DNA from: Candidatus Binatia bacterium
GTDB lineage: Bacteria; Desulfobacterota; Binatia; UBA9968; CAXXLF01
DNA length: 64,000 nucleotides
Reading direction: 5' to 3'
Assembly (NCBI GenBank): GCA_963664015.2
Contig: CAXXLF010000002.1
Coordinates: forward strand, 1,536,001-1,600,000
This document shows positions 1-64,000 of the stretch, in pieces; within the stretch, counting starts at the first letter, position 1; each line of letters starts with the position of its first letter. Below the pieces are notes generated by a model. It was not told the origin of the DNA, ran no database searches, and worked only from the letters and a program-made list of their open reading frames with translations. The translations under genes were made by a program, and so were the position numbers.

Positions 1-1334
1 AAGGGCGGCGTCTGGAGCTTAAACAGGGGAGTCGATTTCCCAAACTCCGGGTCCGCTCCCATGTCCGCGTACGAATTGTACTTTGCTACCGTTTCCTCCA
101 GTGCACGCGCCGGCACGGGTTGTTTCTGGTGAGGGTTGACGATCCTGTGGGCCAACTCGGTGATCGTGTTGGCAGCGAAGAACCATCCGTTGGGATCCAC
201 GTTTGGCGGTGTAGGCTCCCATCCCTCTCGATTGACGGCTTCTGCGTCAAAGATCGCCCATATGGGTCCGCCCCCGTTGGTTTCACTCCCATTCAGTCCC
301 AGGGCCGCGTTTATGAAGTCATATGTATTATCGAGCTCGTCCCAGAATCTCAGGCCCTGCTGGTTGACGAGGATTACGTTATGCCAATCCTTTACGGTAA
401 GGCCGGAAGCACCGGCGAGATGGAACGTGGGGCTGTCCGGTCTCCACTTCAGGCTGACATAACCGTAACGGCACCCGATGTGCTGCGTTTTTGAAACCGC
501 TCGGCCGCCCTCTGTAGTCTGGTTCGCGGTCCCCCACAAGGATGCCCCGATGGCCATGGCCAGGATCTCCGAGTCACCGTTTTGGTTGGACCAGGGTTCA
601 CCTGCGGTCTGGTACTCATCGGTCAACCGCGGGTCAAACATTCTACGAAATTCCACATTGCTGGTGTGACCGCCTGTGGCGAGAATGACGCCTCGTCTTG
701 CCTGGATGTTCACGTCTTTTCCCTCGGACACAGCTTTGATTCCAAGCACTCTTCCCGAGAACGGGCTTGTTCTGATAATGCTCGTCATCTTGTGGCCCAG
801 CAGAAACCGCACCCCCTTTGCCCTGGCACTGGCCTCCAAATGCCTGACGAGGCCGGAGCCATTCCGTGCATTGATGGTTTCGTTGATGTTATCTGAAAAC
901 CGCCGGATGACCGCGAGTCGGGGAACAGTCTCGTCCGGCGCGACGATCGGGGGATTATCCATAAACTTGACGCCGTTTTCGACCAGGAACTCAAACGTCG
1001 GTACATTTTCTTCCGCCCAGACGCTTACCAGGTCTCTATCACTGTACTTGGCCTGGCGGCTGAGGAATGTCGTATGGTCCAGGAATACCTGGTCTACGGA
1101 ATCCTCGATCCCGTATTTCTTTTGAAAACTCGTCCCACCGCCAAGGGGAAGTCTCCCACCGCTCAGCATGGCGTGGCCGCCAATGTCGTGATTTTCCTCG
1201 ATAGCGATCACGGTGGCCCCGAGATCGCATGCCATAACGGCGGCGGGAAGCCCCGCTGCCCCTGTCCCAACAACAACGACATCCGCTGCATAGTCCCAAT
1301 CCACCTTGGTGGTGTCCGAATCATTCTGGTTCAT
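1..1334 (-). CDS. FAD-dependent oxidoreductase (FAD_binding_2, fumarate reductase/3-ketosteroid dehydrogenase flavoprotein-like), 3'-partial at window edge
   Basis: Not in the ORF track. Manual translation from ATG 1334 gives MNQNDSDTTKVDWDYAADVVVVGTGAAGLPAA (GxGxxG) ... GGHAMLSGG ... ATGGHTSNVEFRRMFDPRLT and is open to position 1. Clear paralog of 46930..48693. Confidence 0.85.
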   Translation of the reverse strand, partial: MNQNDSDTTKVDWDYAADVVVVGTGAAGLPAAVMACDLGATVIAIEENHDIGGHAMLSGGRLPLGGGTSFQKKYGIEDSVDQVFLDHTTFLSRQAKYSDRDLVSVWAEENVPTFEFLVENGVKFMDNPPIVAPDETVPRLAVIRRFSDNINETINARNGSGLVRHLEASARAKGVRFLLGHKMTSIIRTSPFSGRVLGIKAVSEGKDVNIQARRGVILATGGHTSNVEFRRMFDPRLTDEYQTAGEPWSNQNGDSEILAMAIGASLWGTANQTTEGGRAVSKTQHIGCRYGYVSLKWRPDSPTFHLAGASGLTVKDWHNVILVNQQGLRFWDELDNTYDFINAALGLNGSETNGGGPIWAIFDAEAVNREGWEPTPPNVDPNGWFFAANTITELAHRIVNPHQKQPVPARALEETVAKYNSYADMGADPEFGKSTPLFKLQTPP

Positions 1335-1416
1335 TAGTTCCCCCCAACCTAGAAGGAAAATATTCGACAACCACCTCTAATGTCAACTCCGGCATGGGTG
1401 AGGGGCAAATCGATTA

Positions 1417-1616
1417 GATGGGACTATTAACTACGGGACTACGGGGAAAAGAGGAACAGTAGGCAGTAAGGAGAAAGCTATCAGCCAAAGAAGAGAAAAA
1501 GCCAGGGAGCATTAGGCAGCAAATCAAGGACTACGGACTGCCTGACCACAAACTCACAAAGCAAAGGGCAGAGCGCATAGCGATAAGGACACCGGACCAA
1601 GACTACTGACTAACCT
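1417..1616. repeat. Intergenic heptamer-mosaic repeat block
   Basis: Modules GATGGGACTA/GACTACGG, CAGTAGGCAG, GCTATCAGCCA, GCAAAGGGCAGAGCGCATAGCG, GACTACTGAC. Confidence 0.7.
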
Positions 1617-1709
1617 AAATTTCGAACAGCCTGAAAAGAAGGCAGGTTTAGGCTCCAGAATAACCATTTTCATAACAAAAACACGAGGCTAAGAAGGCAG
1701 ATCGGTGCG

Positions 1710-1738
1710 TTGACGGCAATAGGGCAAAATGTTAGCGT
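1710..1738 (+). promoter_or_regulatory. Sigma70-like promoter
   Basis: TTGACG-17 nt-TAGCGT with extended TG, upstream of GGAGG RBS and ATG 1765. Confidence 0.4.
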
Positions 1739-1764
1739 GGCCCTTCTTTTGGGAGGTGTCCGCG

Positions 1765-2814
1765 ATGGCAATTATCGATGCTGACGCTCACGTCATTGAG
1801 ACTGACCGCACCTGGGAACATTTCGACGAAGCCGACCTAAAATACAAACCCTTCAGAGTAACAGAGCCCAACGATCCCACCAAAGAATACTGGGTCATAG
1901 ACGGCAAGATCCGCGACCGGCGCGGGAATACCGGAAAAGATACCTCTCGCGCGTCACAGGAGATGCTGGACATCCCGGCTCGACTTCGCGATATGGACAA
2001 ATACGGCACGGATATTCAAGTGCTGTACCCGTCACTCTGGACGAGTCTGACTTTCAGCAGCCCCCAAATGGAGCGGGCCATTTGCAAAAGCTACAACCGC
2101 TGGATGGCCGATGTCTGGCGCGAGGGCCAGGGCCGATTACGCTGGATTGCGGTGTTGCCCGCTATGAGTATCGACCATGCGATCGACGAAATGGGCTTTG
2201 TCAAGGAAAACGGTGCCTGTGGAGTCACTATGCGCGGGTTTGAAGGAGAGTACCATGCAACGGACCCGCATTTCTTCCCCTTGTACCAGGAGGCGAGTAA
2301 TTTAAATCTTCCCATATGCTTCCATGCTGGTATCGGCAACGCGGAAATAGACGAATTCTTGACTCGGGCGGCTGGCGGGGGCAACTTCCTCCGATTCAAG
2401 TGGCCGGTGTTGGGTGCCTTTCATTCACTGATTATCGGTCGCGTCCCGAGCAAATTTCCCGACCTTCGCTGGGGCTTCATCGAGGTTAGCAGTCAGTGGC
2501 TGCCCTACGTGATCGGTGACATCGCTCGCCGCCTCGCCTGGCGCCAGAGCCGGTACGACGACGACCGGCCGACGGGCGATCTGCTGAAAGAAAACCGGTT
2601 CTACGTCGCTTGCCAAACCAACGACGACATCCCCTATGTATTGCAGTACGCAGGTGGTGAGGACAACTTGGTCATCGGCACCGACTATGGACACGCGGAT
2701 ACCACTAGCGAGCTGACGGCCATCAGGAGGTTCAAGGAAAACTCCAGTTTGCCCCCGGTAATCGTTCAGAAGATCGTCGACGTCAATGCTCGGGCTCTCT
2801 ACGGTCTCGATTAG
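1765..2814 (+). CDS. Amidohydrolase family protein (Amidohydro_2)
   Basis: IDADAH metal motif, YNRW, PICFH, GTDYGH; GGAGG RBS before ATG 1765. Confidence 0.9.
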   Translation: MAIIDADAHVIETDRTWEHFDEADLKYKPFRVTEPNDPTKEYWVIDGKIRDRRGNTGKDTSRASQEMLDIPARLRDMDKYGTDIQVLYPSLWTSLTFSSPQMERAICKSYNRWMADVWREGQGRLRWIAVLPAMSIDHAIDEMGFVKENGACGVTMRGFEGEYHATDPHFFPLYQEASNLNLPICFHAGIGNAEIDEFLTRAAGGGNFLRFKWPVLGAFHSLIIGRVPSKFPDLRWGFIEVSSQWLPYVIGDIARRLAWRQSRYDDDRPTGDLLKENRFYVACQTNDDIPYVLQYAGGEDNLVIGTDYGHADTTSELTAIRRFKENSSLPPVIVQKIVDVNARALYGLD

Positions 2815-2974
2815 ACGATGTGTTTCGAAGATAGCTCCTTAACGGGGGAATCGTGGTAATGAACGTTCGATTAGTCTACGGACGGGGTAGGTCAGACATC
2901 AGGAACCGCCGGTCATCGACCACCGGGAATCCCCGTCGCAACGCTTGGCAAGAGCTGAGCGGATAGGAGGAACG

Positions 2975-4191
2975 ATGAAAAGGCAAACAAAGGTAATTTT
3001 CCTGATGGCCGCAATCGCGATACTGGTTGCGGTCTACGGCGGAACAGGGAACCTGGCCCCGCAGACGGCACGATCCCAGACATCTGCACCGGAGTCGTTT
3101 AAGGCCGAATGGACGAAGCTCATCAAGGCCGCATAGACGGAAGGAAAGATGCTCCATGTCCTGGGTGGCTCTGCAAGCAGGCAGTACCGCCCCATTATCA
3201 ATGCGTTCGACCAAAAAGTTTGGGATTAAGTCGATTGTGTCCACTGGCTCTGGAACCGACCAGGTAAACCGGCTTCTGGCGGAGAACGGCGCCGGTATTT
3301 ATGTCGCAGACGTGATCCAGATCGGCGACTCGGGAGCCCTGCGGCTAGTACCAGCCGGGGGACTTGCCCCACTGCGTCCACTTTTGATTCACCCTGATGT
3401 CCTCAACGGAAGAAACTGGTTTGGGGGCCAGCTGTTTTTCGCTGATTCGGCTACTAACCAATAAGTACTAAACCACGGCGCCTATGCTTCTCCGTTCACT
3501 CTCGCTATGCGTTACAACACCAATGTCGTGAGTCAGGCAGATATCGACGCTATAAATTCTGTGTATGACTACCTGGATCCCAAGTGGAAGGGCAAGCTGG
3601 TAGCCCTCACCCCGATCAGCGAGCAGGTGGCGGGTTACTACAGTCACATGGCTCACCCCAGACGTAGGCGAAGAGTGGGTTAGCCAGTGGTTCAACCCGG
3701 CACACGGAATGACCTTTACCGATAACTGCAAGCTCATTGTGGACGGGATGGCGAAGGGGAACTTCGCTTTCGGGGTCTCCATAGGCTCTTGCGGGCGGGA
3801 TCTGGACAGATTGATCCGACAAGGCGTGCCCGCCAAGCGGCTGTACAAACCGTTCAAGAAAGCCCCGGCGCTGTCCGGCGGTGCCGCTGGAAACAACATC
3901 CAATGCGCCAAGAACGCGCCTCACCCCAACGCCGCAAAGCTCTTTATCAATTGGTTCCTGAGCAAAGAAGGTCAGACCCTCAGCCACACGATTTCCAAGG
4001 ATAATCCGGACCCCAACTCTGCGAGAGGACGTTCCGTGTACCGGGAAGGTCGACCCGAACGAATGCCGCAAGCCCGGAGTAAAGCATCTCTACTTGACGG
4101 CCGATCCCCAGTTCGCGTCACACAAAAACGAATACATGGCAAAGGCACGGCGCATCTTTCGCATGCTCCAGAAACGTTGAGCAGGCCCTAG
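2975..4191 (+). pseudogene. Extracellular solute-binding protein (Fe/polyamine ABC-type), disrupted
   Basis: Signal peptide, then TAG at 3134-3136, a frameshift near 3212, TAA at 3462-3464 and further shifts. Retains LDPKWKGK and APHPNAAKLFINWFLSKEGQ seen in the intact paralogs. Confidence 0.85.
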
Positions 4192-4304
4192 CTTCAGCAG
4201 ACGGGCGTATTTTACATGTGCGAGAGCTCGATGCTCCACTGGGATCTCTTCTGTACGGCTTAAAAGCTGAGAGAAGACGGTAGAAACGACCCGGAGGAAC
4301 GCCC

Positions 4305-4627
4305 ATGCTGTTGGCACGGCCGCTTGCATCCATACTGCCCACCGAGTTAAAAACGCCAGGCGCTCCATTGTTCGTGATGGCGGCGATCTTGTTGACGGTC
4401 GGTATGTATCTGACCGTGCCGGTCCTCCTGCTGCCTCCCGTGGCACGATGGCACTCTCATTGCTTGCTCTGGAATTTGCTTCCCCAGCCATCAGCCAGTA
4501 CGAAGAGGCGAGTATCATTAGCCTGCTCATCATGGCCCTCACGGTGGGGTTGGCAGTGTTCGCCCGCGCGTTTGGTTTGCGTATGTCTGTTCAGCATCAG
4601 CAACTGGTCAACACGGTGAACCGATAG
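4305..4627 (+). pseudogene. ABC permease remnant with large internal deletion
   Basis: N-terminal FVMAAILLTVGMYL joined out of frame to SRGTMALSLLALEFASP...FARAFGLR. These match the N- and C-termini of the intact permease 9142..10881. Confidence 0.75.
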
Positions 4628-4840
4628 GCAAAGGGCATGGGGCAAAGTGCGGAGGAAGTAGGCAGCAAGTCACGGACTACAGACTACGGACAACAGGGCC
4701 GCAAGACCAGGAGGCGAATCACTAAGGAAATAGTACAAAGCGTTAAGATGGGACAACTGACTATTGACGACAGGACTACGGACAGGCAGACACAGAGATA
4801 GGAATAGAGCAAGGAAAATCCGGCACCGTAACAGGTGCAT
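4628..4840. repeat. Intergenic heptamer-mosaic repeat block
   Basis: GCAAAGGGCATGGGGCAAAG, GACTACAGACTACGGAC, AAAGCGTTAAGATGGGACAACTGACTA, GACTACGGACAGGCAGACACAGAGATAGG. Confidence 0.7.
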
Positions 4841-4873
4841 TCGAATGAAGAGAAATGCCGGAGGAACCATTCC

Positions 4874-6086
4874 ATGCTCCCGCAAAAGGACAATGAGATT
4901 CTCACCCAAACCGGCCCCGACACCCCCATGGGAGGCCTGTTCCGGCGTTACTGGCTCCCTGCCCGACTGTCCGCCGGTTCAGGTCAGGCTTCTGGGTGAG
5001 GAGCTCGTGGCCTTTCGTGATAGCCAGGGAAGAGTGGGTCTCTTAGACGAGCACTGCTCCCACCGAGGGACTTCCCTTTATTACGGCCGGAACGAGGAGT
5101 GCGGGCTGCGTTGCATCTATCATGGCTGGAAGTATGATATGGACGGGAATGTCCTGGAGACGCCAGCAGCGCCGTCAGGCAGCGATTTCAAAACGAAGAT
5201 CCACCACCGGACCTATCCATGCAGGGAGGAAGCCGGAATTGTTTTTGCTTACATGGGCCCCCTTGAGAAAAAGCCGTTGTTTCCATCGTACGAGTGGGTC
5301 GGCTTATCTGAGGATCAGGTCTTTGTAACCAAGGTTTTTCTGAAGTGTAACTATCTTCAAGGCCTCGAAGGAGACTGTGACTCATCCCATCTATCCTATT
5401 TGCACAAATCGTTTAAGGCAGGAACCAGGGAGTTTGAGAATGAAGCCTACGCAAACGACGGTGCGCCTAAATTAGAAGCCGTGGGGACGGACTTCGGAGT
5501 ACGGATGGTCTCGCTCAGAAAGTCGGGACCTAGCACCAATCTTTTTCGCGTTACCAATTTTGTCATGCCGTGCCAAGGATTCATACCAGGCGGAAGAGAG
5601 GGGCTGACCACCCACTATTACGTCCCCATAGACGATGCCCACGTCTGGAAATAGTACGTGATTATCAACCGGGACCGGCCTCTACGGAAGGAAGAGAGGA
5701 CCCTGGGGAATGACTTGGGTCCCGATTACAAGAAGCTCCGTAATCTCCACAACCATTACCTCCAGGACAGGGGAGCTCAGAGAACTCAAACCTTTATCGG
5801 CGCGGGGCCTTCTTTTTTCGTACACGATTCGTGCGCTACCGAGTCCATGGGCCCCATCTTTGATCGAAGCAGAGAGCATCTAGCGGTAAGCGACACGATG
5901 GTGATAACGGTGCGCAAATCCTTGATCACGGCCGTGACGTCTTTTCAGGACGGAAAAGAACTGCCACACATTGTCACGGATCCTACAAGAAACACCTTTC
6001 AGCACCTGGTCACAACCTCGGAGACATTACCGTCAACGGTTGCAGCTGATCAACAGCTTGATCTGCGCATGAACGAACAGCGATAA
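4874..6086 (+). pseudogene. Rieske non-heme iron oxygenase (phthalate dioxygenase/LigXa-like), disrupted
   Basis: ATG 4874 MLPQKDNEILTQTGPDTPMGGLFRRYWLP, then a frameshifting deletion near 4960. CSHRG/CIYHG Rieske motif and D-x2-H-x4-H are present; in-frame TAG at 5652-5654. Confidence 0.85.
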
Positions 6087-6159
6087 GGGAACAGTTTCAA
6101 TCTGCTTTTGCCTGTTTAGAGCCTCTTCAACCCGACCCGCGCGCAAAGTGTGGGAGACA

Positions 6160-6330
6160 GGAGCTTGCGAGCCAGTGCTGAGTAACGAGCGCTGAGTACT
6201 GAAGGCCAGAGATCGTAGCCTGAGGCTGATCAGCCTTCGGCTGAAGCCGTCAGCTTTCAGCGAAGATGAAAGCAAAGCGGCAACAGCCAAACCAGCAGGG
6301 ATCAGGCACCGGGACAAGGCAACAGGTTGT
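6160..6330. repeat. Intergenic heptamer-mosaic repeat block
   Basis: GTGCTGAGTAACGAGCGCTGAGTACTGA, GCCGTCAGCTTTCAGC, terminal CAGGCACCGGGACAAGGCAACAGG. Confidence 0.65.
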
Positions 6331-6363
6331 CGGATTTTTTTCGTTTCTCGTAAGGATTCTCTT

Positions 6364-7248
6364 ATGGCTCAATCAGAACTCAAGCTCTCGCTTCCTGATC
6401 ACGGTGCAGCGTTTGCACCGATACACTATGCTGCTGATAAAGGTTTATTTCGGCAGCGGGGAGTCGATATAGAAGTGGTCATGTTGGAAGGCGGACCCGC
6501 ATGTGCGTCCGCCCTGTTATCCACGAAGGTCGATCTAACTTGCGCCCTGGGCCCGTTGATCAGAAGAGCTATGCGAGACGGGGCAACAGGATTCAAGGGC
6601 ATCTCAGGTTTAAGAAAAACAATCGGTTTCAGTATTGTAGGCAAACCAGGATTGACTTCAATCAACGATTTGCTGGGCAAGAGTATCGAATCGCCAAGTT
6701 CGGATTGGAGTGGTGGAACTTATTTCAAGCATGTGCTCCGAGAGCTCGGGGTGGAGGGTGGGATTCAAGCCAAGTTCAGCTATGTTACGCAGGAACAGAG
6801 GCTGGAAGGTCTGATCAAAGGAGAATTTGATGCCGGCCTACTATCAGCAGAAAAGGCCCTCATTGCTCAAGAGCACGGTTTCAAGATCCTCGTTGCTTTT
6901 GATAAGGTCATTCCGGAGGTTTGCAGTTCAGTCATTGCAACCACTCCGGACCTTATTCGGGAGCGAAGAGAAGACCTCAAAAAGATAATCCGGGCGGTTA
7001 TAAAAGGAATCCAGGAAATGCAAACCTCGAGAGAGGGGTGCGTTAAATATCTTGTTGAGAAGTTTTCGATGTCACCTGGAGCCGCGACATCTCTTTATAA
7101 TCTCAATTGCCCCAACTGGTCGACTGACCTTAGCGTTGCCTCTATCCAGAAGGAAATTGACATCAGTCACAGCGTGCACGGCATGCAATGGTTGCCGGCC
7201 GTGGATATCGTTGACTCATCTTTATTGCAAGAAGTTCTCAATTCATAG
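6364..7248 (+). CDS. NMT1/THI5-like (SsuA/TauA) periplasmic-binding-fold protein, no evident signal peptide
   Basis: APIHYAADKGLFRQRGVDIEV pattern; DLLGKSI; GEFDAG. Confidence 0.75.
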   Translation: MAQSELKLSLPDHGAAFAPIHYAADKGLFRQRGVDIEVVMLEGGPACASALLSTKVDLTCALGPLIRRAMRDGATGFKGISGLRKTIGFSIVGKPGLTSINDLLGKSIESPSSDWSGGTYFKHVLRELGVEGGIQAKFSYVTQEQRLEGLIKGEFDAGLLSAEKALIAQEHGFKILVAFDKVIPEVCSSVIATTPDLIRERREDLKKIIRAVIKGIQEMQTSREGCVKYLVEKFSMSPGAATSLYNLNCPNWSTDLSVASIQKEIDISHSVHGMQWLPAVDIVDSSLLQEVLNS

Positions 7249-7500
7249 GCTACAAGTCTACAGGACGGCAGAGAAGAAAAGTGCAGAGCGTTAAGAGAAC
7301 TTAGCCGCAGATTTACGCAGACTAAACCCCGGCCGTTCACCACAGAGACGCAGAGGCCGCAGAGAATTCACTTTTTGTTTGTCGGGAGATGACGACAAAC
7401 AAGGGATACTTAATCGCGGACGATCAATCATTCGCGGCAACGGGCATAGAGCAAAGCGTTAAGAAAGTACGATTAACGACATTACTGCAAGACCACCAGT
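7249..7500. repeat. Repeat mosaic at convergent junction, with hairpin
   Basis: CAGAGCGTTAAG, CCGCAGATTTACGCAGA, CACCACAGAGACGCAGAGGCCGCAGAG; hairpin TTGTTTGTCG-8 nt-CGACAAACAA at about 7375-7402. Confidence 0.65.
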
Positions 7501-7558
7501 CGCAGGTTGGTTATTGCCTTTAGTAAAGAAGCCCTATTCTTTCCTCGGGTTGCTCTTG

Positions 7559-8758
7559 TTACCGCTGCAAGGCCTTCCACTGTTTGGTTAGCTCTCTCGT
7601 GAACTTCAGAGCCTTCGTTCGGACAGCCATAAAGTGCGGGTCGCTCTGCGGGTAGATGTAGTCGACTCCTTTATGAATCTTGGCCTCCGGCCGGAGCATG
7701 TCGTTGGGAATATCGAGCCGGAAGGACTGGCGCTGGCCGTACCCGTTGTGGATCGCCAGCTGCCCCTCGCGGGACAGCCACCAGTTGATGAACACCTTCC
7801 GGGCGTTTGGGTTCGGCGGGTTGGATATGAGCATGACCATGCTCGCGCTTCCGCCACCGGCGAGGATGTTCCCCTCCTTCATGGTGAACCGGTAGTCCAT
7901 GATCTCGATCGGCGCCCCTGCTTCTTTCATTTCGTACATATCATCGGTGGCACCGACGAAGATAGCGATCGCCTTTTTTCCGGTTATGACCCAGTCCTTT
8001 GCAGTTCTATTGTCATCGATCATGGCAATCCCGGTTTCCAGGAAGAGCCTCTTGATCCACTTGGGCCCAAGCTTCGGGTGCCCGTAGTACTCGGAGACGC
8101 TCCCAGCCTGGCCCTCTCTACCGAGATAGCCACTCACGATCTTACCGTGGTATTTGGGATCCAGCAGGTCCCACAGGGAGGTGATTTCCTTAGGGTTGAC
8201 CAGGTTCGTGTTCACCAGAAGCCCTGCGCCGCGAGGGCTTGCCGAGTGGAGGAATACATAACGGCGCGCATGGTCACCGTAGTGATGCCTGCCGTCCCAC
8301 CACAGGGATTGGTCCCTGACCTCGGGCAAGATTAAATCCCCGGCCATAGGGTCCAGCGCCCCCTGACTGAGAAGAACTTCACCGTTGGTTACCCCACCCA
8401 TGAAAGTATCAACACTGTTCACGCCGGCGCCCTTCTCGGCAAGAATGCGGTTGGCCTCCTGCCCGCCACGGGTGGCGCTGAGGGTGGCCTTAATGCCGAA
8501 CTTTTTCCCAAAAATAGGGAATATCTTCCGGAAGGAGCGGCCGATCTCCCCACCGCCAGCTACGGACAACTTTCCCTCTTTCTTCGCTCCGGCAACGGCC
8601 TCTTCCCACCTGCTCTTCCAGTCCCCTGTTCCCGTTGCCTGAGCTCGCACCGTTACCGCCGGCAGCATCAATAGGGCAACAAGACCCACCATCACCCAGA
8701 AGCGTCGTCCCACTTCCAGCCTGGCGGTTCTTTCTCTGGTCTCTCTGTGAATTACCAT
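7559..8758 (-). CDS. Extracellular solute-binding protein (ABC, Fe/polyamine-type)
   Basis: Signal peptide ending VRA-Q; AKKEGKL, DLLDPKYHGK, PNPNARKVFINWWLSREGQ; GGAGGGAG RBS before ATG 8758. Confidence 0.85.
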   Translation of the reverse strand: MVIHRETRERTARLEVGRRFWVMVGLVALLMLPAVTVRAQATGTGDWKSRWEEAVAGAKKEGKLSVAGGGEIGRSFRKIFPIFGKKFGIKATLSATRGGQEANRILAEKGAGVNSVDTFMGGVTNGEVLLSQGALDPMAGDLILPEVRDQSLWWDGRHHYGDHARRYVFLHSASPRGAGLLVNTNLVNPKEITSLWDLLDPKYHGKIVSGYLGREGQAGSVSEYYGHPKLGPKWIKRLFLETGIAMIDDNRTAKDWVITGKKAIAIFVGATDDMYEMKEAGAPIEIMDYRFTMKEGNILAGGGSASMVMLISNPPNPNARKVFINWWLSREGQLAIHNGYGQRQSFRLDIPNDMLRPEAKIHKGVDYIYPQSDPHFMAVRTKALKFTRELTKQWKALQR

Positions 8759-8947
8759 GTTCGCTCCCTCCATTCCTCATGGATATTTTCTTGTTCGGAT
8801 AGCAGTCTCTCTTCCTGCCTCCATGCTGAAACTCAGATACGAAAGCGCGGCATATCAGGTTTGCCACAGCAACCGCCTCGTCTCCAAAATAATAATAGAA
8901 TACGATCGTTGCACGCAGCGTCCTTCCCTGTCCGGCTATTCCTGGCA

Positions 8948-9031
8948 AGGATATACCGCGGAGCGCCCATGTCAAGTCCCTGGGACGCCCGTGCTACACC
9001 GGGTTGACCAGAGCTACAGGGGTGCTAGAAT
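8948..9031. promoter_or_regulatory. Back-to-back divergent sigma70-like promoters (SBP / permease)
   Basis: Minus strand TTGACA(8975-8970)-16-TATCCT; plus strand TTGACC(9004-9009)-16-TAGAAT(9026-9031). Confidence 0.45.
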
Positions 9032-9141
9032 CGTGGCGTTTGATGAAGGGATCGATTGAGAGTTGAGATTGGCCCCCTTAATAGGGTCCGGATGTAGGGA
9101 CAAAGCGCAGCCGAACACATACCGGGCCGAGTCCATTACCC

Positions 9142-10881
9142 ATGCTAACCCGAACTCAGGAACAACATCTTCCGGTTGTCCACGTGCCGGCAATCGGCAC
9201 GTTTGTCATGGCGGTGATCCTCCTCACCTTGGGCTTCTATTTTTTGTATCCTATCTTTCTGATTGGATTAAACAGCTTCAACACGACCAATAGTCTTCTG
9301 GCAACTCCTGCCTATGGGCTGGATAACTGGCGCAGCGCATTCAGCCAGCCCGACCTATTTAAAGCGGTCGGCAACACCTTTCTCATCTTCGGCATTCAAC
9401 TGGCTATCGGTTTTCCCATAGCTGTCGTTATTGCATGGTCGCTTGCGCGAGTGCGTATGCCCTTCACCTATGGTCTGGAGTTCCTCTTCTGGGTGGCGTA
9501 CCTCGTTCCAACTATATCCATTACTATCGGTTGGATGCTCCTCATGGATCCAGTCCTTGGGTTCCTCAACCGGACCGTCACCTGGCTTCCTTTCTTTGAC
9601 AGCGGACCTTTCAACATCTTCAGCGTCCCGGGCATCATCTGGGTCCACATTGTGGGGAGCACTATTCCCTCAGGCGTGATCCTGCTCACCCCCGCCTTTA
9701 GAAACATGGACGCGGCATTAGAAGAAGCGGCTCGCGTCTCCGGCTCATCGAGCCTTCGGACGATGCTACGAGTTACGCTACCGGTTATGATTCCGCCCAT
9801 GGTGGCAGTTTTTACGTTGCGGCTGGTGCGAATGTTCGAGTCCTTTGAGACGGAGCAGCTACTCGGTGTCCCATTCGGCTTTTTCGTCTATGCAACCAAA
9901 ATCTTCGAGCTGGCTCGTGACACTCCACCCCAATTCGGCTCGGCGACGGCACTCGGCAGCATTACGCTGCTCCTGGTGGCACTCATCATCCCCATCCAGC
10001 GATGGCTCCTTACCAGAAGGCGCTATACCACCGTTACTGGGAGTTTTAAGCCCGGGCGAATCGACCTGGGCCCCTGGAGGTGGGTGATCTTCGGCTCAAT
10101 TATCATCGTATTGGTGCTGCTCATTGTCGCGCCGGTTCTCAGCCTGCTCCTCGGAAGCTTCATGCGTCGAGCGGGGATTTTCATCCTGAAGCCAACCTAC
10201 ACCTTGCACCACTGGCAATTCGTCCTGACCGACCCGGTATTCTTGAACTCACTCAAGAATACGTTGTGGCTCGCCACAACGGCGGCCGTATTCAGCCCAT
10301 TGTTGTTTTCCATGCTTGCTTACATCATCGTACGGACAAAGTGGATTGGCCGCGAGGTGCTTGACAGCCTGATCTGGATCTCAGGGGTTATCCCAGGCAT
10401 GCTCGCTGGGCTCGGCCTGCTGTGGATGTTCGTGGGAACGGCGTTCCTCCGCCCCCTGTACGGAACGCTGCTCCCCTTGATCATCGTTGTTATCATTCAG
10501 GGCAACACGACTGGTGTGCAGATCTCGAAGGCCTTCTTTTACCAGATGGGTGCAGACCTGGAAGAACAGGCCAGGGTATCCGGTGCAGGATGGTGGGCTA
10601 CCTATTTCAAAATCTGGCTCCGCCTGATGATGCCGACCCTGGTATTGTTGGCAGTAATGAACTTCATGTTTGCTGCGACGACCACAAGCAGTATCATCCT
10701 GCTGGCACCACGGGGCACTATGACGCTGTCGATCCTGGCCCTGGAGTTTGCAGCCCCGGGAGTCGGCTTACGTGAATCGGCAGGAATTGTGAGCCTGATT
10801 TCCCTGTTCATGGCGGTAGGCATGGCGCTGGTAGCAAGAGCCTTCGGACTGCGATTTGGCATCCGTGAGAGGAAATACTGA
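9142..10881 (+). CDS. ABC transporter permease (FbpB-like, duplicated TM domain)
   Basis: Two EAA-type motifs (LEEAARVSGSS, LEEQARVSGAG); about 12 TM segments. Confidence 0.9.
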   Translation: MLTRTQEQHLPVVHVPAIGTFVMAVILLTLGFYFLYPIFLIGLNSFNTTNSLLATPAYGLDNWRSAFSQPDLFKAVGNTFLIFGIQLAIGFPIAVVIAWSLARVRMPFTYGLEFLFWVAYLVPTISITIGWMLLMDPVLGFLNRTVTWLPFFDSGPFNIFSVPGIIWVHIVGSTIPSGVILLTPAFRNMDAALEEAARVSGSSSLRTMLRVTLPVMIPPMVAVFTLRLVRMFESFETEQLLGVPFGFFVYATKIFELARDTPPQFGSATALGSITLLLVALIIPIQRWLLTRRRYTTVTGSFKPGRIDLGPWRWVIFGSIIIVLVLLIVAPVLSLLLGSFMRRAGIFILKPTYTLHHWQFVLTDPVFLNSLKNTLWLATTAAVFSPLLFSMLAYIIVRTKWIGREVLDSLIWISGVIPGMLAGLGLLWMFVGTAFLRPLYGTLLPLIIVVIIQGNTTGVQISKAFFYQMGADLEEQARVSGAGWWATYFKIWLRLMMPTLVLLAVMNFMFAATTTSSIILLAPRGTMTLSILALEFAAPGVGLRESAGIVSLISLFMAVGMALVARAFGLRFGIRERKY

Positions 10882-10894
10882 GATCCCCACGGAT

Positions 10895-11095
10895 AAAGCA
10901 AAGCGCAAAGAGCAGAGCGCAAAGCGTTAAGATGGGACAACGGACGACTGACTACGGGACGAGGGGGGAAAGAGGGACAGTCGGCAGTGAACAGATGGCA
11001 GGATGATGGCTATCAGTAGTCAGTTTTCAGCGATCAGTAAAGAAATAGTACGAAGCTAGGGAGGAGCACAGGGACAAGGTAAATCGCCGCCGGAG
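10895..11095. repeat. Intergenic heptamer-mosaic repeat block (most complete copy)
   Basis: GCAAAGCGCAAAGAGCAGAGCGCAAAGCGTTAAG-ATGGGACAACGGACGACTGACTACGG-CAGTCGGCAG-GCTATCAGTAGTCAG-GCACAGGGACAAGG. Confidence 0.75.
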
Positions 11096-11258
11096 CTCTT
11101 TTTTTATATTTTAAAAGAAAGGTATTTGTTTTATGGCTAGCCCGGACTCTGCATGAATGGGGCGTTGGGACAGCCAACCTGTGGTTGGCCGGGGCACGTC
11201 GCGTCTGCGGCGTGCCCATTTTTATGTTAGCATAGAATTCGAATGGTTTGGTCACACG

Positions 11259-11798
11259 TCATTTTGGAAACGTAAGCGCGATACCAAGAGATATTGGTTT
11301 ATCGCCGATGCTCAAAACCGTTCTTGCGTCTGACAACTCCCAGGACGAGAGCTTTTCTTTCGAATATCCTTTTGTTGTGGCGGTATCCGACGAGCCAGCC
11401 TTGGTCAATTTGATGACGTAATTTTCATTGCTTCCGTCGCTCAGAGTTACCGAGAGAGCCATTTGCTTGCCTTCTTCTGTCGCCACTGTTTGCAGTGAGG
11501 CAATTTGAGTCCAGGCTGTTGTCCTGTTCACGGTATCGAAGTACATCCACAAGTGTGACCCAATAAATGCGAAAAGCAGCAACCAAGCATACTGACCAAC
11601 CCTCTGCTGTTTTTTCATATACCGAAATTTATGTAGGTCGAAAACTTTGCGGTACGTTTTTCTATCGGCTTCCAATTTCTTAGCAGGACTTTCCTCCACC
11701 GAACTCACCGGTTCTTCAATTTTAGATCCGAGACTGTTCAGTATCATCCCCACGATTATCAACACCAATGGGATACCGATCACTAGAAATGGATTCAT
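11259..11798 (-). CDS. Hypothetical membrane protein (2 TM)
   Basis: 179-aa ORF with AGGAG RBS and two hydrophobic segments; lower GC than neighbours. Confidence 0.6.
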   Translation of the reverse strand: MNPFLVIGIPLVLIIVGMILNSLGSKIEEPVSSVEESPAKKLEADRKTYRKVFDLHKFRYMKKQQRVGQYAWLLLFAFIGSHLWMYFDTVNRTTAWTQIASLQTVATEEGKQMALSVTLSDGSNENYVIKLTKAGSSDTATTKGYSKEKLSSWELSDARTVLSIGDKPISLGIALTFPK

Positions 11799-12110
11799 TA
11801 TGCTCTCCTTGTTAGGGGCTCTGGAAGGCCCTTGGATTTAGGAAGAGGGAGGGGGTCAGGATCTAGGATCCAAACATCCGTGGGGGGAACCAAAGCCAAA
11901 GGTCTTGCAATCGTTGAACTTATGGCCTGGCCTTCTGCCTCTTACGCGCCGTTAGGACGAAGAAATTATGTCAAAGAAACTCTATAGGACTGGACTCACC
12001 TTAGCAAGGGGGATATTGCGGAGGACATAAGGGGTCAGGCCGGGAAATCTTGACCATCTTTACGAGTTCATTGAAAGCTTCCCTAGCTATATTATCACCC
12101 AGAGATTGGC

Positions 12111-13147
12111 TCACTCAAAATTTGCTACCTTCTTCGGTACAATCTCCGCTGGAATCATATCTTTGGGTATATCTATGCGGAGTGAGTTAGCTTTGGCAAT
12201 TTTCTGCCAGGCAAGCTGACCCTCACGGGAGAGAGTCCAATTGATGTAGGCACGAGCCGCATTGGGGTGCGGAGCATTTTTAAAAAAACTTATGTGGCCT
12301 GAACGTGTCGACATAGCACCCGCCTTTTTTTGACTATAGAGTGGACGAACGGGAAGCCCCTGCTTCATAGCTTTCTCAATGTTTGTTGTTTTGGCCATGA
12401 TATGAATCGGATACTTCCCTTAACCTAGCCAATCCATCCTCTGACGCTCGTCAACGGAAAATCTAACATCCATTTCTTCAATGAATCGCTTGATGAATCT
12501 GGGTCCGAGGTCGGAACTGTAGTAGAGAATTCTCCAGTTCCCAACGTTGCCCCTTGCCTTTGGATCTGTCATTACGATTTTCCCTTTCCACTTGGGATCC
12601 AGTAGATCCCACCAAGATCGGACTTCACCGGGCCGGAGGAGATGGGTATTGTACGCCCCCATGAGGACTGAAACGTCGCCCAGCATCGCAAAAACATATC
12701 GTTTTTCGGGATCCGCATAGTGGTGCCGTTTCTGCCACCAGAGAGAGACATCTTTGACCTCGGCTAGGATAAAAGCAGAGCTTATTGGCTCCAGATGGCC
12801 TGCTCTATAATATTCCTGCATCTGGGTTCCTGATCCCGCGATGGCTATGTCAACCAGATGCTTGTTGGCTCTTTGCTCGGCCATGATCCGCGGACCCAAT
12901 TGACTTCCCCCTCCACCGGTAAAATCGAGCCTGATTTTAGGATATGCCTTCTCAAATGACCTAATGGCAGCACGCCACGGAGACCGCGCTTGACCATAAA
13001 TACTGACGCGCCCTTCTTTGTGGCGACCGCAACTGTTTCTTCCCACTTGGCTTTTGACCCAGACTCGGCCCAACTGGCTTGAGCCCCAATGAAGAATATG
13101 AGTAGTGGGATACTCCATCCAACATGACCTAAAAGTAATCTCTTCAT
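12111..13147 (-). pseudogene. Extracellular solute-binding protein, disrupted
   Basis: Signal peptide from ATG 13147; frameshift near 13020; in-frame TAA 12420-12422; retains DLLDPKWKGK and APHPNAARAYINWTLSREGQ. Confidence 0.85.
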
Positions 13148-13378
13148 TGGTTCCTCCTAAACAAATTGCAGATACGGACAGGAGTCCCCGTTTCTCAATC
13201 ACGGGCTTACTTCTCCGACAGTAGGGAAGAACACGATATCTACTTTTTCAGGGTAGAGTCAAACTTTTAAGGCAGAATTTCGGCTCCCTGCTGCATGGGA
13301 ACTTTTGCGGTATCTGCTACCATGTGTCTAAATGGCAAAGGGTAAGGGTCCGGCAATGCATCCAATTGAGGAGGTTAA

Positions 13379-13930
13379 TTGAAACCTGCCATATCGAACG
13401 AGCCTCACGCTCCCAATCCTAGCTGGGCCCGTTGGACCCGGATCCCCTTTCCGTCTTACCGCTACGTGCCGGGAATCCCCCCCCATCCGCACCGGGATGC
13501 TGAAGGACATAGTTACGGAAAAAGGGAGGAAGTCCATCGACCCTGGAGTCCGCAAGAGTGGCGAACTCTGGAGCGATATCTCTATGGGATCGATCTTTAC
13601 AACTACGGCTACTTTTGGGAGGCCCATGAGTCCCTGGAATCTCTCTGGAAAGCCGCCCAGCGGGACAGGATCCAGGGCCGCTTCATCCAGGGCCTCATTC
13701 AAATCGCGGCAGCAAACCTCCACCGACACATGGGCCACAAAATAAATTCACTGCGACAGGCGGAAAAGGGACTAACTCACCTTGGAGCAGCGCTCCGTGA
13801 GGGACCCATCTATATGGGCATTGCTATTGAAGAGTTCTCCCACCGGGCCCGCGCCTACGCCGGTGGTAGGATTCTGACGCCGCCGCCCATTGAACTCATT
13901 TCCGATGACGGGGGAGACGCCGTTCCGTAA
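13379..13930 (+). CDS. DUF309-domain protein
   Basis: YRYVPG..PHP; GIDLYNYGYFWEAHESLESLW; QGLIQIAAA; GAGGAGG RBS. Confidence 0.8.
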   Translation: MKPAISNEPHAPNPSWARWTRIPFPSYRYVPGIPPHPHRDAEGHSYGKREEVHRPWSPQEWRTLERYLYGIDLYNYGYFWEAHESLESLWKAAQRDRIQGRFIQGLIQIAAANLHRHMGHKINSLRQAEKGLTHLGAALREGPIYMGIAIEEFSHRARAYAGGRILTPPPIELISDDGGDAVP

Positions 13931-14021
13931 CATACCTTAGAAGGTCGGGTTCAAGAATACGCAACTCGCACAAGCCGTGCCCTCCCACGATTGGTAAGCC
14001 TGGAGACGAAGAGATTGGGTT

Positions 14022-14654
14022 ATGCTTAAAACGTCTGAAGATTTCGATAAAATCGAAGCCGTTACCCTCGGCCATTACGATCAAAATGCCGCTTCCTTTT
14101 GGGAGGGGACGAAAGACCACGATGTGGCTCAAAACTATAAGGAATTTTTAGCGCTGTTCCCGGAGGGAAAAATCCTGGACATCTTGGACTTCGGGTGCGG
14201 CCCCGGGAGAGATGTCCAATATTTCCAAAACCTAGGCCACCGACCGGTGGGCTTGGATGGCAGTGCCATCTTCTGCAATATGGCTCGCCGATACACTCAC
14301 TGCGAGATCCTTAATCAAAAGTTTCTTAGCCTGCGGCTACCGCACCAGGCCTTCGACGGCGTCTTCGCTAACGCCTCTCTTTTTCACGTTCCCAGACAGG
14401 AACTGTCGCGGATTCTTGGTGAATTACACGAGGCCTTACGGCCCGGAGGAATTTTATTTTCATCCAATCCCCGAGGGGATGGCGAGGGTTGGTCCGGGCA
14501 ACGCTATGGCCATTATATGGAATTGGATGCAAGCAAGGCTTACCTGGAGAAGGCAGACTTTGAAGTGATAAAACACTACTATCGTCCCTCCGGTAAGCCA
14601 AGATCTGAGCAACCGTGGTTGGCCATTGTGAGCCAACGTCTCGAAATAAAATAG
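14022..14654 (+). CDS. Class I SAM-dependent methyltransferase
   Basis: ILDFGCGPGRD; FDGVFANASLFHVP; LRPGG. Confidence 0.85.
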   Translation: MLKTSEDFDKIEAVTLGHYDQNAASFWEGTKDHDVAQNYKEFLALFPEGKILDILDFGCGPGRDVQYFQNLGHRPVGLDGSAIFCNMARRYTHCEILNQKFLSLRLPHQAFDGVFANASLFHVPRQELSRILGELHEALRPGGILFSSNPRGDGEGWSGQRYGHYMELDASKAYLEKADFEVIKHYYRPSGKPRSEQPWLAIVSQRLEIK

Positions 14655-14842
14655 CAGAGCATTAAGATTGGACAACCGACCACGGCCGACAGGGCTACGA
14701 GGCCAAAGAATGACAGTCAGCAGCAGGCAGAGGGCAGCAAGTAGAAGAGAGCTATCAGCCATCAGCCAGATAGGAAAGACAGGGAGCAGTATGCAATGGA
14801 CAACAGGATAAAGCACCGGGACGAGGCAACACGCCGCCGGTA
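14655..14842. repeat. Intergenic heptamer-mosaic repeat block
   Basis: CAGAGCATTAAG-ATTGGACAACCGACCACGG-CAGCAGGCAGAGGGCAG-GCTATCAGCCATCAGCCA-GCACCGGGACGAGGCAACACGCCGCCGG; same module order as 10895..11095. Confidence 0.75.
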
Positions 14843-14906
14843 CATTTTGGATTTCTTAGCAGTAAAAAGAGAACCGGTTGATCGCAAGACCTAACTCGGC
14901 ATACAC

Positions 14907-14941
14907 CCCAATTGACAAGCTCATCATTCTGGGTCTAGAAT
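14907..14941 (+). promoter_or_regulatory. Sigma70-like promoter, repeated cassette copy 1
   Basis: CCCAA-TTGACA(14912-14917)-18 nt-TAGAAT(14936-14941). Confidence 0.65.
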
Positions 14942-15002
14942 ACCTGCCGATCAGAGAGGGCAACAGTTTACAGCGTGCAGAAGGCAATGGGCAGGAATTC
15001 CG

Positions 15003-15120
15003 TGACGATGGACAACCGACTACTGACTTCTAGGCCAAAGAAAGAGAGTAGGCAGCAAGAAAGCTATCAGCCAAATTAGAATGACGATTACCAAACGCAG
15101 GACACAGGACAAAACAGGAA
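15003..15120. repeat. Heptamer-mosaic block inside predicted 5' leader
   Basis: GATGGACAACCGACTACTGAC, AGTAGGCAGC, GCTATCAGCCA; lies between the promoter and ATG 15135. Confidence 0.65.
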
Positions 15121-15134
15121 TCAGGAGGTAGAGC

Positions 15135-16169
15135 ATGGCGACTATTGATGCAGACAGTCATGTGATCGAAACGGAAGCCACATGGCAGTATATGGAAGGC
15201 CCCGACACCCAATATAAACCTCTTTCCGTCGTCTCACGGACAGACCCTCCCAAAGAGTTTTGGCTTATTGACGGGAAAGCGCGTTCGAGGGGCGGCAACG
15301 TAGGCCGTGATGCCTTGAAGACGTGCCGGGAACTGTCGGACGTCGCTGCACGACTGCGCCATATGGATGAACTTGGAACAGATATCCAGGTACTGTACCC
15401 GTCGATTTGGACCAGTGTTATCTTTAGCCATCCTGAACTCGAGCTCGCAATATGCCGGAGCTACAACCGATGGCTCGGTGAGGCTTGGCGACAGGGAAAA
15501 GGGCGACTGCGATGGGTCGCTGTGATGCCTCTCATGAGCATGGACAAAGCGATCGAAGAATTGAACATTGCAAAGGACAACGGCGCATGCGGTCTACTTC
15601 ACCGCGGCTTCGAGGGCAATCGGCATCCTTCCGATCCTTACTTCTTCCCGTTGTATGAGGAGGCAAGTCGTTTGAATATGCCCGTCTGTTTCCATGCGGG
15701 CATCGGCTCCCCTGAGCTGCTCGAATTCTACAACAAGGCTCCCGGTGGAGGAAGCTTCATGAAATTCAAGCTTCCCGTGATCAGTGCTTTTGAGACTATC
15801 GTTTCCGGTGGAATCCCGGCCCGGTTTCCCGACCTCAGGTTCGCCTTTGTGGAGGTCAGTGCACAGTGGATCCCCTACCTCATGCACTCCTTCGGCCGCG
15901 CCCGAGGGGAGCACTCGCGCAAGAGCGAGATCCCCTATGAGCTATTTCGGGAAAACCGGCTTTACGTTGCTTGTCAGATGGACGATGATCTCCCAAATGT
16001 GGTGAAATATGCTGGCGAAGACAACATTGTGTTGGGTACGGATTACGGACACTCGGACAGTTCCTCGGATTTAGAAGCCCTGCAAACACTACGTAATGAG
16101 TGCCCCGTGTCTCGAGACGCTGTTGGAAAAATCCTCGACGCGAATCCCAGAGCCTTGTACGCCCTTTAG
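15135..16169 (+). CDS. Amidohydrolase family protein (Amidohydro_2)
   Basis: IDADSH, PVCFH, GTDYGH; close paralog of 1765..2814. Confidence 0.9.
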   Translation: MATIDADSHVIETEATWQYMEGPDTQYKPLSVVSRTDPPKEFWLIDGKARSRGGNVGRDALKTCRELSDVAARLRHMDELGTDIQVLYPSIWTSVIFSHPELELAICRSYNRWLGEAWRQGKGRLRWVAVMPLMSMDKAIEELNIAKDNGACGLLHRGFEGNRHPSDPYFFPLYEEASRLNMPVCFHAGIGSPELLEFYNKAPGGGSFMKFKLPVISAFETIVSGGIPARFPDLRFAFVEVSAQWIPYLMHSFGRARGEHSRKSEIPYELFRENRLYVACQMDDDLPNVVKYAGEDNIVLGTDYGHSDSSSDLEALQTLRNECPVSRDAVGKILDANPRALYAL

Positions 16170-16440
16170 CTGGTACCTTAATAGATACTCACTTTTTGGA
16201 AGGTTTCATGGCCTGGCGCATGGGCGTGGCACCGGCAGCTGAAAATGGTTCCGTCAGGGTGAACAATGGTGTCTTTTCAAGGAGTTAGCGTTTTGGCTTC
16301 ATAGCTGTGGAAGCGTATTGTTATAGTAATTCTGCTGGTCTTTGCCGTGCTGGGACTCGATCGTACGGTAGCCCTGCTCCCCGACAAATGGGTCGAATCT
16401 TTAATTGACTGTTAACCTGCCCTTCCCTACCCGCCACCAC

Positions 16441-16475
16441 CCCAATTGACAATCTCGCCCCGGCGGGCATAAGAT
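16441..16475 (+). promoter_or_regulatory. Sigma70-like promoter, repeated cassette copy 2
   Basis: CCCAA-TTGACA(16446-16451)-18 nt-TAAGAT(16470-16475). Confidence 0.6.
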
Positions 16476-16672
16476 AACTGTTCACTCTCAGGCGCAAGGG
16501 AAAGAATCGAAACTGCATTTCGTGTTCGTGGGCGTGAATCATGGACATGGCAAAGGTAAAGATATCAATGCGCGAGAAACAGTGTAACTCCGGCTCCTAC
16601 CTCGGTATCGAGCGAGTTTCAACCAGAGTAATAAAAGACCTTCATCCCACTTAGAAAAGGTAACTATCGACG

Positions 16673-18925
16673 ATGTGGCATACCATCGGCCGGGCGCTTC
16701 CCAGAGTGGAAGGAGCCTCAAAAGTAGAAGGGACGTGTGTTTACACGGCGGATGTTATAAGGCCATCCGCGCTTTGGGGCAAATTTCTCCGGAGCCCCCT
16801 CCCCCACGCGCGAATCCTGAGTATCGATGTGAGCCAGGCCCTTCGCCTTCCGGGAGTAAAGGCGATTGTCACCGGAAAGGATATTTCACCGCGACTGGAA
16901 GGATATACACTACAGGACAAACCTGTATTTGCCTTGGACCGAGTACGCTACATTGGGGAGAAGGTCGCGGGAGTTGCGGCTATTGATAAAGACATTGCGG
17001 AAGAGGCCCTCACGCTTATTGACGTGAATTACGAAGAACTGCCGACGGTCTTCGACCCTGTGGAGGCGTTGAAGCCCGAGGCCCCGCTGCTTCACCCCAA
17101 ATATGCGTCGTATCTTGGTCCTCCCAACATGGCACCCCAATTGAGAAATGTTCAGACTGTTATCTCCACGTCAAAGGGAGACATCGCGGCGGGGTTCGCT
17201 GCGTCCGACAGGATTTTTGAAAATACTTTTAGAACTCATATGGTGCACCAGGGTTTTATCGAACCTCGAGCCTGTGTCGTGGAAATAGATAAAGACGGAC
17301 GAATCATGGTTTGGTTCGGGCATCAATCGAGTTTCAAAGTGCGCAGTTGGCTGGCCACCCACATCGGCATCGCCGAGGAAAGGATCGTTGTTCATCCGGT
17401 AAATCTGGGAGGTTCCTTCGGAGGGAAAGAGGGATATGAAGATGCTCTGTGCACCTATTATTTGGCCAAGGCCTCGGGCCGGCCGGTAAAGGTCGTCTCC
17501 ACCTATACGGAGGAGCTGATCGACGGCGAGCCGCGCCACGCTGCCGTAATTACTCTGAGGACAGGGATAAAAAACGATGGGCGGCTGTGGGCCTGGGACG
17601 GGAAAATCCATTACGACGGGGGCGCCTACGCAGCGCGCAAGCCCAGCCCCAGAGCCAACATGAACGGGACCTTCATGCTCGCCGGATCCTACTCCATCCC
17701 CCATACAAAGATGGAGGGGTACGCGGTGTATACCAATCGGATTCCCTGCGGGTACTTCCGTGCACCCGGCGAGGTGCAGACCTTGTTCGCGGTCGAATCC
17801 CATATGGACATGATAGCGGAAACTATGGGGATCGATCCTTTAGAGTTCCGCCTGCGTAACGCCCTCAAGGGAGGCGATACCAGGAGCACGGGAGAATCCA
17901 TCTCTGACCCCCGGGCTCAGGAAACGTTGCAGCAGGTTGCCAAGTCATCGCACTGGAATGGACACGTTCGTGGCAAAACAAATGGACAAAAGCTGGCAGG
18001 CCGTGGATGGGCCTTTGGTGATCGTCATGTAGGGCACGGAGAGTCCAGCAGCGAATTGTTTTTAGAGAAGGACGGAACTCTCTGCTTGACGACGTCCGTC
18101 AGGGACCAGGGCGTCGGCGCTTACACCATGCATCGTCAGGTTGCTGCCGAGGTTCTTGGAATCAATCCGAATCTGATTCGGGTCGAAATCAAGGGTACCG
18201 ACACGGGCCCCTATGACGAAGGAGTGAGAGGGGCAAGGGGAACCCATGTCGAAGGCCAAGCGGTTTTCCGGGCCGCCCAAGCCCTCATCAAGAGACTTTG
18301 CGAAGAGAGCGCCTCCCTGTGGAAAGTGAGGCCTGAGAAGGTGGAGTGGAAGGACGGAAAGGCTGGGTTATCGAAAGGGAAGTCTCGGAAAACCATGGGC
18401 TTGAAAGGAATCGCCCGGAACTGCGACGTACCCATCTGCGGTTTCGGCCACTTCAAGGCTGAGACAAAGCCGGACGTTTATTCCTTCCAGGCTATCGTAG
18501 CTGATGTGGAAGTGGACAGTGAGACGGGAGAGATTGATGTGCAAAAACTCTACTTCGCCTATGATGTAACCCAAGTCATCAATCCAATCATTCACCAGGG
18601 CCAGATCGAAGGAGCGATTATCCAGGGTTTGGGATTTACCGTAATGGAAGAGATGGCCGTGGACGAGGGGCGGATCCTGACTTTGAATCTGGGTGACTAC
18701 AAGATCCCCACGATCAAGGATATCCCTCGCCTAGCAACGACACTGGTCCAGGCCGATCAGGGGCCTGGTCCCTTTGGGACAAAGGCTGTGGCGGAAGCGG
18801 GAATCAGCATCATCGCACCGGCCATTGCCAATGCCGTATACGACGCCACAGGGGTACGGATTTTCGAGACGCCGATTACGCCTGAGAAGATTCTCACTGG
18901 ATTAGCATCCCGTGCCATATCTTAA
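16673..18925 (+). CDS. Xanthine dehydrogenase family molybdopterin-binding subunit
   Basis: LRSPLPHARI, GGSFGGK, YFRAPG, GQIEGAIIQGLG, GPFGTKAVAE, AIANAVYDATGVR. Confidence 0.9.
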   Translation: MWHTIGRALPRVEGASKVEGTCVYTADVIRPSALWGKFLRSPLPHARILSIDVSQALRLPGVKAIVTGKDISPRLEGYTLQDKPVFALDRVRYIGEKVAGVAAIDKDIAEEALTLIDVNYEELPTVFDPVEALKPEAPLLHPKYASYLGPPNMAPQLRNVQTVISTSKGDIAAGFAASDRIFENTFRTHMVHQGFIEPRACVVEIDKDGRIMVWFGHQSSFKVRSWLATHIGIAEERIVVHPVNLGGSFGGKEGYEDALCTYYLAKASGRPVKVVSTYTEELIDGEPRHAAVITLRTGIKNDGRLWAWDGKIHYDGGAYAARKPSPRANMNGTFMLAGSYSIPHTKMEGYAVYTNRIPCGYFRAPGEVQTLFAVESHMDMIAETMGIDPLEFRLRNALKGGDTRSTGESISDPRAQETLQQVAKSSHWNGHVRGKTNGQKLAGRGWAFGDRHVGHGESSSELFLEKDGTLCLTTSVRDQGVGAYTMHRQVAAEVLGINPNLIRVEIKGTDTGPYDEGVRGARGTHVEGQAVFRAAQALIKRLCEESASLWKVRPEKVEWKDGKAGLSKGKSRKTMGLKGIARNCDVPICGFGHFKAETKPDVYSFQAIVADVEVDSETGEIDVQKLYFAYDVTQVINPIIHQGQIEGAIIQGLGFTVMEEMAVDEGRILTLNLGDYKIPTIKDIPRLATTLVQADQGPGPFGTKAVAEAGISIIAPAIANAVYDATGVRIFETPITPEKILTGLASRAIS

Positions 18926-19012
18926 CGGAACCCACGGGCAAATCTTTTTTGACAGTTCGCCTCAACTATAGATTTTTATTCAAAACTCCCGCCCTTCCCT
19001 GACTACCATCAA

Positions 19013-19047
19013 CCCAATTGACAAAGCTCCCCCACCAGGCATAGAAT
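19013..19047 (+). promoter_or_regulatory. Sigma70-like promoter, repeated cassette copy 3
   Basis: CCCAA-TTGACA(19018-19023)-18 nt-TAGAAT(19042-19047). Confidence 0.65.
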
Positions 19048-19051
19048 GCCC

Positions 19052-19165
19052 GCGACTAGACGACCCGTTACTACTGAGCAAAGCGCATAGGCCACGGCGC
19101 CGAATGACAAGACCAGATAGCAACCGGTTCAGGCACCGGGACAAGGCGACAGGCCACCGGTGCCT
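19052..19165. repeat. Heptamer-mosaic block inside predicted 5' leader
   Basis: GCAAAGCGCATAGG; AGGCACCGGGACAAGGCGACAGGCCACCGGTGCC. Confidence 0.55.
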
Positions 19166-19305
19166 TTTGTTTGGGGGTGGTTCGAATAGCACGTACGGTG
19201 GTAGGTCCGTTGGTCTCTTAACGTAAGACAAGGGGGATTGATGAGGCTACTCCCAGATGTGCAAGGCTCGCTTACCGCCATGCAAAAGAAGAAGGAGGAG
19301 ATGCC

Positions 19306-20397
19306 ATGGGACCCATCATCGATGCCGACACTCACGTTTCTGAGTCGGAACACATGTGGTCACTGTTTGAAAAGGAAATGTATCCGAAGCGGCCGGTTCT
19401 CGTGTCGGTCCCGGACGACACCGTATACGGTGGGCACAACGCATTCTGGCTGATCGACGGAAATATCGTACCCAAGCCTGGAGGCAAAGCGGGTAACGTA
19501 TTGATTACGCCTTCGGCGGCAAAATCACAGGCCTCACGAACGGACATCCCTATCGAATCCAGGGAACTCACCGACCCCCAGGTACGATTGCGGGATATGG
19601 ATCGTTTAAATATTCACACCCAGGTGGTTTATCCCACTCTATTCCTTGTCTATCTAACCGACGACGTTGCCCTCGAAGTGGCGTTGTGCCGGGCGTACAA
19701 CCGGTGGATGAGTGAGGCCTGCGCCAAAGGCGGAGAACGATTGAGATGGGTGGCGATTCCCCCGCTTCGGTCCGTCGAGGAATCCATTAAGGAGATCCGC
19801 TGGGCCAAAGAGCACGGCGCCGTAGGGCTTTTCTTCCGTGGGATTGAAAAAGACCTAAACCTTGACGATCCTTATTTCTTTCCCATCTACAAGGCAGCTA
19901 TGGACCATGATCTCTCTATCTGCATCCACACGGGGCCCGGCTCGCCTATTCTTTCCAGCCTATTCAATGTCGAGCGGCATTCGGCCTATGGCCATGGACG
20001 AATCCCGCCAATCATCGCTTTCAGGAATATCGTGGCCAATGGGATTCCCGAACTGTTCCCTACTCTCAAGTTTGGATTTATCGAGGCCTCCGCGGGATGG
20101 GTGCCATACGTGCTCCACGCTCTCAAGAGGCAATCCCTGCTCAGAGAAAAAGAGTTTTCCAGTGAGAATCTATTCAATAAATACAGACTCTTTGTGGCCT
20201 GTGAGGCGGATGAAGACATCGGGTATCTCGCGGGTTACATAGGCGAAGACAACATGATTATCGGCTCCGACTATAGCCATAGAGACCCGTCGGAGGAGCG
20301 GGAGCTCGTCAAGACAATGCGCTCTCGAGAGGATATCCCAGCTTACATTACGGAAAAGATTCTTTCTGATAATCCGAGAAGGTTCTATGGCCTATAG
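19306..20397 (+). CDS. Amidohydrolase family protein (Amidohydro_2)
   Basis: IDADTH, AYNRW, ICIH, GSDYSH; AGGAGG RBS. Confidence 0.9.
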   Translation: MGPIIDADTHVSESEHMWSLFEKEMYPKRPVLVSVPDDTVYGGHNAFWLIDGNIVPKPGGKAGNVLITPSAAKSQASRTDIPIESRELTDPQVRLRDMDRLNIHTQVVYPTLFLVYLTDDVALEVALCRAYNRWMSEACAKGGERLRWVAIPPLRSVEESIKEIRWAKEHGAVGLFFRGIEKDLNLDDPYFFPIYKAAMDHDLSICIHTGPGSPILSSLFNVERHSAYGHGRIPPIIAFRNIVANGIPELFPTLKFGFIEASAGWVPYVLHALKRQSLLREKEFSSENLFNKYRLFVACEADEDIGYLAGYIGEDNMIIGSDYSHRDPSEERELVKTMRSREDIPAYITEKILSDNPRRFYGL

Positions 20398-20479
20398 ATA
20401 TCCTGCCTATGATTTAGGCCGAATCTTACTACCACAGTCATGGGTTGGGAAAAGTGGGTTTGAATCACAGCATCCTACG

Positions 20480-21580
20480 CTAGCCCCACACCTCACGTGC
20501 TGTTTCAACGACCAGCTCCAGTTTGCGCCATTGGTCGTCCTCAGTGAGGAGATTACCTGCTAGCGTGGACGCGAAGCCGCACTGGGGGCTAAGCGCCAAC
20601 CGCTCCACAGGCACGTAGCGAGACGCTTCCTCGATGCGGCGTAGCAGGTGATCTTTCTGTTCGAGGAGCGGCCCCTTGGTACTCACCAGGCCCAGCACCA
20701 CGATCGGGCCGTCGGGGATGAACCTGAGCGGCTCGAACCCACCGGCACGGTCGGTGTCATACTCCAACAGGAGCCTGTCGGCTGCCAGTGACCCAAACAC
20801 CTTTTCTGCAATCGGTTCGTAGCCGCCCTCTTTTTGCCAGCGGCTACGACTGTTGCCCCTGCAGACATGGAACCCCACAACGGCTCCTTCGAGTCTTGCG
20901 GTTTCCAGACAAACATTGTCCGCTGCGATCAATTCGTCGAGCCGATTTTCTATATCAACCCCCGCGTCGGTCAGCTTTTGCCGATGAGCCGTACTGACAT
21001 AGTCCGAGTAGTTGGGTGAGTCCGTCTGGATATAGCTTGCTCCGTCAGCAACCGCAGCCTTGATTTCAGTCTGTAGGATTTGAACAATGTCTGCCAATAG
21101 ATCCTGCGGAGTCGGGTAAAACTGGTCGGTGACTCCTTTTAGAAAAGTACCGGCATACAACTGGGACGCACTTGGCAGAGTGAGTTTGAACCGACCCGGT
21201 GTGTGCTCTCTCAGAAATTCGGTTTCATGGGCTGTGAATCGATGGTGTTTTAGCTTGGCGGCCACGACCCTGGACGCGCTAGGGAGCTTGCCTCCCCCAG
21301 GTCCAAACCACTCTTGAATACGCGGCTCATTCGACGAGGTAAACCCCTCGAGCCAGTCGGTGGGACCCGAGTAGAAGGCACGACGTCGGAACTCGCCATC
21401 GACGAGAACGTCGATCCCAATGTTTCGCTGCATCTCCAAGGCGGCCATGATTGCCTTGTCCTCAACCTTACGAAGTTCCTCGAGCCCTATCTTGCTATCT
21501 GCATAATTCGCACGTGCGTCTAGCAGCTCCCTCGGGCGTAACAGGCTTCCAACCTGGTCTGATCTCAAAACTTTTCCCAT
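20480..21580 (-). CDS. Cobalamin-independent methionine synthase II family protein (MetE C-terminal barrel only)
   Basis: VGSLLRP, DGEFRR, HVCRGN, LEYD, LSPQCGFAS (Zn ligands). Confidence 0.85.
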   Translation of the reverse strand: MGKVLRSDQVGSLLRPRELLDARANYADSKIGLEELRKVEDKAIMAALEMQRNIGIDVLVDGEFRRRAFYSGPTDWLEGFTSSNEPRIQEWFGPGGGKLPSASRVVAAKLKHHRFTAHETEFLREHTPGRFKLTLPSASQLYAGTFLKGVTDQFYPTPQDLLADIVQILQTEIKAAVADGASYIQTDSPNYSDYVSTAHRQKLTDAGVDIENRLDELIAADNVCLETARLEGAVVGFHVCRGNSRSRWQKEGGYEPIAEKVFGSLAADRLLLEYDTDRAGGFEPLRFIPDGPIVVLGLVSTKGPLLEQKDHLLRRIEEASRYVPVERLALSPQCGFASTLAGNLLTEDDQWRKLELVVETAREVWG

Positions 21581-21654
21581 CGTTTAGCCTTCTCTGCTCC
21601 GGGGATTCTACGACGTTCGGATTGCATTGTTCCAATGGACATTTGAAAAGAATA

Positions 21655-21700
21655 GAGCCTCCATGGGCTTATGCTCATGCTCTTCTGCGAAGGCGGATAA
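21655..21700. repeat. REP-like palindromic element
   Basis: GAGCCTCCATGGGCTTATGCTCATG...CTGCGAAGGCGGATAA; related to copies at 40890, 49175 and 63695. Confidence 0.6.
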
Positions 21701-21740
21701 GATCAGGACCTGAACGCGCCTATGTGGCAGCCCCAAATTC

Positions 21741-22820
21741 TTACCGCTTGAAGACCTCTCGCAACAGACCGCCGAGTTTAATTCTCGCCTTCATGGCTTC
21801 CGGCGTATAGGTCTTGATAGAACCTGGGATTGGGACTCTCAATGGAGCATGGTCTATGCGTACATCCGATCGAGCACTGATATATCCAGTTACCTGGGTA
21901 TACGAGGTTTGGCCCTCTTTAGAGAGAAGCCAGTTGAAATAGACCTTCGCCGCATTGGGATGGGGCGCTCGGTTGAACATGGCTGTGGTTCCAGCAGCAG
22001 GATTCACAGCGGATCCCTCCCGCAGATGCCGGGGATCCAGAATAGCAATGGGTACCCCTTGCTTGATAACCGAATCCGCAACCGCGTCGGAACCGCCGAT
22101 TAGAATGGGGAATTTACCCTGGCCTATCATATCAATTTCCTGCCGGTAATTCTTAAGGACCACGAGGTTTTGACGGGCCAGCGCCCGGATAAAGTCGGGG
22201 CCCAGATCCGGATGAAGATAGAAAAAGTGTAGAGTTGCCTGCCCCGCGCCTGGAGTTCGGGGATCGTCCAGGACCAATTTACCCTTCCACTTGGGCTCCA
22301 GCAGGTCCTTATATGACTTGATCTCGTCCAGTTTGACCAGATTAGTACTGATAAAAAGCATGGGCTGCTGCGAGAGACACATAACGAGTAGCTGGCGACC
22401 GGGACCGAGGAATTCCATACCTCCCCCGCGCCAGTGCTTGGGATCTTTGACTTCGGGCCGAACAAGGGCAGGCTCCAAGGGAGCAAACGCCCCAATGGGG
22501 ATTAATGCCCGTTGCGCACTGCCGCTGCCACCGATAAAGAGATCCCAGAGGTAGTAGCCGGCTCGTTGCTCAGCTCCCACCAACGGCGGAATACTTGAAC
22601 TTCTCATCCCCCGGTATTCAACCCTGACTCCATACTTCTTCTCGAAAAGCCGGGTAAGGGCATCGCGCCTCTCGGAACCGGCAGGCCCGATGACGGACAC
22701 CTGGCCCTCCTGCCTGGCAGCTTTGACAACGTCTTCCCACTCTTGCTGCCAAGCGGGCTTCGCAGACACCAAGACCAATGTTGCTGCTATCAAAATCATC
22801 ATAAAGAAATTTCGTTTCAT
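21741..22820 (-). CDS. Extracellular solute-binding protein
   Basis: Signal peptide; AARQEG; DLLEPKWKGK; APHPNAAKVYFNWLLSKEGQ. Confidence 0.88.
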   Translation of the reverse strand: MKRNFFMMILIAATLVLVSAKPAWQQEWEDVVKAARQEGQVSVIGPAGSERRDALTRLFEKKYGVRVEYRGMRSSSIPPLVGAEQRAGYYLWDLFIGGSGSAQRALIPIGAFAPLEPALVRPEVKDPKHWRGGGMEFLGPGRQLLVMCLSQQPMLFISTNLVKLDEIKSYKDLLEPKWKGKLVLDDPRTPGAGQATLHFFYLHPDLGPDFIRALARQNLVVLKNYRQEIDMIGQGKFPILIGGSDAVADSVIKQGVPIAILDPRHLREGSAVNPAAGTTAMFNRAPHPNAAKVYFNWLLSKEGQTSYTQVTGYISARSDVRIDHAPLRVPIPGSIKTYTPEAMKARIKLGGLLREVFKR

Positions 22821-22963
22821 GATGGGACCTCCCGCTCCAATATGACCTCACCTGTATAACGTGCCTATAACTCGTTAGGTTGAGAATGAAATTAGAACAG
22901 AGGGCGGATCATATCAATTGTTCGCGAATTTAAGAGTTGAGGGTAGGCCGGGTATTAACTAAG

Positions 22964-23053
22964 ACAAAGGGGTCCAGTCCGCTCCTGGCTCTTGACGTTC
23001 CCCGTTGGATCTAATACAGGGCCATATGGCTCCTTCGCAACGCATCGAACGTT
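22964..23053. repeat. ~90-bp imperfect direct repeat, left copy
   Basis: ACAAAGGGGTCCAGTCCGCTCCT...TGACGTTCCCC...CTAAT...GGCTC aligns with 24319..24411. Confidence 0.65.
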
Positions 23054-23121
23054 AGGGAAAGAATGGTTTTGAGATTTCGTTCCCGATATTTCAAGCCGGT
23101 GGTCCCACCCAATCTACACGA

Positions 23122-24312
23122 TTGAGATCGCCAAGAAACTGCGCACCTAAACGAGTGAAAATAACAGCAGACTACCGAACAGGACAGGATGAACCGATTC
23201 CTCAGGAAGACGAGTTGGCCAAAGATCTATTAACCCATCCTGGGCTTCCAGGTGGGGGGCAACTAGAGATTCGCATGGAGCTTTCGGCAAATCATTCTGA
23301 CCCTGACATCTCGGCGGTTGCTAGTCGATTGAAGCCTTGCGATCCCGAAAGCTGGTACGAGGAGTGACTGCCGGTCGCTGAGAGAAATGAGAACATGGCT
23401 GTCGGATTTGAAACCGTGGGTCGACGGATCACGGCCCATGAGTTTTACCGGCGCGCAGCGGATTTTTACCGCCGGGCTGTTCTTTTCATGCCGGAGTCGG
23501 AACCCCGCATGATCCCGGGCTATAACAGCTTGAGGGAAATGTTCGACAAGGCCTGGGAGATGGTCCCGCCACCTTTCGAGCTGATCAAGGTCCCCTTTGA
23601 AGGGCATAATCTCGAGGGGCTCTTTTACCCCGTTCGAGGAAAACCGGGCGCACGCCATCCGGTATTCTACAATTACGGCGGAGCAAATGGCATCTTGCAT
23701 AGGGGAAACGACGGGGGAGCGGGGGCCGCTCAGTATGTAAGGAGGGGCATGGCCTTTATAGATGTTGACGGTCCTGGACATGGAGGGGCCTTGCGTTTGA
23801 ATGGGCCCTACGCGCCGTCCGATTCGGAAAGGGTAGCCAAGGCCGTCATCGATTATCTACAAACCCGTCCTGATGTAGACGGCAACCGAATTGGCATTCA
23901 TGGTTCGAGCATGGGCTGGTACTCGGCACCGCGATGCGCGACGGCGAAGAAACGGATCAAGGCTGTGGCGGTCTGGAGTGGGGCCTTTAGTCTGCGTGAC
24001 GATATTTTCGATTATTACCCGCCCATTCAGGAACGATTGCGCTGGCTGATCGGTGCTAAGGACTTACGTGAGGCGCGGGGAAAAATAAGCGCCTTCACGC
24101 TGGAAGGTATGGCGGAGCGTATCGAATGTCCCATGCTGATCGGCTACAGCAGAGACGATCGAATTATGGACCCACGGGGAGCGCTTCGCCTCCACCAGAA
24201 GGCCGTGAACTCAAAACGGCGCATGTTGAACGGTGTCGGTCACGGTGAAAAACGCTTTGATCGCAAAACTGACATAGCCGACTGGTTCATGGAGCAGCTC
24301 GGTGCCGGCTAA
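23122..24312 (+). pseudogene. Alpha/beta hydrolase (FrsA/2,6-dihydroxypseudooxynicotine hydrolase-like), interrupted by in-frame TGA
   Basis: DPESWYEE*LPVAE (TGA 23365-23367 where Trp is expected), continuing in frame to DGPGHG, GSSMG nucleophile motif and GVGH. 5' start uncertain. Confidence 0.7.
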
Positions 24313-24318
24313 TCTCAA

Positions 24319-24411
24319 ACAAAGGAGTCAAGTCCGCTCCTATTTCGTGACGTACCCCCTATGACCTAATGAGAGGGGCAATAGGGCTCATCCGCTACAC
24401 ATGAAAAAGTT
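24319..24411. repeat. ~90-bp imperfect direct repeat, right copy
   Basis: ACAAAGGAGTCAAGTCCGCTCCT...TGACGTACCCC...CTAAT...GGCTC. Confidence 0.65.
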
Positions 24412-24458
24412 GCTGGACTCACAAGAAGACTCTCAGCGATCCCTATAGGAGGCCTACT

Positions 24459-25217
24459 GTGCTCAATGAAAAAGTCGTTATTGTGACCGGTGGTGCAAAG
24501 GGTATTGGACGTTACGCGGCATATGGTTTCGCCGATGCTGGAGCCAAGCTTTCAATCTGGGATATTGTCCTTAATGACGACACCACGAATGAGCTGAAGG
24601 CAAAAGGCGTCGAGGTCTTGCCGTTACAGGTGGACGTTCGGAGCGAGGACCAAATTCAACGGGCGACAACAGAGGTCGCGAAACGCTTTGGAAGGATTGA
24701 TGTACTCTTGAACAATGCCGGCTTGGTCACTCACCCGGCGTGGACGCGGAGCTGGGGCCCTATCGTGGAGATGGGAAAGAGCTTCTGGGATCGGGTCATC
24801 GAAACAAACCTCACCGGGACCATGCTCTGTACAAAGCACGTACTTCCCCACATGATCAAGCAGCAGTCCGGACATGTCATCAACGTCTACGGAGGAACTG
24901 CCAGCGCCAAGCGTATCGGAGCCTGCGCCTACCTGGTCACCAAGGACGCGCTGCGCTCATTCACCAGGTTCGTAGCAGAGGAAGTACGCGAGCATAATGT
25001 CTGTGTGGTAATCGCGGGGCCAGGTAGCGCCATCGCTACGGAAGAGGCCCCCGATGATGTGAGAAGCCGTATGCCGGGCCCTGAATCAGTTGGAGATACT
25101 TACTTGCTTGCGGCGGGAGCACCCATGGAGTTTTCAGGATTTTACGTGCGGCGGGTCGATAAGGAACTGATACTTGATAAGGACCCCGACAGCCTCTGGT
25201 GGTTCAAGACCGAGTGA
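24459..25217 (+). CDS. SDR family oxidoreductase
   Basis: TGGAKGIG, NNAG, YLVTK (YxxxK); AGGAGG RBS, GTG start. Confidence 0.88.
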   Translation: MLNEKVVIVTGGAKGIGRYAAYGFADAGAKLSIWDIVLNDDTTNELKAKGVEVLPLQVDVRSEDQIQRATTEVAKRFGRIDVLLNNAGLVTHPAWTRSWGPIVEMGKSFWDRVIETNLTGTMLCTKHVLPHMIKQQSGHVINVYGGTASAKRIGACAYLVTKDALRSFTRFVAEEVREHNVCVVIAGPGSAIATEEAPDDVRSRMPGPESVGDTYLLAAGAPMEFSGFYVRRVDKELILDKDPDSLWWFKTE

Positions 25218-25259
25218 AACCATTGGGGTGGCCGGGTCCCGTTGGCGCAGAAGCTAGGA

Positions 25260-25350
25260 AGTGGACAGCCACTAGGGACCACAGCCTACAGGACTACTGA
25301 CAACCGTGGGAAGAGGGACTGAACATAAAAGGTTACGTGTGAAGCGAAGA
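25260..25350. repeat. Short heptamer-mosaic block
   Basis: GGACCACAGCCTACAGGACTACTGACAAC. Confidence 0.5.
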
Positions 25351-25531
25351 AGAAGGCGTCAAATCGTTTTTTGACAAAGTGCTTCGCACACCTATCTGGA
25401 GTCCAAACTACACCTCTTCGACTTGACTGCGTGGCTGCCAAGACCGATACGCCAACGGATCGAACGACAGGGAAGACCTAGCATAGGAATGCATGTGCCA
25501 ATAGGAGTAGGATAGGTCGCGGGGGAACACT

Positions 25532-27037
25532 ATGGAAGAACATTATGATGTCATCATTGTCGGGGGCGGCTCGGCGGGTTGTGTGGCGGCTACGCGGCTA
25601 TCGGAGGACCCGAAACTAAAAGTGCTTTTGTTGGAAGCTGGGCCCGATCCACGGCCCCTTCCCGAGATCGTAGCGAAGGGAACTCGGGCGGTTCAGGCCC
25701 TTCTCCAGAGCCCCTACCTGAACATGTATCCCGCGCGCAGAAACCTGGACGGCAGCCCGATGCATTTCTTGTCAGGGAGAATCCTGGGAGGAGGCTCCTC
25801 GGTCAATATGATGTCGGCCACGCGTCCTATCGAGGCCGACTTCGTCAGATGGGCTCGACAAGGAAATCCCAGTTGGTCCTGGGAGAAAGTCCTGCCGGTG
25901 CTCCGCCGGCTCGAAGCGGACCAGGACTATCCCGATAGCCCGCTTCATGGCAAAGACGGGCCTATCACCGTGGAGCGCCAGTTCAAATTTGGAGAGTCCA
26001 TTTCCGGTCCGTACAAGGCATTGATCGAGGCGGCCTCCGAATTGGGATTGCCACTTTGCCCGGACCAAAACATTCCTAACCCCTACGGAATCTGCCCGCC
26101 TGCCCTCAATATTAAAGAAGGACTGCGCCAATCGACATCCGTTGCATACCTGGAGCCGGCCCGCTCCCGACCCAACCTGACAATTGTCTCCAACGCCTTG
26201 GCGGTGGGCTTAGAACTCGCAGGGACCAAAGTTCAAGGGGTTCGCTACGAGAGGGATGGAGCCACACACAGGGTATCGGGGAATCAGGTCGGATTGACGG
26301 CAGGTGCTCTGCACAGCCCGCAAATCCTAATGCTTTCCGGGATTGGATCACCAGATGAGCTAGAACGTCACGGCATCCGTATCGTGCTCCCACTCCCGGG
26401 CGTGGGGAAAAACTATCAGGACCATGCAGGAATCTCCATGTCCTACGAGGCGGTTCAAGAGCATATGAAACCCGAAAAGCATCATGGCTTACGGCTCTTT
26501 TTCAAGAGCCGCCCGGAACGGGACCATTTGGACTTTCACCTCATTATGCGTGAACCCACCGTGATTCCCGGCCTCAAAACCTTGCTTGCTTTCACTGCCT
26601 TTCTTCTGGAGCAGCGTAGCCGAGGGTCCCTCACGCTGAAGAGCGCGGACCCTCATGAATTACCGAACATTGATTCGCAGATGCTGACAGACCCACAGGA
26701 CATCGAGGCCGCGACAACAGTCATGAAGTTTATTCACAAGCTCGTCCGGACGGGACCCATGAAGGAGTTTTTTGGTCCGGTCGTTAGCCCCACAGAAGAA
26801 GAGGATTGGGCCCGATTCGCCCGCTCCACCTATACGACTTATCAGCATGCCTCCGGGACGTGCAAAATGGGTCCTGCGTCGGACCCCCTGGCGGTGGTCA
26901 ATGAAAAACTCCAGGCCCACGGCATAGAAAACCTATGGATTGCTGACGCCTCCATCATGCCTACGGTGCCCCATGCGAACACAAACCTGACGACCATTAT
27001 GATCGCCGAGCGACTGTGCGATTTTATGCAAGCTTGA
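25532..27037 (+). CDS. GMC family oxidoreductase (choline dehydrogenase-like)
   Basis: GGGSAG, LLEAG, GRILGGGSSVN, LMLSGIG, HASGTCKMG, DASIMP...NTN. Confidence 0.9.
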   Translation: MEEHYDVIIVGGGSAGCVAATRLSEDPKLKVLLLEAGPDPRPLPEIVAKGTRAVQALLQSPYLNMYPARRNLDGSPMHFLSGRILGGGSSVNMMSATRPIEADFVRWARQGNPSWSWEKVLPVLRRLEADQDYPDSPLHGKDGPITVERQFKFGESISGPYKALIEAASELGLPLCPDQNIPNPYGICPPALNIKEGLRQSTSVAYLEPARSRPNLTIVSNALAVGLELAGTKVQGVRYERDGATHRVSGNQVGLTAGALHSPQILMLSGIGSPDELERHGIRIVLPLPGVGKNYQDHAGISMSYEAVQEHMKPEKHHGLRLFFKSRPERDHLDFHLIMREPTVIPGLKTLLAFTAFLLEQRSRGSLTLKSADPHELPNIDSQMLTDPQDIEAATTVMKFIHKLVRTGPMKEFFGPVVSPTEEEDWARFARSTYTTYQHASGTCKMGPASDPLAVVNEKLQAHGIENLWIADASIMPTVPHANTNLTTIMIAERLCDFMQA

Positions 27038-27366
27038 GCGTCAGCGGCCGGGTCTATGACAATGCAAGTAAAAAGGGCTTGGGAAAAGAGCTGCCGAAAG
27101 AGATGTTTTTGCAGGACATTCCCACATAAACTTGAGCACTGGGGTCGGTCATACCTTTTTCCGAACGAGAACGGGTTTGCTAATTTGGAGTAGGCGTAAC
27201 ATTCGGACTGACGTCTAGTAGCCTGAATTTACATGACCTGACAGATAGAAAACCGGCTCGACCGTTCTCCTATCTATTAGCTAAACATCGAAGTACGAAT
27301 ACCCAGTAACCGTTGACAGAGCGTAATGCAGAGGCAAGACAATCTCCCCAAACACTCGGAAGTTAG

Positions 27367-27717
27367 ATGTTCGAGATCTTGATAGCAGTAGGCATCTTTA
27401 CGGTGCTCGTCTTGGTTGCCGCCGGCGATCAGCTCTTGCATGGGCACGGGCTTTTAATCATCGGTACCGTCACGGCAGCTTTGGGACTTATCGTTGGTGT
27501 TTCTGTAGGGATCCGCTATCACCTAGCTCTTTACCGCACCCTTGAGCCCTTAGGAATACTGGAGCCTCGCTGGTGGTGACAACCCACGAGCTATAACGCT
27601 CATCTCCCCTCCGCAAACAGCCGCACGGTGATGACGTGGTTTTACGCAGGAGTGGCTAGCATGGTTGTGGTGTTGGTCGGTTGCGCTTTGATTCTCGCCG
27701 GCACCTTGATAATGTGA
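27367..27717 (+). pseudogene. Small membrane protein interrupted by in-frame TGA
   Basis: ...LEPRWW*QPTSYNAHLP...WFYAGVASMVVVLVGCALILAG; the frame continues past TGA 27577-27579 into another TM segment. Confidence 0.55.
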
Positions 27718-27874
27718 AACGTTCGAGCATGGCGCAAAGCGATAAGAGGGGGGGCAACAGGGAAGCTATCAGATCGTTACGACTGGTTGTCAGTTCTGAC
27801 TTCGATCCTCAGGGGATCAATGGACTTAAGGTCGCGGTGCAGGGGGTGTAGTTGTAGCGCAGGGTCGACAGTCT

Positions 27875-28322
27875 TCACGCTTTTTTCTTCATTTTGTTTG
27901 TTCCAGCGGAATAGACGAGGGACAGGTAGGAAGGTTTTTTGGTTTGGGAATCCCCATGGGGATTCAGGAGCCTTTCAATACGATCAATCAGCTGTTCGTA
28001 TGTAAACGGCTTGGCGAGAAAGTCGTTCGAGCCGCTTTGCCGGACTTTCTCTTTATCCTTGAAGGAAACCCTTGCAGTCACGGTCAGCATGGGGATGGAA
28101 ATAGTGCCCGGGTTATGACGAATCAAACGGGTGGCTTGAAGGCCGTCCATTTCGGGCATCAAGATGTCCATCAGAATAAGGTCCGGCTGATGGATTGCGG
28201 CCATATCCACTGCTTCCCTACCGTTCACCGCTACAATGGTTTCATAGGAAGCCTTAAGAATCTCCCGTAATATCATGAGGATATCCGGATTGTTCTCCAA
28301 TATAAAGGATTGTCTTCGCCAT
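27875..28322 (-). pseudogene. Single-domain response regulator, frameshifted near the 5' end
   Basis: ATG 28322 MAKTILYI then a +1 shift into ENNPD; NGREAV, PDLILMDILMPEMDG, LAKPF. Confidence 0.7.
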
Positions 28323-28467
28323 GGTCCTGCTTTTTTAGTGCAAAAGAGGTGCCAAGATTCAACAGTTGGAGACCGAATTCTTCCTAATTGACGAACGGGC
28401 ACAAAGCATTTTTATATCGCCCAGGGTGGTACGAACATCGTCGGTTTGTTTGTGGAGCGTTTTAAAT

Positions 28468-28682
28468 AGACAGCTGGCAGGGAGCGGCAATCCGGACTAC
28501 AGGACAACTGACAGAAGTAAAACAGCAGGCAGTAGCTAGGGAGAGACTCCGTGCCGGATACTGAGGACTGATCACTGAATACTGACGACCGAATAGTTAC
28601 GAGCCCGGAGCTGCCATCTGCCCAGTGCCCACTCCTCACGGTGCTCTGCTCTATGCGTTTTGCTTTCTGGTCTTGTGGTCCC
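28468..28682. repeat. Heptamer-mosaic block with reverse-complement modules
   Basis: GGACTACAGGACAACTGAC, CAGCAGGCAGTAG, ACTGAGGACTGATCACTGAATACTGA, TGCTCTGCTCTATGCG. Confidence 0.65.
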
Positions 28683-28684
28683 GC

Positions 28685-29469
28685 CTATCGGACGGGGACG
28701 AGTATGATTTCTATGCGTCTATTTTGGCTTCGTGTTTCCTCTGAATTGTTTGGGGCGATGGGTCGGTAATAACTGACCCCACTAGCGGTCATTTTTTCCG
28801 GCTGGATATTCCCTTTTTCCTGCAACAAACGCACCACAGCTGCTGATCTGGCAGTGGATAGCTCCCAGTTGGCCAGGAACCTTTCCGTCAATGAATACCG
28901 GATATCAAGATTATCCGTATGTCCTTCCACCACAATAGTCCTACTGGTATCCTCTTCAAAAGATTGCGCCAAGGTCAAAAGGACTTCCTGCCCCTGTCCT
29001 TAATCTTCGTGCTTCCCGAGTCGAATAGAATCTTATCCACAAACGTTACCCTTAGCTTGCCTTCTATCTCTTCGATTTTGACGTCCTTTTCGGCAATCTA
29101 GTCTTTTAGACTGCGCCCTATTTCTCTACGGGTTCGATCCAATTCGGATATCTTCATTTCTTTTTGCTGAACAACGGGTTGGGTTTGCGCCAAGGCAAGT
29201 TTCAACTCACCTATGGCATCCTCTTGTTGCCGGATAGCAGATTGCGCCTGGCTCAGGTTGCGCTTCAAACCTTCTATGGTGCCCGAGAGGCGTGCGTTTT
29301 CACTTTGGAGTTCATTGTGGCGTGTCTGGAGGTCCGATAGGGAATCGTTCTTTTCTTTCAACTGTGAGTTGGAATTCGTTTCCAGGTCCGTATACGTCCC
29401 TTTCGTTACGCACGATGAAAGGAAAAGACAAATGAGACACGAGGTATAAAACAACGATTTATGGAACAT
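28685..29469 (-). pseudogene. OmpA/MotB-family lipoprotein with in-frame TAG
   Basis: Lipobox-like LSSC, coiled coil, LKD*IAEKDV (TAG 29098-29100), ILFDSG, VEGHTDN, NWELSTARS, NRRIEI. Confidence 0.8.
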
Positions 29470-29664
29470 AGCTCTTTTCTCTTTAGAGAGCGAATTAAGA
29501 ATAGAACCTTGATTTTAAATTTCAGTCGCCAGGAACTGGAAAGTTTCGAAAACGGTCATCGATCGGTCGGGATTCGAACGGGCAAGTGGTTCATTTCGCC
29601 CTAGATTGGACCTGCGTATAGCTTACGCTTCGAAGATGTAGCATTTTAATTCGGGAAGAAGTCC

Positions 29665-30115
29665 CAATGCACAAGGGGACAGAGCGCCGTAGGCAGTAGG
29701 CCGCCAGTCAATAACAACGGATTACTAACGATAGGACTACGGACAGACAGAGATAGGGACAGAACTAGAAAAGATAAAGCCAACAGGATGGGGGCGACAG
29801 TAGAAGAGAGCCAGCAGAGGTCAACCTTTAGCTAAACAGCGTTGAGTGTTAAGTGGCGCCGTAAGAAGCGAGAGAGCGAGCCAACAACACTGCTTTCGGT
29901 CGGTTTGATTTTGTTGTGCGCCGTTTGTTATAGGATGGAGGCGGCTCGGGAAGGCTAAGCGTAGAGGCGAGAACGTAGTGAGGCAGCAGGCGGATGGTAG
30001 CAGGATTAGTGTTAAGTGTTGAGGGAAGAGAAAGCTGTCAGTCAACGGTCCGGAGATGAAGGCTGTGAGCTGAAAGCCGATAGCTAGTTGACTGATGACA
30101 GATTACCGGTCACCC
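29665..30115. repeat. Intergenic heptamer-mosaic repeat block
   Basis: GTAGGCAGTAGG; GACTACGGACAGACAGAGATAGGG (homologous to 4774-4802); GCTGAAAGCCGATAGC. Confidence 0.6.
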
Positions 30116-30176
30116 GTCTTCCTCCCCGGCCGCTTGACGGCGAGAGAACGAGATAAGAACAAGAAGGAGACATGTT

Positions 30177-31121
30177 ATGGCGAATTATGAACCTTTAGAA
30201 ATTCATGGATACTTCCGATCCCATACGCATCTGCCGGTTTGGTATATAGTCGAAGAGACCGGGATATGGGAGCAAATGGGCATCAAGGCGAGTTTTGATT
30301 ATTGTGACAGCTCATCCGAAGCCGAGGCGGCCCTGTTCGAGGGGAGAGTGGATTTTATCTCGGGAAACCACATCTCGCCATATGCCCTGGTCGCTCGCGG
30401 GAAACCGATTGTTTCCCTCGCCTCGCCCAGTAACAGTGTGAACGATAGACTCGTCACAAGGCAGCCTGTTGCGTCGGTTGCCGAGTTACGCGGCAAGAGC
30501 ATCGCCGACACGACGATCACAGACCCAGGGGGCGGATACAACCATATCCGCGGCAACCACATGCTCTACATCCTGCGCGGGGGTCTCAGCCTGGATGACG
30601 TCAAGTGGGTAGAGGTGGCAAATATTAATTCACAAGAAGCCCGAAAGGCCCAATTGCAGGCCATGATTGACAACAAAGCGGATGCCACGATGGTTACGGG
30701 AGGGACGGCGGAATTCGAAAAGGCCGGTTTTCATGTGCTGCCGCTCGGGCAACTCCCCATGGTCAATGGGCCCACGTTAACAACGACAATGGACAACCTC
30801 CAACGAAAGGACCGGCTAGGCGAACGGCTGGTGAAGGCGCTTGTACTAGGAATTCATTATGCCCGAACCCATAAGCCGGAGACAGAACAGATATTGGAAA
30901 AGCTAAAGAAGCAATATGCCGAAGCCGCATCGTTGAACTACAATAGCGTGGCGAAACTCCTGGCCAAACCCTACCCGGACATCCAAGCCATCGCCAATGC
31001 ATATGAGCTTTGCTGCATGAAAACCGACGATGCCAAGGAATTGAGCCCCCTGGCACTCTGGGATCTGCATTTCCTGCGTGATCTGGACAATTCGGGGTTT
31101 ATCGACGGATTATACAAGTAG
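30177..31121 (+). CDS. NMT1/THI5-like periplasmic-binding-fold protein, no signal peptide
   Basis: GIWEQMGIKASF, LFEGRVDFISGNH, ELRGKSI, LDNSGFIDGLY C-terminus; AAGGAG RBS. Confidence 0.7.
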   Translation: MANYEPLEIHGYFRSHTHLPVWYIVEETGIWEQMGIKASFDYCDSSSEAEAALFEGRVDFISGNHISPYALVARGKPIVSLASPSNSVNDRLVTRQPVASVAELRGKSIADTTITDPGGGYNHIRGNHMLYILRGGLSLDDVKWVEVANINSQEARKAQLQAMIDNKADATMVTGGTAEFEKAGFHVLPLGQLPMVNGPTLTTTMDNLQRKDRLGERLVKALVLGIHYARTHKPETEQILEKLKKQYAEAASLNYNSVAKLLAKPYPDIQAIANAYELCCMKTDDAKELSPLALWDLHFLRDLDNSGFIDGLYK

Positions 31122-31228
31122 AGGGGCTTATACCCCGCTAGTCAGCGCTGATTACTGGGTATCGCGCAACGCGCATAGCGCGAAGCGTAGGAGAGAAGGT
31201 CAAAGGGAATAATAGGGAGGAGCGGTTT

Positions 31229-32056
31229 ATGGGCATGCTTTTTACATCGCTTGTTCTAGCCGGACTGATGGTTGCTGCAATACCGACGCCAGCAGTGACA
31301 GCAAAGGTCCTATCCGTTGAAGAGATTCGGGCTACCCTGTCGGCATCACACCGGCGCGCCAAGGATCGAGCCAGGGATCGATACCGTCATCCCGCCGGAA
31401 CGCTCGCCTTCTTCGGCCTTGCCGACAATATGACGGTGGTCGAAGTTGCCCCCGGCCGTGGCTGGTATACGGACATCATCGCGCCCCTGCTTCTTGAACG
31501 GGGAAAGTTCTATGCCGCCGGCAATGCACTGGACGTGCCCGGCCAACGAGAATACCGCTACCCGCGCCAGCGGGCCTACAACAAGAAGATCGCGGAAAAT
31601 CCTCAAATATACGGTGCGGTCGAGGTCACCTCTTTAACGCCGCCCAATCATACCAGGATAGCCCCGCCGGGTAAGGCCGACCTGGTCCTTACCTTTCGCA
31701 ACGTGCATAACTGGCTTAAGGAGGATCCCCGGCTCTACTTTAAGGCCATGTATGACGCGCTCAAGCCGGGCGGTTTCCTGGGCGTGATTGAGCACCGCGC
31801 AAAACCCGGGACCTCTGTCGAAAAAATGATCGAATCCGGTTATATGACCGAGGCCAAGGTGATCGAGATCGCCGAGAGCGTAGGATTTAAATTGGCTGAG
31901 AAATCGGAAGTCAATGCCAACCCTAAAGACACCGCCGACCACCCAAAAGGTGTGTGGACGTTACCGCCGAGCCTACGCTTAAAAAAACAGGGTAGAAAAA
32001 AATATCTCGCCATCGGCGAAAGCGACCGCATGACGCTGAAGTTTCGAAAGCCGTAG
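31229..32056 (+). CDS. Exported class I SAM-dependent methyltransferase-like protein (COG4798 type)
   Basis: Signal peptide; RDRYRHP, VEVAPGRGWYT, LTFRNVHNW, LKPGG, GVWTLPP, IGESDRMTLKF. Confidence 0.85.
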   Translation: MGMLFTSLVLAGLMVAAIPTPAVTAKVLSVEEIRATLSASHRRAKDRARDRYRHPAGTLAFFGLADNMTVVEVAPGRGWYTDIIAPLLLERGKFYAAGNALDVPGQREYRYPRQRAYNKKIAENPQIYGAVEVTSLTPPNHTRIAPPGKADLVLTFRNVHNWLKEDPRLYFKAMYDALKPGGFLGVIEHRAKPGTSVEKMIESGYMTEAKVIEIAESVGFKLAEKSEVNANPKDTADHPKGVWTLPPSLRLKKQGRKKYLAIGESDRMTLKFRKP

Positions 32057-32115
32057 GGCAAGAGAAAGCCGGCAACTCTCAGTGATAAGTCAAAAAATAG
32101 AGGGAGGAGAAAAAT

Positions 32116-32815
32116 ATGATGCGGGTATAGTCTTCATTAGTATTTACTCTCTTCTTGCTTTTTCCACAGGGTGCTCGAAGCCAGGATAAGGGAGCAGCGG
32201 AAGCAAAGGCGTTTTTAAGGGAAAAACAATAACCTGGCAGATAGGTTCCACCCCGGGAGCTTCGACGGGTCTTCTGGCTCGGCTGGCAGCCCCATACTGG
32301 GCGAAGTATACCGGCGCCCGGATCATCGTTCAGAACCGCCCCGGGGGAGGCGGGATCGCAATTTTCAACTTCCTCAACAAACGTGGCAAACGGGACGGTC
32401 TGACCGCGGTTGGCATATTGCTTTCACACAGCTCCTTGGCAGGATCGTCGGTCGACCGGGGATACAATTTGACATAGAAAAGCTGTCCTGGGTGGGCGTG
32501 GTTCCCACTGTAGTCAATACCTTTGTTGCCAATAAGAAAAAAATCAAATCCCTGGACGAATTAAGGAACTCAGAGCGTCCCTTGCGCTGGGGGCTGACCC
32601 GACCAGGAGGTAACAGTCACTTCATGGGGGCCACGCTCGCGAAGGTCCTGGGACTCAAGGTTCAAATTGTTTCCGGGTACCCGGGAACGCCGGCGGTCCG
32701 CCAAGCCTTGCTGAGTGGGGAGATCGACGTCACCGCGTTTCCTCCGACTCTCTTCGCATCACAAATCAAGGAAGGACTAGTTATTCCCTTGATCCATATG
32801 GGGCAAATGCCTCAC
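32116..32815 (+). pseudogene. Tripartite tricarboxylate transporter substrate-binding protein (Bug/TctC), degraded and 3'-truncated
   Basis: FKGKTITWQIGSTPGASTGLLARL...IIVQNRPGGGG; GYPGTPAVRQALLSGEID; early stops and frameshifts. Confidence 0.7.
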
Positions 32816-33273
32816 CCCGGTAGAAAGATAACCCTAGGGGCGGTTTTCGACCACTTCCCCAACGATCTTGACTGTCTTTTGTAAATCCTTTTTCTCTTTG
32901 TTCCTATTTTTTATGTAGCTGTAGCGTGGATCCAAGTCTCCGTCCCGACTTCGTGTCCCTGGGCGACGATCTCCTTGAAAACATCGGGATAGTTCTGAAT
33001 CGTGATACCCGTAGGGGAAAAGGTTGTTTGAACGCCCTCCTTGTGGAATAGCTCCAGCATGCGAAAGACACCCACGCGCTCGCCGTATTCCCTGTCCGTA
33101 ATGGAGCCAAGATTTTTCTTGGTCACTGCGTTCTTGGGAAACACCCGGCGAGCTTCCTGCTGCAGCGATCCGCCTACCCCCAAATCCGCGGGCCAGGTCT
33201 CAAAGGCCACCCATGGCGTAATAGCGAGCCGTGCTCCGTTGGTCCAGAGAATGGGTTCCCTCTTTCTTTTCAT
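32812..33273 (-). pseudogene. Polysaccharide deacetylase/PuuE-like protein, frameshifted and truncated
   Basis: WTNGARLAI...EYGERVGVFRMLELF...GHEVG; continues in a shifted frame (KDLQKTVKIVGEVVENRP*GYLSTG) until it meets the TctC remnant. Confidence 0.7.
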
Positions 33274-33463
33274 AATTAGCCTCCCAATTTCGGAATTGGC
33301 CTTACTCACGCCTCAACCATTGAGGCTTGTCAAGTTGCTTCCCAGGTTCGGACTAAACCTAACCCACCGATATCCTATTGGAATGTTGGCAAATAAACTA
33401 AATTTATGGCTTGGAAAGGTGATTTGAACATTAAAATCGTAGAGCTAAGGAGGCATGGGTGCT

Positions 33464-33497
33464 GCAATTGACAAGCTCGCCCTACCGGGGTTAGAAT
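33464..33497 (+). promoter_or_regulatory. Sigma70-like promoter, repeated cassette copy 4
   Basis: GCAA-TTGACA(33468-33473)-18 nt-TAGAAT(33492-33497). Confidence 0.65.
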
Positions 33498-33557
33498 GCC
33501 GCCGGTCAACTAGTCACTTCAAAACTTAAACCAGCTCGTTAAAGGAGGATTCCAATC

Positions 33558-34718
33558 ATGGTCATGCTCGGTACCGACATGAAGGTCGCAGCGACCCCCA
33601 CGGAGGGTCTTGAAGAGTGGAGGGAGCCCGACGCCTATGATACCTGGCTGAAGCAGGAAGGCGTAAAGGTTTACGAGGAGTTCTACTTTCCGAGCCTGGC
33701 AAAGATCGAGCTGGGGCCGTGGGAGCGCAAGGGAGGAAGCGGCGCCGTTATCCACATCGACAACCGCCATATGCCCAATGACTGCCACGTCGTTGAGATC
33801 AAGCCCGGGGGCAAATCCGAGCCGGAGCACCACATGTACGAATGCACGGTCTACGTGGTCTCGGGCCGCGGTGCGACGACCATCTGGCAGGATGAGAAGC
33901 ACAAGCAGACCTTCGAGTGGCACGCCGGTAGCCTCTTTGCCATCCCGCTCAACTCGTGGTACCAGAATTTCAACGGCAGCGGCGACGAGCCTGTCCGCTA
34001 CGTCACAGTGACCAACGCCCCTCCCATGATGCGGCTCTACAACGACAATAACTTTATATTCAACTGCGATTACAATTTCCGCTCTCGCTATTCGGACGAG
34101 GAGGACTATTTCAGTGGTAAGGGCAAACTTTTCAAAAAGCGGGTGTGGGAGTCCAACTTCATCGCCAATGCGCCGGACATGCTGCTCTATTCGCGGGACA
34201 ACCGGGGCGCCGGCGGTATCCACGCCGCCCTCGAGATGGCCAATAACAATATGAAAAATCACATTTCTGAGTTTCCCATTGGCACGTACAAGAAAGCCCA
34301 CCAACATGGTCCGGGAGCCCACCTGGTCCTGCTGAGTGGTACCGGCGGCTATTCTCTGGTCTGGACCAAGCCGGACCGTTCCGACATGATCAAGTGCGAC
34401 TGGCAGTTCGGTTCCATGGTCGTCGTCCAAAACGACGACTGCTTTCATCAGCACTTCAACACGGGGACCAACCGAGCCCGCTACCTGGCGCTGAGGACGG
34501 GCGATATGGGTCTCAACTCGTCGAAGCCCGCCCCCATTCAGCCAACCGAAGTCAGTATCAAGGACGGCGGCGGCCAGATCGAGTACCAGGACGAAGACCG
34601 GGAGATCCACGAGATCTTCGAAAAAGACCTGAAGGCCCACGGCGCGCCGTGCAAGATGAAGGCCTTTATCCCCTGGTGCACCGGTGAGGACGGACCGATG
34701 AGCGAGAGGGATACGTAA
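33558..34718 (+). CDS. Bicupin protein (gentisate 1,2-dioxygenase-like fold)
   Basis: EHHMYE...GRGAT; KAHQHGPG; FHQHFN; paralog of 40928..42031; AAGGAGG RBS. Confidence 0.8.
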   Translation: MVMLGTDMKVAATPTEGLEEWREPDAYDTWLKQEGVKVYEEFYFPSLAKIELGPWERKGGSGAVIHIDNRHMPNDCHVVEIKPGGKSEPEHHMYECTVYVVSGRGATTIWQDEKHKQTFEWHAGSLFAIPLNSWYQNFNGSGDEPVRYVTVTNAPPMMRLYNDNNFIFNCDYNFRSRYSDEEDYFSGKGKLFKKRVWESNFIANAPDMLLYSRDNRGAGGIHAALEMANNNMKNHISEFPIGTYKKAHQHGPGAHLVLLSGTGGYSLVWTKPDRSDMIKCDWQFGSMVVVQNDDCFHQHFNTGTNRARYLALRTGDMGLNSSKPAPIQPTEVSIKDGGGQIEYQDEDREIHEIFEKDLKAHGAPCKMKAFIPWCTGEDGPMSERDT

Positions 34719-34925
34719 GCGAAAAGAGCAGAGCGCGCTCAGGGCTGAGGAAAGATAGCTCTCAGCGTTCAGCTAGAGAAGACAGCCAGACAGCTTGCAG
34801 TAAGCAGGATACAGGAAACACTTAGATCTAAAAACTGATAGTTAGTCGTTCAGAGACGAGGACGACTGACCACAGGACTACAGACTGCCGATCACCGGCC
34901 TTCGGTGATGGGTAGCCAGGCAGCA
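34719..34925. repeat. Intergenic heptamer-mosaic repeat block
   Basis: GAGCAGAGCGC, GCTCTCAGCGTTCAGC, GACGACTGACCACAGGACTACAGACTGC. Confidence 0.6.
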
Positions 34926-34942
34926 AAGGTTAGGAGGTTCTA

Positions 34943-35971
34943 GTGGAAGACTATCCCGCCATCGACGCCGATGGCCATATTATCGAGCGCAGGGAAGAAC
35001 TCCGTCAGTACCTGGAACCGCCTTACAATAAGCGCGGAGGAACCCTGACCCCCTCAGAACCGTGGGACCGGAGTCTCTACGGCAAACTTCCCTTGAATCA
35101 GGACGATTTTCCGTCGGTTCCGAGCGCCGAGGATTGGCTTCGCTTGATGGATAGGAGCCAGATAAGCGACGCGTATCTCTACCCGACCTCCATGGGAAAC
35201 GTCTCCCGGGTGCGCGAGGTGGACTTCGCTGTCGCCCTCAGCACAGCCTACAACAACTACGTCCACGACAAGTTTGCCAAGGTTTCGGATCGGCTGAAAC
35301 CCATTGCCCTGATTTCACCGCAGGATCCGGTCAGGGCGGCGAAGGAGCTGCGGCGGGCGGTAACGGATCTTGGCTACCGGGCCGGAGTGGTCCGAACGAC
35401 CGGCTTGCGATTGCCTCTCGGACATAGTTTTTACGATCCGATCTATGAGGAAGCGAGTCGTCTCGGCTGCGCCATCGCAGTTCACGGCACCAACGGCGGC
35501 GAGGAGGTTGCCTGTGGGGGATTCGACACCTTCACCGAGGTCCACACGGTCTCCTTTCCCGTAGGTATCATGGCTCAATTTACAAGCATGATCTATCAGG
35601 GCGTGCCGGAGCGTTACCCCAATCTTCGTTTGGCTTTCTTGGAAATCGGCTGCACATGGCTGCCCTACTGGCTGAACCGGATGGACGAGCACTGGGAGAA
35701 ACGGGGCACAGTGGAAACACCAAATTTGAAACGTCCTCCAAGCGAGTGCGTGCGCGAGCGGGGTATCTACTTTAGTCTCGAGGCAGAGGAGACCCTGTTG
35801 CCCGAGACCCTCAGATACGTTGGCGACAGTCACTTCCTGTATGCCACCGATATCCCCCACTGGGATAACGAATACAAAGAGAACCTGAATCGACTCAGGT
35901 CGCGAGACGACCTCTCCCCAGAGACAAAGAAAAAGCTCCTGCACGATAACGCGATAGCCCTGTACAGGTAG
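34943..35971 (+). CDS. Amidohydrolase family protein (Amidohydro_2)
   Basis: IDADGH, AYNN, IAVH, ATDIPHWD; AGGAGG RBS, GTG start. Confidence 0.9.
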   Translation: MEDYPAIDADGHIIERREELRQYLEPPYNKRGGTLTPSEPWDRSLYGKLPLNQDDFPSVPSAEDWLRLMDRSQISDAYLYPTSMGNVSRVREVDFAVALSTAYNNYVHDKFAKVSDRLKPIALISPQDPVRAAKELRRAVTDLGYRAGVVRTTGLRLPLGHSFYDPIYEEASRLGCAIAVHGTNGGEEVACGGFDTFTEVHTVSFPVGIMAQFTSMIYQGVPERYPNLRLAFLEIGCTWLPYWLNRMDEHWEKRGTVETPNLKRPPSECVRERGIYFSLEAEETLLPETLRYVGDSHFLYATDIPHWDNEYKENLNRLRSRDDLSPETKKKLLHDNAIALYR

Positions 35972-36084
35972 AAGACAGCAGACAACCTTTCAGCTGTCAG
36001 AATTTAGCAAAGAAGTGTTGAGTGTTAAGTAAACAGTGATCAGGTCAAACTTCTTTTACGGCAGATAGATGAAGACGGGGGATC

Positions 36085-36240
36085 AAATTCTAAATCCCAA
36101 GCACCAAACATCAAACAAATCCGAATTTCGAAGCTCTAAACAATACCGAACCCCTAAACTACTCAATCCGATAGTTTTGGAGATTGGATATTTTGTCATT
36201 TGAATTTGTTTCGTATTTGGGATTTCGAATCTCGAGTTCT
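36085..36240. repeat. AT-rich imperfect inverted repeat built from AAATCCC/AAATTC-type heptamers
   Basis: AAATTCTAAATCCCAAGCACCAAACATCAAACAAATCCGAAT ... ATTTGAATTTGTTTCGTATTTGGGATTTCGAAT; sits inside mosaic 35972..36385. Confidence 0.65.
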
Positions 36241-36385
36241 GAAACCACTGTTACCCTCTTTGGCTGATAGCTAGTCCTGTCCTGTTGCTCCCAGCCCACT
36301 GCTTGCTATCTTTCTGACCTCTGACATCCGACCTCCGGTTCTGTGCACTATGCAGTAACGGCTAATACCTGATTACTCAATCCAC

Positions 36386-37687
36386 TCATTCCAGTCCTTC
36401 ACTTTCCGGTGGAGTGGTGCCCTGGGGGTACCGGTAGAGCTCCGGGAGACGGAGCAATAAAAAGCTACCGTAGATTAGAAAGAACGCACATGCCCCGGTT
36501 ATGGCCCAGGGGGCGCTTACAAGTGAGGCGAGGGTGCCGAGTTGTAAGTGACCTAGAGGCCCAATCCCCCGGTGGACCATCATGTTCATTGACATGATCC
36601 GCCCGCGCAACCGATCGGTGATCGAGAGCTGAAGCATCGTGTTCCGAACGGTCCCTCCCATAATGTCCAACGCACCTGCAAGGGCAAGCCAAAGCAGGGA
36701 AACCGGCATCCATTTAGAAAAAGAAAAGAACATGAGCACCACGGGCATGGCAAAGGAAGAGATGGTGAACAGGCGCCCCTTCTTTCTCACATCACCCATG
36801 GCGATGGCCAACCCTGAACCGATCAGCGCGCCTATCCCCGGTGCGGCATAGAGCAGGCCGAGTCCCGTCGGACCAACGTTGAGAATGTCGCGGGCGAAAA
36901 CGGGCAACAGGGCTCGGTAGGTCACAAAGAACGTGTGGACAGCCTCTATACTGAGGAGGCCCCAGAGGAAACGGTTGTCCAGTACGGTCCGGAAGCCTTC
37001 GACGATGGACCGAGTCATCGATGTCTTATGAGTCGGGACCTCCATCGCCGCAATTCTCATCAAGAACAGGGCCACCAGGACCATTCCATGGAGCAGGGCA
37101 TAAGCAAAGAACGTCCACGTGATTCCCAACAGGGATATGCCGAGACCGGCAATCATAGGGCCCACCAGGGCGGTACTGCGTCGAACCGCCGAGGTAAGGG
37201 CAACCGCCCTCATGAGTTCCTCACGGGGAACCAAGCTGGGAACGAGGGATTGGCGTGCGGGACCATCGAAACCGGTAATGGTCGCGTTAAGAAAACCGAG
37301 CGCGTAGAGATGCCAGACCTGGATCAGGTCCAAGCCTGTAAGGATACCAGGAATCAAAGCCAGAACTGTGCTGACGATCTGGGCGGTGAGCAGTATCTTT
37401 CGCCGGTCCATGCGATCAGCGAGCGCACCCCCATACATGGATGTAATGAGGAAGGGAATCGACGAAAAGATACCCATCACCCCAAGCATAAATGGCGAGT
37501 CCGTCAGCTCGAAGATCAGCCACATGGTCGCTACTTGATGAACCCATGAGGCGCTGGCAGCGACGGCCCAGCTTGTCCAGAGGAGCCTGAAATTGCGATG
37601 TCGTAACGGACCCAGTGTCACGGTGCCTGTCTTTTCACTTTCAAACCTAATTCTATTAGAGAAAGGCCCCGGGGGATCCCGGGGCAT
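36386..37687 (-). CDS. MFS transporter (H+ antiporter-1/EntS-like)
   Basis: LRHRNFRLLW, GALADRMDRRK, PARQSLVP, RLRGRIMS; start codon uncertain. Confidence 0.88.
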   Translation of the reverse strand: MPRDPPGPFSNRIRFESEKTGTVTLGPLRHRNFRLLWTSWAVAASASWVHQVATMWLIFELTDSPFMLGVMGIFSSIPFLITSMYGGALADRMDRRKILLTAQIVSTVLALIPGILTGLDLIQVWHLYALGFLNATITGFDGPARQSLVPSLVPREELMRAVALTSAVRRSTALVGPMIAGLGISLLGITWTFFAYALLHGMVLVALFLMRIAAMEVPTHKTSMTRSIVEGFRTVLDNRFLWGLLSIEAVHTFFVTYRALLPVFARDILNVGPTGLGLLYAAPGIGALIGSGLAIAMGDVRKKGRLFTISSFAMPVVLMFFSFSKWMPVSLLWLALAGALDIMGGTVRNTMLQLSITDRLRGRIMSMNMMVHRGIGPLGHLQLGTLASLVSAPWAITGACAFFLIYGSFLLLRLPELYRYPQGTTPPESEGLE

Positions 37688-37705
37688 CCTCAACGTACTA
37701 CAAAA

Positions 37706-38190
37706 AGGAGCAAAGAGCATAGGGGCAAAGAACCAGAGGGCGGAGATCAGAGGTCAGAGATCGGACTAGCGCAAAATGCATAACGCTAAGGGCAAAGCGC
37801 ATGGAGCAAAGCGTTATAAGTTTACGGACTACTGACTACGGGACTACAAAGACGCATTTAGTACTGAGCAACGAGTGCTGAGTAGTGAGTTACCGGACTA
37901 AAGTAAGACAGTAGGCAGCAATTAGCTAAGAGACTAGCGACGACAGGACTACTGACCACAGACAAAAGACAGACAGAAGACAAGATCCGGACGCTTTGCG
38001 CTCTGCCCTATGCGCTTTACTCTTCTCGCGTCGGCGAATATCTGCGGTTAAAGAATCCGGATCCGAATACTGAGAACTGTTTACTGAAAACTGGTAACCA
38101 AACAATAAGTTCAATCCGGAGCTGAACGCTGATAGCTTTATTGCTGCCTACTGTCTTACTGTTTTACGCCATGCGCTATGCAGCGCTTAG
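37706..38190. repeat. Largest heptamer-mosaic block, with nested inverted repeats
   Basis: At least six heptamer families. Perfect 21-bp IR AGTAAGACAGTAGGCAGCAAT (37902-37922) / ATTGCTGCCTACTGTCTTACT (38140-38160). Confidence 0.8.
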
Positions 38191-38192
38191 GG

Positions 38193-39248
38193 CTACGTTC
38201 GCATCGGCAGCGTAACAATCGCCTGACCTCGCGCGGCCTCCGCCCGTGGGTTGTGGACGGAAATCTCCAGGTGAACTCGGCCTAGGTTATCGACCACCTC
38301 TTTGTTCACGATCCGGGCCCGGCAGGTCAGCGTGTCCCCCGGATGGCTGTTTTTCACCATGCGGAAGGGACCCAGTTTCCGCAGCCGCCCATCCAGGCCC
38401 ATCCACCTGCGCAGTGTAATTTCGAATACCATTTCATAGCCGCGGGTGTTGAAGATAATATCATCAAGGCCAGCGGCGCGGGCCGCCTCACGGTTGTGAT
38501 GGATGGAGCTCCACATGCGATCGACGGCCACGCTCATCACGATTCGCTGGTAGTTTAGCCATACACTGTACGGCGGTACGTCGTCCCCTATGTTCACGCT
38601 CTCGAAGGAGAGCTGTTGACCCCAGTCCACTTTAGGATTTTGCTCTTCCGACCTTGCCTCAGAGGGCGGACCCGGCTCAGTGGGAGCTTCTTTAACAGCT
38701 TCCGGGCGCTTGGGAAACGGATCGTACCGATAGCCGGTATTTCCCTGGATGGCCACAAGCTCCCCGGTCTGCTTCGACATTCTAGTCTCATACGTCAAAA
38801 AGACGCCGTCCCCGAGACGAGTTCGCTTGGGCGTAATCTCTACAAGTTTCGACGTCCCACGCAACCGATCGCCTGGATAGAGCGGCTCAAAATGCTCTAC
38901 CTCACTGGCGCTGTTGAAGCCCTTCGAATAAGGGACTGGGATGTTGCCCCGAACGGTGCCGCTTTTTTCAGAGAGACCCGGGGCAAAGATCGACGGTTCC
39001 CCGGGAGACCAGTACGCAGGCATAGCCCAAAGCGGGGTCATGGACACAGGCGCAACGAGGGTACGGTATCCATGAGCCCTGGCCACAGCCTCGTCGTAGT
39101 GCACTGGGCAGTCGAAACAGTACACTTCAACTTTCCGGCGGATGTCGTTGCGTGTAACCTCGTCTACGCCTTCGAAGTTCGACTCGACCCCCAGCCATTT
39201 CCGGGTATCTTCCAGTGAAATGTCCACTTTTTCCGTTCGATCTGCCAT
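38193..39248 (-). CDS. Double hot-dog MaoC-like dehydratase
   Basis: PVHYDEAVARAHGYRTLVAP; PLYPGD; SIHHNREAARAAGLDDII; HPGDTL. Confidence 0.8.
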   Translation of the reverse strand: MADRTEKVDISLEDTRKWLGVESNFEGVDEVTRNDIRRKVEVYCFDCPVHYDEAVARAHGYRTLVAPVSMTPLWAMPAYWSPGEPSIFAPGLSEKSGTVRGNIPVPYSKGFNSASEVEHFEPLYPGDRLRGTSKLVEITPKRTRLGDGVFLTYETRMSKQTGELVAIQGNTGYRYDPFPKRPEAVKEAPTEPGPPSEARSEEQNPKVDWGQQLSFESVNIGDDVPPYSVWLNYQRIVMSVAVDRMWSSIHHNREAARAAGLDDIIFNTRGYEMVFEITLRRWMGLDGRLRKLGPFRMVKNSHPGDTLTCRARIVNKEVVDNLGRVHLEISVHNPRAEAARGQAIVTLPMRT

Positions 39249-39346
39249 CTTCACACCATAGGTCAGGAAGGTTAGACCGCAATTTCGTCGGGGTCAATGT
39301 CAGGGCCGGGATTCTCCATTGCAGCCCTGGATCAATGGAACAGCGG

Positions 39347-40858
39347 TCAGCCGAACACCAGGGACTTCACGACGACGGGAACGGCACCCCGGTTCAGCAG
39401 TTCCTGGCCAATATCAATGAAATCCAGGTCGCGCAATTCGATCTCGTCCACAATTACAATATCGGACTTTACCTCTAACTCATGCTTCAGCAGCGTTCCT
39501 AACAATCCACCGATATCCGAATCGAAGACCAGGACCCACGGGGTACCGTTACCTCTGGGCGCGAGAGCCGAGCTAATCCCTGTGGCCAAGGCAAGAGCAA
39601 GATCATAAGAAAAATCAAAGGGCCAGTGGAAAAACACTGCAATGGGATGATCAAGATTCTCCGTACCCAAATCAAGCCGCTCAATCGCCTGCCGGATCGC
39701 CCGAGCGAATCCTTCGGCGCTGAGCTGGTCCGGATCAACCTGGGGGACTACGACTTGAAAATCTCTCAGCGGCAAAACCCCGGGATCGGAGATGAAGATC
39801 GTGCTACTCGAAACCTGCACCGTGTACTGGGAGGCCCCGATCACGGTGGCACAGATCTTTTCATCCCCTTCCCCGAGGGGAACGCCCAGACTGGCTATCC
39901 GTGCCTGGATCTCCTCTGCCAGGAGCGGCCCCAGGTCACCGTAATCGCGATTATCGCAGCCGTAGATGTACTCGGCTATGCCTCCCGAGAAGGTGATCTC
40001 ATCGATCGGACCTTCAAAGGCCAAAGGATCGGTCAGCAAAAGAGCCGTCGCCAGAGGGGACAATGGTCCGCGGCGAAGGAATTCGAAGAGCAGGTCCGCC
40101 AGGCCCTGTGCCAGACGGCGTCTCTCCTCGGCGGACAGCCTCATTCCAAGTTCCGGATGGAGTCCCAAATGGTGTGCGACCCTGCGTCCCGGCTCCTCGA
40201 TACGCTGGAGGTGCCCCTGAAGGTCCCACGCAATGAGCCGGGCGCCGATATTGATCGCCGCCGTCTCAAGCACCGAACCGTCACGAACAAAAGTGGATTT
40301 ACATGTCCCACCGCCAACGTCCACGTTGAGTACGGTCCGGTGGTTGACCGATCGTGCAACAGCACCGGACCCGTGGGCCGACAGGATACCCTCCAGATGG
40401 GGCCCGGCAGTGGCACAGACAAAGTTTCCGCCCATGGCGGATAGCATGCGCGTGATCGCCTCTGAGTTCTTTTTTTTAACGGCTTCACCGGTGCAAATGA
40501 CGGCGCCGGTATCGACTTGCGATGGTCGTAGGCCCGCGTCTTGGTAGCCCTCCAGGATAAACGTCGAAAGCCGGTCGGTGTCGATAGTCTCGCTGTCCAC
40601 ATAGGGCGTCAGAAGGATAGGGGTGCGGTGCAGCACTTCGCGCCGGACCACCCGAAAACGGCTCGAGAGGTCGATGCCTTGCCGCTCTAAAAACAGCTTT
40701 GAAAGGGTGAGGTGGGTGGTGGTGGAGCCGACATCAATGCCTACGCTTTTCAGGATGAGCCACCCGGGATTGGGGGCAAAGGTCGCGGAGGGATCGATCT
40801 CTCCGCTTTCTGATGAATCCTCAGATTTCCCCGGATGGTGATGATGGTCATCGCTCAT
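39347..40858 (-). CDS. eutA: EutA-family reactivating factor (ASKHA ATPase)
   Basis: SVGIDVGSTTTH, TGAVICTGEA, FVCATAGPHLE, DVGGGT, FSGG, ATVIGA, DFIDIG, VPVVVKSLVF; His-rich N-terminus. Confidence 0.85.
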   Translation of the reverse strand: MSDDHHHHPGKSEDSSESGEIDPSATFAPNPGWLILKSVGIDVGSTTTHLTLSKLFLERQGIDLSSRFRVVRREVLHRTPILLTPYVDSETIDTDRLSTFILEGYQDAGLRPSQVDTGAVICTGEAVKKKNSEAITRMLSAMGGNFVCATAGPHLEGILSAHGSGAVARSVNHRTVLNVDVGGGTCKSTFVRDGSVLETAAINIGARLIAWDLQGHLQRIEEPGRRVAHHLGLHPELGMRLSAEERRRLAQGLADLLFEFLRRGPLSPLATALLLTDPLAFEGPIDEITFSGGIAEYIYGCDNRDYGDLGPLLAEEIQARIASLGVPLGEGDEKICATVIGASQYTVQVSSSTIFISDPGVLPLRDFQVVVPQVDPDQLSAEGFARAIRQAIERLDLGTENLDHPIAVFFHWPFDFSYDLALALATGISSALAPRGNGTPWVLVFDSDIGGLLGTLLKHELEVKSDIVIVDEIELRDLDFIDIGQELLNRGAVPVVVKSLVFG

Positions 40859-40889
40859 CGTCCGATGGTCCCTCTTCCTAGCGCCCTAT

Positions 40890-40917
40890 GAAGCCTCCAC
40901 GGGGTTACGCCCCGTGG
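40890..40917. repeat. REP-like hairpin
   Basis: GAAGCCT-CCACGGGG-TTACG-CCCCGTGG, perfect 8-bp stem between the cupin gene and eutA. Confidence 0.65.
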
Positions 40918-40927
40918 ACTCCTTCCC

Positions 40928-42031
40928 TTAAAGGTAGATCACGGGCGGCATGTTCAAGGGAATGTCTTTCTGCTTAAGCTCTTCGTTAAACTCTTTGCGC
41001 ACCTGGGGGTCTTCGTCCTCGTAATCGATGAGCGTGCCACCGTCTTTTATGCTGATGTAGCCGCTAAAGTCTTCACCGACCGTAAGTGTGTACCCGGGGA
41101 TCGCCGAGTTGCTGCCATATATGGCCAGATGGCGGGCCGGGCCTTTATTTGTATTGAGGTGCTGGTGAAACCAACCGTCGGGCGGGGTATAGATACTGCG
41201 CGGACCCCACTTGATCTTTAAGACCTTATCGCCGGCGCCCTCGGCGTAGGGTCGGACACCGACCTCCCGAGGCCACACGAGGACATAGCCTTCGCCCACA
41301 AGGCCGACCAGGATAGCGCCGGGGCCATGGTAGTGTGCCTTGTGATACCTTCCCGCCGGCCATTCGGATACATGCCCGTAGGGAAATCCGTCGGCCATCC
41401 TGTAACCAGTGAGCTGCCCGCCGGCAACCTTTTGCTCCAGACTGTCCAGGAACGCGGCGTTGGCGTCGGGGATGAAGTTGGTATACCAGATGGTTGCGAA
41501 GCGGCCCTCTTTCTGACGATCATCGGTGGGGGTAAAGTAATTCGCGTTCCCTTTGAAGTGATCCGTAAAGTTGTAATCGCAATTGAAGATGAATTCATGG
41601 GGACCCAAAGCACTCATCACCTTGGGAGCGGTGGTCACGGCGAGGAAGATTGCTGGCTCACGCGTTCCATTCAGGAGACGATGCCAGCAGTTGCGCGGCG
41701 GCGCAAAAACGCTACCCTCACCCCACTCAAAGGTTCGCTTGGGTCCTCCCTCTTGCCACACCTCCGTAACCCCACGCCCCTTCAAGATCACGATGGCCTC
41801 CTGGTAGAGGTGCCTTTCCGGGTTCAGCGCCTTGCCCCCGGGGATTTCCCCCACATAGATGCCTCGCTCGGCCTGTTGGGTCCCCATCATCTGGACGAAT
41901 GTCCCGTTGCCTCCGGTTCGCGCCCAGGGCTTCCTTGGGAGGTAGATCAGGTCGTCGGTCCCGGCAACGGTTTCATAGATAGGTATCCCTTCTTGTTCCA
42001 TCCAGGTTTGGTACGGGTATCTATCTCTCAT
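40928..42031 (-). CDS. Bicupin protein
   Basis: ERHLYQE...GRGVT; KAHYHGPG; WFHQHLN. Confidence 0.82.
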   Translation of the reverse strand: MRDRYPYQTWMEQEGIPIYETVAGTDDLIYLPRKPWARTGGNGTFVQMMGTQQAERGIYVGEIPGGKALNPERHLYQEAIVILKGRGVTEVWQEGGPKRTFEWGEGSVFAPPRNCWHRLLNGTREPAIFLAVTTAPKVMSALGPHEFIFNCDYNFTDHFKGNANYFTPTDDRQKEGRFATIWYTNFIPDANAAFLDSLEQKVAGGQLTGYRMADGFPYGHVSEWPAGRYHKAHYHGPGAILVGLVGEGYVLVWPREVGVRPYAEGAGDKVLKIKWGPRSIYTPPDGWFHQHLNTNKGPARHLAIYGSNSAIPGYTLTVGEDFSGYISIKDGGTLIDYEDEDPQVRKEFNEELKQKDIPLNMPPVIYL

Positions 42032-42096
42032 GTCTCTTTTTTGCTGCTCCAGGGTTACCTCCTTCGCGCAGGGACACTTTTCCGGTGGCCCAATAA

Positions 42097-43095
42097 CTAT
42101 TTTGGTCTATCGTCGATACCCAATGCCCGGAGCGCGTTACCACCCAGGATCTGCTCTTGCTCTTCTGATGTAACCGTATTCATGGATTTGATCTTGGAGA
42201 CGGGCTCTTTGTCTCCCATGCCCATAGGAAAGTCCGTTCCGATAACGACCCGGTCTGCACCGACCACTTGAACGAGGAACTGAAGGGCAACAACCGAGTG
42301 GACGATCGAATCATAATACATTTTCTTCAAGTAGGCGGAAGGTTTCTGTGGAGCCAGTTTCCTGAGGTCGCCTCTTAGCGTATGGGCATGGTCCAGACGC
42401 CAGATATTAAAGGGCAGGTATCCACCGCCGTGGGCCAGGCAGAGCCTGAGATTCGGGAACCTTTCAAAAATCCCCTTGAGAATCATTCGTTCGATCATCA
42501 GCGTGGTCTTGTAGGGAAAGCCCAGGACATTACCCAGGATCCCAGAGGTTAACGTCTCCGGCGGGTCCCCTCCCTCAATGGGGTGAACAAACAAAAGGAG
42601 GTCGAGCTCTTGGGCTGCGGCGTAAAAGGGCTCCAAACTCGGGTCGTCCAGGGGTTTCCCCTGGATATGGGTCCCGACTTCCAGGCCTTTCAATCCCAAC
42701 TGGTGGGCCTCTTTAGTAATGGCGATGGCCTCCGGTATGCTCTGAAGGGGAACGGTCCCGAATCCGACGAATCGGTCGGGACGGGACTCGACGGCCTGCT
42801 GGATCGCCTCGTTCTGGAGACGGGAGAAGTAGGCTGCGGGATCGGCCAGGTCCCAATAGAACAACAGGATGGGAGATGGCGAGATGGCCTGGAAATCGAT
42901 TTGCATTTTGTCCAGCTCGCGGACCCGCGCCTCGACGTTGTAGGCCCCCTCACCCAGGTTGCCACGGCTTCCACCGGGACAGGACACCGAATACTGGCCG
43001 TCGGTCAGCGTAATTTCCGGGGCGTGCTGGCGGAATTGCTGCGCCTTCTGAAACGCTTCCAGGGCGAAAAAATGCGAGTGGAGATCGACATTCAT
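42097..43095 (-). CDS. Amidohydrolase, ACMSD/aromatic decarboxylase-like
   Basis: VDLHSH, LFVHP, LAHGGG, GTDFP. Confidence 0.88.
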   Translation of the reverse strand: MNVDLHSHFFALEAFQKAQQFRQHAPEITLTDGQYSVSCPGGSRGNLGEGAYNVEARVRELDKMQIDFQAISPSPILLFYWDLADPAAYFSRLQNEAIQQAVESRPDRFVGFGTVPLQSIPEAIAITKEAHQLGLKGLEVGTHIQGKPLDDPSLEPFYAAAQELDLLLFVHPIEGGDPPETLTSGILGNVLGFPYKTTLMIERMILKGIFERFPNLRLCLAHGGGYLPFNIWRLDHAHTLRGDLRKLAPQKPSAYLKKMYYDSIVHSVVALQFLVQVVGADRVVIGTDFPMGMGDKEPVSKIKSMNTVTSEEQEQILGGNALRALGIDDRPK

Positions 43096-43118
43096 GTTTT
43101 TCATCCTTTGGGGAGTCA

Positions 43119-44162
43119 CTATGGCTGAAAGAGAGTAAAGATTTTGTCGGAATTAAAAATGTATGTTTCGGCGTAGGCAACGACTTCGGCTTTTCTATCG
43201 GCCATGGCCCCCGCCAGGCATAGCCAATTCAAAAACTCGTGCTGTCCGGCGTCGGTCAAAGTGTCGGGGGCCAGGTTGCGCCATTCACTATGTCGTCCGC
43301 TCTCAAGTTCCTTCAACCTTTTGCGGTCGGATACAACATCAGGATAGAGACCGTGGTGTTTCCGGGTCAGAAAGGCGTGGGACCAGGATGAAGACCCAAT
43401 GACAACCGCCCGCCACCGGCTCTCTTGCAGGATACGACCGACCTCGACCCCAAGGTCGAAGCAACGCTGGGGAGTGGGGGCCGGCGGGGCTAGCTCCCCA
43501 TCGGCAAAATTAGTGATTGCCCGTTTCGCGATGAGGTCACTCCCGTAACAATTGACGTGAAAAGGAATGATGGGGTAGGCAAAACCGCGCTGATCGTAGT
43601 CCAGGTAAACCAGGGTACGCATAAAGGCGTGGGCCAAACCGGGGTGGTGGTGGGGTTTATAGGAGTAACAGACATCGAAGTTGTTTAGAGTGAGTTCACG
43701 GGCCAGATGGTGAGCTGCTTCACGGTGGCCGCGAACAGAGACGGCCTTGTCCTCCGGTTGCCCCCATACATTGACGGGGGAGTTGATAACGGCACTACTC
43801 TTATAAGGGAAGCATTCAAGCTGATCGTAAATGTAGACACAAAAGGGTGGAACGATATCTTCCTTAAAGTTCTCGTACTGGTCATCGCCCCAGATGAGAA
43901 CCACATCCGGATTGAATGCGTCAATTTCCGCGCGTAAACGGCGAAATCCGTTGATGGCGATTTCCCGGTGTTTCCGGGCCGAATTGAGGCCTTCGTCGTC
44001 TCCCCACTCTGCCTGCATGGGCTCAGGCCACTGGTGTACCTCTCTCATATTTTCTGGCAGCCGTGGGCTCTTCATGAACCGGCGCAGAATGTCGGACATA
44101 TTTTCATCCGGGAACTGAAACATCGGCGCGTGGGACAGGCCCATTCCAAGCAAATCTGCCAT
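43119..44162 (-). CDS. Class III extradiol ring-cleavage dioxygenase (LigB-like)
   Basis: GLSHAP, GDDQYENF, LAHAF, SSSWSH, GQHEFLNW. Confidence 0.8.
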   Translation of the reverse strand: MADLLGMGLSHAPMFQFPDENMSDILRRFMKSPRLPENMREVHQWPEPMQAEWGDDEGLNSARKHREIAINGFRRLRAEIDAFNPDVVLIWGDDQYENFKEDIVPPFCVYIYDQLECFPYKSSAVINSPVNVWGQPEDKAVSVRGHREAAHHLARELTLNNFDVCYSYKPHHHPGLAHAFMRTLVYLDYDQRGFAYPIIPFHVNCYGSDLIAKRAITNFADGELAPPAPTPQRCFDLGVEVGRILQESRWRAVVIGSSSWSHAFLTRKHHGLYPDVVSDRKRLKELESGRHSEWRNLAPDTLTDAGQHEFLNWLCLAGAMADRKAEVVAYAETYIFNSDKIFTLFQP

Positions 44163-44178
44163 TAAGAGTCTCCCTACC

Positions 44179-45327
44179 TTAATCCAATACGGGTTTGGTC
44201 GAATCGAACTCGATGATCCGGTTCTTTTCCGGATCTCGCACCAGTGCCATGGGCTCGCCGCCGTTCTGCACGATCTCGATTTGTTCGCGCAGCATCTTGC
44301 GATACATGATGATCCCTTCATCCGTCGACCCGAGGTTTTCCTCGCTCCGATCGTAAAGGGCTCCTTGCGTCTCCCAGGCCATCTTGTCCTGACTGGAAAA
44401 GGAAGTCATCTGGTGCTCGCCCTCTGGCGTCATCAAGGAGTCCATGGGAAGAAATTTTGGCTCTTCGGGCACGTTGGTGGATTGGGGCCTCTCCTTGGGA
44501 TTGAAGGCCATGACCGTGATCTGAGTGTGGGTGTCGTCGATGGGGACACGCCAGTGCACAGCTTCGATATAACTCTGGGGGATCCGAAGGATGTTGGGAA
44601 AGACCAGGGGGGGGCGGTGCTCTTCCTCCGGCCGATCCCCTCCGTAAACACAACGCTTGGTCACCCCCCATTCGCTGACACCCCAGCCATAGTCCTCTAC
44701 GGGCCGGTGGTAGAAGTCCCCCAGCTTATTTCCCAATTGCTGCATGACTTCACCGTGGAGGTAATAGGTATGGATGATATCGACCGAGTTCTCCATGGCC
44801 TGGAGCCAGTTGCACTTGAGCACCGGGTGGACCTCGAGGGTCCGCGTCCCATCGGTCCTGACGAGCACATCCCAACGGGGTAAAAGGGGCTTTTTCTCCG
44901 GCGGACCCATATAGATGAACAGAATGCCGGTCAGCCTTTCAACCGGGTAGCTCCGAAGGGTGACCTTGTCCTTGAACTCGGGGTTTCTTTCGAAAGGTTG
45001 TTCCAAACACTTCCCCTCGGCATCGTACTTCCATCCGTGGTAGGCGCAGCGAATACCGTCGGGTTCCGCAAAACCGTAATACAGAGACGTCCCCCGGTGA
45101 GGGCAATGCTCTGCAACGCAGCCGTAACGGATCTCTTTGTCACCTGGTTTTGAAGGCAGGCGGAAGACGACCAGTTCTTCACCCATGATCTGGACGCGTT
45201 TTTTAGGCGCCGCTTCCGTGAGCTCGCTGGCCAGGCAGACCGGCTGCCAGTAACGGCGCAATAGGTTCCCAGCTGGTGTACCGGGACCTACACAAGTGAG
45301 TAGCTCATTGACCTCGGGCGTTAGCAT
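44179..45327 (-). CDS. Rieske non-heme iron oxygenase alpha subunit (phthalate/vanillate type)
   Basis: CPHRG...CAYHGW; NWLQAMENSVDIIHTYYLH; QD. Confidence 0.9.
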   Translation of the reverse strand: MLTPEVNELLTCVGPGTPAGNLLRRYWQPVCLASELTEAAPKKRVQIMGEELVVFRLPSKPGDKEIRYGCVAEHCPHRGTSLYYGFAEPDGIRCAYHGWKYDAEGKCLEQPFERNPEFKDKVTLRSYPVERLTGILFIYMGPPEKKPLLPRWDVLVRTDGTRTLEVHPVLKCNWLQAMENSVDIIHTYYLHGEVMQQLGNKLGDFYHRPVEDYGWGVSEWGVTKRCVYGGDRPEEEHRPPLVFPNILRIPQSYIEAVHWRVPIDDTHTQITVMAFNPKERPQSTNVPEEPKFLPMDSLMTPEGEHQMTSFSSQDKMAWETQGALYDRSEENLGSTDEGIIMYRKMLREQIEIVQNGGEPMALVRDPEKNRIIEFDSTKPVLD

Positions 45328-45406
45328 GACACCAACCTCCTTATCTTAGAATCTTCGATTCTAAAAGTTCTTCCTATTGACCTTACCCTAGCCCGTATTC
45401 TAAACG

Positions 45407-46540
45407 TTATTTCCTTTTTCGAGCCGCTTTACCCGTATCAGCCCTCGCTTTGGCGACGATTCTCTTAAGGCCGCTCACGTCCTTGTATTCGTACAGGTTG
45501 GAAATCATATACTTGCCCCCCGATTTGGCGACCATAAACTGGTCGGTGATCATACCCTTGGGGATATCCATGCGCATGGAGTTGCGATCCGCATTCTTCT
45601 GCCACGAAAGTTGCCCCTCCTTGGAAATCATCCAGTTTGCGAAAACTGCGGCTGCATTGGGATTAGGGGCGCGGTTCACCACCGCGAGCTGACCCCACCC
45701 CCCCGACAGGTACGCCTCTGAGGTAGGTGCACGGTAGATGGCAACGGGCAAGCCCTGTTTCATGGCAGTCGCCACCTCGGTACCCCTGGCCGCAACGTAG
45801 AGCTCGTACCTTCCCGAGGCGACCCAGTCGATCATCTGCACGATGCCTCTCGCTATCGTGATGCCCGTCTCGCTAAACAATCGCTGGATGAACTTTGGCC
45901 CCATTTCCTTGTTGTAGTAGAGGCCCTTCCAGTTGGCCAGCCTGCCACGCGCCGTCGGATCGTCGGTCACCATCTTGCCGTGCCATTTGGGATCGAGAAG
46001 ATCTTTGTAGGTCTTGAGCTCTCCTGGCTTGTGCCTCTTGGTGTTGTAGAGTGCGATGGTGGACGTGACGGTCCCTTCCATAAGGAAGAGGGACTTATTG
46101 GGAACTCCGTAATGATGTTGCTTCCGGAACCAGGCCGACTGGTCCGTGGCTTCCGGTAAGATCAAACGGGGTGGGAGAGGGTCAAAGAAACCTTTTTCCG
46201 CCAGGATGCCGCCGGTTCCCCCACCTCCCACATAAATATCCGCGATAAATTTTCCAGCCCGGCGTTCGGCGCCGAGCCGGTTCCCGTGTTGGCTTCCCGA
46301 ACCGGGGACATAAACCATATTGATTTTAGGATAGACGCTTTTAAACGCCTCAATGGCGTTGATGTACTGGATTCCCGGAGGTCCATAGAGCCGGAAGCTC
46401 CCCTCTTCTCGTGCCGCGGCCAGGGTTTTTTCCCAATCGGCCTTCCAGTCCGCTTGTGCCGGCTTATAAAACGACAGCAGCAGAAAACTTAGAACCATGC
46501 AGAATATAAGCAAAAACCTTAGTCGAATAATCATCTTCAT
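45407..46540 (-). CDS. Extracellular solute-binding protein
   Basis: Signal peptide (AQA-D); AAREEG; DLLDPKWHGK; APNPNAAAVFANWMISKEGQ. Confidence 0.88.
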   Translation of the reverse strand: MKMIIRLRFLLIFCMVLSFLLLSFYKPAQADWKADWEKTLAAAREEGSFRLYGPPGIQYINAIEAFKSVYPKINMVYVPGSGSQHGNRLGAERRAGKFIADIYVGGGGTGGILAEKGFFDPLPPRLILPEATDQSAWFRKQHHYGVPNKSLFLMEGTVTSTIALYNTKRHKPGELKTYKDLLDPKWHGKMVTDDPTARGRLANWKGLYYNKEMGPKFIQRLFSETGITIARGIVQMIDWVASGRYELYVAARGTEVATAMKQGLPVAIYRAPTSEAYLSGGWGQLAVVNRAPNPNAAAVFANWMISKEGQLSWQKNADRNSMRMDIPKGMITDQFMVAKSGGKYMISNLYEYKDVSGLKRIVAKARADTGKAARKRK

Positions 46541-46929
46541 TACCCCCTCAATTAGTAGTACTATCGAGAACCCGTGCAGTCTATGGAGAACCGACGTCAC
46601 TGTCAAATCCCAATATACTAATCATGACCATCGGTTTAGCGATCGTAGCTCCCATGATCGGTTTCCGGGTTGGATTGTCCAGGTCGTCCATGTAGCAGAA
46701 CGTGCCAATACTTTCAGCCAGTCATCAAACTCTCAGGTTTTTTCATTGGGACTATTTGTCATAGTTGACCACTTCCATGGGTAACCGGTGCCAGGCAAAA
46801 TCCGCATCCTCCTGGTCACCCGAGTCGTGTCCTGAAGGATCGATTTGTTGCCCCCATAGTCTACCATTGCTCAAGTGGGAATTGACACTGTGGTGCGTCC
46901 TGGTCTAAAGAGGCAAGGATAGGAGGTAA

Positions 46930-48693
46930 ATGACCGTGGAGGGACAAGCGACCCATTGGGATATGGAGGCGGACGTCGTTGTGATCGGCGCAGGGGCCAC
47001 CGGTTTGCCGGCATCCATCGCTGCACGGGATAACGGAGCGTCAGTGCTCGTGGTTAACGCTAATTACGACATTGGGGGCCACGCCATCCTGAGCGGCGGC
47101 AATACGGCGCTGGGGGGCGGCACCATTTTGCAGAGAAAATACGGTATTGAAGATTCACCGGACCTGGTATTCTCTGATCTGACCGACTGGTCCGTCGTGG
47201 AACCCAACGGCTCACCCAATTATCGATATAACGACAGGGCCGTCATTCGCGCCTATACCGATCACGCGGTCGAGACTTTCGAATTCCTGGTAGCCAACGG
47301 GGTAGAGTTTGCGGACAAGGCCCCGGACAACTCGGGTGCTCATTGCACCGGCAATTCGGCTCCCAGAGAAAATCATACGGATTGGACTGAAGGGGTAGGT
47401 CTGGCCAGTCCCGGCGCCAAAAAAGGGACTGGTCTCATCCGACCCCTCGAGGCAAGCGCTCGGGCCAAAGGCGTGAAGCTCCTCCTCAATCATAAAATGA
47501 CGGGCCTTTTCAGGGAAACCACGTCGGGCATGGGGGCGGGAAGGGTAACGGGGATTACCGCCCAGTACACCCCTAGATTACTCCCAGGAGCGACTACACC
47601 GCTCGGAAGCTATCGTTCCGAAGGAAACATCGAGAGTACCAAGCCAAGCATCAGTATCCACGCGGCCAAGGCCGTTATCGTCGCCACCGGGGGAAGCACG
47701 GGCAACGTCAACTTCCGCCGCATGTTCGACCCCAGGTTGACCGAGGTCTACCAGGTCGCCGGCGAGCCCTATTCGTTCCAGGACGCGAGTGGCGAGATTG
47801 CCGCCATGGCCATCGGCGCGTCGCTCTGGGGACTGGGTAATCAAGCTCTCGAAAACGGCGATCATATGAGGACCCAGAAGGCGATTGGGTGCCAGTACAA
47901 TTATTTCACCTGGGCACTGGCCAGCCCTATTTTCCCCCTGGTTCGTGCTACCGGGCTGAACGTCAAAGATTGGCAAAATCTCATCATGGTCAACCAGGCG
48001 GGGCAGCGATTCTACGATGAGACCCAGGGAGATTACCCGGCGGGGAACAAATTTAACGATCTCAGCCCTTATACGCCGCGCAGCCACCGCAATCCGGGAC
48101 AGATCCAATACGAATGGAGCCGGTACAACTTCCTCAATGCCGCCACAGCGATGAATGCGGCTTCGGTTCCTCCGGACTATCCGGCCGGGCCCGTCTGGGC
48201 CATTTTCGACGCGGAGGCCGTAAAACGTGAGAAATGGAAAACCACCCCACCTCACGTGGATCCAGACGGTTATTTCTTCAGCGCACAAACTCTCGCGGAC
48301 CTTGCTGCCGCTATCCGAACCCCATTTCAGGACGCTCCGATGAACGCCGCGACGTTGCAAGCCATGGTCACGCGATACAATTCCTTTGTCGATTCCGGAA
48401 CCGACTCGGACTTTGACAAGCCCTCACCACAATTCAAGATCCAAACGCCGCCGTTCTACGCGGCCTGGGCTACGCCGTTGCTCCACGACACACGGTCCGG
48501 TCTAAGAATCAACGGCAAGGGCCAGGTGATGGACATGAACGGCCAGGTCATACCCGGCCTCTACCGTGGCGGTGAGTCCGCCGGTGGATTCAATCAACAT
48601 GGTCTGGGCCGATGCTCCTGCCAGGGTTACATCGCCGGTCAAAACGCCTCTGGAGAAACTCTTGGGAAAAATGAACTCACAAGGGAGAAATGA
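46930..48693 (+). CDS. FAD-dependent oxidoreductase (FAD_binding_2)
   Basis: IGAGATG, SGG, ATGG, HDTRSGLRIN, IPGLY; AGGAGG RBS. Confidence 0.88.
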   Translation: MTVEGQATHWDMEADVVVIGAGATGLPASIAARDNGASVLVVNANYDIGGHAILSGGNTALGGGTILQRKYGIEDSPDLVFSDLTDWSVVEPNGSPNYRYNDRAVIRAYTDHAVETFEFLVANGVEFADKAPDNSGAHCTGNSAPRENHTDWTEGVGLASPGAKKGTGLIRPLEASARAKGVKLLLNHKMTGLFRETTSGMGAGRVTGITAQYTPRLLPGATTPLGSYRSEGNIESTKPSISIHAAKAVIVATGGSTGNVNFRRMFDPRLTEVYQVAGEPYSFQDASGEIAAMAIGASLWGLGNQALENGDHMRTQKAIGCQYNYFTWALASPIFPLVRATGLNVKDWQNLIMVNQAGQRFYDETQGDYPAGNKFNDLSPYTPRSHRNPGQIQYEWSRYNFLNAATAMNAASVPPDYPAGPVWAIFDAEAVKREKWKTTPPHVDPDGYFFSAQTLADLAAAIRTPFQDAPMNAATLQAMVTRYNSFVDSGTDSDFDKPSPQFKIQTPPFYAAWATPLLHDTRSGLRINGKGQVMDMNGQVIPGLYRGGESAGGFNQHGLGRCSCQGYIAGQNASGETLGKNELTREK

Positions 48694-48696
48694 TTG

Positions 48697-49176
48697 ATGG
48701 AAGCCGGATGGGTTACCGTTGTTGAAGTCCTGCTGCGCATCGCCCTGGGGCTTCGTTTTCTTTACAGTGGGGTGGACAACGTCCGGCGTTGGCCGAGCGC
48801 CATTGGCGCCGCACGGTCCGTGTTTTCAAAAGGGGCGACGCTCCTTGCCTTCATCGCCGTGGCTTTCCTTGTCCTGGGAGCCACCGGGTTGACCCTGGGT
48901 TTTCAGACTCGAATCGCCGCGCTGATGATCGCCCTATTTCTCATTCCAACCTTTGTCGTGCAGTACAATTTTCTAAAGACCTATCCCCAATTGCTAAAAA
49001 AGCTCTTGAGCTCCATACCGGAGGACGGTCCTATGGCCGAGGCCCAGCGACTGGGGCGCCACGCCGTGCACACGTCGGAGGTGGGTTGGCAGACCAACGT
49101 GATTTTTCTCCTGTTGTCCGTTTACTTCATCCTGCGCGGTTCCGTTGCCTTCGGCCTCGACAATCTCCTGGGATGA
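48697..49176 (+). CDS. DoxX-family membrane protein
   Basis: LLRIALGLRFLYSG...GFQTRIAA...G.FGLD; directly follows the flavoprotein gene. Confidence 0.75.
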   Translation: MEAGWVTVVEVLLRIALGLRFLYSGVDNVRRWPSAIGAARSVFSKGATLLAFIAVAFLVLGATGLTLGFQTRIAALMIALFLIPTFVVQYNFLKTYPQLLKKLLSSIPEDGPMAEAQRLGRHAVHTSEVGWQTNVIFLLLSVYFILRGSVAFGLDNLLG

Positions 49177-49318
49177 AGCCTCCACGGACTTACGCCCATG
49201 GTATCCTTCCTTCTGCGGAATCTGCCGACGCACCAGCCTTCGCCAAGGCTACGGCTGGTCCGTCCATCGCATCCGTCAATCGGCTTATGGCTATGGTCTT
49301 ATGCGAAGGCGGATAAAT
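49175..49318. repeat. Long REP/MITE-like element
   Basis: GAAGCCTCCACGGACTTACGCCCATGG...CCAGCCTTCGCCAAGGCTACGGCTGG...GCGAAGGCGGATAAA. Confidence 0.6.
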
Positions 49319-49401
49319 TCGACCCACCGTGACTCCAGAATCATCTTACCCCACGGCCTCGAGTCAATCGCGGCTTGCTTGTCCTGTTTCGGCTATTCGT
49401 C

Positions 49402-50262
49402 ATGCAAGCTGAGTTCTTCGCCTTGATTGCCGCCATCGGGTGGGCCGTTAACGGAATATTTATCCGTAAAGGGTCCCGTACGGGGAATGTATTCGCCGCG
49501 ACCCTGTTGAGCTTTATTGCCACGGTGATCTTTCTGTGGTCCTACCTCTTTCTCACACAATCCGTCCATCTCGTTCGGTCCGAGGCCGCCCTTTATTTTG
49601 TCCTCAGCGGACTCATGCAACCATTGATAACCCGCATTCTCTCCTACATAGGAGTCGCACGGCTTGGGGTATCTCGCTCCGCCCCGCTCCGAAACTCCGA
49701 CCCCCTGTACGCGGTTTTGATTGCGGTTATTTTTCTGCAGGAACAACCGACCTACCTCGTCTATCTGGGAACCGCCCTGACCGTTGGCGGGGCATGGGTC
49801 ATTTTGTCCAGCCGTGATGAAAAGGGCGGATTCAGACTTTTCGACGCCCTCTTTCCGCTCGGGGCAGCCCTTCTCGCTGCCGTGTCGCACAACTTACGCA
49901 GGTTCGGCTTACTGATCCTGCCCAACCCCTTTGTAGCTGCAGCCATCACCACCACGACGTCGCTGACGCTGTTCTGCGCTTATCTGCTGATCAGCGGCAA
50001 GATCAAATTCTGTCGACCTGAGCGCGACAGTTTTTCTTCCTTTGGAATAGCCGCCCTCGTATCCGTAGGTGCACAGCTTTTTACCTTCGCAGCACTCAAC
50101 AAAGGGAGCGTTCCCGTGGTCGTTCCCCTTCTCAGCACGGTCCCGTTGTTCTCTATCCTCCTCAGTTTCTTTTTTATCAGGCGGCTGGAGTCCATCACCG
50201 GTTGGGTGGTCCTAGGGGCAGTCTTGACCGTTAGTGGCGTCATTCTCATTACCAACCGTTAG
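49402..50262 (+). CDS. EamA/DMT family transporter
   Basis: Two hydrophobic repeats, about 10 TM; GVSRSAPL, FLQE, RRLESI. Confidence 0.85.
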   Translation: MQAEFFALIAAIGWAVNGIFIRKGSRTGNVFAATLLSFIATVIFLWSYLFLTQSVHLVRSEAALYFVLSGLMQPLITRILSYIGVARLGVSRSAPLRNSDPLYAVLIAVIFLQEQPTYLVYLGTALTVGGAWVILSSRDEKGGFRLFDALFPLGAALLAAVSHNLRRFGLLILPNPFVAAAITTTTSLTLFCAYLLISGKIKFCRPERDSFSSFGIAALVSVGAQLFTFAALNKGSVPVVVPLLSTVPLFSILLSFFFIRRLESITGWVVLGAVLTVSGVILITNR

Positions 50263-50454
50263 CCTGATCCGATTCTTTCCATATCGTTACCTTGGCCATT
50301 GAATCACTCCTTGCAATCCTCAAGATAAAGCGATAGGCCACCGGTGGGAGAAGAGGCTCAAGGAAAAAGGTAAAAATCAAAAAGGGCTCCTGACGGAGCC
50401 CAGATAAGAAAAAGACAGAATGTTCCATTGCGCGAGCAATAACGGGAGGCGGAA

Positions 50455-51420
50455 GTGAAAAATATCGGTTTGATCGGTTTGGGCAATGCGGGAGGACCCC
50501 TCGGCGAGAGACTGCTTAATAAGGGTTTCCCCTTGAAGGTATATGACCTGAACCCGCAGGCGGTGGAGACCTTGGTCAAACTCGGGGCTGAGAAGGCCGG
50601 GACCCCCGAAGCCGCGACCGTGGAAGTCACCATTACCATTCTACCCTCTTCCGTTGAGGTGAGAGCAGCAGTCCTGGGAGAAAGAGGAGTCCTGGCCGGA
50701 ATCCAACCCGGCTTTACCCTTATCGACCTGAGCGGGACCGACCCCGAATGCGCCCGCGATCTGGAGCGACGGATCGAAGCAAAAAGCGGTGGGTTCCTTG
50801 GCGGAACTTTGCACGCCGCCGGGGCGCCGTCGGTCACCATTCCCAAGGGCCTCCTCTCCATCGCCATCGGCGGGAAAAAAGAGGTAATCGCCTCGTCCAT
50901 GGAGGTCCTGAAGGCCCTGGCACAAAAGATCATTTGCGTAAACGAGGCCTCCTCGCCCAAGGCCATGAAGATCGCTGTTATCCTTTTTGCCATCTCCGAT
51001 AGCATCATCACCACCGAGATCTGCACCTGGCTGCAGGCACAAGGGATCGATCCCATGACCTTTCTCCGGCTTCTACAAACCACGGGATCCCGGGCTGCGG
51101 CCAACCGCATCGAAGAGTTTATGAGCAGGCACAAGAGCTACGGCGGTACCCTGAGCAACATCGAGAAGGACATCCGTCAGGCCGTCCAGGTGGCATCGGC
51201 TTTGAATATCCCCTTGCCCTTCCTCAACACAGCCAACGAGATCGTGGAACAGAGCGGCACCCTGGGCTCCAACCGCATCACCCCGGGAGCCGCCTTCGGG
51301 AAATTGTACGAAACCCGTACCGGTGTCAATTTGAGCCGAGCCGTAAAGGAGCGTGAACGGAGCTTCCCTGAATTCCAGGAACCGCAGGTTTACTATCTGG
51401 AGGACACGGAAGAGAGTTAG
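50455..51420 (+). CDS. NAD(P)-dependent oxidoreductase, beta-hydroxyacid dehydrogenase family
   Basis: IGLIGLGNAG; IDLS; KAMK; KDI. Confidence 0.8.
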   Translation: MKNIGLIGLGNAGGPLGERLLNKGFPLKVYDLNPQAVETLVKLGAEKAGTPEAATVEVTITILPSSVEVRAAVLGERGVLAGIQPGFTLIDLSGTDPECARDLERRIEAKSGGFLGGTLHAAGAPSVTIPKGLLSIAIGGKKEVIASSMEVLKALAQKIICVNEASSPKAMKIAVILFAISDSIITTEICTWLQAQGIDPMTFLRLLQTTGSRAAANRIEEFMSRHKSYGGTLSNIEKDIRQAVQVASALNIPLPFLNTANEIVEQSGTLGSNRITPGAAFGKLYETRTGVNLSRAVKERERSFPEFQEPQVYYLEDTEES

Positions 51421-51532
51421 CCGCTAATCGTAACTCGTCCGGTAAGATAATTAACCTGGCATTTGGACCGAATGATCGCTCTCTGGGCCTAAGAACCAAG
51501 CGATACAGGACAAGATCGAAACGCAACCACCC

Positions 51533-53401
51533 CTACCAGGCGGAACGGATATACCAGAGTCCCCCATTGGGTAAGGTCGGTCGCAGGATAGAGTTGACTT
51601 TCGAGAGATCGATTGGATCCGAGTTTTGTGGCGGCTTGGGGTAAGAAAGCTGGAATCGCTTCTCGTTTAATAGATACATATGGACGTCGAAGTCGACGTA
51701 TTTGAACGGTCTGGATTTCCTATCCTTGCGCAGCATAATAAACCCGTGCTCGTTTTGAGCACTGAATTCGCTCAGGAATTCGTCTTTCCAAGCGCCGCCA
51801 TCTTCTGCAAGATCCGTCGGAGTGTCCTGGGCGCTAAGCGCGTCAAAGGCAAACCGGTTATCGATTTCCAGGATCGAGTAAAACGGGAGAACGGTCTTGA
51901 ATCCCGCCAATCGCATGGTGTTGGAATGGATAGGCCAGGTGCCGCTATGTTTGATCTGGATCGGGCGGCCCGTTCCGTCCCGTTGAAAGAGCACATAGAG
52001 GCCGGAAGCGTCGAGCGCTGCGAACCCGTCGTCGGCAAGTCGCTTCCTGACGAAATGGTAGAATTCTCGGCTGTAGAGCTTCGAAAGATTGTAGTCCATG
52101 ACGTCCGGGAAGTCCATGTAAATGGCATCGTATTTCTTACCAGCATAGTTGCGCAGGTATTGGAACCCATCCATAAAAATGCTGCGAACCCGCGGGTTGT
52201 GAAAGGATCCCTGGTTCATGGTCCTGAGGATGGGATGGGTCTTTGCCAGGTCTACCAGCTTTTGATCGATGTCGACGTGAACGATGCTTTTTATTTCCTT
52301 GTATTTGAGAAGTTCCCGATGAATAAGACCGTCACCGCCCCCCAGGACCAGAACCCGTTCCGGCACCTTGCCGCCCATGATGATTGGGACATGGGCAAAC
52401 CATTCGTGATAAACTTCTTCAACATTAGAGGCGAACTGGAAATCTCCGTTGAGAAATAGAAAGTGGTTCTTCGGCTGCCGCGGGTCTTCGAAAAACTTGG
52501 AAGAGTAGTGTTCAATGAAATCGTCATAGGGATCGGGATCCCGGACGATATCAATTTTTTGATACGGGGAGCTCTCCCGAAAGACATCCGGTAATTCGGG
52601 CATCGGTTCGATCAAAGAGGCCAAGTTAAAAGAGGCCTCTTGGTAGTAGTAGTACTTTTTCAACGCATACTGCTCGATCTTTCTTGCGGACAAGCAACCG
52701 AGCACGAGCACCGCGGCAAAGGCCCCACACCCGGCCAATTTTAGGATCGTACGGGGGCGTTGGAAGAGAAATCGGAGCAGAATGTAGGCTGCGATGAGCA
52801 GGTTGAGAGCGGCGATGGCAAAGCCAATGGTGTGGAGATCCAGAAACGGGACCAGATAGATGGGAAAAGTGATGCCTGCCGCCAGGGCTCCGATATAATC
52901 CCAACCGAGCACCCTATTGGTTACCTTCGTTCCGGCGGCCGCCTTGTTGCCGAGATGGATGAGGAGCGGCAACTCCGTGCCTGTGAGAATTCCGATCAGA
53001 AATGTAATCGCAAACCAGATGCCGAAGAAGACGACACTGCCCAGAACCAACGAGTTCCGGGTGGTTTGAAAAAGGTAAAAGAAATGGCCGAAATTCAACA
53101 AGATAACGGCGGATGCACCAACGAGGCTGAGCAGGATCTCGACCCGAAAGAGGCGGCTCCAGTCCTCAGATTCAGTCGGCGGTCCACAGAGGATCGCACC
53201 CACGCCCATGGCGGCCAGATAGGTACCAATCGTGACGCTGTACCAGACAACCATGTTCCCGGCCATCAGACTCAACGTCTGCGCCACAAGTAACTCGTAC
53301 AGCAGACTGCACCCGGAGAGAATAAACGACAGGACGCACACACTTGCCAAGGACGCCTTTGGCGGAACGCCGAGTAACGAGGTTGGCTTACTAATGTTCA
53401 A
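51533..53401 (-). CDS. Membrane-anchored spermidine synthase-like aminopropyltransferase
   Basis: N-terminal TM domain (LSGCSLLYELL, GTELPLL, DYIGAL), then SPYQKI, LFLNGDFQF, YHE, LGGGDG, VDID, DFPD. Confidence 0.8.
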   Translation of the reverse strand: MNISKPTSLLGVPPKASLASVCVLSFILSGCSLLYELLVAQTLSLMAGNMVVWYSVTIGTYLAAMGVGAILCGPPTESEDWSRLFRVEILLSLVGASAVILLNFGHFFYLFQTTRNSLVLGSVVFFGIWFAITFLIGILTGTELPLLIHLGNKAAAGTKVTNRVLGWDYIGALAAGITFPIYLVPFLDLHTIGFAIAALNLLIAAYILLRFLFQRPRTILKLAGCGAFAAVLVLGCLSARKIEQYALKKYYYYQEASFNLASLIEPMPELPDVFRESSPYQKIDIVRDPDPYDDFIEHYSSKFFEDPRQPKNHFLFLNGDFQFASNVEEVYHEWFAHVPIIMGGKVPERVLVLGGGDGLIHRELLKYKEIKSIVHVDIDQKLVDLAKTHPILRTMNQGSFHNPRVRSIFMDGFQYLRNYAGKKYDAIYMDFPDVMDYNLSKLYSREFYHFVRKRLADDGFAALDASGLYVLFQRDGTGRPIQIKHSGTWPIHSNTMRLAGFKTVLPFYSILEIDNRFAFDALSAQDTPTDLAEDGGAWKDEFLSEFSAQNEHGFIMLRKDRKSRPFKYVDFDVHMYLLNEKRFQLSYPKPPQNSDPIDLSKVNSILRPTLPNGGLWYIRSAW

Positions 53402-53424
53402 CTTGACCTCGGACCCATTTCCGC

Positions 53425-54105
53425 TCAGGTTCCCAGGTAGTACCTTAGAAAGAGTTCGTTGATGTCACTGCCCGATGCAAGGCACACGACCATAATAACC
53501 AGCAGAACAGACTGCACACCGATCAGCGCCCCCGCCAGCCTCTTTTCCTGCGGTTGGACTTTACCCAACTGAGTCCATAACGCCACTCCTACCAGAGCGT
53601 TGAGGGAAGCCACGAAAAACGCCGTGGGGATGAGTCCCACGATGGGATAGAAAAGGAACGCAAAAACCACGGTGCCACAGAACGCACCCAGATAATCGAT
53701 TCCCAAGACCGAATTTTCAGACTGGCCGGTCTCGATATTTTTCAATTGAATGAGTAGCGGGATTTCAAACCCGGTAAAGATCCCGATGATAATGATCAGG
53801 GAATGCGCCAGTGTTGAGAACGCCAGCGAGGGCATACCGATGGAGTCCAGCACAAGAAGGGAGATCACGGAAAAGCCACCGGTCACAGTCAACAATACTT
53901 CGACCGTAAGCAGAGTGACGACGGGACGTTTAACGAATCTCCCTTCGGCCATTAAGCAACCGACCCCCATGGAAAGCATGTACAGCCCGATGGTGACGCT
54001 GTAGCGCAATACCGTGTTACCTAGAAATGCAGAGAGTGATTGTCCCAGCAGAAGCTCGTAGGCAATACTGCAAAAAGCCAATATGAATGTGAAGACGTAT
54101 ATCAT
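53425..54105 (-). CDS. Stand-alone membrane domain of the spermidine-synthase-fusion type
   Basis: CSIAYELL, YSVTIGLY, GFEIPLL, DYLGA; parallels the N-terminus of 51533..53401. Confidence 0.75.
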   Translation of the reverse strand: MIYVFTFILAFCSIAYELLLGQSLSAFLGNTVLRYSVTIGLYMLSMGVGCLMAEGRFVKRPVVTLLTVEVLLTVTGGFSVISLLVLDSIGMPSLAFSTLAHSLIIIIGIFTGFEIPLLIQLKNIETGQSENSVLGIDYLGAFCGTVVFAFLFYPIVGLIPTAFFVASLNALVGVALWTQLGKVQPQEKRLAGALIGVQSVLLVIMVVCLASGSDINELFLRYYLGT

Positions 54106-54183
54106 CGAAACCCCTCAGTGTCGGACTCTAAAATAGTGCGCCTGGAATTACAAATGAAACGATGTTTTTCATAGGTGCTCGGG

Positions 54184-56268
54184 TCACTCCCAATTCAGTA
54201 ACGGCAGAAGGCTAGTGTATTCATCGGTCCAAAGCCGTACTTGGTCGTACTTCTCCGTATTTTCCGTCGCCGCCAGAAGCAGTGGCCCCGCGAGGACCTC
54301 CTCATCCCGTGCCAGGATCATCCAGTGGGCCCCCCAATTCTGATTGGGACCCATTTTAGAGTCAATTCTTATGGCTGCCAGGTCGAAATGGTCCGCCAGA
54401 CGCCTGATCACAGGCTCGAAATCGAGATGAAAGGTATCGATCAACAGGGCGAGCACCCCATCGGGCTTGAGATGGCGAAGGTAGGTCTCGAAGGCCTCTG
54501 CAGTCAACAGATGCACAGGAATAGCGTCGCCCGAGAAGGCATCGAGCAAGAGGATATCGAACTCCTGTGGCGGCTCCCGCTCTAAAGACAAACGGGCATC
54601 ACCCATAACGATCTCGATATCCGCCGGGGAGTCTTTTAGATAGGAAAAGTAGGACTCGGCCAGGCGCCGGATTTCCGGGTTGATTTCGTAGACCCTCACC
54701 GTATCCTCCGCGCCGGCGTAGGTAACGAGGGTACCCGCTCCCAACCCTACCAGACCGATGCGCCGCTGGCGCTGGGGGGAGAGGTATCGGAAGGCCAGTC
54801 CAGCCCCGCTCTCCTCGGTGTAATAACCTGTCGCCAGATGGCGCTTATCAGAAGCCGTGAACTGCGCCCCGTGGAGAACCCGGCCGTGGCGCAGGTGGAG
54901 TTGCTCCCCGGGTAAACCGGGGGAGAGCTTCAGAATGGTCAAGATACCGTAGAAGTTTCGGGTCTGGATGATTGCCGATCGGAGCGGTTCCCGGGCCTGA
55001 ACAATAAACAACGCTACGATGACCCCGTACGAGACAAGCAGGGGAATCGTCCCCCACGAAACGCCTCTTTGATGAAACCAGGAGCGTTTGTCTGCGTAAA
55101 GGGCAACAAAGCAGAGCGCCCCGGTGCCGAGCAAGCCGATATGGAGTTCGAAATAATCGACGAAAAGGAACGGCGCGACGAGCGTTACGAACACGCCGCC
55201 CAAGGCCCCTCCCAGTGCGATCATCAGGTAGTAACCGGTCAGGTATCTGGGATGGGGTTTCAGGCGGCTGAGTTCACCATGGCAAACCATACAGCAAACG
55301 AAAAGGACCAGGAGATAGGTTATCAGCTGGGATATGACGCTGGTGTGGTGCTGCCCCCAAACCATAACGAGGGCAGCCATCAAGGCCGGGAGAAGTACGG
55401 AGACAAAGACCCGGCGAGAATACCAGCGTTCCCCCTCGAAGCACAGGATGAAGGTCAAGAGATAAATGGACAAGGGCAATACCCAGAGGAACGGGACGAC
55501 GACCAGGTCCATGGTAATCTGGTTAGTGACCGCCAGGAGCAGCACCGCCGCACAGGCCGAGAGCAACAGCCAGAGAGCGACCGTCCCGGCGGACGGGCGT
55601 TGGAACACCTCATCCGGTGAATCGGGCCGCGCCTGCGCTGTCGATTCTGTCGCCCCGCGCCTCCAGATTCCCCAAGCACAGATGATGGATGCCAACGCAA
55701 AGACTGCAAAACCAATCCCCCAGAAATGCGCTTGGACGCTCCTGGAAAAAACCGGCTCGAAGACGAACGGATAGCTCAGTAGAGCAAGCAGGGAACCCGT
55801 ATTGGACAGAGCGTAGAGCCGGTAGGGAGAAACCCCTGGGTGTTCGCTGCTGAACCAGGCCTGCATCAGCGGCGTTGTTGAGGCAAGAACAAAGTAAGGA
55901 AGGCCGAGGGACACGCCGAGCAGTAATAGGATGTCCGACGTGGGCGTAGACGAAGAGAGCGGTTTCCAATCGCCGTCCGGTGTGATGGGTAGCTGGAGCA
56001 AGGCCGCCAACAGGATGGCGCCGTGCAGCGCTGCCTGCACGCGAGGCCCGAACTTGCGGACACTCAGATGAGCGTATCCGTAGCCCGCGAAAAGAAAGAC
56101 CTGAAAAAATAAAATGCAGGTCGGCCACACCGACGGCCCACCGCCAAACCAGGGTAAGACATACTTGGCGATCAGGGGTTGCACCTGAAAGAGAAGAAAC
56201 GCCGAGACAAAGATCGTTACGGCGTAAGGAAGGATGCCCGCCGTCGGGAGAAACGTGTACCGAGTCAT
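54184..56268 (-). CDS. Fused MFS-like/spermidine synthase-like SAM-dependent transferase
   Basis: SAFLLFQVQP, PYRLYALSN, CHGEL, RNFYG, HG.Q, GLGAG, YEINP, GDAR, DAFSGDAIPVHLLT. Confidence 0.85.
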   Translation of the reverse strand: MTRYTFLPTAGILPYAVTIFVSAFLLFQVQPLIAKYVLPWFGGGPSVWPTCILFFQVFLFAGYGYAHLSVRKFGPRVQAALHGAILLAALLQLPITPDGDWKPLSSSTPTSDILLLLGVSLGLPYFVLASTTPLMQAWFSSEHPGVSPYRLYALSNTGSLLALLSYPFVFEPVFSRSVQAHFWGIGFAVFALASIICAWGIWRRGATESTAQARPDSPDEVFQRPSAGTVALWLLLSACAAVLLLAVTNQITMDLVVVPFLWVLPLSIYLLTFILCFEGERWYSRRVFVSVLLPALMAALVMVWGQHHTSVISQLITYLLVLFVCCMVCHGELSRLKPHPRYLTGYYLMIALGGALGGVFVTLVAPFLFVDYFELHIGLLGTGALCFVALYADKRSWFHQRGVSWGTIPLLVSYGVIVALFIVQAREPLRSAIIQTRNFYGILTILKLSPGLPGEQLHLRHGRVLHGAQFTASDKRHLATGYYTEESGAGLAFRYLSPQRQRRIGLVGLGAGTLVTYAGAEDTVRVYEINPEIRRLAESYFSYLKDSPADIEIVMGDARLSLEREPPQEFDILLLDAFSGDAIPVHLLTAEAFETYLRHLKPDGVLALLIDTFHLDFEPVIRRLADHFDLAAIRIDSKMGPNQNWGAHWMILARDEEVLAGPLLLAATENTEKYDQVRLWTDEYTSLLPLLNWE

Positions 56269-56497
56269 CTTCGAACATCACCCACGACGAGAGTTGGATC
56301 CAACCGGGAACGCCCACGGGCCCGGGAACCGTTTTTTCGGTTAATGTTCGGCTGCCCTACCATGAAGCAGAAGCTACCCAAGCCTGCGGCCTATTGCAAA
56401 CTGGCCTGTTGGGCCGAGCCATGAGAAACCCGTTGGGGCCATAGGACCAGGACCGGCGGGGCGGTGAATCGAGTTCAGGACGAAGGGGGACTCTTTC

Positions 56498-58120
56498 TCA
56501 ATCCAAATGAATGTCCACGACAATGAAGTCATCGGACCCAAGCGCGTCCTGGAGCACTGGCCGCACCTGTTCCCGTTGAGTTACAGTAACACCCTTGGCG
56601 TCATAAAGCTCCGCAAGACGTGCGAGGTCGGGGACGAAGAGGTTCGTACCGATCACTCGTCCGCCGTAGTTCTTCAGTTGGTCGCGCTTCATACCGCCGT
56701 AGGCGTTGTTGCGGAGCACGATGACCAGAACAGGTATGCCGTGCAGGCGGGCGGTGGCGAGCTCTTGTTGTTCCATCATAAACGAGCCGTCCCCCGTGAC
56801 GCAGACCACCCGTGTATCGGGAAGACCCAGTTTCACTCCAAGAGATGTCGCGAAAGCCGTCCCGATGGCACGGAACTCCCCGGCATGAATGAGCGGCCTC
56901 GATGCGTCAGTATGGCGGATCACTTCGCCGGTCAGCCCCGAGGCGACCAGGATCTCTTTGCCGGTCAACAGCTCGTTCAGAGTCGCCAGGGCAAAATCCT
57001 TGGTCAGCCCCTGACCCTCGATCTGTTTTTTCAGATCGCTGTGCCAAGCCCGTTTCGCCTCCTGGATCTCGGAAGCCCTCTTGTCAGTCCGCGCAGCCGG
57101 TTTTTTCCGTTTAACCTCGGTAATGATCGCGCGCAGCGCGGCCTTGGCATCCGCCTGGATTGCAAGGTGACTAGGAAAATTGCGACCAAGCTCACGAGGG
57201 TCGATGTCGACCTGGATGATCTTGACTTTTTCAGGGATAATCCGGTGGCCGAAGCGCAAGGTGGTTCCTTCACTGAAAGTTGTTCCCAGAGCTAGAATGA
57301 GGTCCGACTCGATGAGAAATTTTTGCGCGTAGGGCCTCCCACCGACCCCCGGGCATCCCAGGGCGAGGGGATGATCTTCTGGAAAGACACCCTTAGCCGT
57401 ATAACTAGCCACCACCGGCAACGACAGGTGCTCCGCCAGCTCTCGAACCTCCTCCCCGGCACCGGACCAGTCGACCCCGGTCCCGACCAGGACCACGGGC
57501 GCGCTCGCCTCGAGCAAAAGCTCGGCGGCGGATTCGGCCGCCCGCGGGTCGATGGAGGGAAATACGGGGGCGGCGGGTTGCGACAGGTGTAAGGCCTCGG
57601 GCACAGGAGCGCTCTGCACGTCCGTTGGAATACCCAAGTAAACCGGCCCCGGCCGGCCATGGGTGGTCAGTCGGAAAAGCGGGTCCAACACGGTGCCAAC
57701 CTCTCCCGCGCGCTCGAGCTTGAAACTCTGCTTAGTAATGGGTTGAAACAGTCCAGCATGGTCCATCCCATGCCACGAGGACCACGGCCCTTTCGCGTTG
57801 GATGCCGAATCGATTTCCGAGGATATGACGAATAGGGGGACCGATTCTTTATGGGCCTGGGCTACGGCTGTTGTGATATTGGTGGCACCTCCCCCTGCGG
57901 AGACCAGGCAGACCGCCGGCTGCTTGGTCGCGCGGGCGTAACCGAGGGCCATATTACCTGCGCCTCCCTCATGCTGAGCCTGGACAAATTTAAGGTTAGG
58001 ACGCTTCGCGATAGCATCGCCAAGGGCAAAAGAACTATGCGCGAGAATTCCGAAGATGTACCGGACCCCTCTCGAACTCAAATACTCGACGACCGCATCC
58101 GATAGGTTTGCTTCCGCCAT
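56498..58120 (-). CDS. Thiamine pyrophosphate-binding enzyme (acetolactate synthase-like)
   Basis: HEGGA, GRPGPV, GDGSF...NN TPP motif. Confidence 0.88.
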   Translation of the reverse strand: MAEANLSDAVVEYLSSRGVRYIFGILAHSSFALGDAIAKRPNLKFVQAQHEGGAGNMALGYARATKQPAVCLVSAGGGATNITTAVAQAHKESVPLFVISSEIDSASNAKGPWSSWHGMDHAGLFQPITKQSFKLERAGEVGTVLDPLFRLTTHGRPGPVYLGIPTDVQSAPVPEALHLSQPAAPVFPSIDPRAAESAAELLLEASAPVVLVGTGVDWSGAGEEVRELAEHLSLPVVASYTAKGVFPEDHPLALGCPGVGGRPYAQKFLIESDLILALGTTFSEGTTLRFGHRIIPEKVKIIQVDIDPRELGRNFPSHLAIQADAKAALRAIITEVKRKKPAARTDKRASEIQEAKRAWHSDLKKQIEGQGLTKDFALATLNELLTGKEILVASGLTGEVIRHTDASRPLIHAGEFRAIGTAFATSLGVKLGLPDTRVVCVTGDGSFMMEQQELATARLHGIPVLVIVLRNNAYGGMKRDQLKNYGGRVIGTNLFVPDLARLAELYDAKGVTVTQREQVRPVLQDALGSDDFIVVDIHLD

Positions 58121-58270
58121 GGTGCCCGTCCTCCTCTACGTTAGGTAATGATAGGCCTCCTTAGTTCAGGTAGGCTCAAAAAGCAACAGGGGATCGAAGA
58201 TTGACAGGTCGTGGGGAATAGACTAAAGAGGCCGGAGATCAACAATAAACCGGTTTCACGGAGGAAAAAG

Positions 58271-59413
58271 ATGTTAGACGGTTACCGCCTTTTTGACGCC
58301 GACGCCCATGTCAGCCTGAGCCCGCGCATGTGGGAGGACCTGGCGGCAGAGTATGCGGTACGGCGACCGCGTCCGGTCAAAGCAAGCGATGCCGCCGACT
58401 CGGGCCGCTACAGCAGCGGCTGGATGATCGACGGCCGAATTATCCCACGTCCAACAGGGCGGGGCGCCCAGCCGGCCAACACACCGTCGGCTATCCTGGA
58501 AGAATTCGGCGCGGCACCTAACCGCAATGAGTTTCCCATCGGGAGCCGGGACCTCTCCGATCCCCAGTCACGTCTCCGCGACATGGACCGACTAGGAATC
58601 GACTACCAGGTCTTGTTCCCGAGCACGCTGTACACCCGCATGACCGAGGATCCGGGTTTTGAGGCGGCTCTGTGGCGTTCCTATAACCGCTACATGGGAC
58701 GGCAGTGCAAATTCGAAGGGAAACGACTCAAATGGGCGGGACTTCTCCCCCTAAGAGACACGAAACAGGCGCTGTTAGCTCTGGAGGAGCTTCAAACTCT
58801 GGGCGCATCGGCAGCGGTGGTTTTCGGCACGGTCGGCGAGCTCCCTCTGTCCCACTCGAGCTTCACTCCGGTCTGGGACGAGTTCCACCGCACCGGCCTC
58901 CCGCTCTGCGTTCACATGGGGATGAGCTATCCGGCCTTTGAAGATTTGTGTCACAACATTTTTACCGCCCATGCCATCGGGATGGGAATCCCTGGTCAAC
59001 TTGGCTTTGTTGCGATCGTAGGCCAGGGCATGCTCGACCGTTATCCCGATCTTAAAGTAGCCTTTCTCGAGTTTGGCGCCGAGTGGTTGCTCTACATGGT
59101 TCAGCGCATGGACCATTATTTGCCCTTAGACAAGGAATTGGAAATGCCGGGGACGAACACCCTACCCCGCAAGAGGATCGAGGAGTACGTCAAATCCGGA
59201 AAACTATTCATCGCCCCCGAAGCCGATGACGGGCTGCTTCTCCAGGAAATCCAGTTGATCGGTAAAGGTCAAATCCTTTACGCATCCGATGTCCCCCATA
59301 ACGAAGGCCGGCAAAACGCGGCCGCAGAGATACTCGAGCGAAACGATCTCTCGGTAGATCAAAAACGAATGTTCCTCTATGACAATACGGTGCGCTTCTT
59401 TGGCGAGCCCTAG
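58271..59413 (+). CDS. Amidohydrolase family protein (Amidohydro_2)
   Basis: FDADAH, SYNR, LCVH, ASDVPH; GGAGG RBS. Confidence 0.9.
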   Translation: MLDGYRLFDADAHVSLSPRMWEDLAAEYAVRRPRPVKASDAADSGRYSSGWMIDGRIIPRPTGRGAQPANTPSAILEEFGAAPNRNEFPIGSRDLSDPQSRLRDMDRLGIDYQVLFPSTLYTRMTEDPGFEAALWRSYNRYMGRQCKFEGKRLKWAGLLPLRDTKQALLALEELQTLGASAAVVFGTVGELPLSHSSFTPVWDEFHRTGLPLCVHMGMSYPAFEDLCHNIFTAHAIGMGIPGQLGFVAIVGQGMLDRYPDLKVAFLEFGAEWLLYMVQRMDHYLPLDKELEMPGTNTLPRKRIEEYVKSGKLFIAPEADDGLLLQEIQLIGKGQILYASDVPHNEGRQNAAAEILERNDLSVDQKRMFLYDNTVRFFGEP

Positions 59414-59455
59414 AGGCTAGAGAAAGCGTCATGGGTAGAATCATTAGCCGTCGAT

Positions 59456-60745
59456 TTAGGTGGGCGGCTGAACCAGTGCGGCGTTCTCTTCCCGCATACC
59501 GCGGCGCATGGGCGGAAGCAATGCAAATCCCGTACAGATCAATATCACCATACTCCCACCGATAAACGCTGCTCCAACGGGCCCAAATAAGGAAGCGAGG
59601 GCCCCCAGGTTTACCTGCCCGAGCTGGGGCCCGCCACCGGTGAACATGGAACTCAGCGCCGTGACCCGGCCGCGGAGATTATCTGGGGTTCTCAGTTGAA
59701 CGAATGTCGTCCGCATCACTTCGGATACGATGTTGCCAACACCGTATCCGGCCAGCATCAAGAACGCTACGGGAAGCGTCCTGGAAAAACCGAAACCAAT
59801 CAGGAATACCCCTTGAAGAGCATAGGTCGAGATCATGAGTGGGATCTTGTGGCGAACATCGCCCCTGCTTCCGAGCACCAACCCCCCGACCACCGCCCCC
59901 ACGGAACCGGCCGAGTGTAACAGGCCCAGCGCCTCGGGCCCAAGAAGGAGTATGTCCCGCACGAAAACGGGCAGCAAGACGCGATAGGTACGCATCAGGG
60001 TTACGACAAAGTCCAGGGACAGGGAAATCAGGACCATCGGATTGTCACGGACAAAGCGAAAGCCGCCGAGAACGGCGTCCCAGTTGCGTCCCTGTCCACG
60101 CTTGGGCGCTGGGATCACCGACATCATGATCAGCGCGAATATCACCGCCAGGAAGGTGGCGACGTCGATGGCATAGGCTGTCCCCAAACCAAACAACCCG
60201 ATGACCAACCCGCCGAGGCCGGGACCGATTATCGTCGCCGTCTGGCGCATGAGCGAGTGCAGAGTTAGGGCGTTGGCCAGCTCCGCGCGAGGAACGAGAT
60301 TGGGAAGAATCGACTGGCGCGCCGGGGCGTCAAAGGCCGTTGCCGCCCCGGAGATCACGGCGATGACATAGATGAACGCGGGAGTCACAACTCCCGTGAC
60401 GGTGGCAACAGTAAGCGCCACCGTCGTAGCCATCAATACGCTTTGCGTGGACAGGATCAACCGCTTGCGGCTGACTCGATCGGCCATTGCCCCGCCGACG
60501 AAAGATAGGAGCATAAAAGGGACCACGCGGGAGAGCCCCACAAGACCGACCTGGAGCGTCGAATCGGTCAGGATAAAGATGTGCCAGCCGATGGCCACGT
60601 TCTGCATCTGGTCGCCGATCGTCGAAACGAACTGACCCAACCAGAGCAAGCGAAAGTCCCGATGCCGGAGAGTGGTTAGGGCGTTGCGGCGGGGCGCTGG
60701 CTGATCCAGTGGCTCGCCATTGGACTGAGGTTTCTCGGGTTGCAT
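59456..60745 (-). CDS. MFS transporter
   Basis: LRHRDFRLLW, GAMADRVSRK, PARQSILP, LRGRV; same family as 36386..37687. Confidence 0.88.
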   Translation of the reverse strand: MQPEKPQSNGEPLDQPAPRRNALTTLRHRDFRLLWLGQFVSTIGDQMQNVAIGWHIFILTDSTLQVGLVGLSRVVPFMLLSFVGGAMADRVSRKRLILSTQSVLMATTVALTVATVTGVVTPAFIYVIAVISGAATAFDAPARQSILPNLVPRAELANALTLHSLMRQTATIIGPGLGGLVIGLFGLGTAYAIDVATFLAVIFALIMMSVIPAPKRGQGRNWDAVLGGFRFVRDNPMVLISLSLDFVVTLMRTYRVLLPVFVRDILLLGPEALGLLHSAGSVGAVVGGLVLGSRGDVRHKIPLMISTYALQGVFLIGFGFSRTLPVAFLMLAGYGVGNIVSEVMRTTFVQLRTPDNLRGRVTALSSMFTGGGPQLGQVNLGALASLFGPVGAAFIGGSMVILICTGFALLPPMRRGMREENAALVQPPT

Positions 60746-60879
60746 GACTGATGGAACAAGGCAGTAGCATCCCCTGGAACGGACTGAAAAGGAGCGGTGT
60801 CCGCTCAGAGTGGGAATCCAACACAGCCGGTGAGTCCGTCATCTCCGCCTCATGGGTACGCCACGGACTCCTCCGATAA

Positions 60880-61416
60880 CTATTCCCTTTTTCCTCCCTC
60901 CAGCCCACTCGTTGTCGAGAGGATCTTTTTCCCGTTGAGGGATATCTCGGTGGTTACGGGGATCGATTTATTCAATGTGTTTTCCACATAACAACGAGCG
61001 CTGGCATCACGAGCCAGGGCTTCGGCCTGATCCACCGGACAGTTGCCCTCCAGGTAGACTTGAAAAATCATATCCTGAAAGGACCTGGTCGCCCCCGAGT
61101 GGTGGGCCCTGGCGGTGACTTTCAATTGATCGATGGGGATATCTTTGGCAATTACCAAACTGGTATATTGCATGGTCAGTCAGCCAGCGGCCCCGGCCAC
61201 AAAGGTGCCCAGTGGCGTGGGGGCTCGATTGGTCCCTCCCCGCACCTCCGGTTCGTCCATCAAGATTTGGAACGACTTGTCATCCGTTTTGTAGACCGCT
61301 TCCAGGGTTTTTTGCTCCTGGTGTTGCACGTCGACCCGAACCGTCCCGATTCGGCCGCCGGGACGTTTGGGGCTCTCGCCTTTAACCTTTTTTACCAGTT
61401 CCGGGATAACACGCAT
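60880..61416 (-). CDS. OsmC/Ohr-family peroxiredoxin-like protein, probable selenoprotein (in-frame UGA)
   Basis: Two in-frame ORFs join as DEPEVRGGTNRAPTPLGTFVAGAAG*LTMQY...ARCYVENTL. The TGA at 61180-61182 sits at the first catalytic Cys position. Confidence 0.8.
61148..61171 (-). promoter_or_regulatory. Putative bacterial SECIS element
   Basis: GCAAU-(bulged A)-UACCA-GUU-UGGUA-AUUGC hairpin starting 9 nt after the UGA. Confidence 0.65.
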
Positions 61417-61594
61417 ATTTCCTAACTTCCTTTTCGGGGTATGAAGAAGACTCAGAGTTTCCCGGATACTCCCACAGGAGGGTCCGGGGCGTCAAGTCCA
61501 TTGGACGCCGCCACTGGGGAAACTCACGGATCCGAGATGTTTCGTGGGGTTGACCCACCTTGATTTCACGCTTATTCTTTTTGTTGGATCGGGG

Positions 61595-61623
61595 TTGACT
61601 AATGCCACCCGGGTGGCTAGTCT
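61595..61623 (+). promoter_or_regulatory. Sigma70-like promoter
   Basis: TTGACT-17 nt (contains palindrome GCCACCCGGGTGGC)-TAGTCT, upstream of the dienelactone hydrolase gene. Confidence 0.4.
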
Positions 61624-61760
61624 TCGCTCGATGGCGAACCGGAACGGGTATTATTCGCTGATCCGATTGCTTTGATGGCGCATCTTCCGAAGACACCTGC
61701 TCAGAGGAAATAACCATACTCGTCTTTAATCAATAATCTATTGCTAAGGAGGAAGCGACT

Positions 61761-62519
61761 ATGTACACGACAGACCAATACGAAGGAATGATAGCGGAAA
61801 CGGTAACAATGCCGGGGCACAATGGGGACACCATCAATGCCTACTTTGCGCGCCCTATGGGTGCGGGGCCTTTCCCAGGCATGGTTTTGATTCACCATAT
61901 GCCCGGTTGGGACGAGTTGTATCGGGAGTTCACCCGCAAGTTCGCCCACCACGGCTACGCGACCATCTGCCCTAATATCTATTTTCGCGCGGGGCATGGC
62001 ACTGTGGACGATGTAACGGCGAAGGTACGGGGCGCGGGAGGGTTGGCGGACGATCAAGTGGTCGGTGATATTGTCGGGGGGATGCAGTTTCTACGCTCGC
62101 TTCCCAACAACAATGGGAAGGTCGGGGTCTTCGGCACCTGCTCCGGGGGGCGTCATGCCTTTCTTACGGCCTGCCGGTCCAAGGGATTTGATGCCCTCGT
62201 CGAATGTTGGGGTGGTGGCGTCGTCGCGGCCAAGGATGCCCTGACCCCGCAGAGGCCCGTTGCGCCCATCGACTATACCAAAGACCTCGGTTGTCCCATC
62301 ATCGGGATCTTTGGAAACGACGACAAGAATCCGTCGCCGGATCAAGTCAACCTGCACGAAGAAGAGTTGAAAAAGGCCGGGAAGAATTATGAGTTCCATC
62401 GATACGATGGAGCGGGGCATGGTTTCTTCTACTATGACCGTACTCCCTACCGGCAGGAGCAGGCGGTAGATGGCTGGAAGAAGATCTTCCCGTTTCTCGA
62501 GAAACATCTCAAAGCGTAA
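61761..62519 (+). CDS. Dienelactone hydrolase family protein
   Basis: GTCSGG nucleophile motif; FGNDD; YDGAGHGF; AAGGAGG RBS. Confidence 0.9.
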   Translation: MYTTDQYEGMIAETVTMPGHNGDTINAYFARPMGAGPFPGMVLIHHMPGWDELYREFTRKFAHHGYATICPNIYFRAGHGTVDDVTAKVRGAGGLADDQVVGDIVGGMQFLRSLPNNNGKVGVFGTCSGGRHAFLTACRSKGFDALVECWGGGVVAAKDALTPQRPVAPIDYTKDLGCPIIGIFGNDDKNPSPDQVNLHEEELKKAGKNYEFHRYDGAGHGFFYYDRTPYRQEQAVDGWKKIFPFLEKHLKA

Positions 62520-62561
62520 GCTAATGGGGACATTGCTTTAGCCCCAGCAAGGAGTGCCACC

Positions 62562-62879
62562 ATGTGTACGACAATCGTCAATCAAGCGATCATCGATGGT
62601 AGCGGCAAGGGAGCCAACGGTTGGTTCAAGGTAAGCGGGGTGAACGTATCTTACGACCACCCCTATCACTCTCGCCTCGAACACGCGTTGAACATCGATT
62701 TTGTCAATGAGGCCGAGGGTCCCAGTGCACGAGTCGGCGTCGAGATCAGCCTGGAGTCAGCCCGTCATCTGGTCCAGTGCATCCAGGCGGTCCTGGACGA
62801 GGCCGAGGCCGGGGGATACCAGGACGAAATTGCCGGAGGCGGAGGGCAAAGCGCGGCGCGGGGTTCGCAAAGCGCATAG
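62562..62879 (+). CDS. Small conserved hypothetical protein (DUF6295-like)
   Basis: MCT...GSGKG..GWF...VSYDHP.H...EHALNIDF...GPSARV.VE; AAGGAG RBS. Confidence 0.7.
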   Translation: MCTTIVNQAIIDGSGKGANGWFKVSGVNVSYDHPYHSRLEHALNIDFVNEAEGPSARVGVEISLESARHLVQCIQAVLDEAEAGGYQDEIAGGGGQSAARGSQSA

Positions 62880-62903
62880 CGTCCGGACTCTAGTTAAAAT
62901 TAA

Positions 62904-63052
62904 GAGCTTTCAGCTCCGGATTCTTTTACCGCAAATTTACGCAGATATTCGCAGATAAGAGAGGCTTCGATCCGGCCGGACCGGCCAGAAACAACTCGCG
63001 TTAATCTACGTAAATCTGCGGTTAAGTATTCTTAACTCTTTGCGCTTTGCTG
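62904..63052. repeat. Inverted-repeat mosaic at convergent junction
   Basis: ACCGCAAATTTACGCAGAT (62928-62946) / ATCTACGTAAATCTGCGGT (63004-63022); homologous to the reverse complement of about 38030-38135. Confidence 0.7.
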
Positions 63053-63067
63053 GTTGGCAAGAACCAC

Positions 63068-63649
63068 TCACGGCCTCGAGACAAAGGGGCTTCCACGCAC
63101 AATAAATCGCCATGGCTTGTCTTTCCATGATCCAGCGTAATCGACACCGATGCGCGGCCTCCGTAACACGGGAGGCGAGGGTTCTCGACGATCCTCCACG
63201 TAGAGATGGGACCCGCAAAGGTCGACCCCATTGAGGAAGCGGTCGATACCGAGAGCCTGGCAGAGTTTGCCTGGACCGGTGGTGAGGTTTTTAAGTTCAT
63301 CCGTTTTTCTACGGGCCTGCATCAAGGGGATTCCCTTTACCGGCTCCAGTGCACGAATCAAGACCGCTGCTGGGAAATTGGTCTGTTCGGTAACCGCATT
63401 GAGACAGTGATAAAATCCGTAGACGAGATAAACATAGGCAGCGCCTGCACGGCCGAACATGATTTCCGTTCGCCCCGTGCGCCCACGGGAGGCGTGGCAG
63501 GCCTTATCCCGAATACCTATGTACGCCTCGGTTTCCACGATCTTTCCAACCATCACCCCTTGGGGATCTCTTCGAACCAAATACTTCCCCAGTAGCTGCC
63601 GGGCAACCTTGAGTGTAGCCTGCTGGTAAAATGAGCGAGAAAGTTTCAC
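63068..63649 (-). CDS. mpg: DNA-3-methyladenine glycosylase (MPG/AAG family)
   Basis: VARQLLGK, IVETEAY, YVYLVYG, AVLIRALEP, GPGKLCQALGI, RIG. Confidence 0.9.
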   Translation of the reverse strand: MKLSRSFYQQATLKVARQLLGKYLVRRDPQGVMVGKIVETEAYIGIRDKACHASRGRTGRTEIMFGRAGAAYVYLVYGFYHCLNAVTEQTNFPAAVLIRALEPVKGIPLMQARRKTDELKNLTTGPGKLCQALGIDRFLNGVDLCGSHLYVEDRREPSPPVLRRPRIGVDYAGSWKDKPWRFIVRGSPFVSRP

Positions 63650-63694
63650 GGTTCTAGGAAGTCCCTGCGTGTTCCCGTCGTCTATAGACCAACT

Positions 63695-63780
63695 GCCTCC
63701 ACGAGCATACGCCGGTGATATCATTTCTTTCTCCGGCGGAATCCGCCTTCGCATCCGCTTCGGCTGCGAAGGCGGATAAA
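63695..63780. repeat. REP-like element
   Basis: GCCTCCACGAGCATACG...ATCCGCCTTCGCATCCGCTTCGGCTGCGAAGGCGGATAAA palindrome. Confidence 0.6.
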
Positions 63781-63987
63781 CCACTCTATCGTCATTTTAA
63801 GCCGCGAGTAAAGCGCCCCGGGAACGGCAATGGAATGAAAGAATGCCTCTTGGCTCTGGTGCCACCCTTGACAGTGAAGCCTGGAAAAAGATATTCAGGT
63901 CTCGAATCGATGCTTGTCCACGTGAAGGTTGATAGGTATAGGTAGATGAATTGTTAGCTGGGGTTCTTTAACCCAAAGGAGCTTGTT

Positions 63988-64000
63988 ATGGAAAGTATGA
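63988..64000 (+). CDS. Possible gene start running off the window
   Basis: AAGGAG RBS followed by ATG GAA AGT ATG; too short to identify. Confidence 0.3.

Follow-up and report, generated by a model that had tools for sequence, protein, structure and literature searches.

Composite heptamer repeats with conserved module order form a lineage-specific intergenic family in a Binatia bacterium

What are the heptamer-rich blocks that fill so many gaps between the genes of this uncultured marine Binatia bacterium, and how did similar blocks come to lie beside different genes? The window (the whole stretch analyzed here, 64,000 nts) was originally predicted to carry a dispersed family of homologous mosaics. 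The units named in that prediction (GACTACN, CAGTAGG, GCTATCA, AGCGCAW, CAGAGGT, GAGTGCT and AAATCCC) were all found on reading the gaps, at or near the positions proposed. An exact-word map recovered at least two module words in 15 of the 17 listed gaps; the block at 31140 holds only degenerate AGCGCA-like words, and the blocks listed at 14655 and 15003 share one gap. Arrays are degenerate and 2-4 units long, and Tandem Repeats Finder (TRF; score ≥30) gave only six period-7 rows within 1417-38190 (at 4675, 10898, 14750, 36313, 37734 and 37823). The elements of the window are as follows:

1405..1600, plus strand: mosaic copy upstream of an Amidohydro_2 gene (1729-2814), with GATGGGAC, GACTAC units, ACAGTAGGCAG, GCTATCAGCC, then more TAGGCAG, GGACTAC and AGCGCAT words (nhmmer E 1.9e-18 for 1405-1534)
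4628..4700, plus strand: short block of GTAGGCAGC, then a GGACTAC/AGACTAC/GGACAAC array (TRF period 7 at 4675-4696)
4736..4807, plus strand: mosaic copy upstream of a Rieske/LigXa gene, with AAAGCGTTAAGATGGGACAAC, GACTAT/GACGAC/GGACTAC and GACAGA units (nhmmer E 6.8e-14)
6150..6345, plus strand: GAGTGCT/GAGTACT, CAGAGAT and TCAGC-type units after a LigXa_C fragment, ending in the hairpin GCACCGGGACAAGGC...GTTGTCGG with a T run (exact-word map)
7249..7560, plus strand: AGCGTTA/AGCGCA words and CCGCAGATTTACGCAGAC modules (period about 10) in a convergent gap (exact-word map); the CGCAGA module also flanks a mosaic in the relative G004
10893..11077, plus strand: best mosaic copy, directly 3' of an ABC permease stop codon, with an AGCGCAA array, GCGTTAAGATGGGACAAC, GACGAC/GACTAC, ACAGTCGGCAG and a GCTATCAG/TCAG array (nhmmer E 2.8e-26; TRF 10897-10926); 3' terminator-like hairpin at 11060-11100 (terminator scan)
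14654..14824, plus strand: mosaic copy that starts at a methyltransferase stop codon and ends in a GCACCGGGACGAGGC...CCGGT hairpin (nhmmer E 4.6e-23)
14997..15119, plus strand: mosaic copy, 15 nt from the start of the Amidohydro_2 gene that follows (15135-16169; nhmmer E 1.3e-12)
19052..19165, plus strand: partial block of TACTGAG and AGCGCAT words, ending in a GGCACCGG...CCGGTGCC TTTT terminator-like hairpin (exact-word map)
25260..25320, plus strand: short GGACCAC/GGACTAC/TGACAAC array (exact-word map)
27720..27790, plus strand: weak AGCGCAAAGCG and GCTATCAG words (exact-word map)
28468..28690, unstranded: plus-strand GGACTAC, CAGCAGGCAGTAG and NNACTGA arrays, then antisense GAGTG, GGCAG and AGCGCA units, head to head between two minus-strand genes (nhmmer E 2.5e-5 for 28492-28546; exact-word map)
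29665..30100, plus strand: long block of GTAGGCAGTAGGC, GGACTAC, GACAGAGATAGGGACAG, CAGAGGT and GTGTTAAGTG, with GGCAG, GTTAAGTG and TCAG-type units in a further run behind them (nhmmer E 3.6e-8 for 29714-29832; exact-word map)
31140..31200, plus strand: degenerate AGCGC/GCGCA words, no exact module word; the weakest listed gap
34719..34900, plus strand: AGCGC, TCAGC and GGACTAC units upstream of an Amidohydro_2 gene (exact-word map)
35972..36385, unstranded: GTGTTGAGTGTTAAG units and an AAATCCN-type hairpin (arms 36087-36110 and 36207-36230), with antisense GCTATCAG and CAGAGGT arrays at 36265-36345 (TRF 36313-36335)
37721..38192, unstranded: palindromic composite flanked by minus-strand genes on both sides, its left half with CAGAGGT, AGCGCAA, GGACTAC, GAGTGCT and ACAGTAGGCAG on the plus strand and the right half with their complements (nhmmer E 1.3e-5 for 37806-37855)
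62867..63050, unstranded: nested palindrome in a convergent gap, with an AGCGCA array, a CCGCAAATTTACGCAGAT module, a centre, and then both complements mirrored

The window also has genes that are split or reduced to fragments (LigXa_C pieces, SBP fragments).

A period of seven is far commoner in the intergenic DNA of this genome than other periods. Tracts were defined as 28-nt windows with at least 68% identity at a given lag, and 63 intergenic and 10 coding tracts were counted at lag 7, versus 1/1, 5/6 and 2/6 (intergenic/coding) at control lags 5, 11 and 13; intergenic period-7 tracts are thus about 13 to 60 times commoner than control-lag tracts. Counts at even lags are raised by dinucleotide microsatellites in C2:1-148 kb that are unrelated to the arrays. 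Searched with a profile of five copies from the window, the genome gave 13 matches at E<1e-3, eight of them non-seeds, and the extracted intergenic set (2196 regions, 630,406 nt) gave 11. After dinucleotide shuffling or 7-nt block shuffling of the intergenic DNA no match was left in any of five replicates each, and 21-nt block shuffles gave 1, 1, 0, 1 and 0 matches. Moreover, where two modules co-occur within 150 nt on one strand, one order prevails: A before B in 31 cases versus 4, B before C in 12 versus 5, B before D in 10 versus 4, and C before D in 25 versus 15. Given the collinear profile matches, the empty dinucleotide and 7-nt block controls and an order common to the sister genus (see below), the copies are homologous and not the outcome of independent slippage, as had been predicted.

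Four nhmmer rounds (13, 20, 24 and 25 copies) expanded this set to 25 collinear copies at E<1e-3, each a homologous composite of 100-160 nt. Their order is an AGCGCAA array ending in GCGTTAAGAT, a GGACTAC array, (A)CAGTAGGCAG (a third module also written ACAGTAGGCAG) and a GCTATCAG/NNNTCAG array. All 25 copies are intergenic, outside ORFs of at least 100 aa. They differ from one another by 7-base indels: three copies are without exactly one heptamer column block of the GACTAC array, and two copies of 83% identity are set apart by a 7-nt indel. Such indels are incompatible with any reading frame, so the elements are non-coding, in agreement with the prediction. Among the 45 distinct proteins encoded next to the copies, paralogues make up no more than two small groups (24-53% and 31-88% identity), so gene duplication does not explain the similarity of the copies. 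The motif GCACCGGGACAAGGC, previously proposed as the 3' module, really belongs to a recurrent terminator-like hairpin (GCACCGG...CCGGTGC and a T run), of which it makes up the 5' arm and the loop. It does not belong to the family in general, since a terminator-like site follows only 8/25 copies in sense versus 6/25 in antisense, with no association. Taken together, these data demonstrate a lineage-specific family of non-coding intergenic composite repeats in which heptamer arrays stand in conserved order, and show that it is part of a wider repertoire of about ten heptamer types filling many gaps of the genome.

The same order extends to close relatives. Collinear AGCGCA-to-GGACTAC matches were detected in two genomes of the sister genus (six in G004 and three in G002), and the full module order can be read in L032, in L033 and, in L001, upstream of the xdh orthologue. 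A pattern for the GGACTAC-to-ACAGTNNGCAG junction matches four sites in G000 and none in 300 other genomes of the phylum. Gap occupancy changes from genus to genus, with elements in different gaps in related genomes. The proposal that different repeat types accumulate at one site is borne out by the gap just 3' of the gatB stop codon, where all five family genomes compared have arrays of differing unit types and only the present genome has a PF05635 gene inside. Among strains at about 97-99% identity, no gain or loss of a whole element was found over window positions 1-20000: the 14654..14824 copy is kept without indels in a strain about 3% divergent, and in one strain variant (run X8) the 1405..1600 copy lacks 1468-1514, a 47-nt deletion bounded by direct TAGGCAG repeats.

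How the copies multiplied is a separate matter. A MITE-like non-autonomous element that a transposase from another locus mobilises in trans, with the AGCGCAA arrays as terminal inverted repeats of its full palindromic form, would account for copies dispersed beside 45 different genes, for the change of occupied gaps between related genomes and for the several palindromic gaps that both start and end with inverted AGCGCA arrays. It would also suit a pair of 196-nt palindromic composites at C1:721328 and C2:839372, on different contigs, with unrelated flanks and 83% identity, which looks like the dispersal of a discrete unit unexplained by local recombination. Nevertheless, we regard such an element as very unlikely. 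Family termini are undefined (the 5' array varies in length, the 3' end is uneven and many copies are cut short at one side or the other), and neither terminal repeats nor target-site duplications were found at the family copies. The genome search for a mobilising agent returned no reverse transcriptase, no TnpB and, for a RAYT-type partner, a lone Y1_Tnp match below the Pfam cut-off (22.4 vs 23 bits), so the predicted spread in trans is left without an agent. The only multicopy IS (four copies, rve-type) has unrelated ends, and a search of a plasmid collection gave no match to the elements. The strains at about 97-99% identity, without whole-element gain or loss over window positions 1-20000, speak against mobility as well. 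Finally, 18 of the 25 copies lie within 250 kb (C2:1,454,129-1,704,340), a clustering that fits local recombination or duplication better than transposition; a further three lie within 3 kb at 1.164-1.167 Mb.

The elements had also been proposed to be a structured RNA family. Single copies do not support this: eight folds gave z values from -2.29 to +2.24 without a shared structure, and the Rfam search gave no match at gathering score or at E≤0.1. Inverted module pairs, in contrast to single copies, form long stems in three window gaps and around an MFS gene. The 37721..38192 palindrome includes a perfect 21-nt pair (37902-37922/38140-38160), and the RNA fold of 37760-38192 on the minus strand reaches -137.8 kcal/mol (z -3.66, 0/100 shuffles as stable); that of 62860-63060 reaches -63.7 kcal/mol (z -2.45, 0/200 shuffles as stable). 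Inverted CAGAGGT arrays stand on both sides of the MFS gene (36386-37720), the antisense one pairing with 37733-37765. An RNase III gene is present in the genome. Most arrays are solo, and a pairing function would cover a minority of the copies.

Arrays also bracket genes at four-helix-bundle loci. The original prediction that no such gene is present holds for the window and fails for the genome, where a six-frame PF05635 search found three sites only, all PF05635/TIGR02436 genes on the other contig (C1) and none enclosed by window elements. The link to these genes that it mentioned is real in this lineage, via other heptamer types whose inverted arrays bracket the ORF. Among 13 PF05635 loci (three from this genome and ten from relatives), 12 have a flanking inverted repeat of at least 25 bits, versus 3/150 control genes; at the 13th, the MFE and centroid folds close on such an array stem. 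Each bracket pairs an array on the upstream side with its complement on the downstream side, and because the unit differs at almost every locus while the arms stay complementary, the arms covary.

Such loci raise the question of whether the heptamers are binding sites on DNA or RNA, one unit per contact, for a PF05635 (Avd-like) oligomer, a global regulator or a nucleoid protein. Avd is a pentamer that contacts nucleic acid, and the arrays consist of 3-6 units in tandem. PF05635 ORFs are always found among arrays, and the genes occur in 4/4 relatives of f1, 17/18 of f2 and 0/18 of family f3, with AGCGCA-array BLAST matches split likewise (4/4, 8/18 and 0/18); this co-occurrence rests on a single phylogenetic contrast, confounded because f3 is one genus of very different GC (66.6% vs 54%). 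Heptanucleotide arrays of Geobacter metallireducens have been annotated as putative global regulator sites (PMC2700814), and MacGregor (PMC4679880) proposed RNA-binding proteins for TAACTGA repeats. Even so, the genome has about ten unrelated unit sequences, too many for a single protein to recognise, but only three PF05635 genes, and the conservation of arm complementarity but not of unit sequence points to pairing rather than sequence-specific recognition. We therefore hold protein binding to be quite unlikely.

The elements might instead be functionless by-products, slippage-prone junk in a plastic, paralogue-rich region whose similarity stems from segmental duplication and gene conversion. 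The regional clustering, the fragmentary genes, the lack of a significant fold in single copies and the turnover between genera would fit, as would a copy pair within a 447-nt segmental duplication that takes in a gene fragment. The family also follows no orientation rule, with seven sense and six antisense copies in tandem gaps. Against this stand the arms that covary at 12-13/13 PF05635 genes, the array site after gatB kept in five genomes despite the change of unit type, and a module order conserved across genera. Furthermore, period-7 tracts in tandem gaps have their purine-rich strand in sense in 21 cases versus 7 in antisense. Their enrichment in convergent gaps and depletion in divergent ones are only marginal (tandem/convergent/divergent 36/19/9, versus about 36.5/12.4/15.2 expected from gap sizes). 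A purely neutral origin seems unlikely.

Several known systems resemble these elements in part. BIMEs (mosaics of REP units in enterobacteria) and BOX elements (boxA-boxB-boxC in pneumococci) are modular intergenic mosaics of fixed order and variable internal unit number; they often lie 3' of genes or between convergent genes, and their inverted modules form stems. They may be the best analogy for how the present elements work, although the modules here are heptamer arrays instead of 35-nt palindromic REPs or 45-60-nt boxes, no RAYT-type partner exceeds the cut-off and there is no sequence similarity. For the paired form, an analogy is offered by Correia/NEMIS elements of Neisseria, short intergenic inverted repeats that are co-transcribed and cut by RNase III, with altered mRNA stability; unlike the present family, Correia elements have defined terminal inverted repeats and TA target duplications and no tandem heptamers. 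In Coxiella (PMC4990558), tandem GACAGAT heptamers precede the S23p ORF of the intervening sequence, RNase III makes its 5' cut at the first of them, and strains differ in the number of copies. The 23S rRNA intervening sequences with an S23p/PF05635 ORF (Leptospira, Coxiella; PMC4990558) share with our 12-13/13 loci a complementary-flank stem around a four-helix-bundle ORF, whereas the PF05635 genes of our loci have protein genes, not rRNA, around them, and the window elements enclose no such ORF. Geobacter metallireducens has dispersed multicopy elements of 4-5 tandem heptamers (four GGACCGG in 49 places, five MTYCTGA in 15 sites), some drawn as strand-switching (palindromic) pairs; each has a single unit type, they are partly intragenic, and the available part of PMC2700814 describes no ordered multi-type mosaic.

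The heptamer repeats of cyanobacteria and other bacteria are long known and still unexplained, and the present family is a variant of them. As in the STRR (short tandemly repeated repetitive) heptamers known from filamentous cyanobacteria, and in the mixed arrays (TAACTGA and others) that MacGregor 2015 (PMC4679880) treats for Beggiatoaceae, Microcystis and some Bacteroidetes, we see short 7-nt tandem arrays, almost all intergenic, with unit types side by side, indels in 7-nt steps between strains, strain- or lineage-specific occupancy and no known mechanism. NNACTGA-type units, comparable to the TAACTGA arrays, also occur here at 28550-28590. The differences are the lineage (Binatia), the unit sequences and, relative to what the available part of that paper describes, the short arrays (2-4 units) in conserved order that form a 100-160-nt composite in 25 places, with no preference for positions just upstream of start codons.

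We give a probability of about 50% to the reading that these are STRR-like composite repeats which spread by slippage and local recombination and whose paired copies act as RNA stems, a function we infer. The copies would descend from common ancestors, change by slippage (gain or loss of whole heptamers) and by deletion between repeated words, and multiply mainly by local recombination or duplication, without a dedicated transposase. On the other side weigh the family's lack of a sense bias and of a terminator link, the many solo arrays, the marginal skew between gap types, the 196-nt pair on different contigs and the single contrast behind the PF05635 co-occurrence. Probably co-transcribed with neighbouring genes, a single copy would be an unstructured purine-rich tract, and two inverted copies of one module would form a long stem. 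Such a stem may close a gap, as a terminator- or stabiliser-like hairpin, or bracket a whole gene, in which case it could provide a double-stranded RNA substrate for RNase III, comparable to the stems flanking rRNAs and to 23S rRNA intervening sequences. If this pairing view is true, the solo mosaics of the window would be half-elements.

Reading of the gap sequences confirmed the degenerate 7-mer unit types named in the original prediction. Arrays are short; within 1417-38190 of the window, Tandem Repeats Finder returned only six period-7 rows. Genome-wide, an unbiased scan for periodicity found 63 intergenic and 10 coding lag-7 tracts (63/73 intergenic), with intergenic/coding counts of 1/1, 5/6 and 2/6 at control lags of 5, 11 and 13, respectively; counts at even lags are inflated by unrelated dinucleotide microsatellites in C2:1-148 kb (C1 and C2 are the two contigs of the assembly). 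Some ten unit types are present across the genome (CAGAGGT, GCGAATA, GTTAATA, GAGGATA, GCTGACA, AAAAGTA, NNNTCAG, AGCGCAA, TTCGGAT and AAATCTA), and several types lie side by side in single gaps. Of the gap positions in the window, 8.3% are covered by chosen module words, versus 2.9% of positions elsewhere in it, a comparison that is descriptive only because the words were chosen after inspection of the sequence. A separate module of period ~10, CTTAACCGCAGATTTACGCAGAC, is present in both orientations at window 7290-7330, 38040-38060 and 62925-63025 and, among extracted loci, at L033:1441-1490 and 1647-1690; in G004, a relative from a sister genus, it borders a mosaic on both sides in direct orientation.

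Within this repeat population we identified a lineage-specific family of composite repeats that is real and non-random, a conclusion we regard as well supported. Its heptamer arrays follow a fixed order: an AGCGCAA array (A), a GGACTAC array (B), CAGTAGG units (C) and a TCAG-type array (D). Five window copies could be aligned over ~110 columns, and their profile detected 13 sites in the genome at E<1e-3, eight of them new. Iteration with nhmmer converged (13, 20, 24 and 25 copies) on the consensus caaagc..t.a....gGAC.AC.GACTACgGAC.ACaGGACTACg...AGAaAgAcAGtaaGCAGtaggcAG..AGA.aGctatCAG...tcag. On extracted intergenic DNA the seed profile gave 11 matches, against none in five dinucleotide and five 7-nt block shuffles and 0-1 in each of five 21-nt block shuffles, so the proposed module sharing withstood comparison with shuffled DNA. 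The proposed conservation of module order was borne out by independent word counts (A to B 31:4, B to C 12:5, B to D 10:4, C to D 25:15). All 25 copies are intergenic, outside ORFs of at least 100 aa. Their flanking proteins are 45 in number, all different, and include just two small paralogue groups. Gene duplication cannot account for the similarity between copies (~70-80%, estimated by eye from alignments). A role as conserved leader of amidohydrolase paralogues was rejected, as that group accounts for just 4 of the 45 flanking proteins (24-53% identity).

The 3' motif GCACCGGGACAAGGC, previously listed as a module, had to be removed from the family, being part of a recurrent terminator-like hairpin instead. 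A rule that mosaics end in a terminator holds in four window gaps and not in the family (8/25 copies with a downstream terminator-like site in sense versus 6/25 in antisense). The hairpins, of the form GCACCGG-GACAAGGC(A/G)ACA...-CCGGTGC followed by a T run, are common to unrelated genes.

GCACCGG terminator-like hairpins
Window 6303-6345: hairpin
Window 11060-11100: hairpin
Window 14808-14850: hairpin
Window 19128-19175: hairpin
C2:344946, minus strand: hairpin outside the window
C2:906648, minus strand: hairpin outside the window

The assembly comprises 3.51 Mb in two contigs with a GC content of 53.6%, and the window corresponds to C2:1,536,001-1,600,000. For a window protein, the nearest named relative comes from a 'Candidatus Binatia' genome (81% amino-acid identity), and the host lineage of the repeats is probably Binatia. 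The first 38 kb of the window contain the following genes.

Window, first 38 kb: catabolic and transport genes, with Amidohydro_2 paralogues, Rieske/LigXa pieces and solute-binding proteins
Window, first 38 kb: also methyltransferases, a molybdopterin oxidoreductase and an MFS transporter

The Rieske/LigXa gene is broken into two adjacent ORFs, at window 4764-5654 and at 5658-6086, both of which carry a portion of LigXa_C. It is preceded at 3027-4619 by short ORFs carrying only the tail of a solute-binding protein; all of them are probably pseudogenes of a catabolic cluster in decay. Outside the window, C2:1-148,150 holds 156 dinucleotide microsatellites of at least 8 units, (CA)n, (GA)n and (TG)n, with none in the rest of C2 or in C1, and a poly-C run at C2:148,097-148,156 ends this stretch, which resembles DNA of eukaryotic type attached to the bacterial contig in a chimeric assembly. 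C1:1-12,742 matches C2:152,105-164,845, read in reverse, at 99.99% identity; this is probably an assembly overlap through which both contigs form a single chromosome.

Eighteen of the 25 mosaic copies lie in C2:1.454-1.704 Mb and 20 are on the plus strand. Genes of this mosaic-rich region are also mostly on the plus strand, and period-7 tracts elsewhere occur in both orientations; a replication-strand rule is thus inseparable from gene orientation in the region. A transcription-sense rule did not hold for the family (7 sense versus 6 antisense copies in tandem gaps). For all period-7 tracts, tandem gaps contain 21 sense versus 7 antisense, and tandem, convergent and divergent gaps hold 36, 19 and 9 tracts, where a hand calculation from gap sizes gives expectations of ~36.5, 12.4 and 15.2. 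An origin-type shift in gene-strand bias is found near C2:1.45 Mb, beside the mosaic-rich region, and dnaA lies at C1:111,756-112,232, where the bias shifts as expected for a terminus.

Spread in trans had been proposed for these elements. Searches of the genome revealed no reverse transcriptase and no TnpB, and the one Y1_Tnp match scored 22.4 bits against a cut-off of 23. The only multicopy IS, whose copies are 99.8-100% identical and encode a 435-aa integrase-core-like transposase, has ends unlike the AGCGCA arrays.

Copies of the 1.45-kb rve-type IS
C1:1239681-1241130: copy one
C1:1247285-1248737: copy two
C1:807205-808612: copy three
C2:423711-425159: copy four

The closest copy pairs are a segmental duplication of 447 nt with a gene fragment inside it and a 196-nt palindromic composite (83% identity, unrelated flanks, a 7-nt indel). 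One rival explanation is a MITE mobilised by a transposase encoded elsewhere. Palindromic composites start and finish with inverted AGCGCA arrays; the ends of solo copies are ragged and their arrays vary in length. Unlike a MITE, the two closest pairs show no target-site duplication at their borders, and no partner transposase with matching ends was found here among reverse transcriptases, TnpB, Y1_Tnp and multicopy IS. We favour local recombination or duplication as the probable mode of spread. In a region rich in heptamer arrays, an RfaH/UpxY-like NusG paralogue adjoins a 245-aa ORF with a sub-threshold Y1_Tnp match and a DnaA_C-like HTH (C1:435,530-436,811; L043:3530-4811, minus strand), both upstream of sugar-nucleotide genes.

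Three copies in the alignment show 7-column gaps, and paired copies differ by a 7-nt indel. Strains at ~97-99% identity retain the elements across window 1-20000; the sole between-strain change seen is a 47-nt deletion in the 1417 copy of one strain, between two TAGGCAG words. Evolution of the family by unit gain or loss and by deletion between repeated words is well supported. Contigs assembled from short reads tend to stop at these elements.

Searched with BLAST across the order, the best copy matched 4/4, 8/18 and 0/18 genomes of three families (f1, f2 and f3). Most matches comprise the AGCGCA array; those extending into the GGACTAC array are in G004 (6) and G002 (3), both of the sister genus, and the full module order is visible at two extracted loci, L032 and L033. 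At locus L001, a mosaic stands upstream of an xdh orthologue and is absent there in the window, and L001 lacks the downstream block present in the window. An IUPAC pattern for the B-to-C junction matched 4 sites in the genome and none in 300 other genomes of the phylum, a sample with only ten genomes from the same class; a reversed control pattern gave 2 matches. Profile searches of 400-kb samples of G002 and another genome, G006, gave no matches at E<1e-2, and period-7 tracts per 400 kb numbered 3, 2 and 10 in G002, G006 and a sample of the genome studied, counts too small for a lineage comparison. A distant BLAST of the best copy against a plasmid collection gave no match. Two metagenome loci matching the GCGTTAAGATNGGACNACNGAC junction, one apparently coding, have no heptamer arrays around them and look like chance matches. 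A further rival holds that the repeats are neutral junk DNA. Order kept over 25 copies and across genera argues that the arrays are inherited and reshuffled as modules and are not only slippage-born.

The suggestion of a structured RNA was not upheld for single copies, which fold no better than shuffles (z -2.29 to +2.24); Rfam gave no match at the gathering score in the whole window and none at E<=0.1 in 1-39000. Modules are also present as inverted pairs.

Inverted pairs in the window
35972-36385: contains a hairpin of AAATCC-type units
36386-37720: MFS gene between inverted CAGAGGT arrays
37721-38192: long imperfect palindrome with a perfect 21-bp pair inside; fold -137.8 kcal/mol, z -3.66
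62867-63050: nested palindrome; fold z -2.45

Complementary flanks without a four-helix-bundle ORF are thus seen at three gaps of the window and on either side of the MFS gene. A crude genome-wide scan found 16 genes with inverted flanks. Eight of these have arrays on both sides, built of heptamers in seven cases and of the period-10 CGCAGA module in the other; among the eight are a MarR-like gene in a nested palindrome, an aminotransferase, CoxG, dtd and a PF05635 gene. At C2:1,462,631-1,463,730, a 145-aa MarR-like ORF (identified by eye) lies inside nested palindromes of heptamer arrays, whose outermost arms give an ungapped match score of 50 over 54 nt.

The absence of four-helix-bundle genes claimed earlier holds for the window (no PF05635 match) and fails for the genome, which has three, all on C1, one of them checked as TIGR02436; that of GxxExxY genes stands for the genome as a whole (no TIGR04256 match). 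All three PF05635 genes lie among heptamer arrays. With ten loci from relatives added, a stringent period-7 tract lies within 500 nt at 9 of 13 PF05635 loci, and an inverted repeat of at least 25 bits between upstream and downstream flanks was detected at 12 of 13, compared to 3 of 150 control genes; at the 13th, MFE and centroid folds both close on an array stem. The unit of the arms changes at almost every locus with complementarity retained, and CAGTAGG units, the window's module C, occur at the PF05635 locus of one relative. Arrays of protein-binding sites are a rival explanation for such tandem repeats. By family, PF05635 genes occur in 4/4, 17/18 and 0/18 genomes of f1, f2 and f3, which parallels the array matches and amounts to a single confounded contrast, since f3 is one genus with a GC content of 66.6%. 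The genome thus provides a clean statistical association of four-helix-bundle (S23p/Avd-like) genes with heptamer arrays that are inverted and covary.

The gap after the gatB stop codon contains arrays in all five family genomes, with differing unit types (L029, L115-L118). The genome studied (L029) has GAGGATG-type arms around a PF05635 ORF and is the only one of the five with a PF05635 gene between the arms. G002 (L115) and G004 (L116) carry an empty NNNTCAGC palindrome (fold z -0.59 and -1.88, respectively), and the relatives G001 (L117) and G003 (L118) carry TCAGC arrays.

The organisation is closest to BIME and BOX mosaics. A REP/BIME unit is an imperfect palindrome of 20-40 nt with a RAYT, whereas tandem heptamers lacking internal palindromes occur here, with no Y1 transposase at the cut-off. 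An IVS-like PF05635 cassette has its ORF enclosed by complementary flanks; the window elements enclose no PF05635 ORF. Features of STRR-like arrays, namely a 7-nt period, intergenic location, mixed unit types and 7-nt copy-number steps, are all found here. To our knowledge, STRR-type repeats have been without an explained function since 1990. The family belongs to a kind that is already known yet unexplained. In the literature searched we found no description of heptamer mosaics in Binatia or of PF05635 genes bracketed by inverted, covarying heptamer arrays. The closest kinds are cyanobacterial STRRs with MacGregor's mixed heptamer arrays (PMC4679880) and the Geobacter heptanucleotide elements (PMC2700814).

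As to activity, we favour RNA pairing: arrays in inverted orientation would pair into stems, which would close a gap or enclose a gene and act as in rRNA processing stems or PF05635-bearing intervening sequences. The solo state of most copies and the lack of sense bias in the family count against this reading. An RNase III gene is present in the genome. Heptamers are located at an RNase III site in Coxiella (PMC4990558), and 5' UTR heptamer repeats have been linked to RNase III processing in a recent H. influenzae study (PMC12721329). A bolder and unlikely reading, with a probability of roughly 15%, is that heptamer arrays constitute a pairing code, in which an upstream array and its downstream complement close the transcript into a stem. 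This would apply to every PF05635 gene and to some ordinary genes (the MFS transporter, the MarR-like gene and the aminotransferase), and the stem would mark either a unit excised by RNase III or a mobile, IVS-like cassette at the level of DNA. Solo mosaics with their ordered modules would act as half-sites pairing in trans with antisense copies elsewhere, thereby coupling the fate of many mRNAs of the catabolic region, and small four-helix-bundle proteins may be the array-binding partners.

Tandem heptamers are among the commonest unexplained bacterial repeats, known from cyanobacteria, Beggiatoaceae, Bacteroidetes and Geobacter. The present genome adds a new lineage, probably Binatia, and a composite element whose arrays keep a fixed order over 25 copies and across genera. 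The PF05635 link connects repeats between genes with the stem architecture seen in rRNA intervening sequences. In practical terms the elements also cause breaks in assemblies and, if pairing is wrong, would still be useful markers of genome plasticity. The pairing code, if true, would give a function to STRR-type repeats. The favoured RNA-pairing reading, if correct, would indicate an RNase III-type processing role, testable in cultivable cyanobacteria or Bacteroidetes with the same gene family.

Follow-up and report, generated by a model that had tools for sequence, protein, structure and literature searches.

A UGA-interrupted OsmC-type gene in a Candidatus Binatia genome is a probable selenoprotein gene

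We find that a gene on the minus strand of a Candidatus Binatia genome (window positions 61416..60880), which standard translation breaks into two short reading frames, is very probably a single intact OsmC-type gene whose UGA codon 79 is decoded as selenocysteine (Sec). The window is the whole stretch of DNA that we analyzed, 64,000 nucleotides long (C2:1536001-1600000), and comes from a 3.5-Mb genome assembly of two contigs that is 97% complete. One gene spans both reading frames, UGA alternates with Cys codons among its homologs, selection acts on both of its halves, the hairpin that follows the UGA is constrained at the RNA level, and the machinery for Sec decoding is present in the genome.

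Translation with table 11 yields two open reading frames (ORFs) on the minus strand, one of 78 amino acids (61416..61180), which terminates at the TGA at 61182..61180, and one of 97 amino acids (61173..60880). Both share one frame and are separated by TGA-CTG-ACC. When TGA is read as U, translation continues to give a protein of 178 residues that includes ...FVAGAAG-U-LTMQY... and ...ARCYVENTL.... The first-pass annotation of this DNA had described the two in-frame ORFs, the nucleotides between them and the 178-residue readthrough product, and every statement that it made about the sequence holds, with the gene on the minus strand. The Pfam OsmC domain (PF02566) matches the readthrough protein with 56.1 bits (gathering score 27.5) across residues 61-157 and profile positions 1-100 of 100, a span that includes the TGA. 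Because the domain runs across the TGA, the 78- and 97-residue ORFs are parts of one gene. The coordinates of this gene, of its flanking signals, and of related features elsewhere in the genome are listed in Table 1. Note that the terminator-like hairpin, which sits between the stop codon of the gene and the start of an MFS_3 transporter gene (60745), comes from a consensus scan that returned 4 terminator-like sites, against 1.7 expected from shuffles.

The UGA falls at a position of known importance to this family. In the profile of the gene's clade, the U79 and C142 columns match the two conserved Cys residues of the solved OsmC-family chains 3cje and 1vla, which agrees with the earlier proposal that the UGA occupies the first of the OsmC/Ohr Cys positions and that the second Cys is intact. 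The two residues are separated by 63 positions; a redox Cys pair about 60 positions apart is given as a hallmark of OsmC/Ohr proteins in the relevant text of Meireles et al. 2017 (PMC5384416). Cys142 is unchanged throughout the alignment of the clade, in which Arg59, part of the RGG motif, is likewise invariant.

Table 1. Coordinates of the OsmC-type gene and its associated features (window positions), and of related loci elsewhere in the genome (contig positions, C1 or C2).
Feature	Position	Strand	Remarks
Predicted OsmC-related selenoprotein, whole CDS	60880..61416	-	178 codons plus TAG stop; ATG at 61416..61414
In-frame TGA, codon 79	61180..61182	-	First (peroxidatic-type) Cys column of the OsmC/Ohr pair
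Cys142 TGT codon	60991..60993	-	Second (resolving-type) Cys; 63 residues past U79
SECIS-type hairpin	61148..61171	-	mRNA +12 to +35 from the U of UGA; ViennaRNA fold
Purine-rich, ribosome-binding-like stretch (GGAAGTTAGGAAA)	61418..61430	-	Directly 5' of the ATG; read from the sequence
Terminator-like G+C-rich hairpin, then T run	60792..60806	-	Consensus scan only; weak evidence
OsmC-Sec paralog L050	C2:687843-688226	-	TGA at the same column; NF041052, 115.2 bits
OsmC-Sec paralog L051	C2:1336543-1336992	-	TGA at the same column; NF041052, 171 bits
OsmC-Sec paralog L052	C1:76071-76535	+	TGA at the same column; NF041052, 148.2 bits
tRNA-Sec	C2:1322535-1322625		74.2 bits, above curated cut-off; ARAGORN tRNA-SeC, anticodon TCA
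selA	C2, from 1306534		606.4 bits, above curated cut-off
selB	C2, from 1309119		408.7 bits, positions 2-580 of 581, above curated cut-off
selD (L053)	C2:1311134-1312057	+	372.7 bits, above curated cut-off

Members of the gene's clade were drawn from scans of species genomes and metagenome contigs, and in these scans the clade was seen only in Candidatus Binatia-type genomes and on three metagenome contigs. Cys/UGA alternation among homologs had been named in advance as a check on the Sec reading, and we observe it at exactly the UGA column. Four distinct Sec forms (the window gene, L021, L047, and L048) carry TGA there, and five distinct homologs (L041-L045; 50-55% identical) carry Cys within ...GAA[ST]-C-LMMQY.... 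Among the Sec orthologs, L021 (the same place as L040) is 63% identical to the window protein, and L047, L048, and L049 share 70-76% identity with it in their C-terminal halves; TGA stands at the same codon in all of these. The CDS of L049 is identical to that of L048 and was dropped from the synonymous-site test and the tree described below. Also excluded from alignment-based analyses was L046, whose match ends at residue 105 with a break in the frame. One genome, G002, encodes both one Sec and one Cys form.

Both halves of the gene are under purifying selection. Between the window gene and L047, dN/dS was 0.091 before the TGA and 0.128 after it, and three other Sec-Sec pairs gave 0.076-0.149 after the TGA; synonymous sites in these comparisons are near saturation (dS of 1.2-2.2; in three pairs it could not be computed for the N-terminal half). 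Ratios of 0.076-0.149 past the TGA imply that the downstream part is translated and constrained. A few damaged copies were also seen. Locus L054 (G004:C7:1157800-1159100, match at about 733-996) is a copy of the Sec-type ortholog without everything 5' of about residue 87, and appears to be a decayed remnant of a Sec-type gene; the same genome also keeps an intact Cys form (L023/L044). The paralog-type gene L027 (G013:C9) has an in-frame TAG besides its Sec TGA, and the reading frame of the Cys-type homolog L046 is lost past about residue 105; gene breakage or faulty assembly may account for these two cases.

Directly downstream of the UGA, the mRNA can form a hairpin of the kind expected of a bacterial SECIS element. 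Counted from the U of UGA, the ViennaRNA fold has a lower stem that pairs G12-U16 with A31-C35, a bulged A17 (61166), an upper stem that pairs U18-A22 with U26-A30, and an apical loop of G23, U24, and U25 (61160..61158), and it reproduces in full the structure drawn by the first-pass annotation. The hairpin begins 11 nt past the UGA and loop residue G23 begins 19 nt past it; the spacing rule used by bSECISearch is 16-37 nt. Taken alone, the hairpin is thermodynamically unremarkable, with an energy of -9.4 kcal/mol (z = -0.37) and with 57 of 200 shuffles folding equally well or better. An Rfam scan of 60700..61600 (E up to 10) found no SECIS family and left the hairpin unmatched; its four matches elsewhere in this interval were at chance level, all with E above 2.

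The hairpin nevertheless stands above chance, because synonymous sites are kept in the Sec orthologs and because the structure cannot form in the Cys homologs. Across the four distinct Sec orthologs, all eight testable codons at +1 to +11 past the UGA were identical at the nucleotide level, compared with 13 of 88 elsewhere in the gene (one-sided Fisher test, p = 1.5e-6, a value that is overstated because the four sequences are related and represent about three lineages, L021 and L048 being 85% identical in DNA). The test counted codons with an invariant, degenerate amino acid, and its interval was preset by the hairpin in the first-pass annotation. When the predicted structure was threaded onto each sequence, it had an energy of -7.6 kcal/mol in the window gene, L047, L048, and L049, and of -4.5 kcal/mol in L021, which has lost one pair of the lower stem (C13/U34) and for which RNAfold favors a different fold. 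Threading onto the five Cys forms gave +5.1 to +6.0 kcal/mol. The hairpin is thus conserved, as the eight invariant codons show, and coupled to UGA, since it folds in Sec forms and in no Cys form. Its loop varies at the third position among Sec orthologs (U25 or G25), reading GUU or, in orthologs, GUG. We found no compensatory pair changes in the hairpin among the Sec orthologs compared, where pairs were simply invariant; support for the element comes from conservation and from its co-occurrence with UGA, not from covariation.

A search of the genome for Sec machinery, also named in advance as a check, recovered tRNA-Sec, selA, selB, and selD, all above curated cut-offs (Table 1), with the three protein genes clustered within about 6 kb. 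The selD gene has an in-frame TGA at codon 17 (...KAAGUAAKLG..., a GUAAK motif), and is itself a predicted selenoprotein gene. Two hairpins lie 3' of the selD TGA, the second of which has a GUU apical loop, as in the window gene. Among five close relatives searched, selB scored above cut-off in four, and the exception (G003) is an 81% complete genome. In G002, the relative that bears both a Sec and a Cys form, selB was above cut-off.

The same genome also encodes three OsmC-Sec paralogs (Table 1). The second Cys is intact in each, and each has a hairpin past its TGA whose apical loop opens with a G (position 23, 24, or 25). These hairpins are stronger than that of the window gene.

Other explanations of the in-frame TGA have to be weighed against these observations. 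The gene could be functional and yet have its UGA passed without Sec, by near-cognate insertion of Cys or Trp, or have it serve mainly as a stop with occasional readthrough. Sequence analysis cannot separate Sec insertion from other kinds of readthrough, and at position 17 the hairpin does not match the E. coli determinant. We consider this very improbable all the same, given a hairpin that goes with UGA and that no Cys form has, an apical-loop G and U in the fdhF register, and a genome that keeps selA, selB, selD, and tRNA-Sec and also uses UGA in selD. More improbable again is a pseudogene, that is, two dead fragments left after mutation of a TGY Cys codon to TGA. The same-codon TGA in four distinct orthologs from separate assemblies argues against decay, as do the dN/dS of 0.08-0.15 in the C-terminal half, the synonymous-site constraint in the hairpin that adjoins the TGA, the three paralogs with the same arrangement, and the complete Sec machinery. 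These outweigh the points in its favor, namely that Cys homologs exist, that one base change converts TGT or TGC to TGA, and that G004 holds a decayed Sec-type copy that lacks its 5' half.

The reading to which we give least credence is that of two separate small genes of 78 and 97 amino acids, or of a TGA introduced by sequencing or assembly error. Table 11 does list two ORFs, and an ATG occurs 9 nt past the TGA. That ATG, however, encodes Met82, which is invariant also in the Cys forms, whose frame is continuous; furthermore, a single OsmC domain covers both ORFs, and independent assemblies carry the same TGA. One intact gene with a Sec codon therefore remains our preferred reading.

If codon 79 is decoded as Sec, the hairpin 11 nt past the UGA would present loop residues G23 and U24 to SelB carrying Sec-tRNA(Sec), and SelB would deliver Sec to the ribosome, so that translation continues instead of terminating. 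The genome's own tRNA-Sec, SelA, SelB, and SelD would provide for this decoding. In the protein, Sec79 would replace the peroxidatic Cys of the OsmC/Ohr pair, with Cys142 as its resolving partner. Sec79 would attack a hydroperoxide or similar oxidant and form a selenenylsulfide with Cys142, which would then be reduced by a thiol donor. We infer selenium insertion and SelB binding from the established bacterial Sec pathway, and the active-site roles, the substrate, and the reductant from the family. Hydroperoxide reduction via a Sec79-Cys142 selenenylsulfide would be the likeliest chemistry, and we make the peroxidase assignment with moderate confidence. Nine residues before its first Cys, 1vla has a Glu (PLELV), which we take to be the catalytic Glu. 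The aligned consensus residue in our query is Gly, so canonical Ohr/OsmC-type peroxidase chemistry is not assured.

The subfamily models for Ohr (TIGR03561; 20 bits versus a cut-off of 88.85) and OsmC (TIGR03562; 17.5 bits versus 85.8) both score far below their cut-offs on the window protein, which belongs with a poorly characterized third group of the OsmC/Ohr superfamily. Among NCBIfam models it scores highest with NF041052, 'OsmC-related (seleno)protein', which matches residues 25-162 at model positions 3-144 of 144 with 89.6 bits, below the 95-bit cut-off; a six-frame search of the genome scored the gene at 81 bits. Under the same model, the three paralogs all pass the cut-off (Table 1), whereas ortholog L021 scores 93.7 bits and Cys homologs 91.5 and 96.6 bits; the clade thus sits at the margin of this curated family. 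Among 121 genomes sampled across the phylum, 23 had a match to NF041052 (E up to 1e-10). Matches above cut-off were found in two of the 121, the gene's own genome and G076, and all of those matches carry TGA. The gene had earlier been described as hidden. This is correct for simple ORF calling, but less so for NCBIfam, which already holds NF041052 and narrowly missed it.

Sec appears to be widespread at this position in the lineage. When 41 related genomes were searched with the readthrough protein, 38 gave matches, at 84 places in all: 70 with at least one in-frame TGA, 13 with none, and 1 with a TAA. We fetched 20 of these loci and checked the catalytic column in them and in the three paralogs of the gene's own genome; TGA occupied it in 18 of the 20 fetched loci and Cys in 2. 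These counts hint that OsmC-related proteins of the lineage normally carry Sec. Many genomes in the search had two or more TGA-bearing OsmC places. In a tree of 12 rows, all Cys forms fell in one clade (support 93 of 100) nested among Sec forms. The tree was rooted by very long-branched paralogs (outgroup branches of 0.7-2.2 changes per column), with the basal forks left open, and the Sec-to-Cys direction that it indicates is suggestive, not robust.

A broader reading, tentative and somewhat more likely wrong than right, is that the gene represents a separate, uncatalogued OsmC-Sec clade, marked by ULTMQY, an A17-bulged SECIS with a GUN loop, and sub-cut-off NF041052 scores. Sec would then be the default and probably the ancestral state in the Binatia-type order, with up to four Sec paralogs per genome, and the Cys forms would be derived.

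Gene neighborhood was considered as a clue to function and set aside, as no consistent partner emerged from comparison with L047, L040, and L048. The window gene is flanked upstream by a divergent dienelactone hydrolase gene and downstream by the MFS_3 transporter gene on the same strand, an order common only to L047, its closest ortholog. The neighbors of L040 and L048 are DoxX, HAD hydrolase, and ARD. Elsewhere in the window, a 694-residue ORF (54184..56268, minus strand) gave no Pfam match (E up to 1e-5), and four stretches in the first half (2814-3616, 27037-27875, 28402-30177, and 32056-33519) have no ORF of at least 150 amino acids. These stretches may explain why the first-pass annotation placed the gene in a pseudogene-free half of the window.

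Pipelines that read UGA only as a stop would call this gene two fragments or a pseudogene, and its score just below the NF041052 cut-off makes a concrete case for widening that model. With this gene, an uncultured lineage, Candidatus Binatia, gains a well-supported selenoprotein; the lineage appears to invest heavily in Sec-containing OsmC-type proteins. Our literature searches on selenoproteins or selenocysteine in Binatia or Binatota found nothing relevant, and the term 'Binat' is absent from a 2026 review. The close sister Sec and Cys forms of G002 would also offer a clean natural pair in which to compare what Sec gains over Cys in the OsmC fold. The window gene leaves the understanding of Sec decoding and of OsmC proteins unchanged.

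How closely the hairpin resembles a paradigmatic SECIS can be judged from E. coli K-12 fdhF, for which we folded 48 nt from the codon-140 TGA beside the corresponding 48 nt of the window. Both have a hairpin directly 3' of the UGA, an apical loop that contains G23 and U24 under identical numbering, and a single bulged base on the 5' side near position 17. The bulged base is U17 in fdhF (U18 in the computed fold), whereas it is A17 in the window gene and in all Sec orthologs. The apical loops also differ, being GGUC (4 nt) in fdhF and GUU (3 nt; GUG in orthologs) in the window gene, and the window stems are A/U-rich and weaker (-8.4 versus -14.9 kcal/mol over 48 nt). U17, G23, and U24 are listed as conserved positions, with U17 and G23 as SelB contacts, in the review PMC8659212. 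The 'fdhF-like geometry' of the first-pass annotation thus stands for the G23/U24 register and the one-base 5' bulge at position 17, but not for the bulged base itself, which is A and not U.

At the protein level, the window protein has the PF02566 domain and the redox residue pair in common with the Ohr/OsmC thiol peroxidases. These have Cys at the first position of the pair, whereas Sec is predicted there in the window protein.

The nearest precedents are the OsmC-like selenoproteins from Sargasso Sea data, for which the family entry of Zhang, Fomenko and Gladyshev 2005 (PMC1088965) gives three sequences, the motif UxxT, and COG1765; such proteins are also tabulated in the reviews PMC9312934 and PMC13188914. 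OsmC-like selenoproteins are therefore both published and modeled in NCBIfam, and the window gene belongs to a known kind, to which it adds one more member. As described in that entry, the Sargasso Sea family is, like the window protein, of OsmC/COG1765 type; in it too, Sec stands in for the redox Cys, and a bacterial SECIS follows closely after the UGA. Its examples come from marine metagenomes, whereas our clade comes from Candidatus Binatia-type genomes and three metagenome contigs. The motifs differ as well: UxxT is given for the Sargasso Sea family, whereas the window protein and its orthologs have U-L-T-M (UxTM). One of the paralogs that the genome encodes, however, reads U-L-L-T, which is UxxT, as in the Sargasso Sea family.
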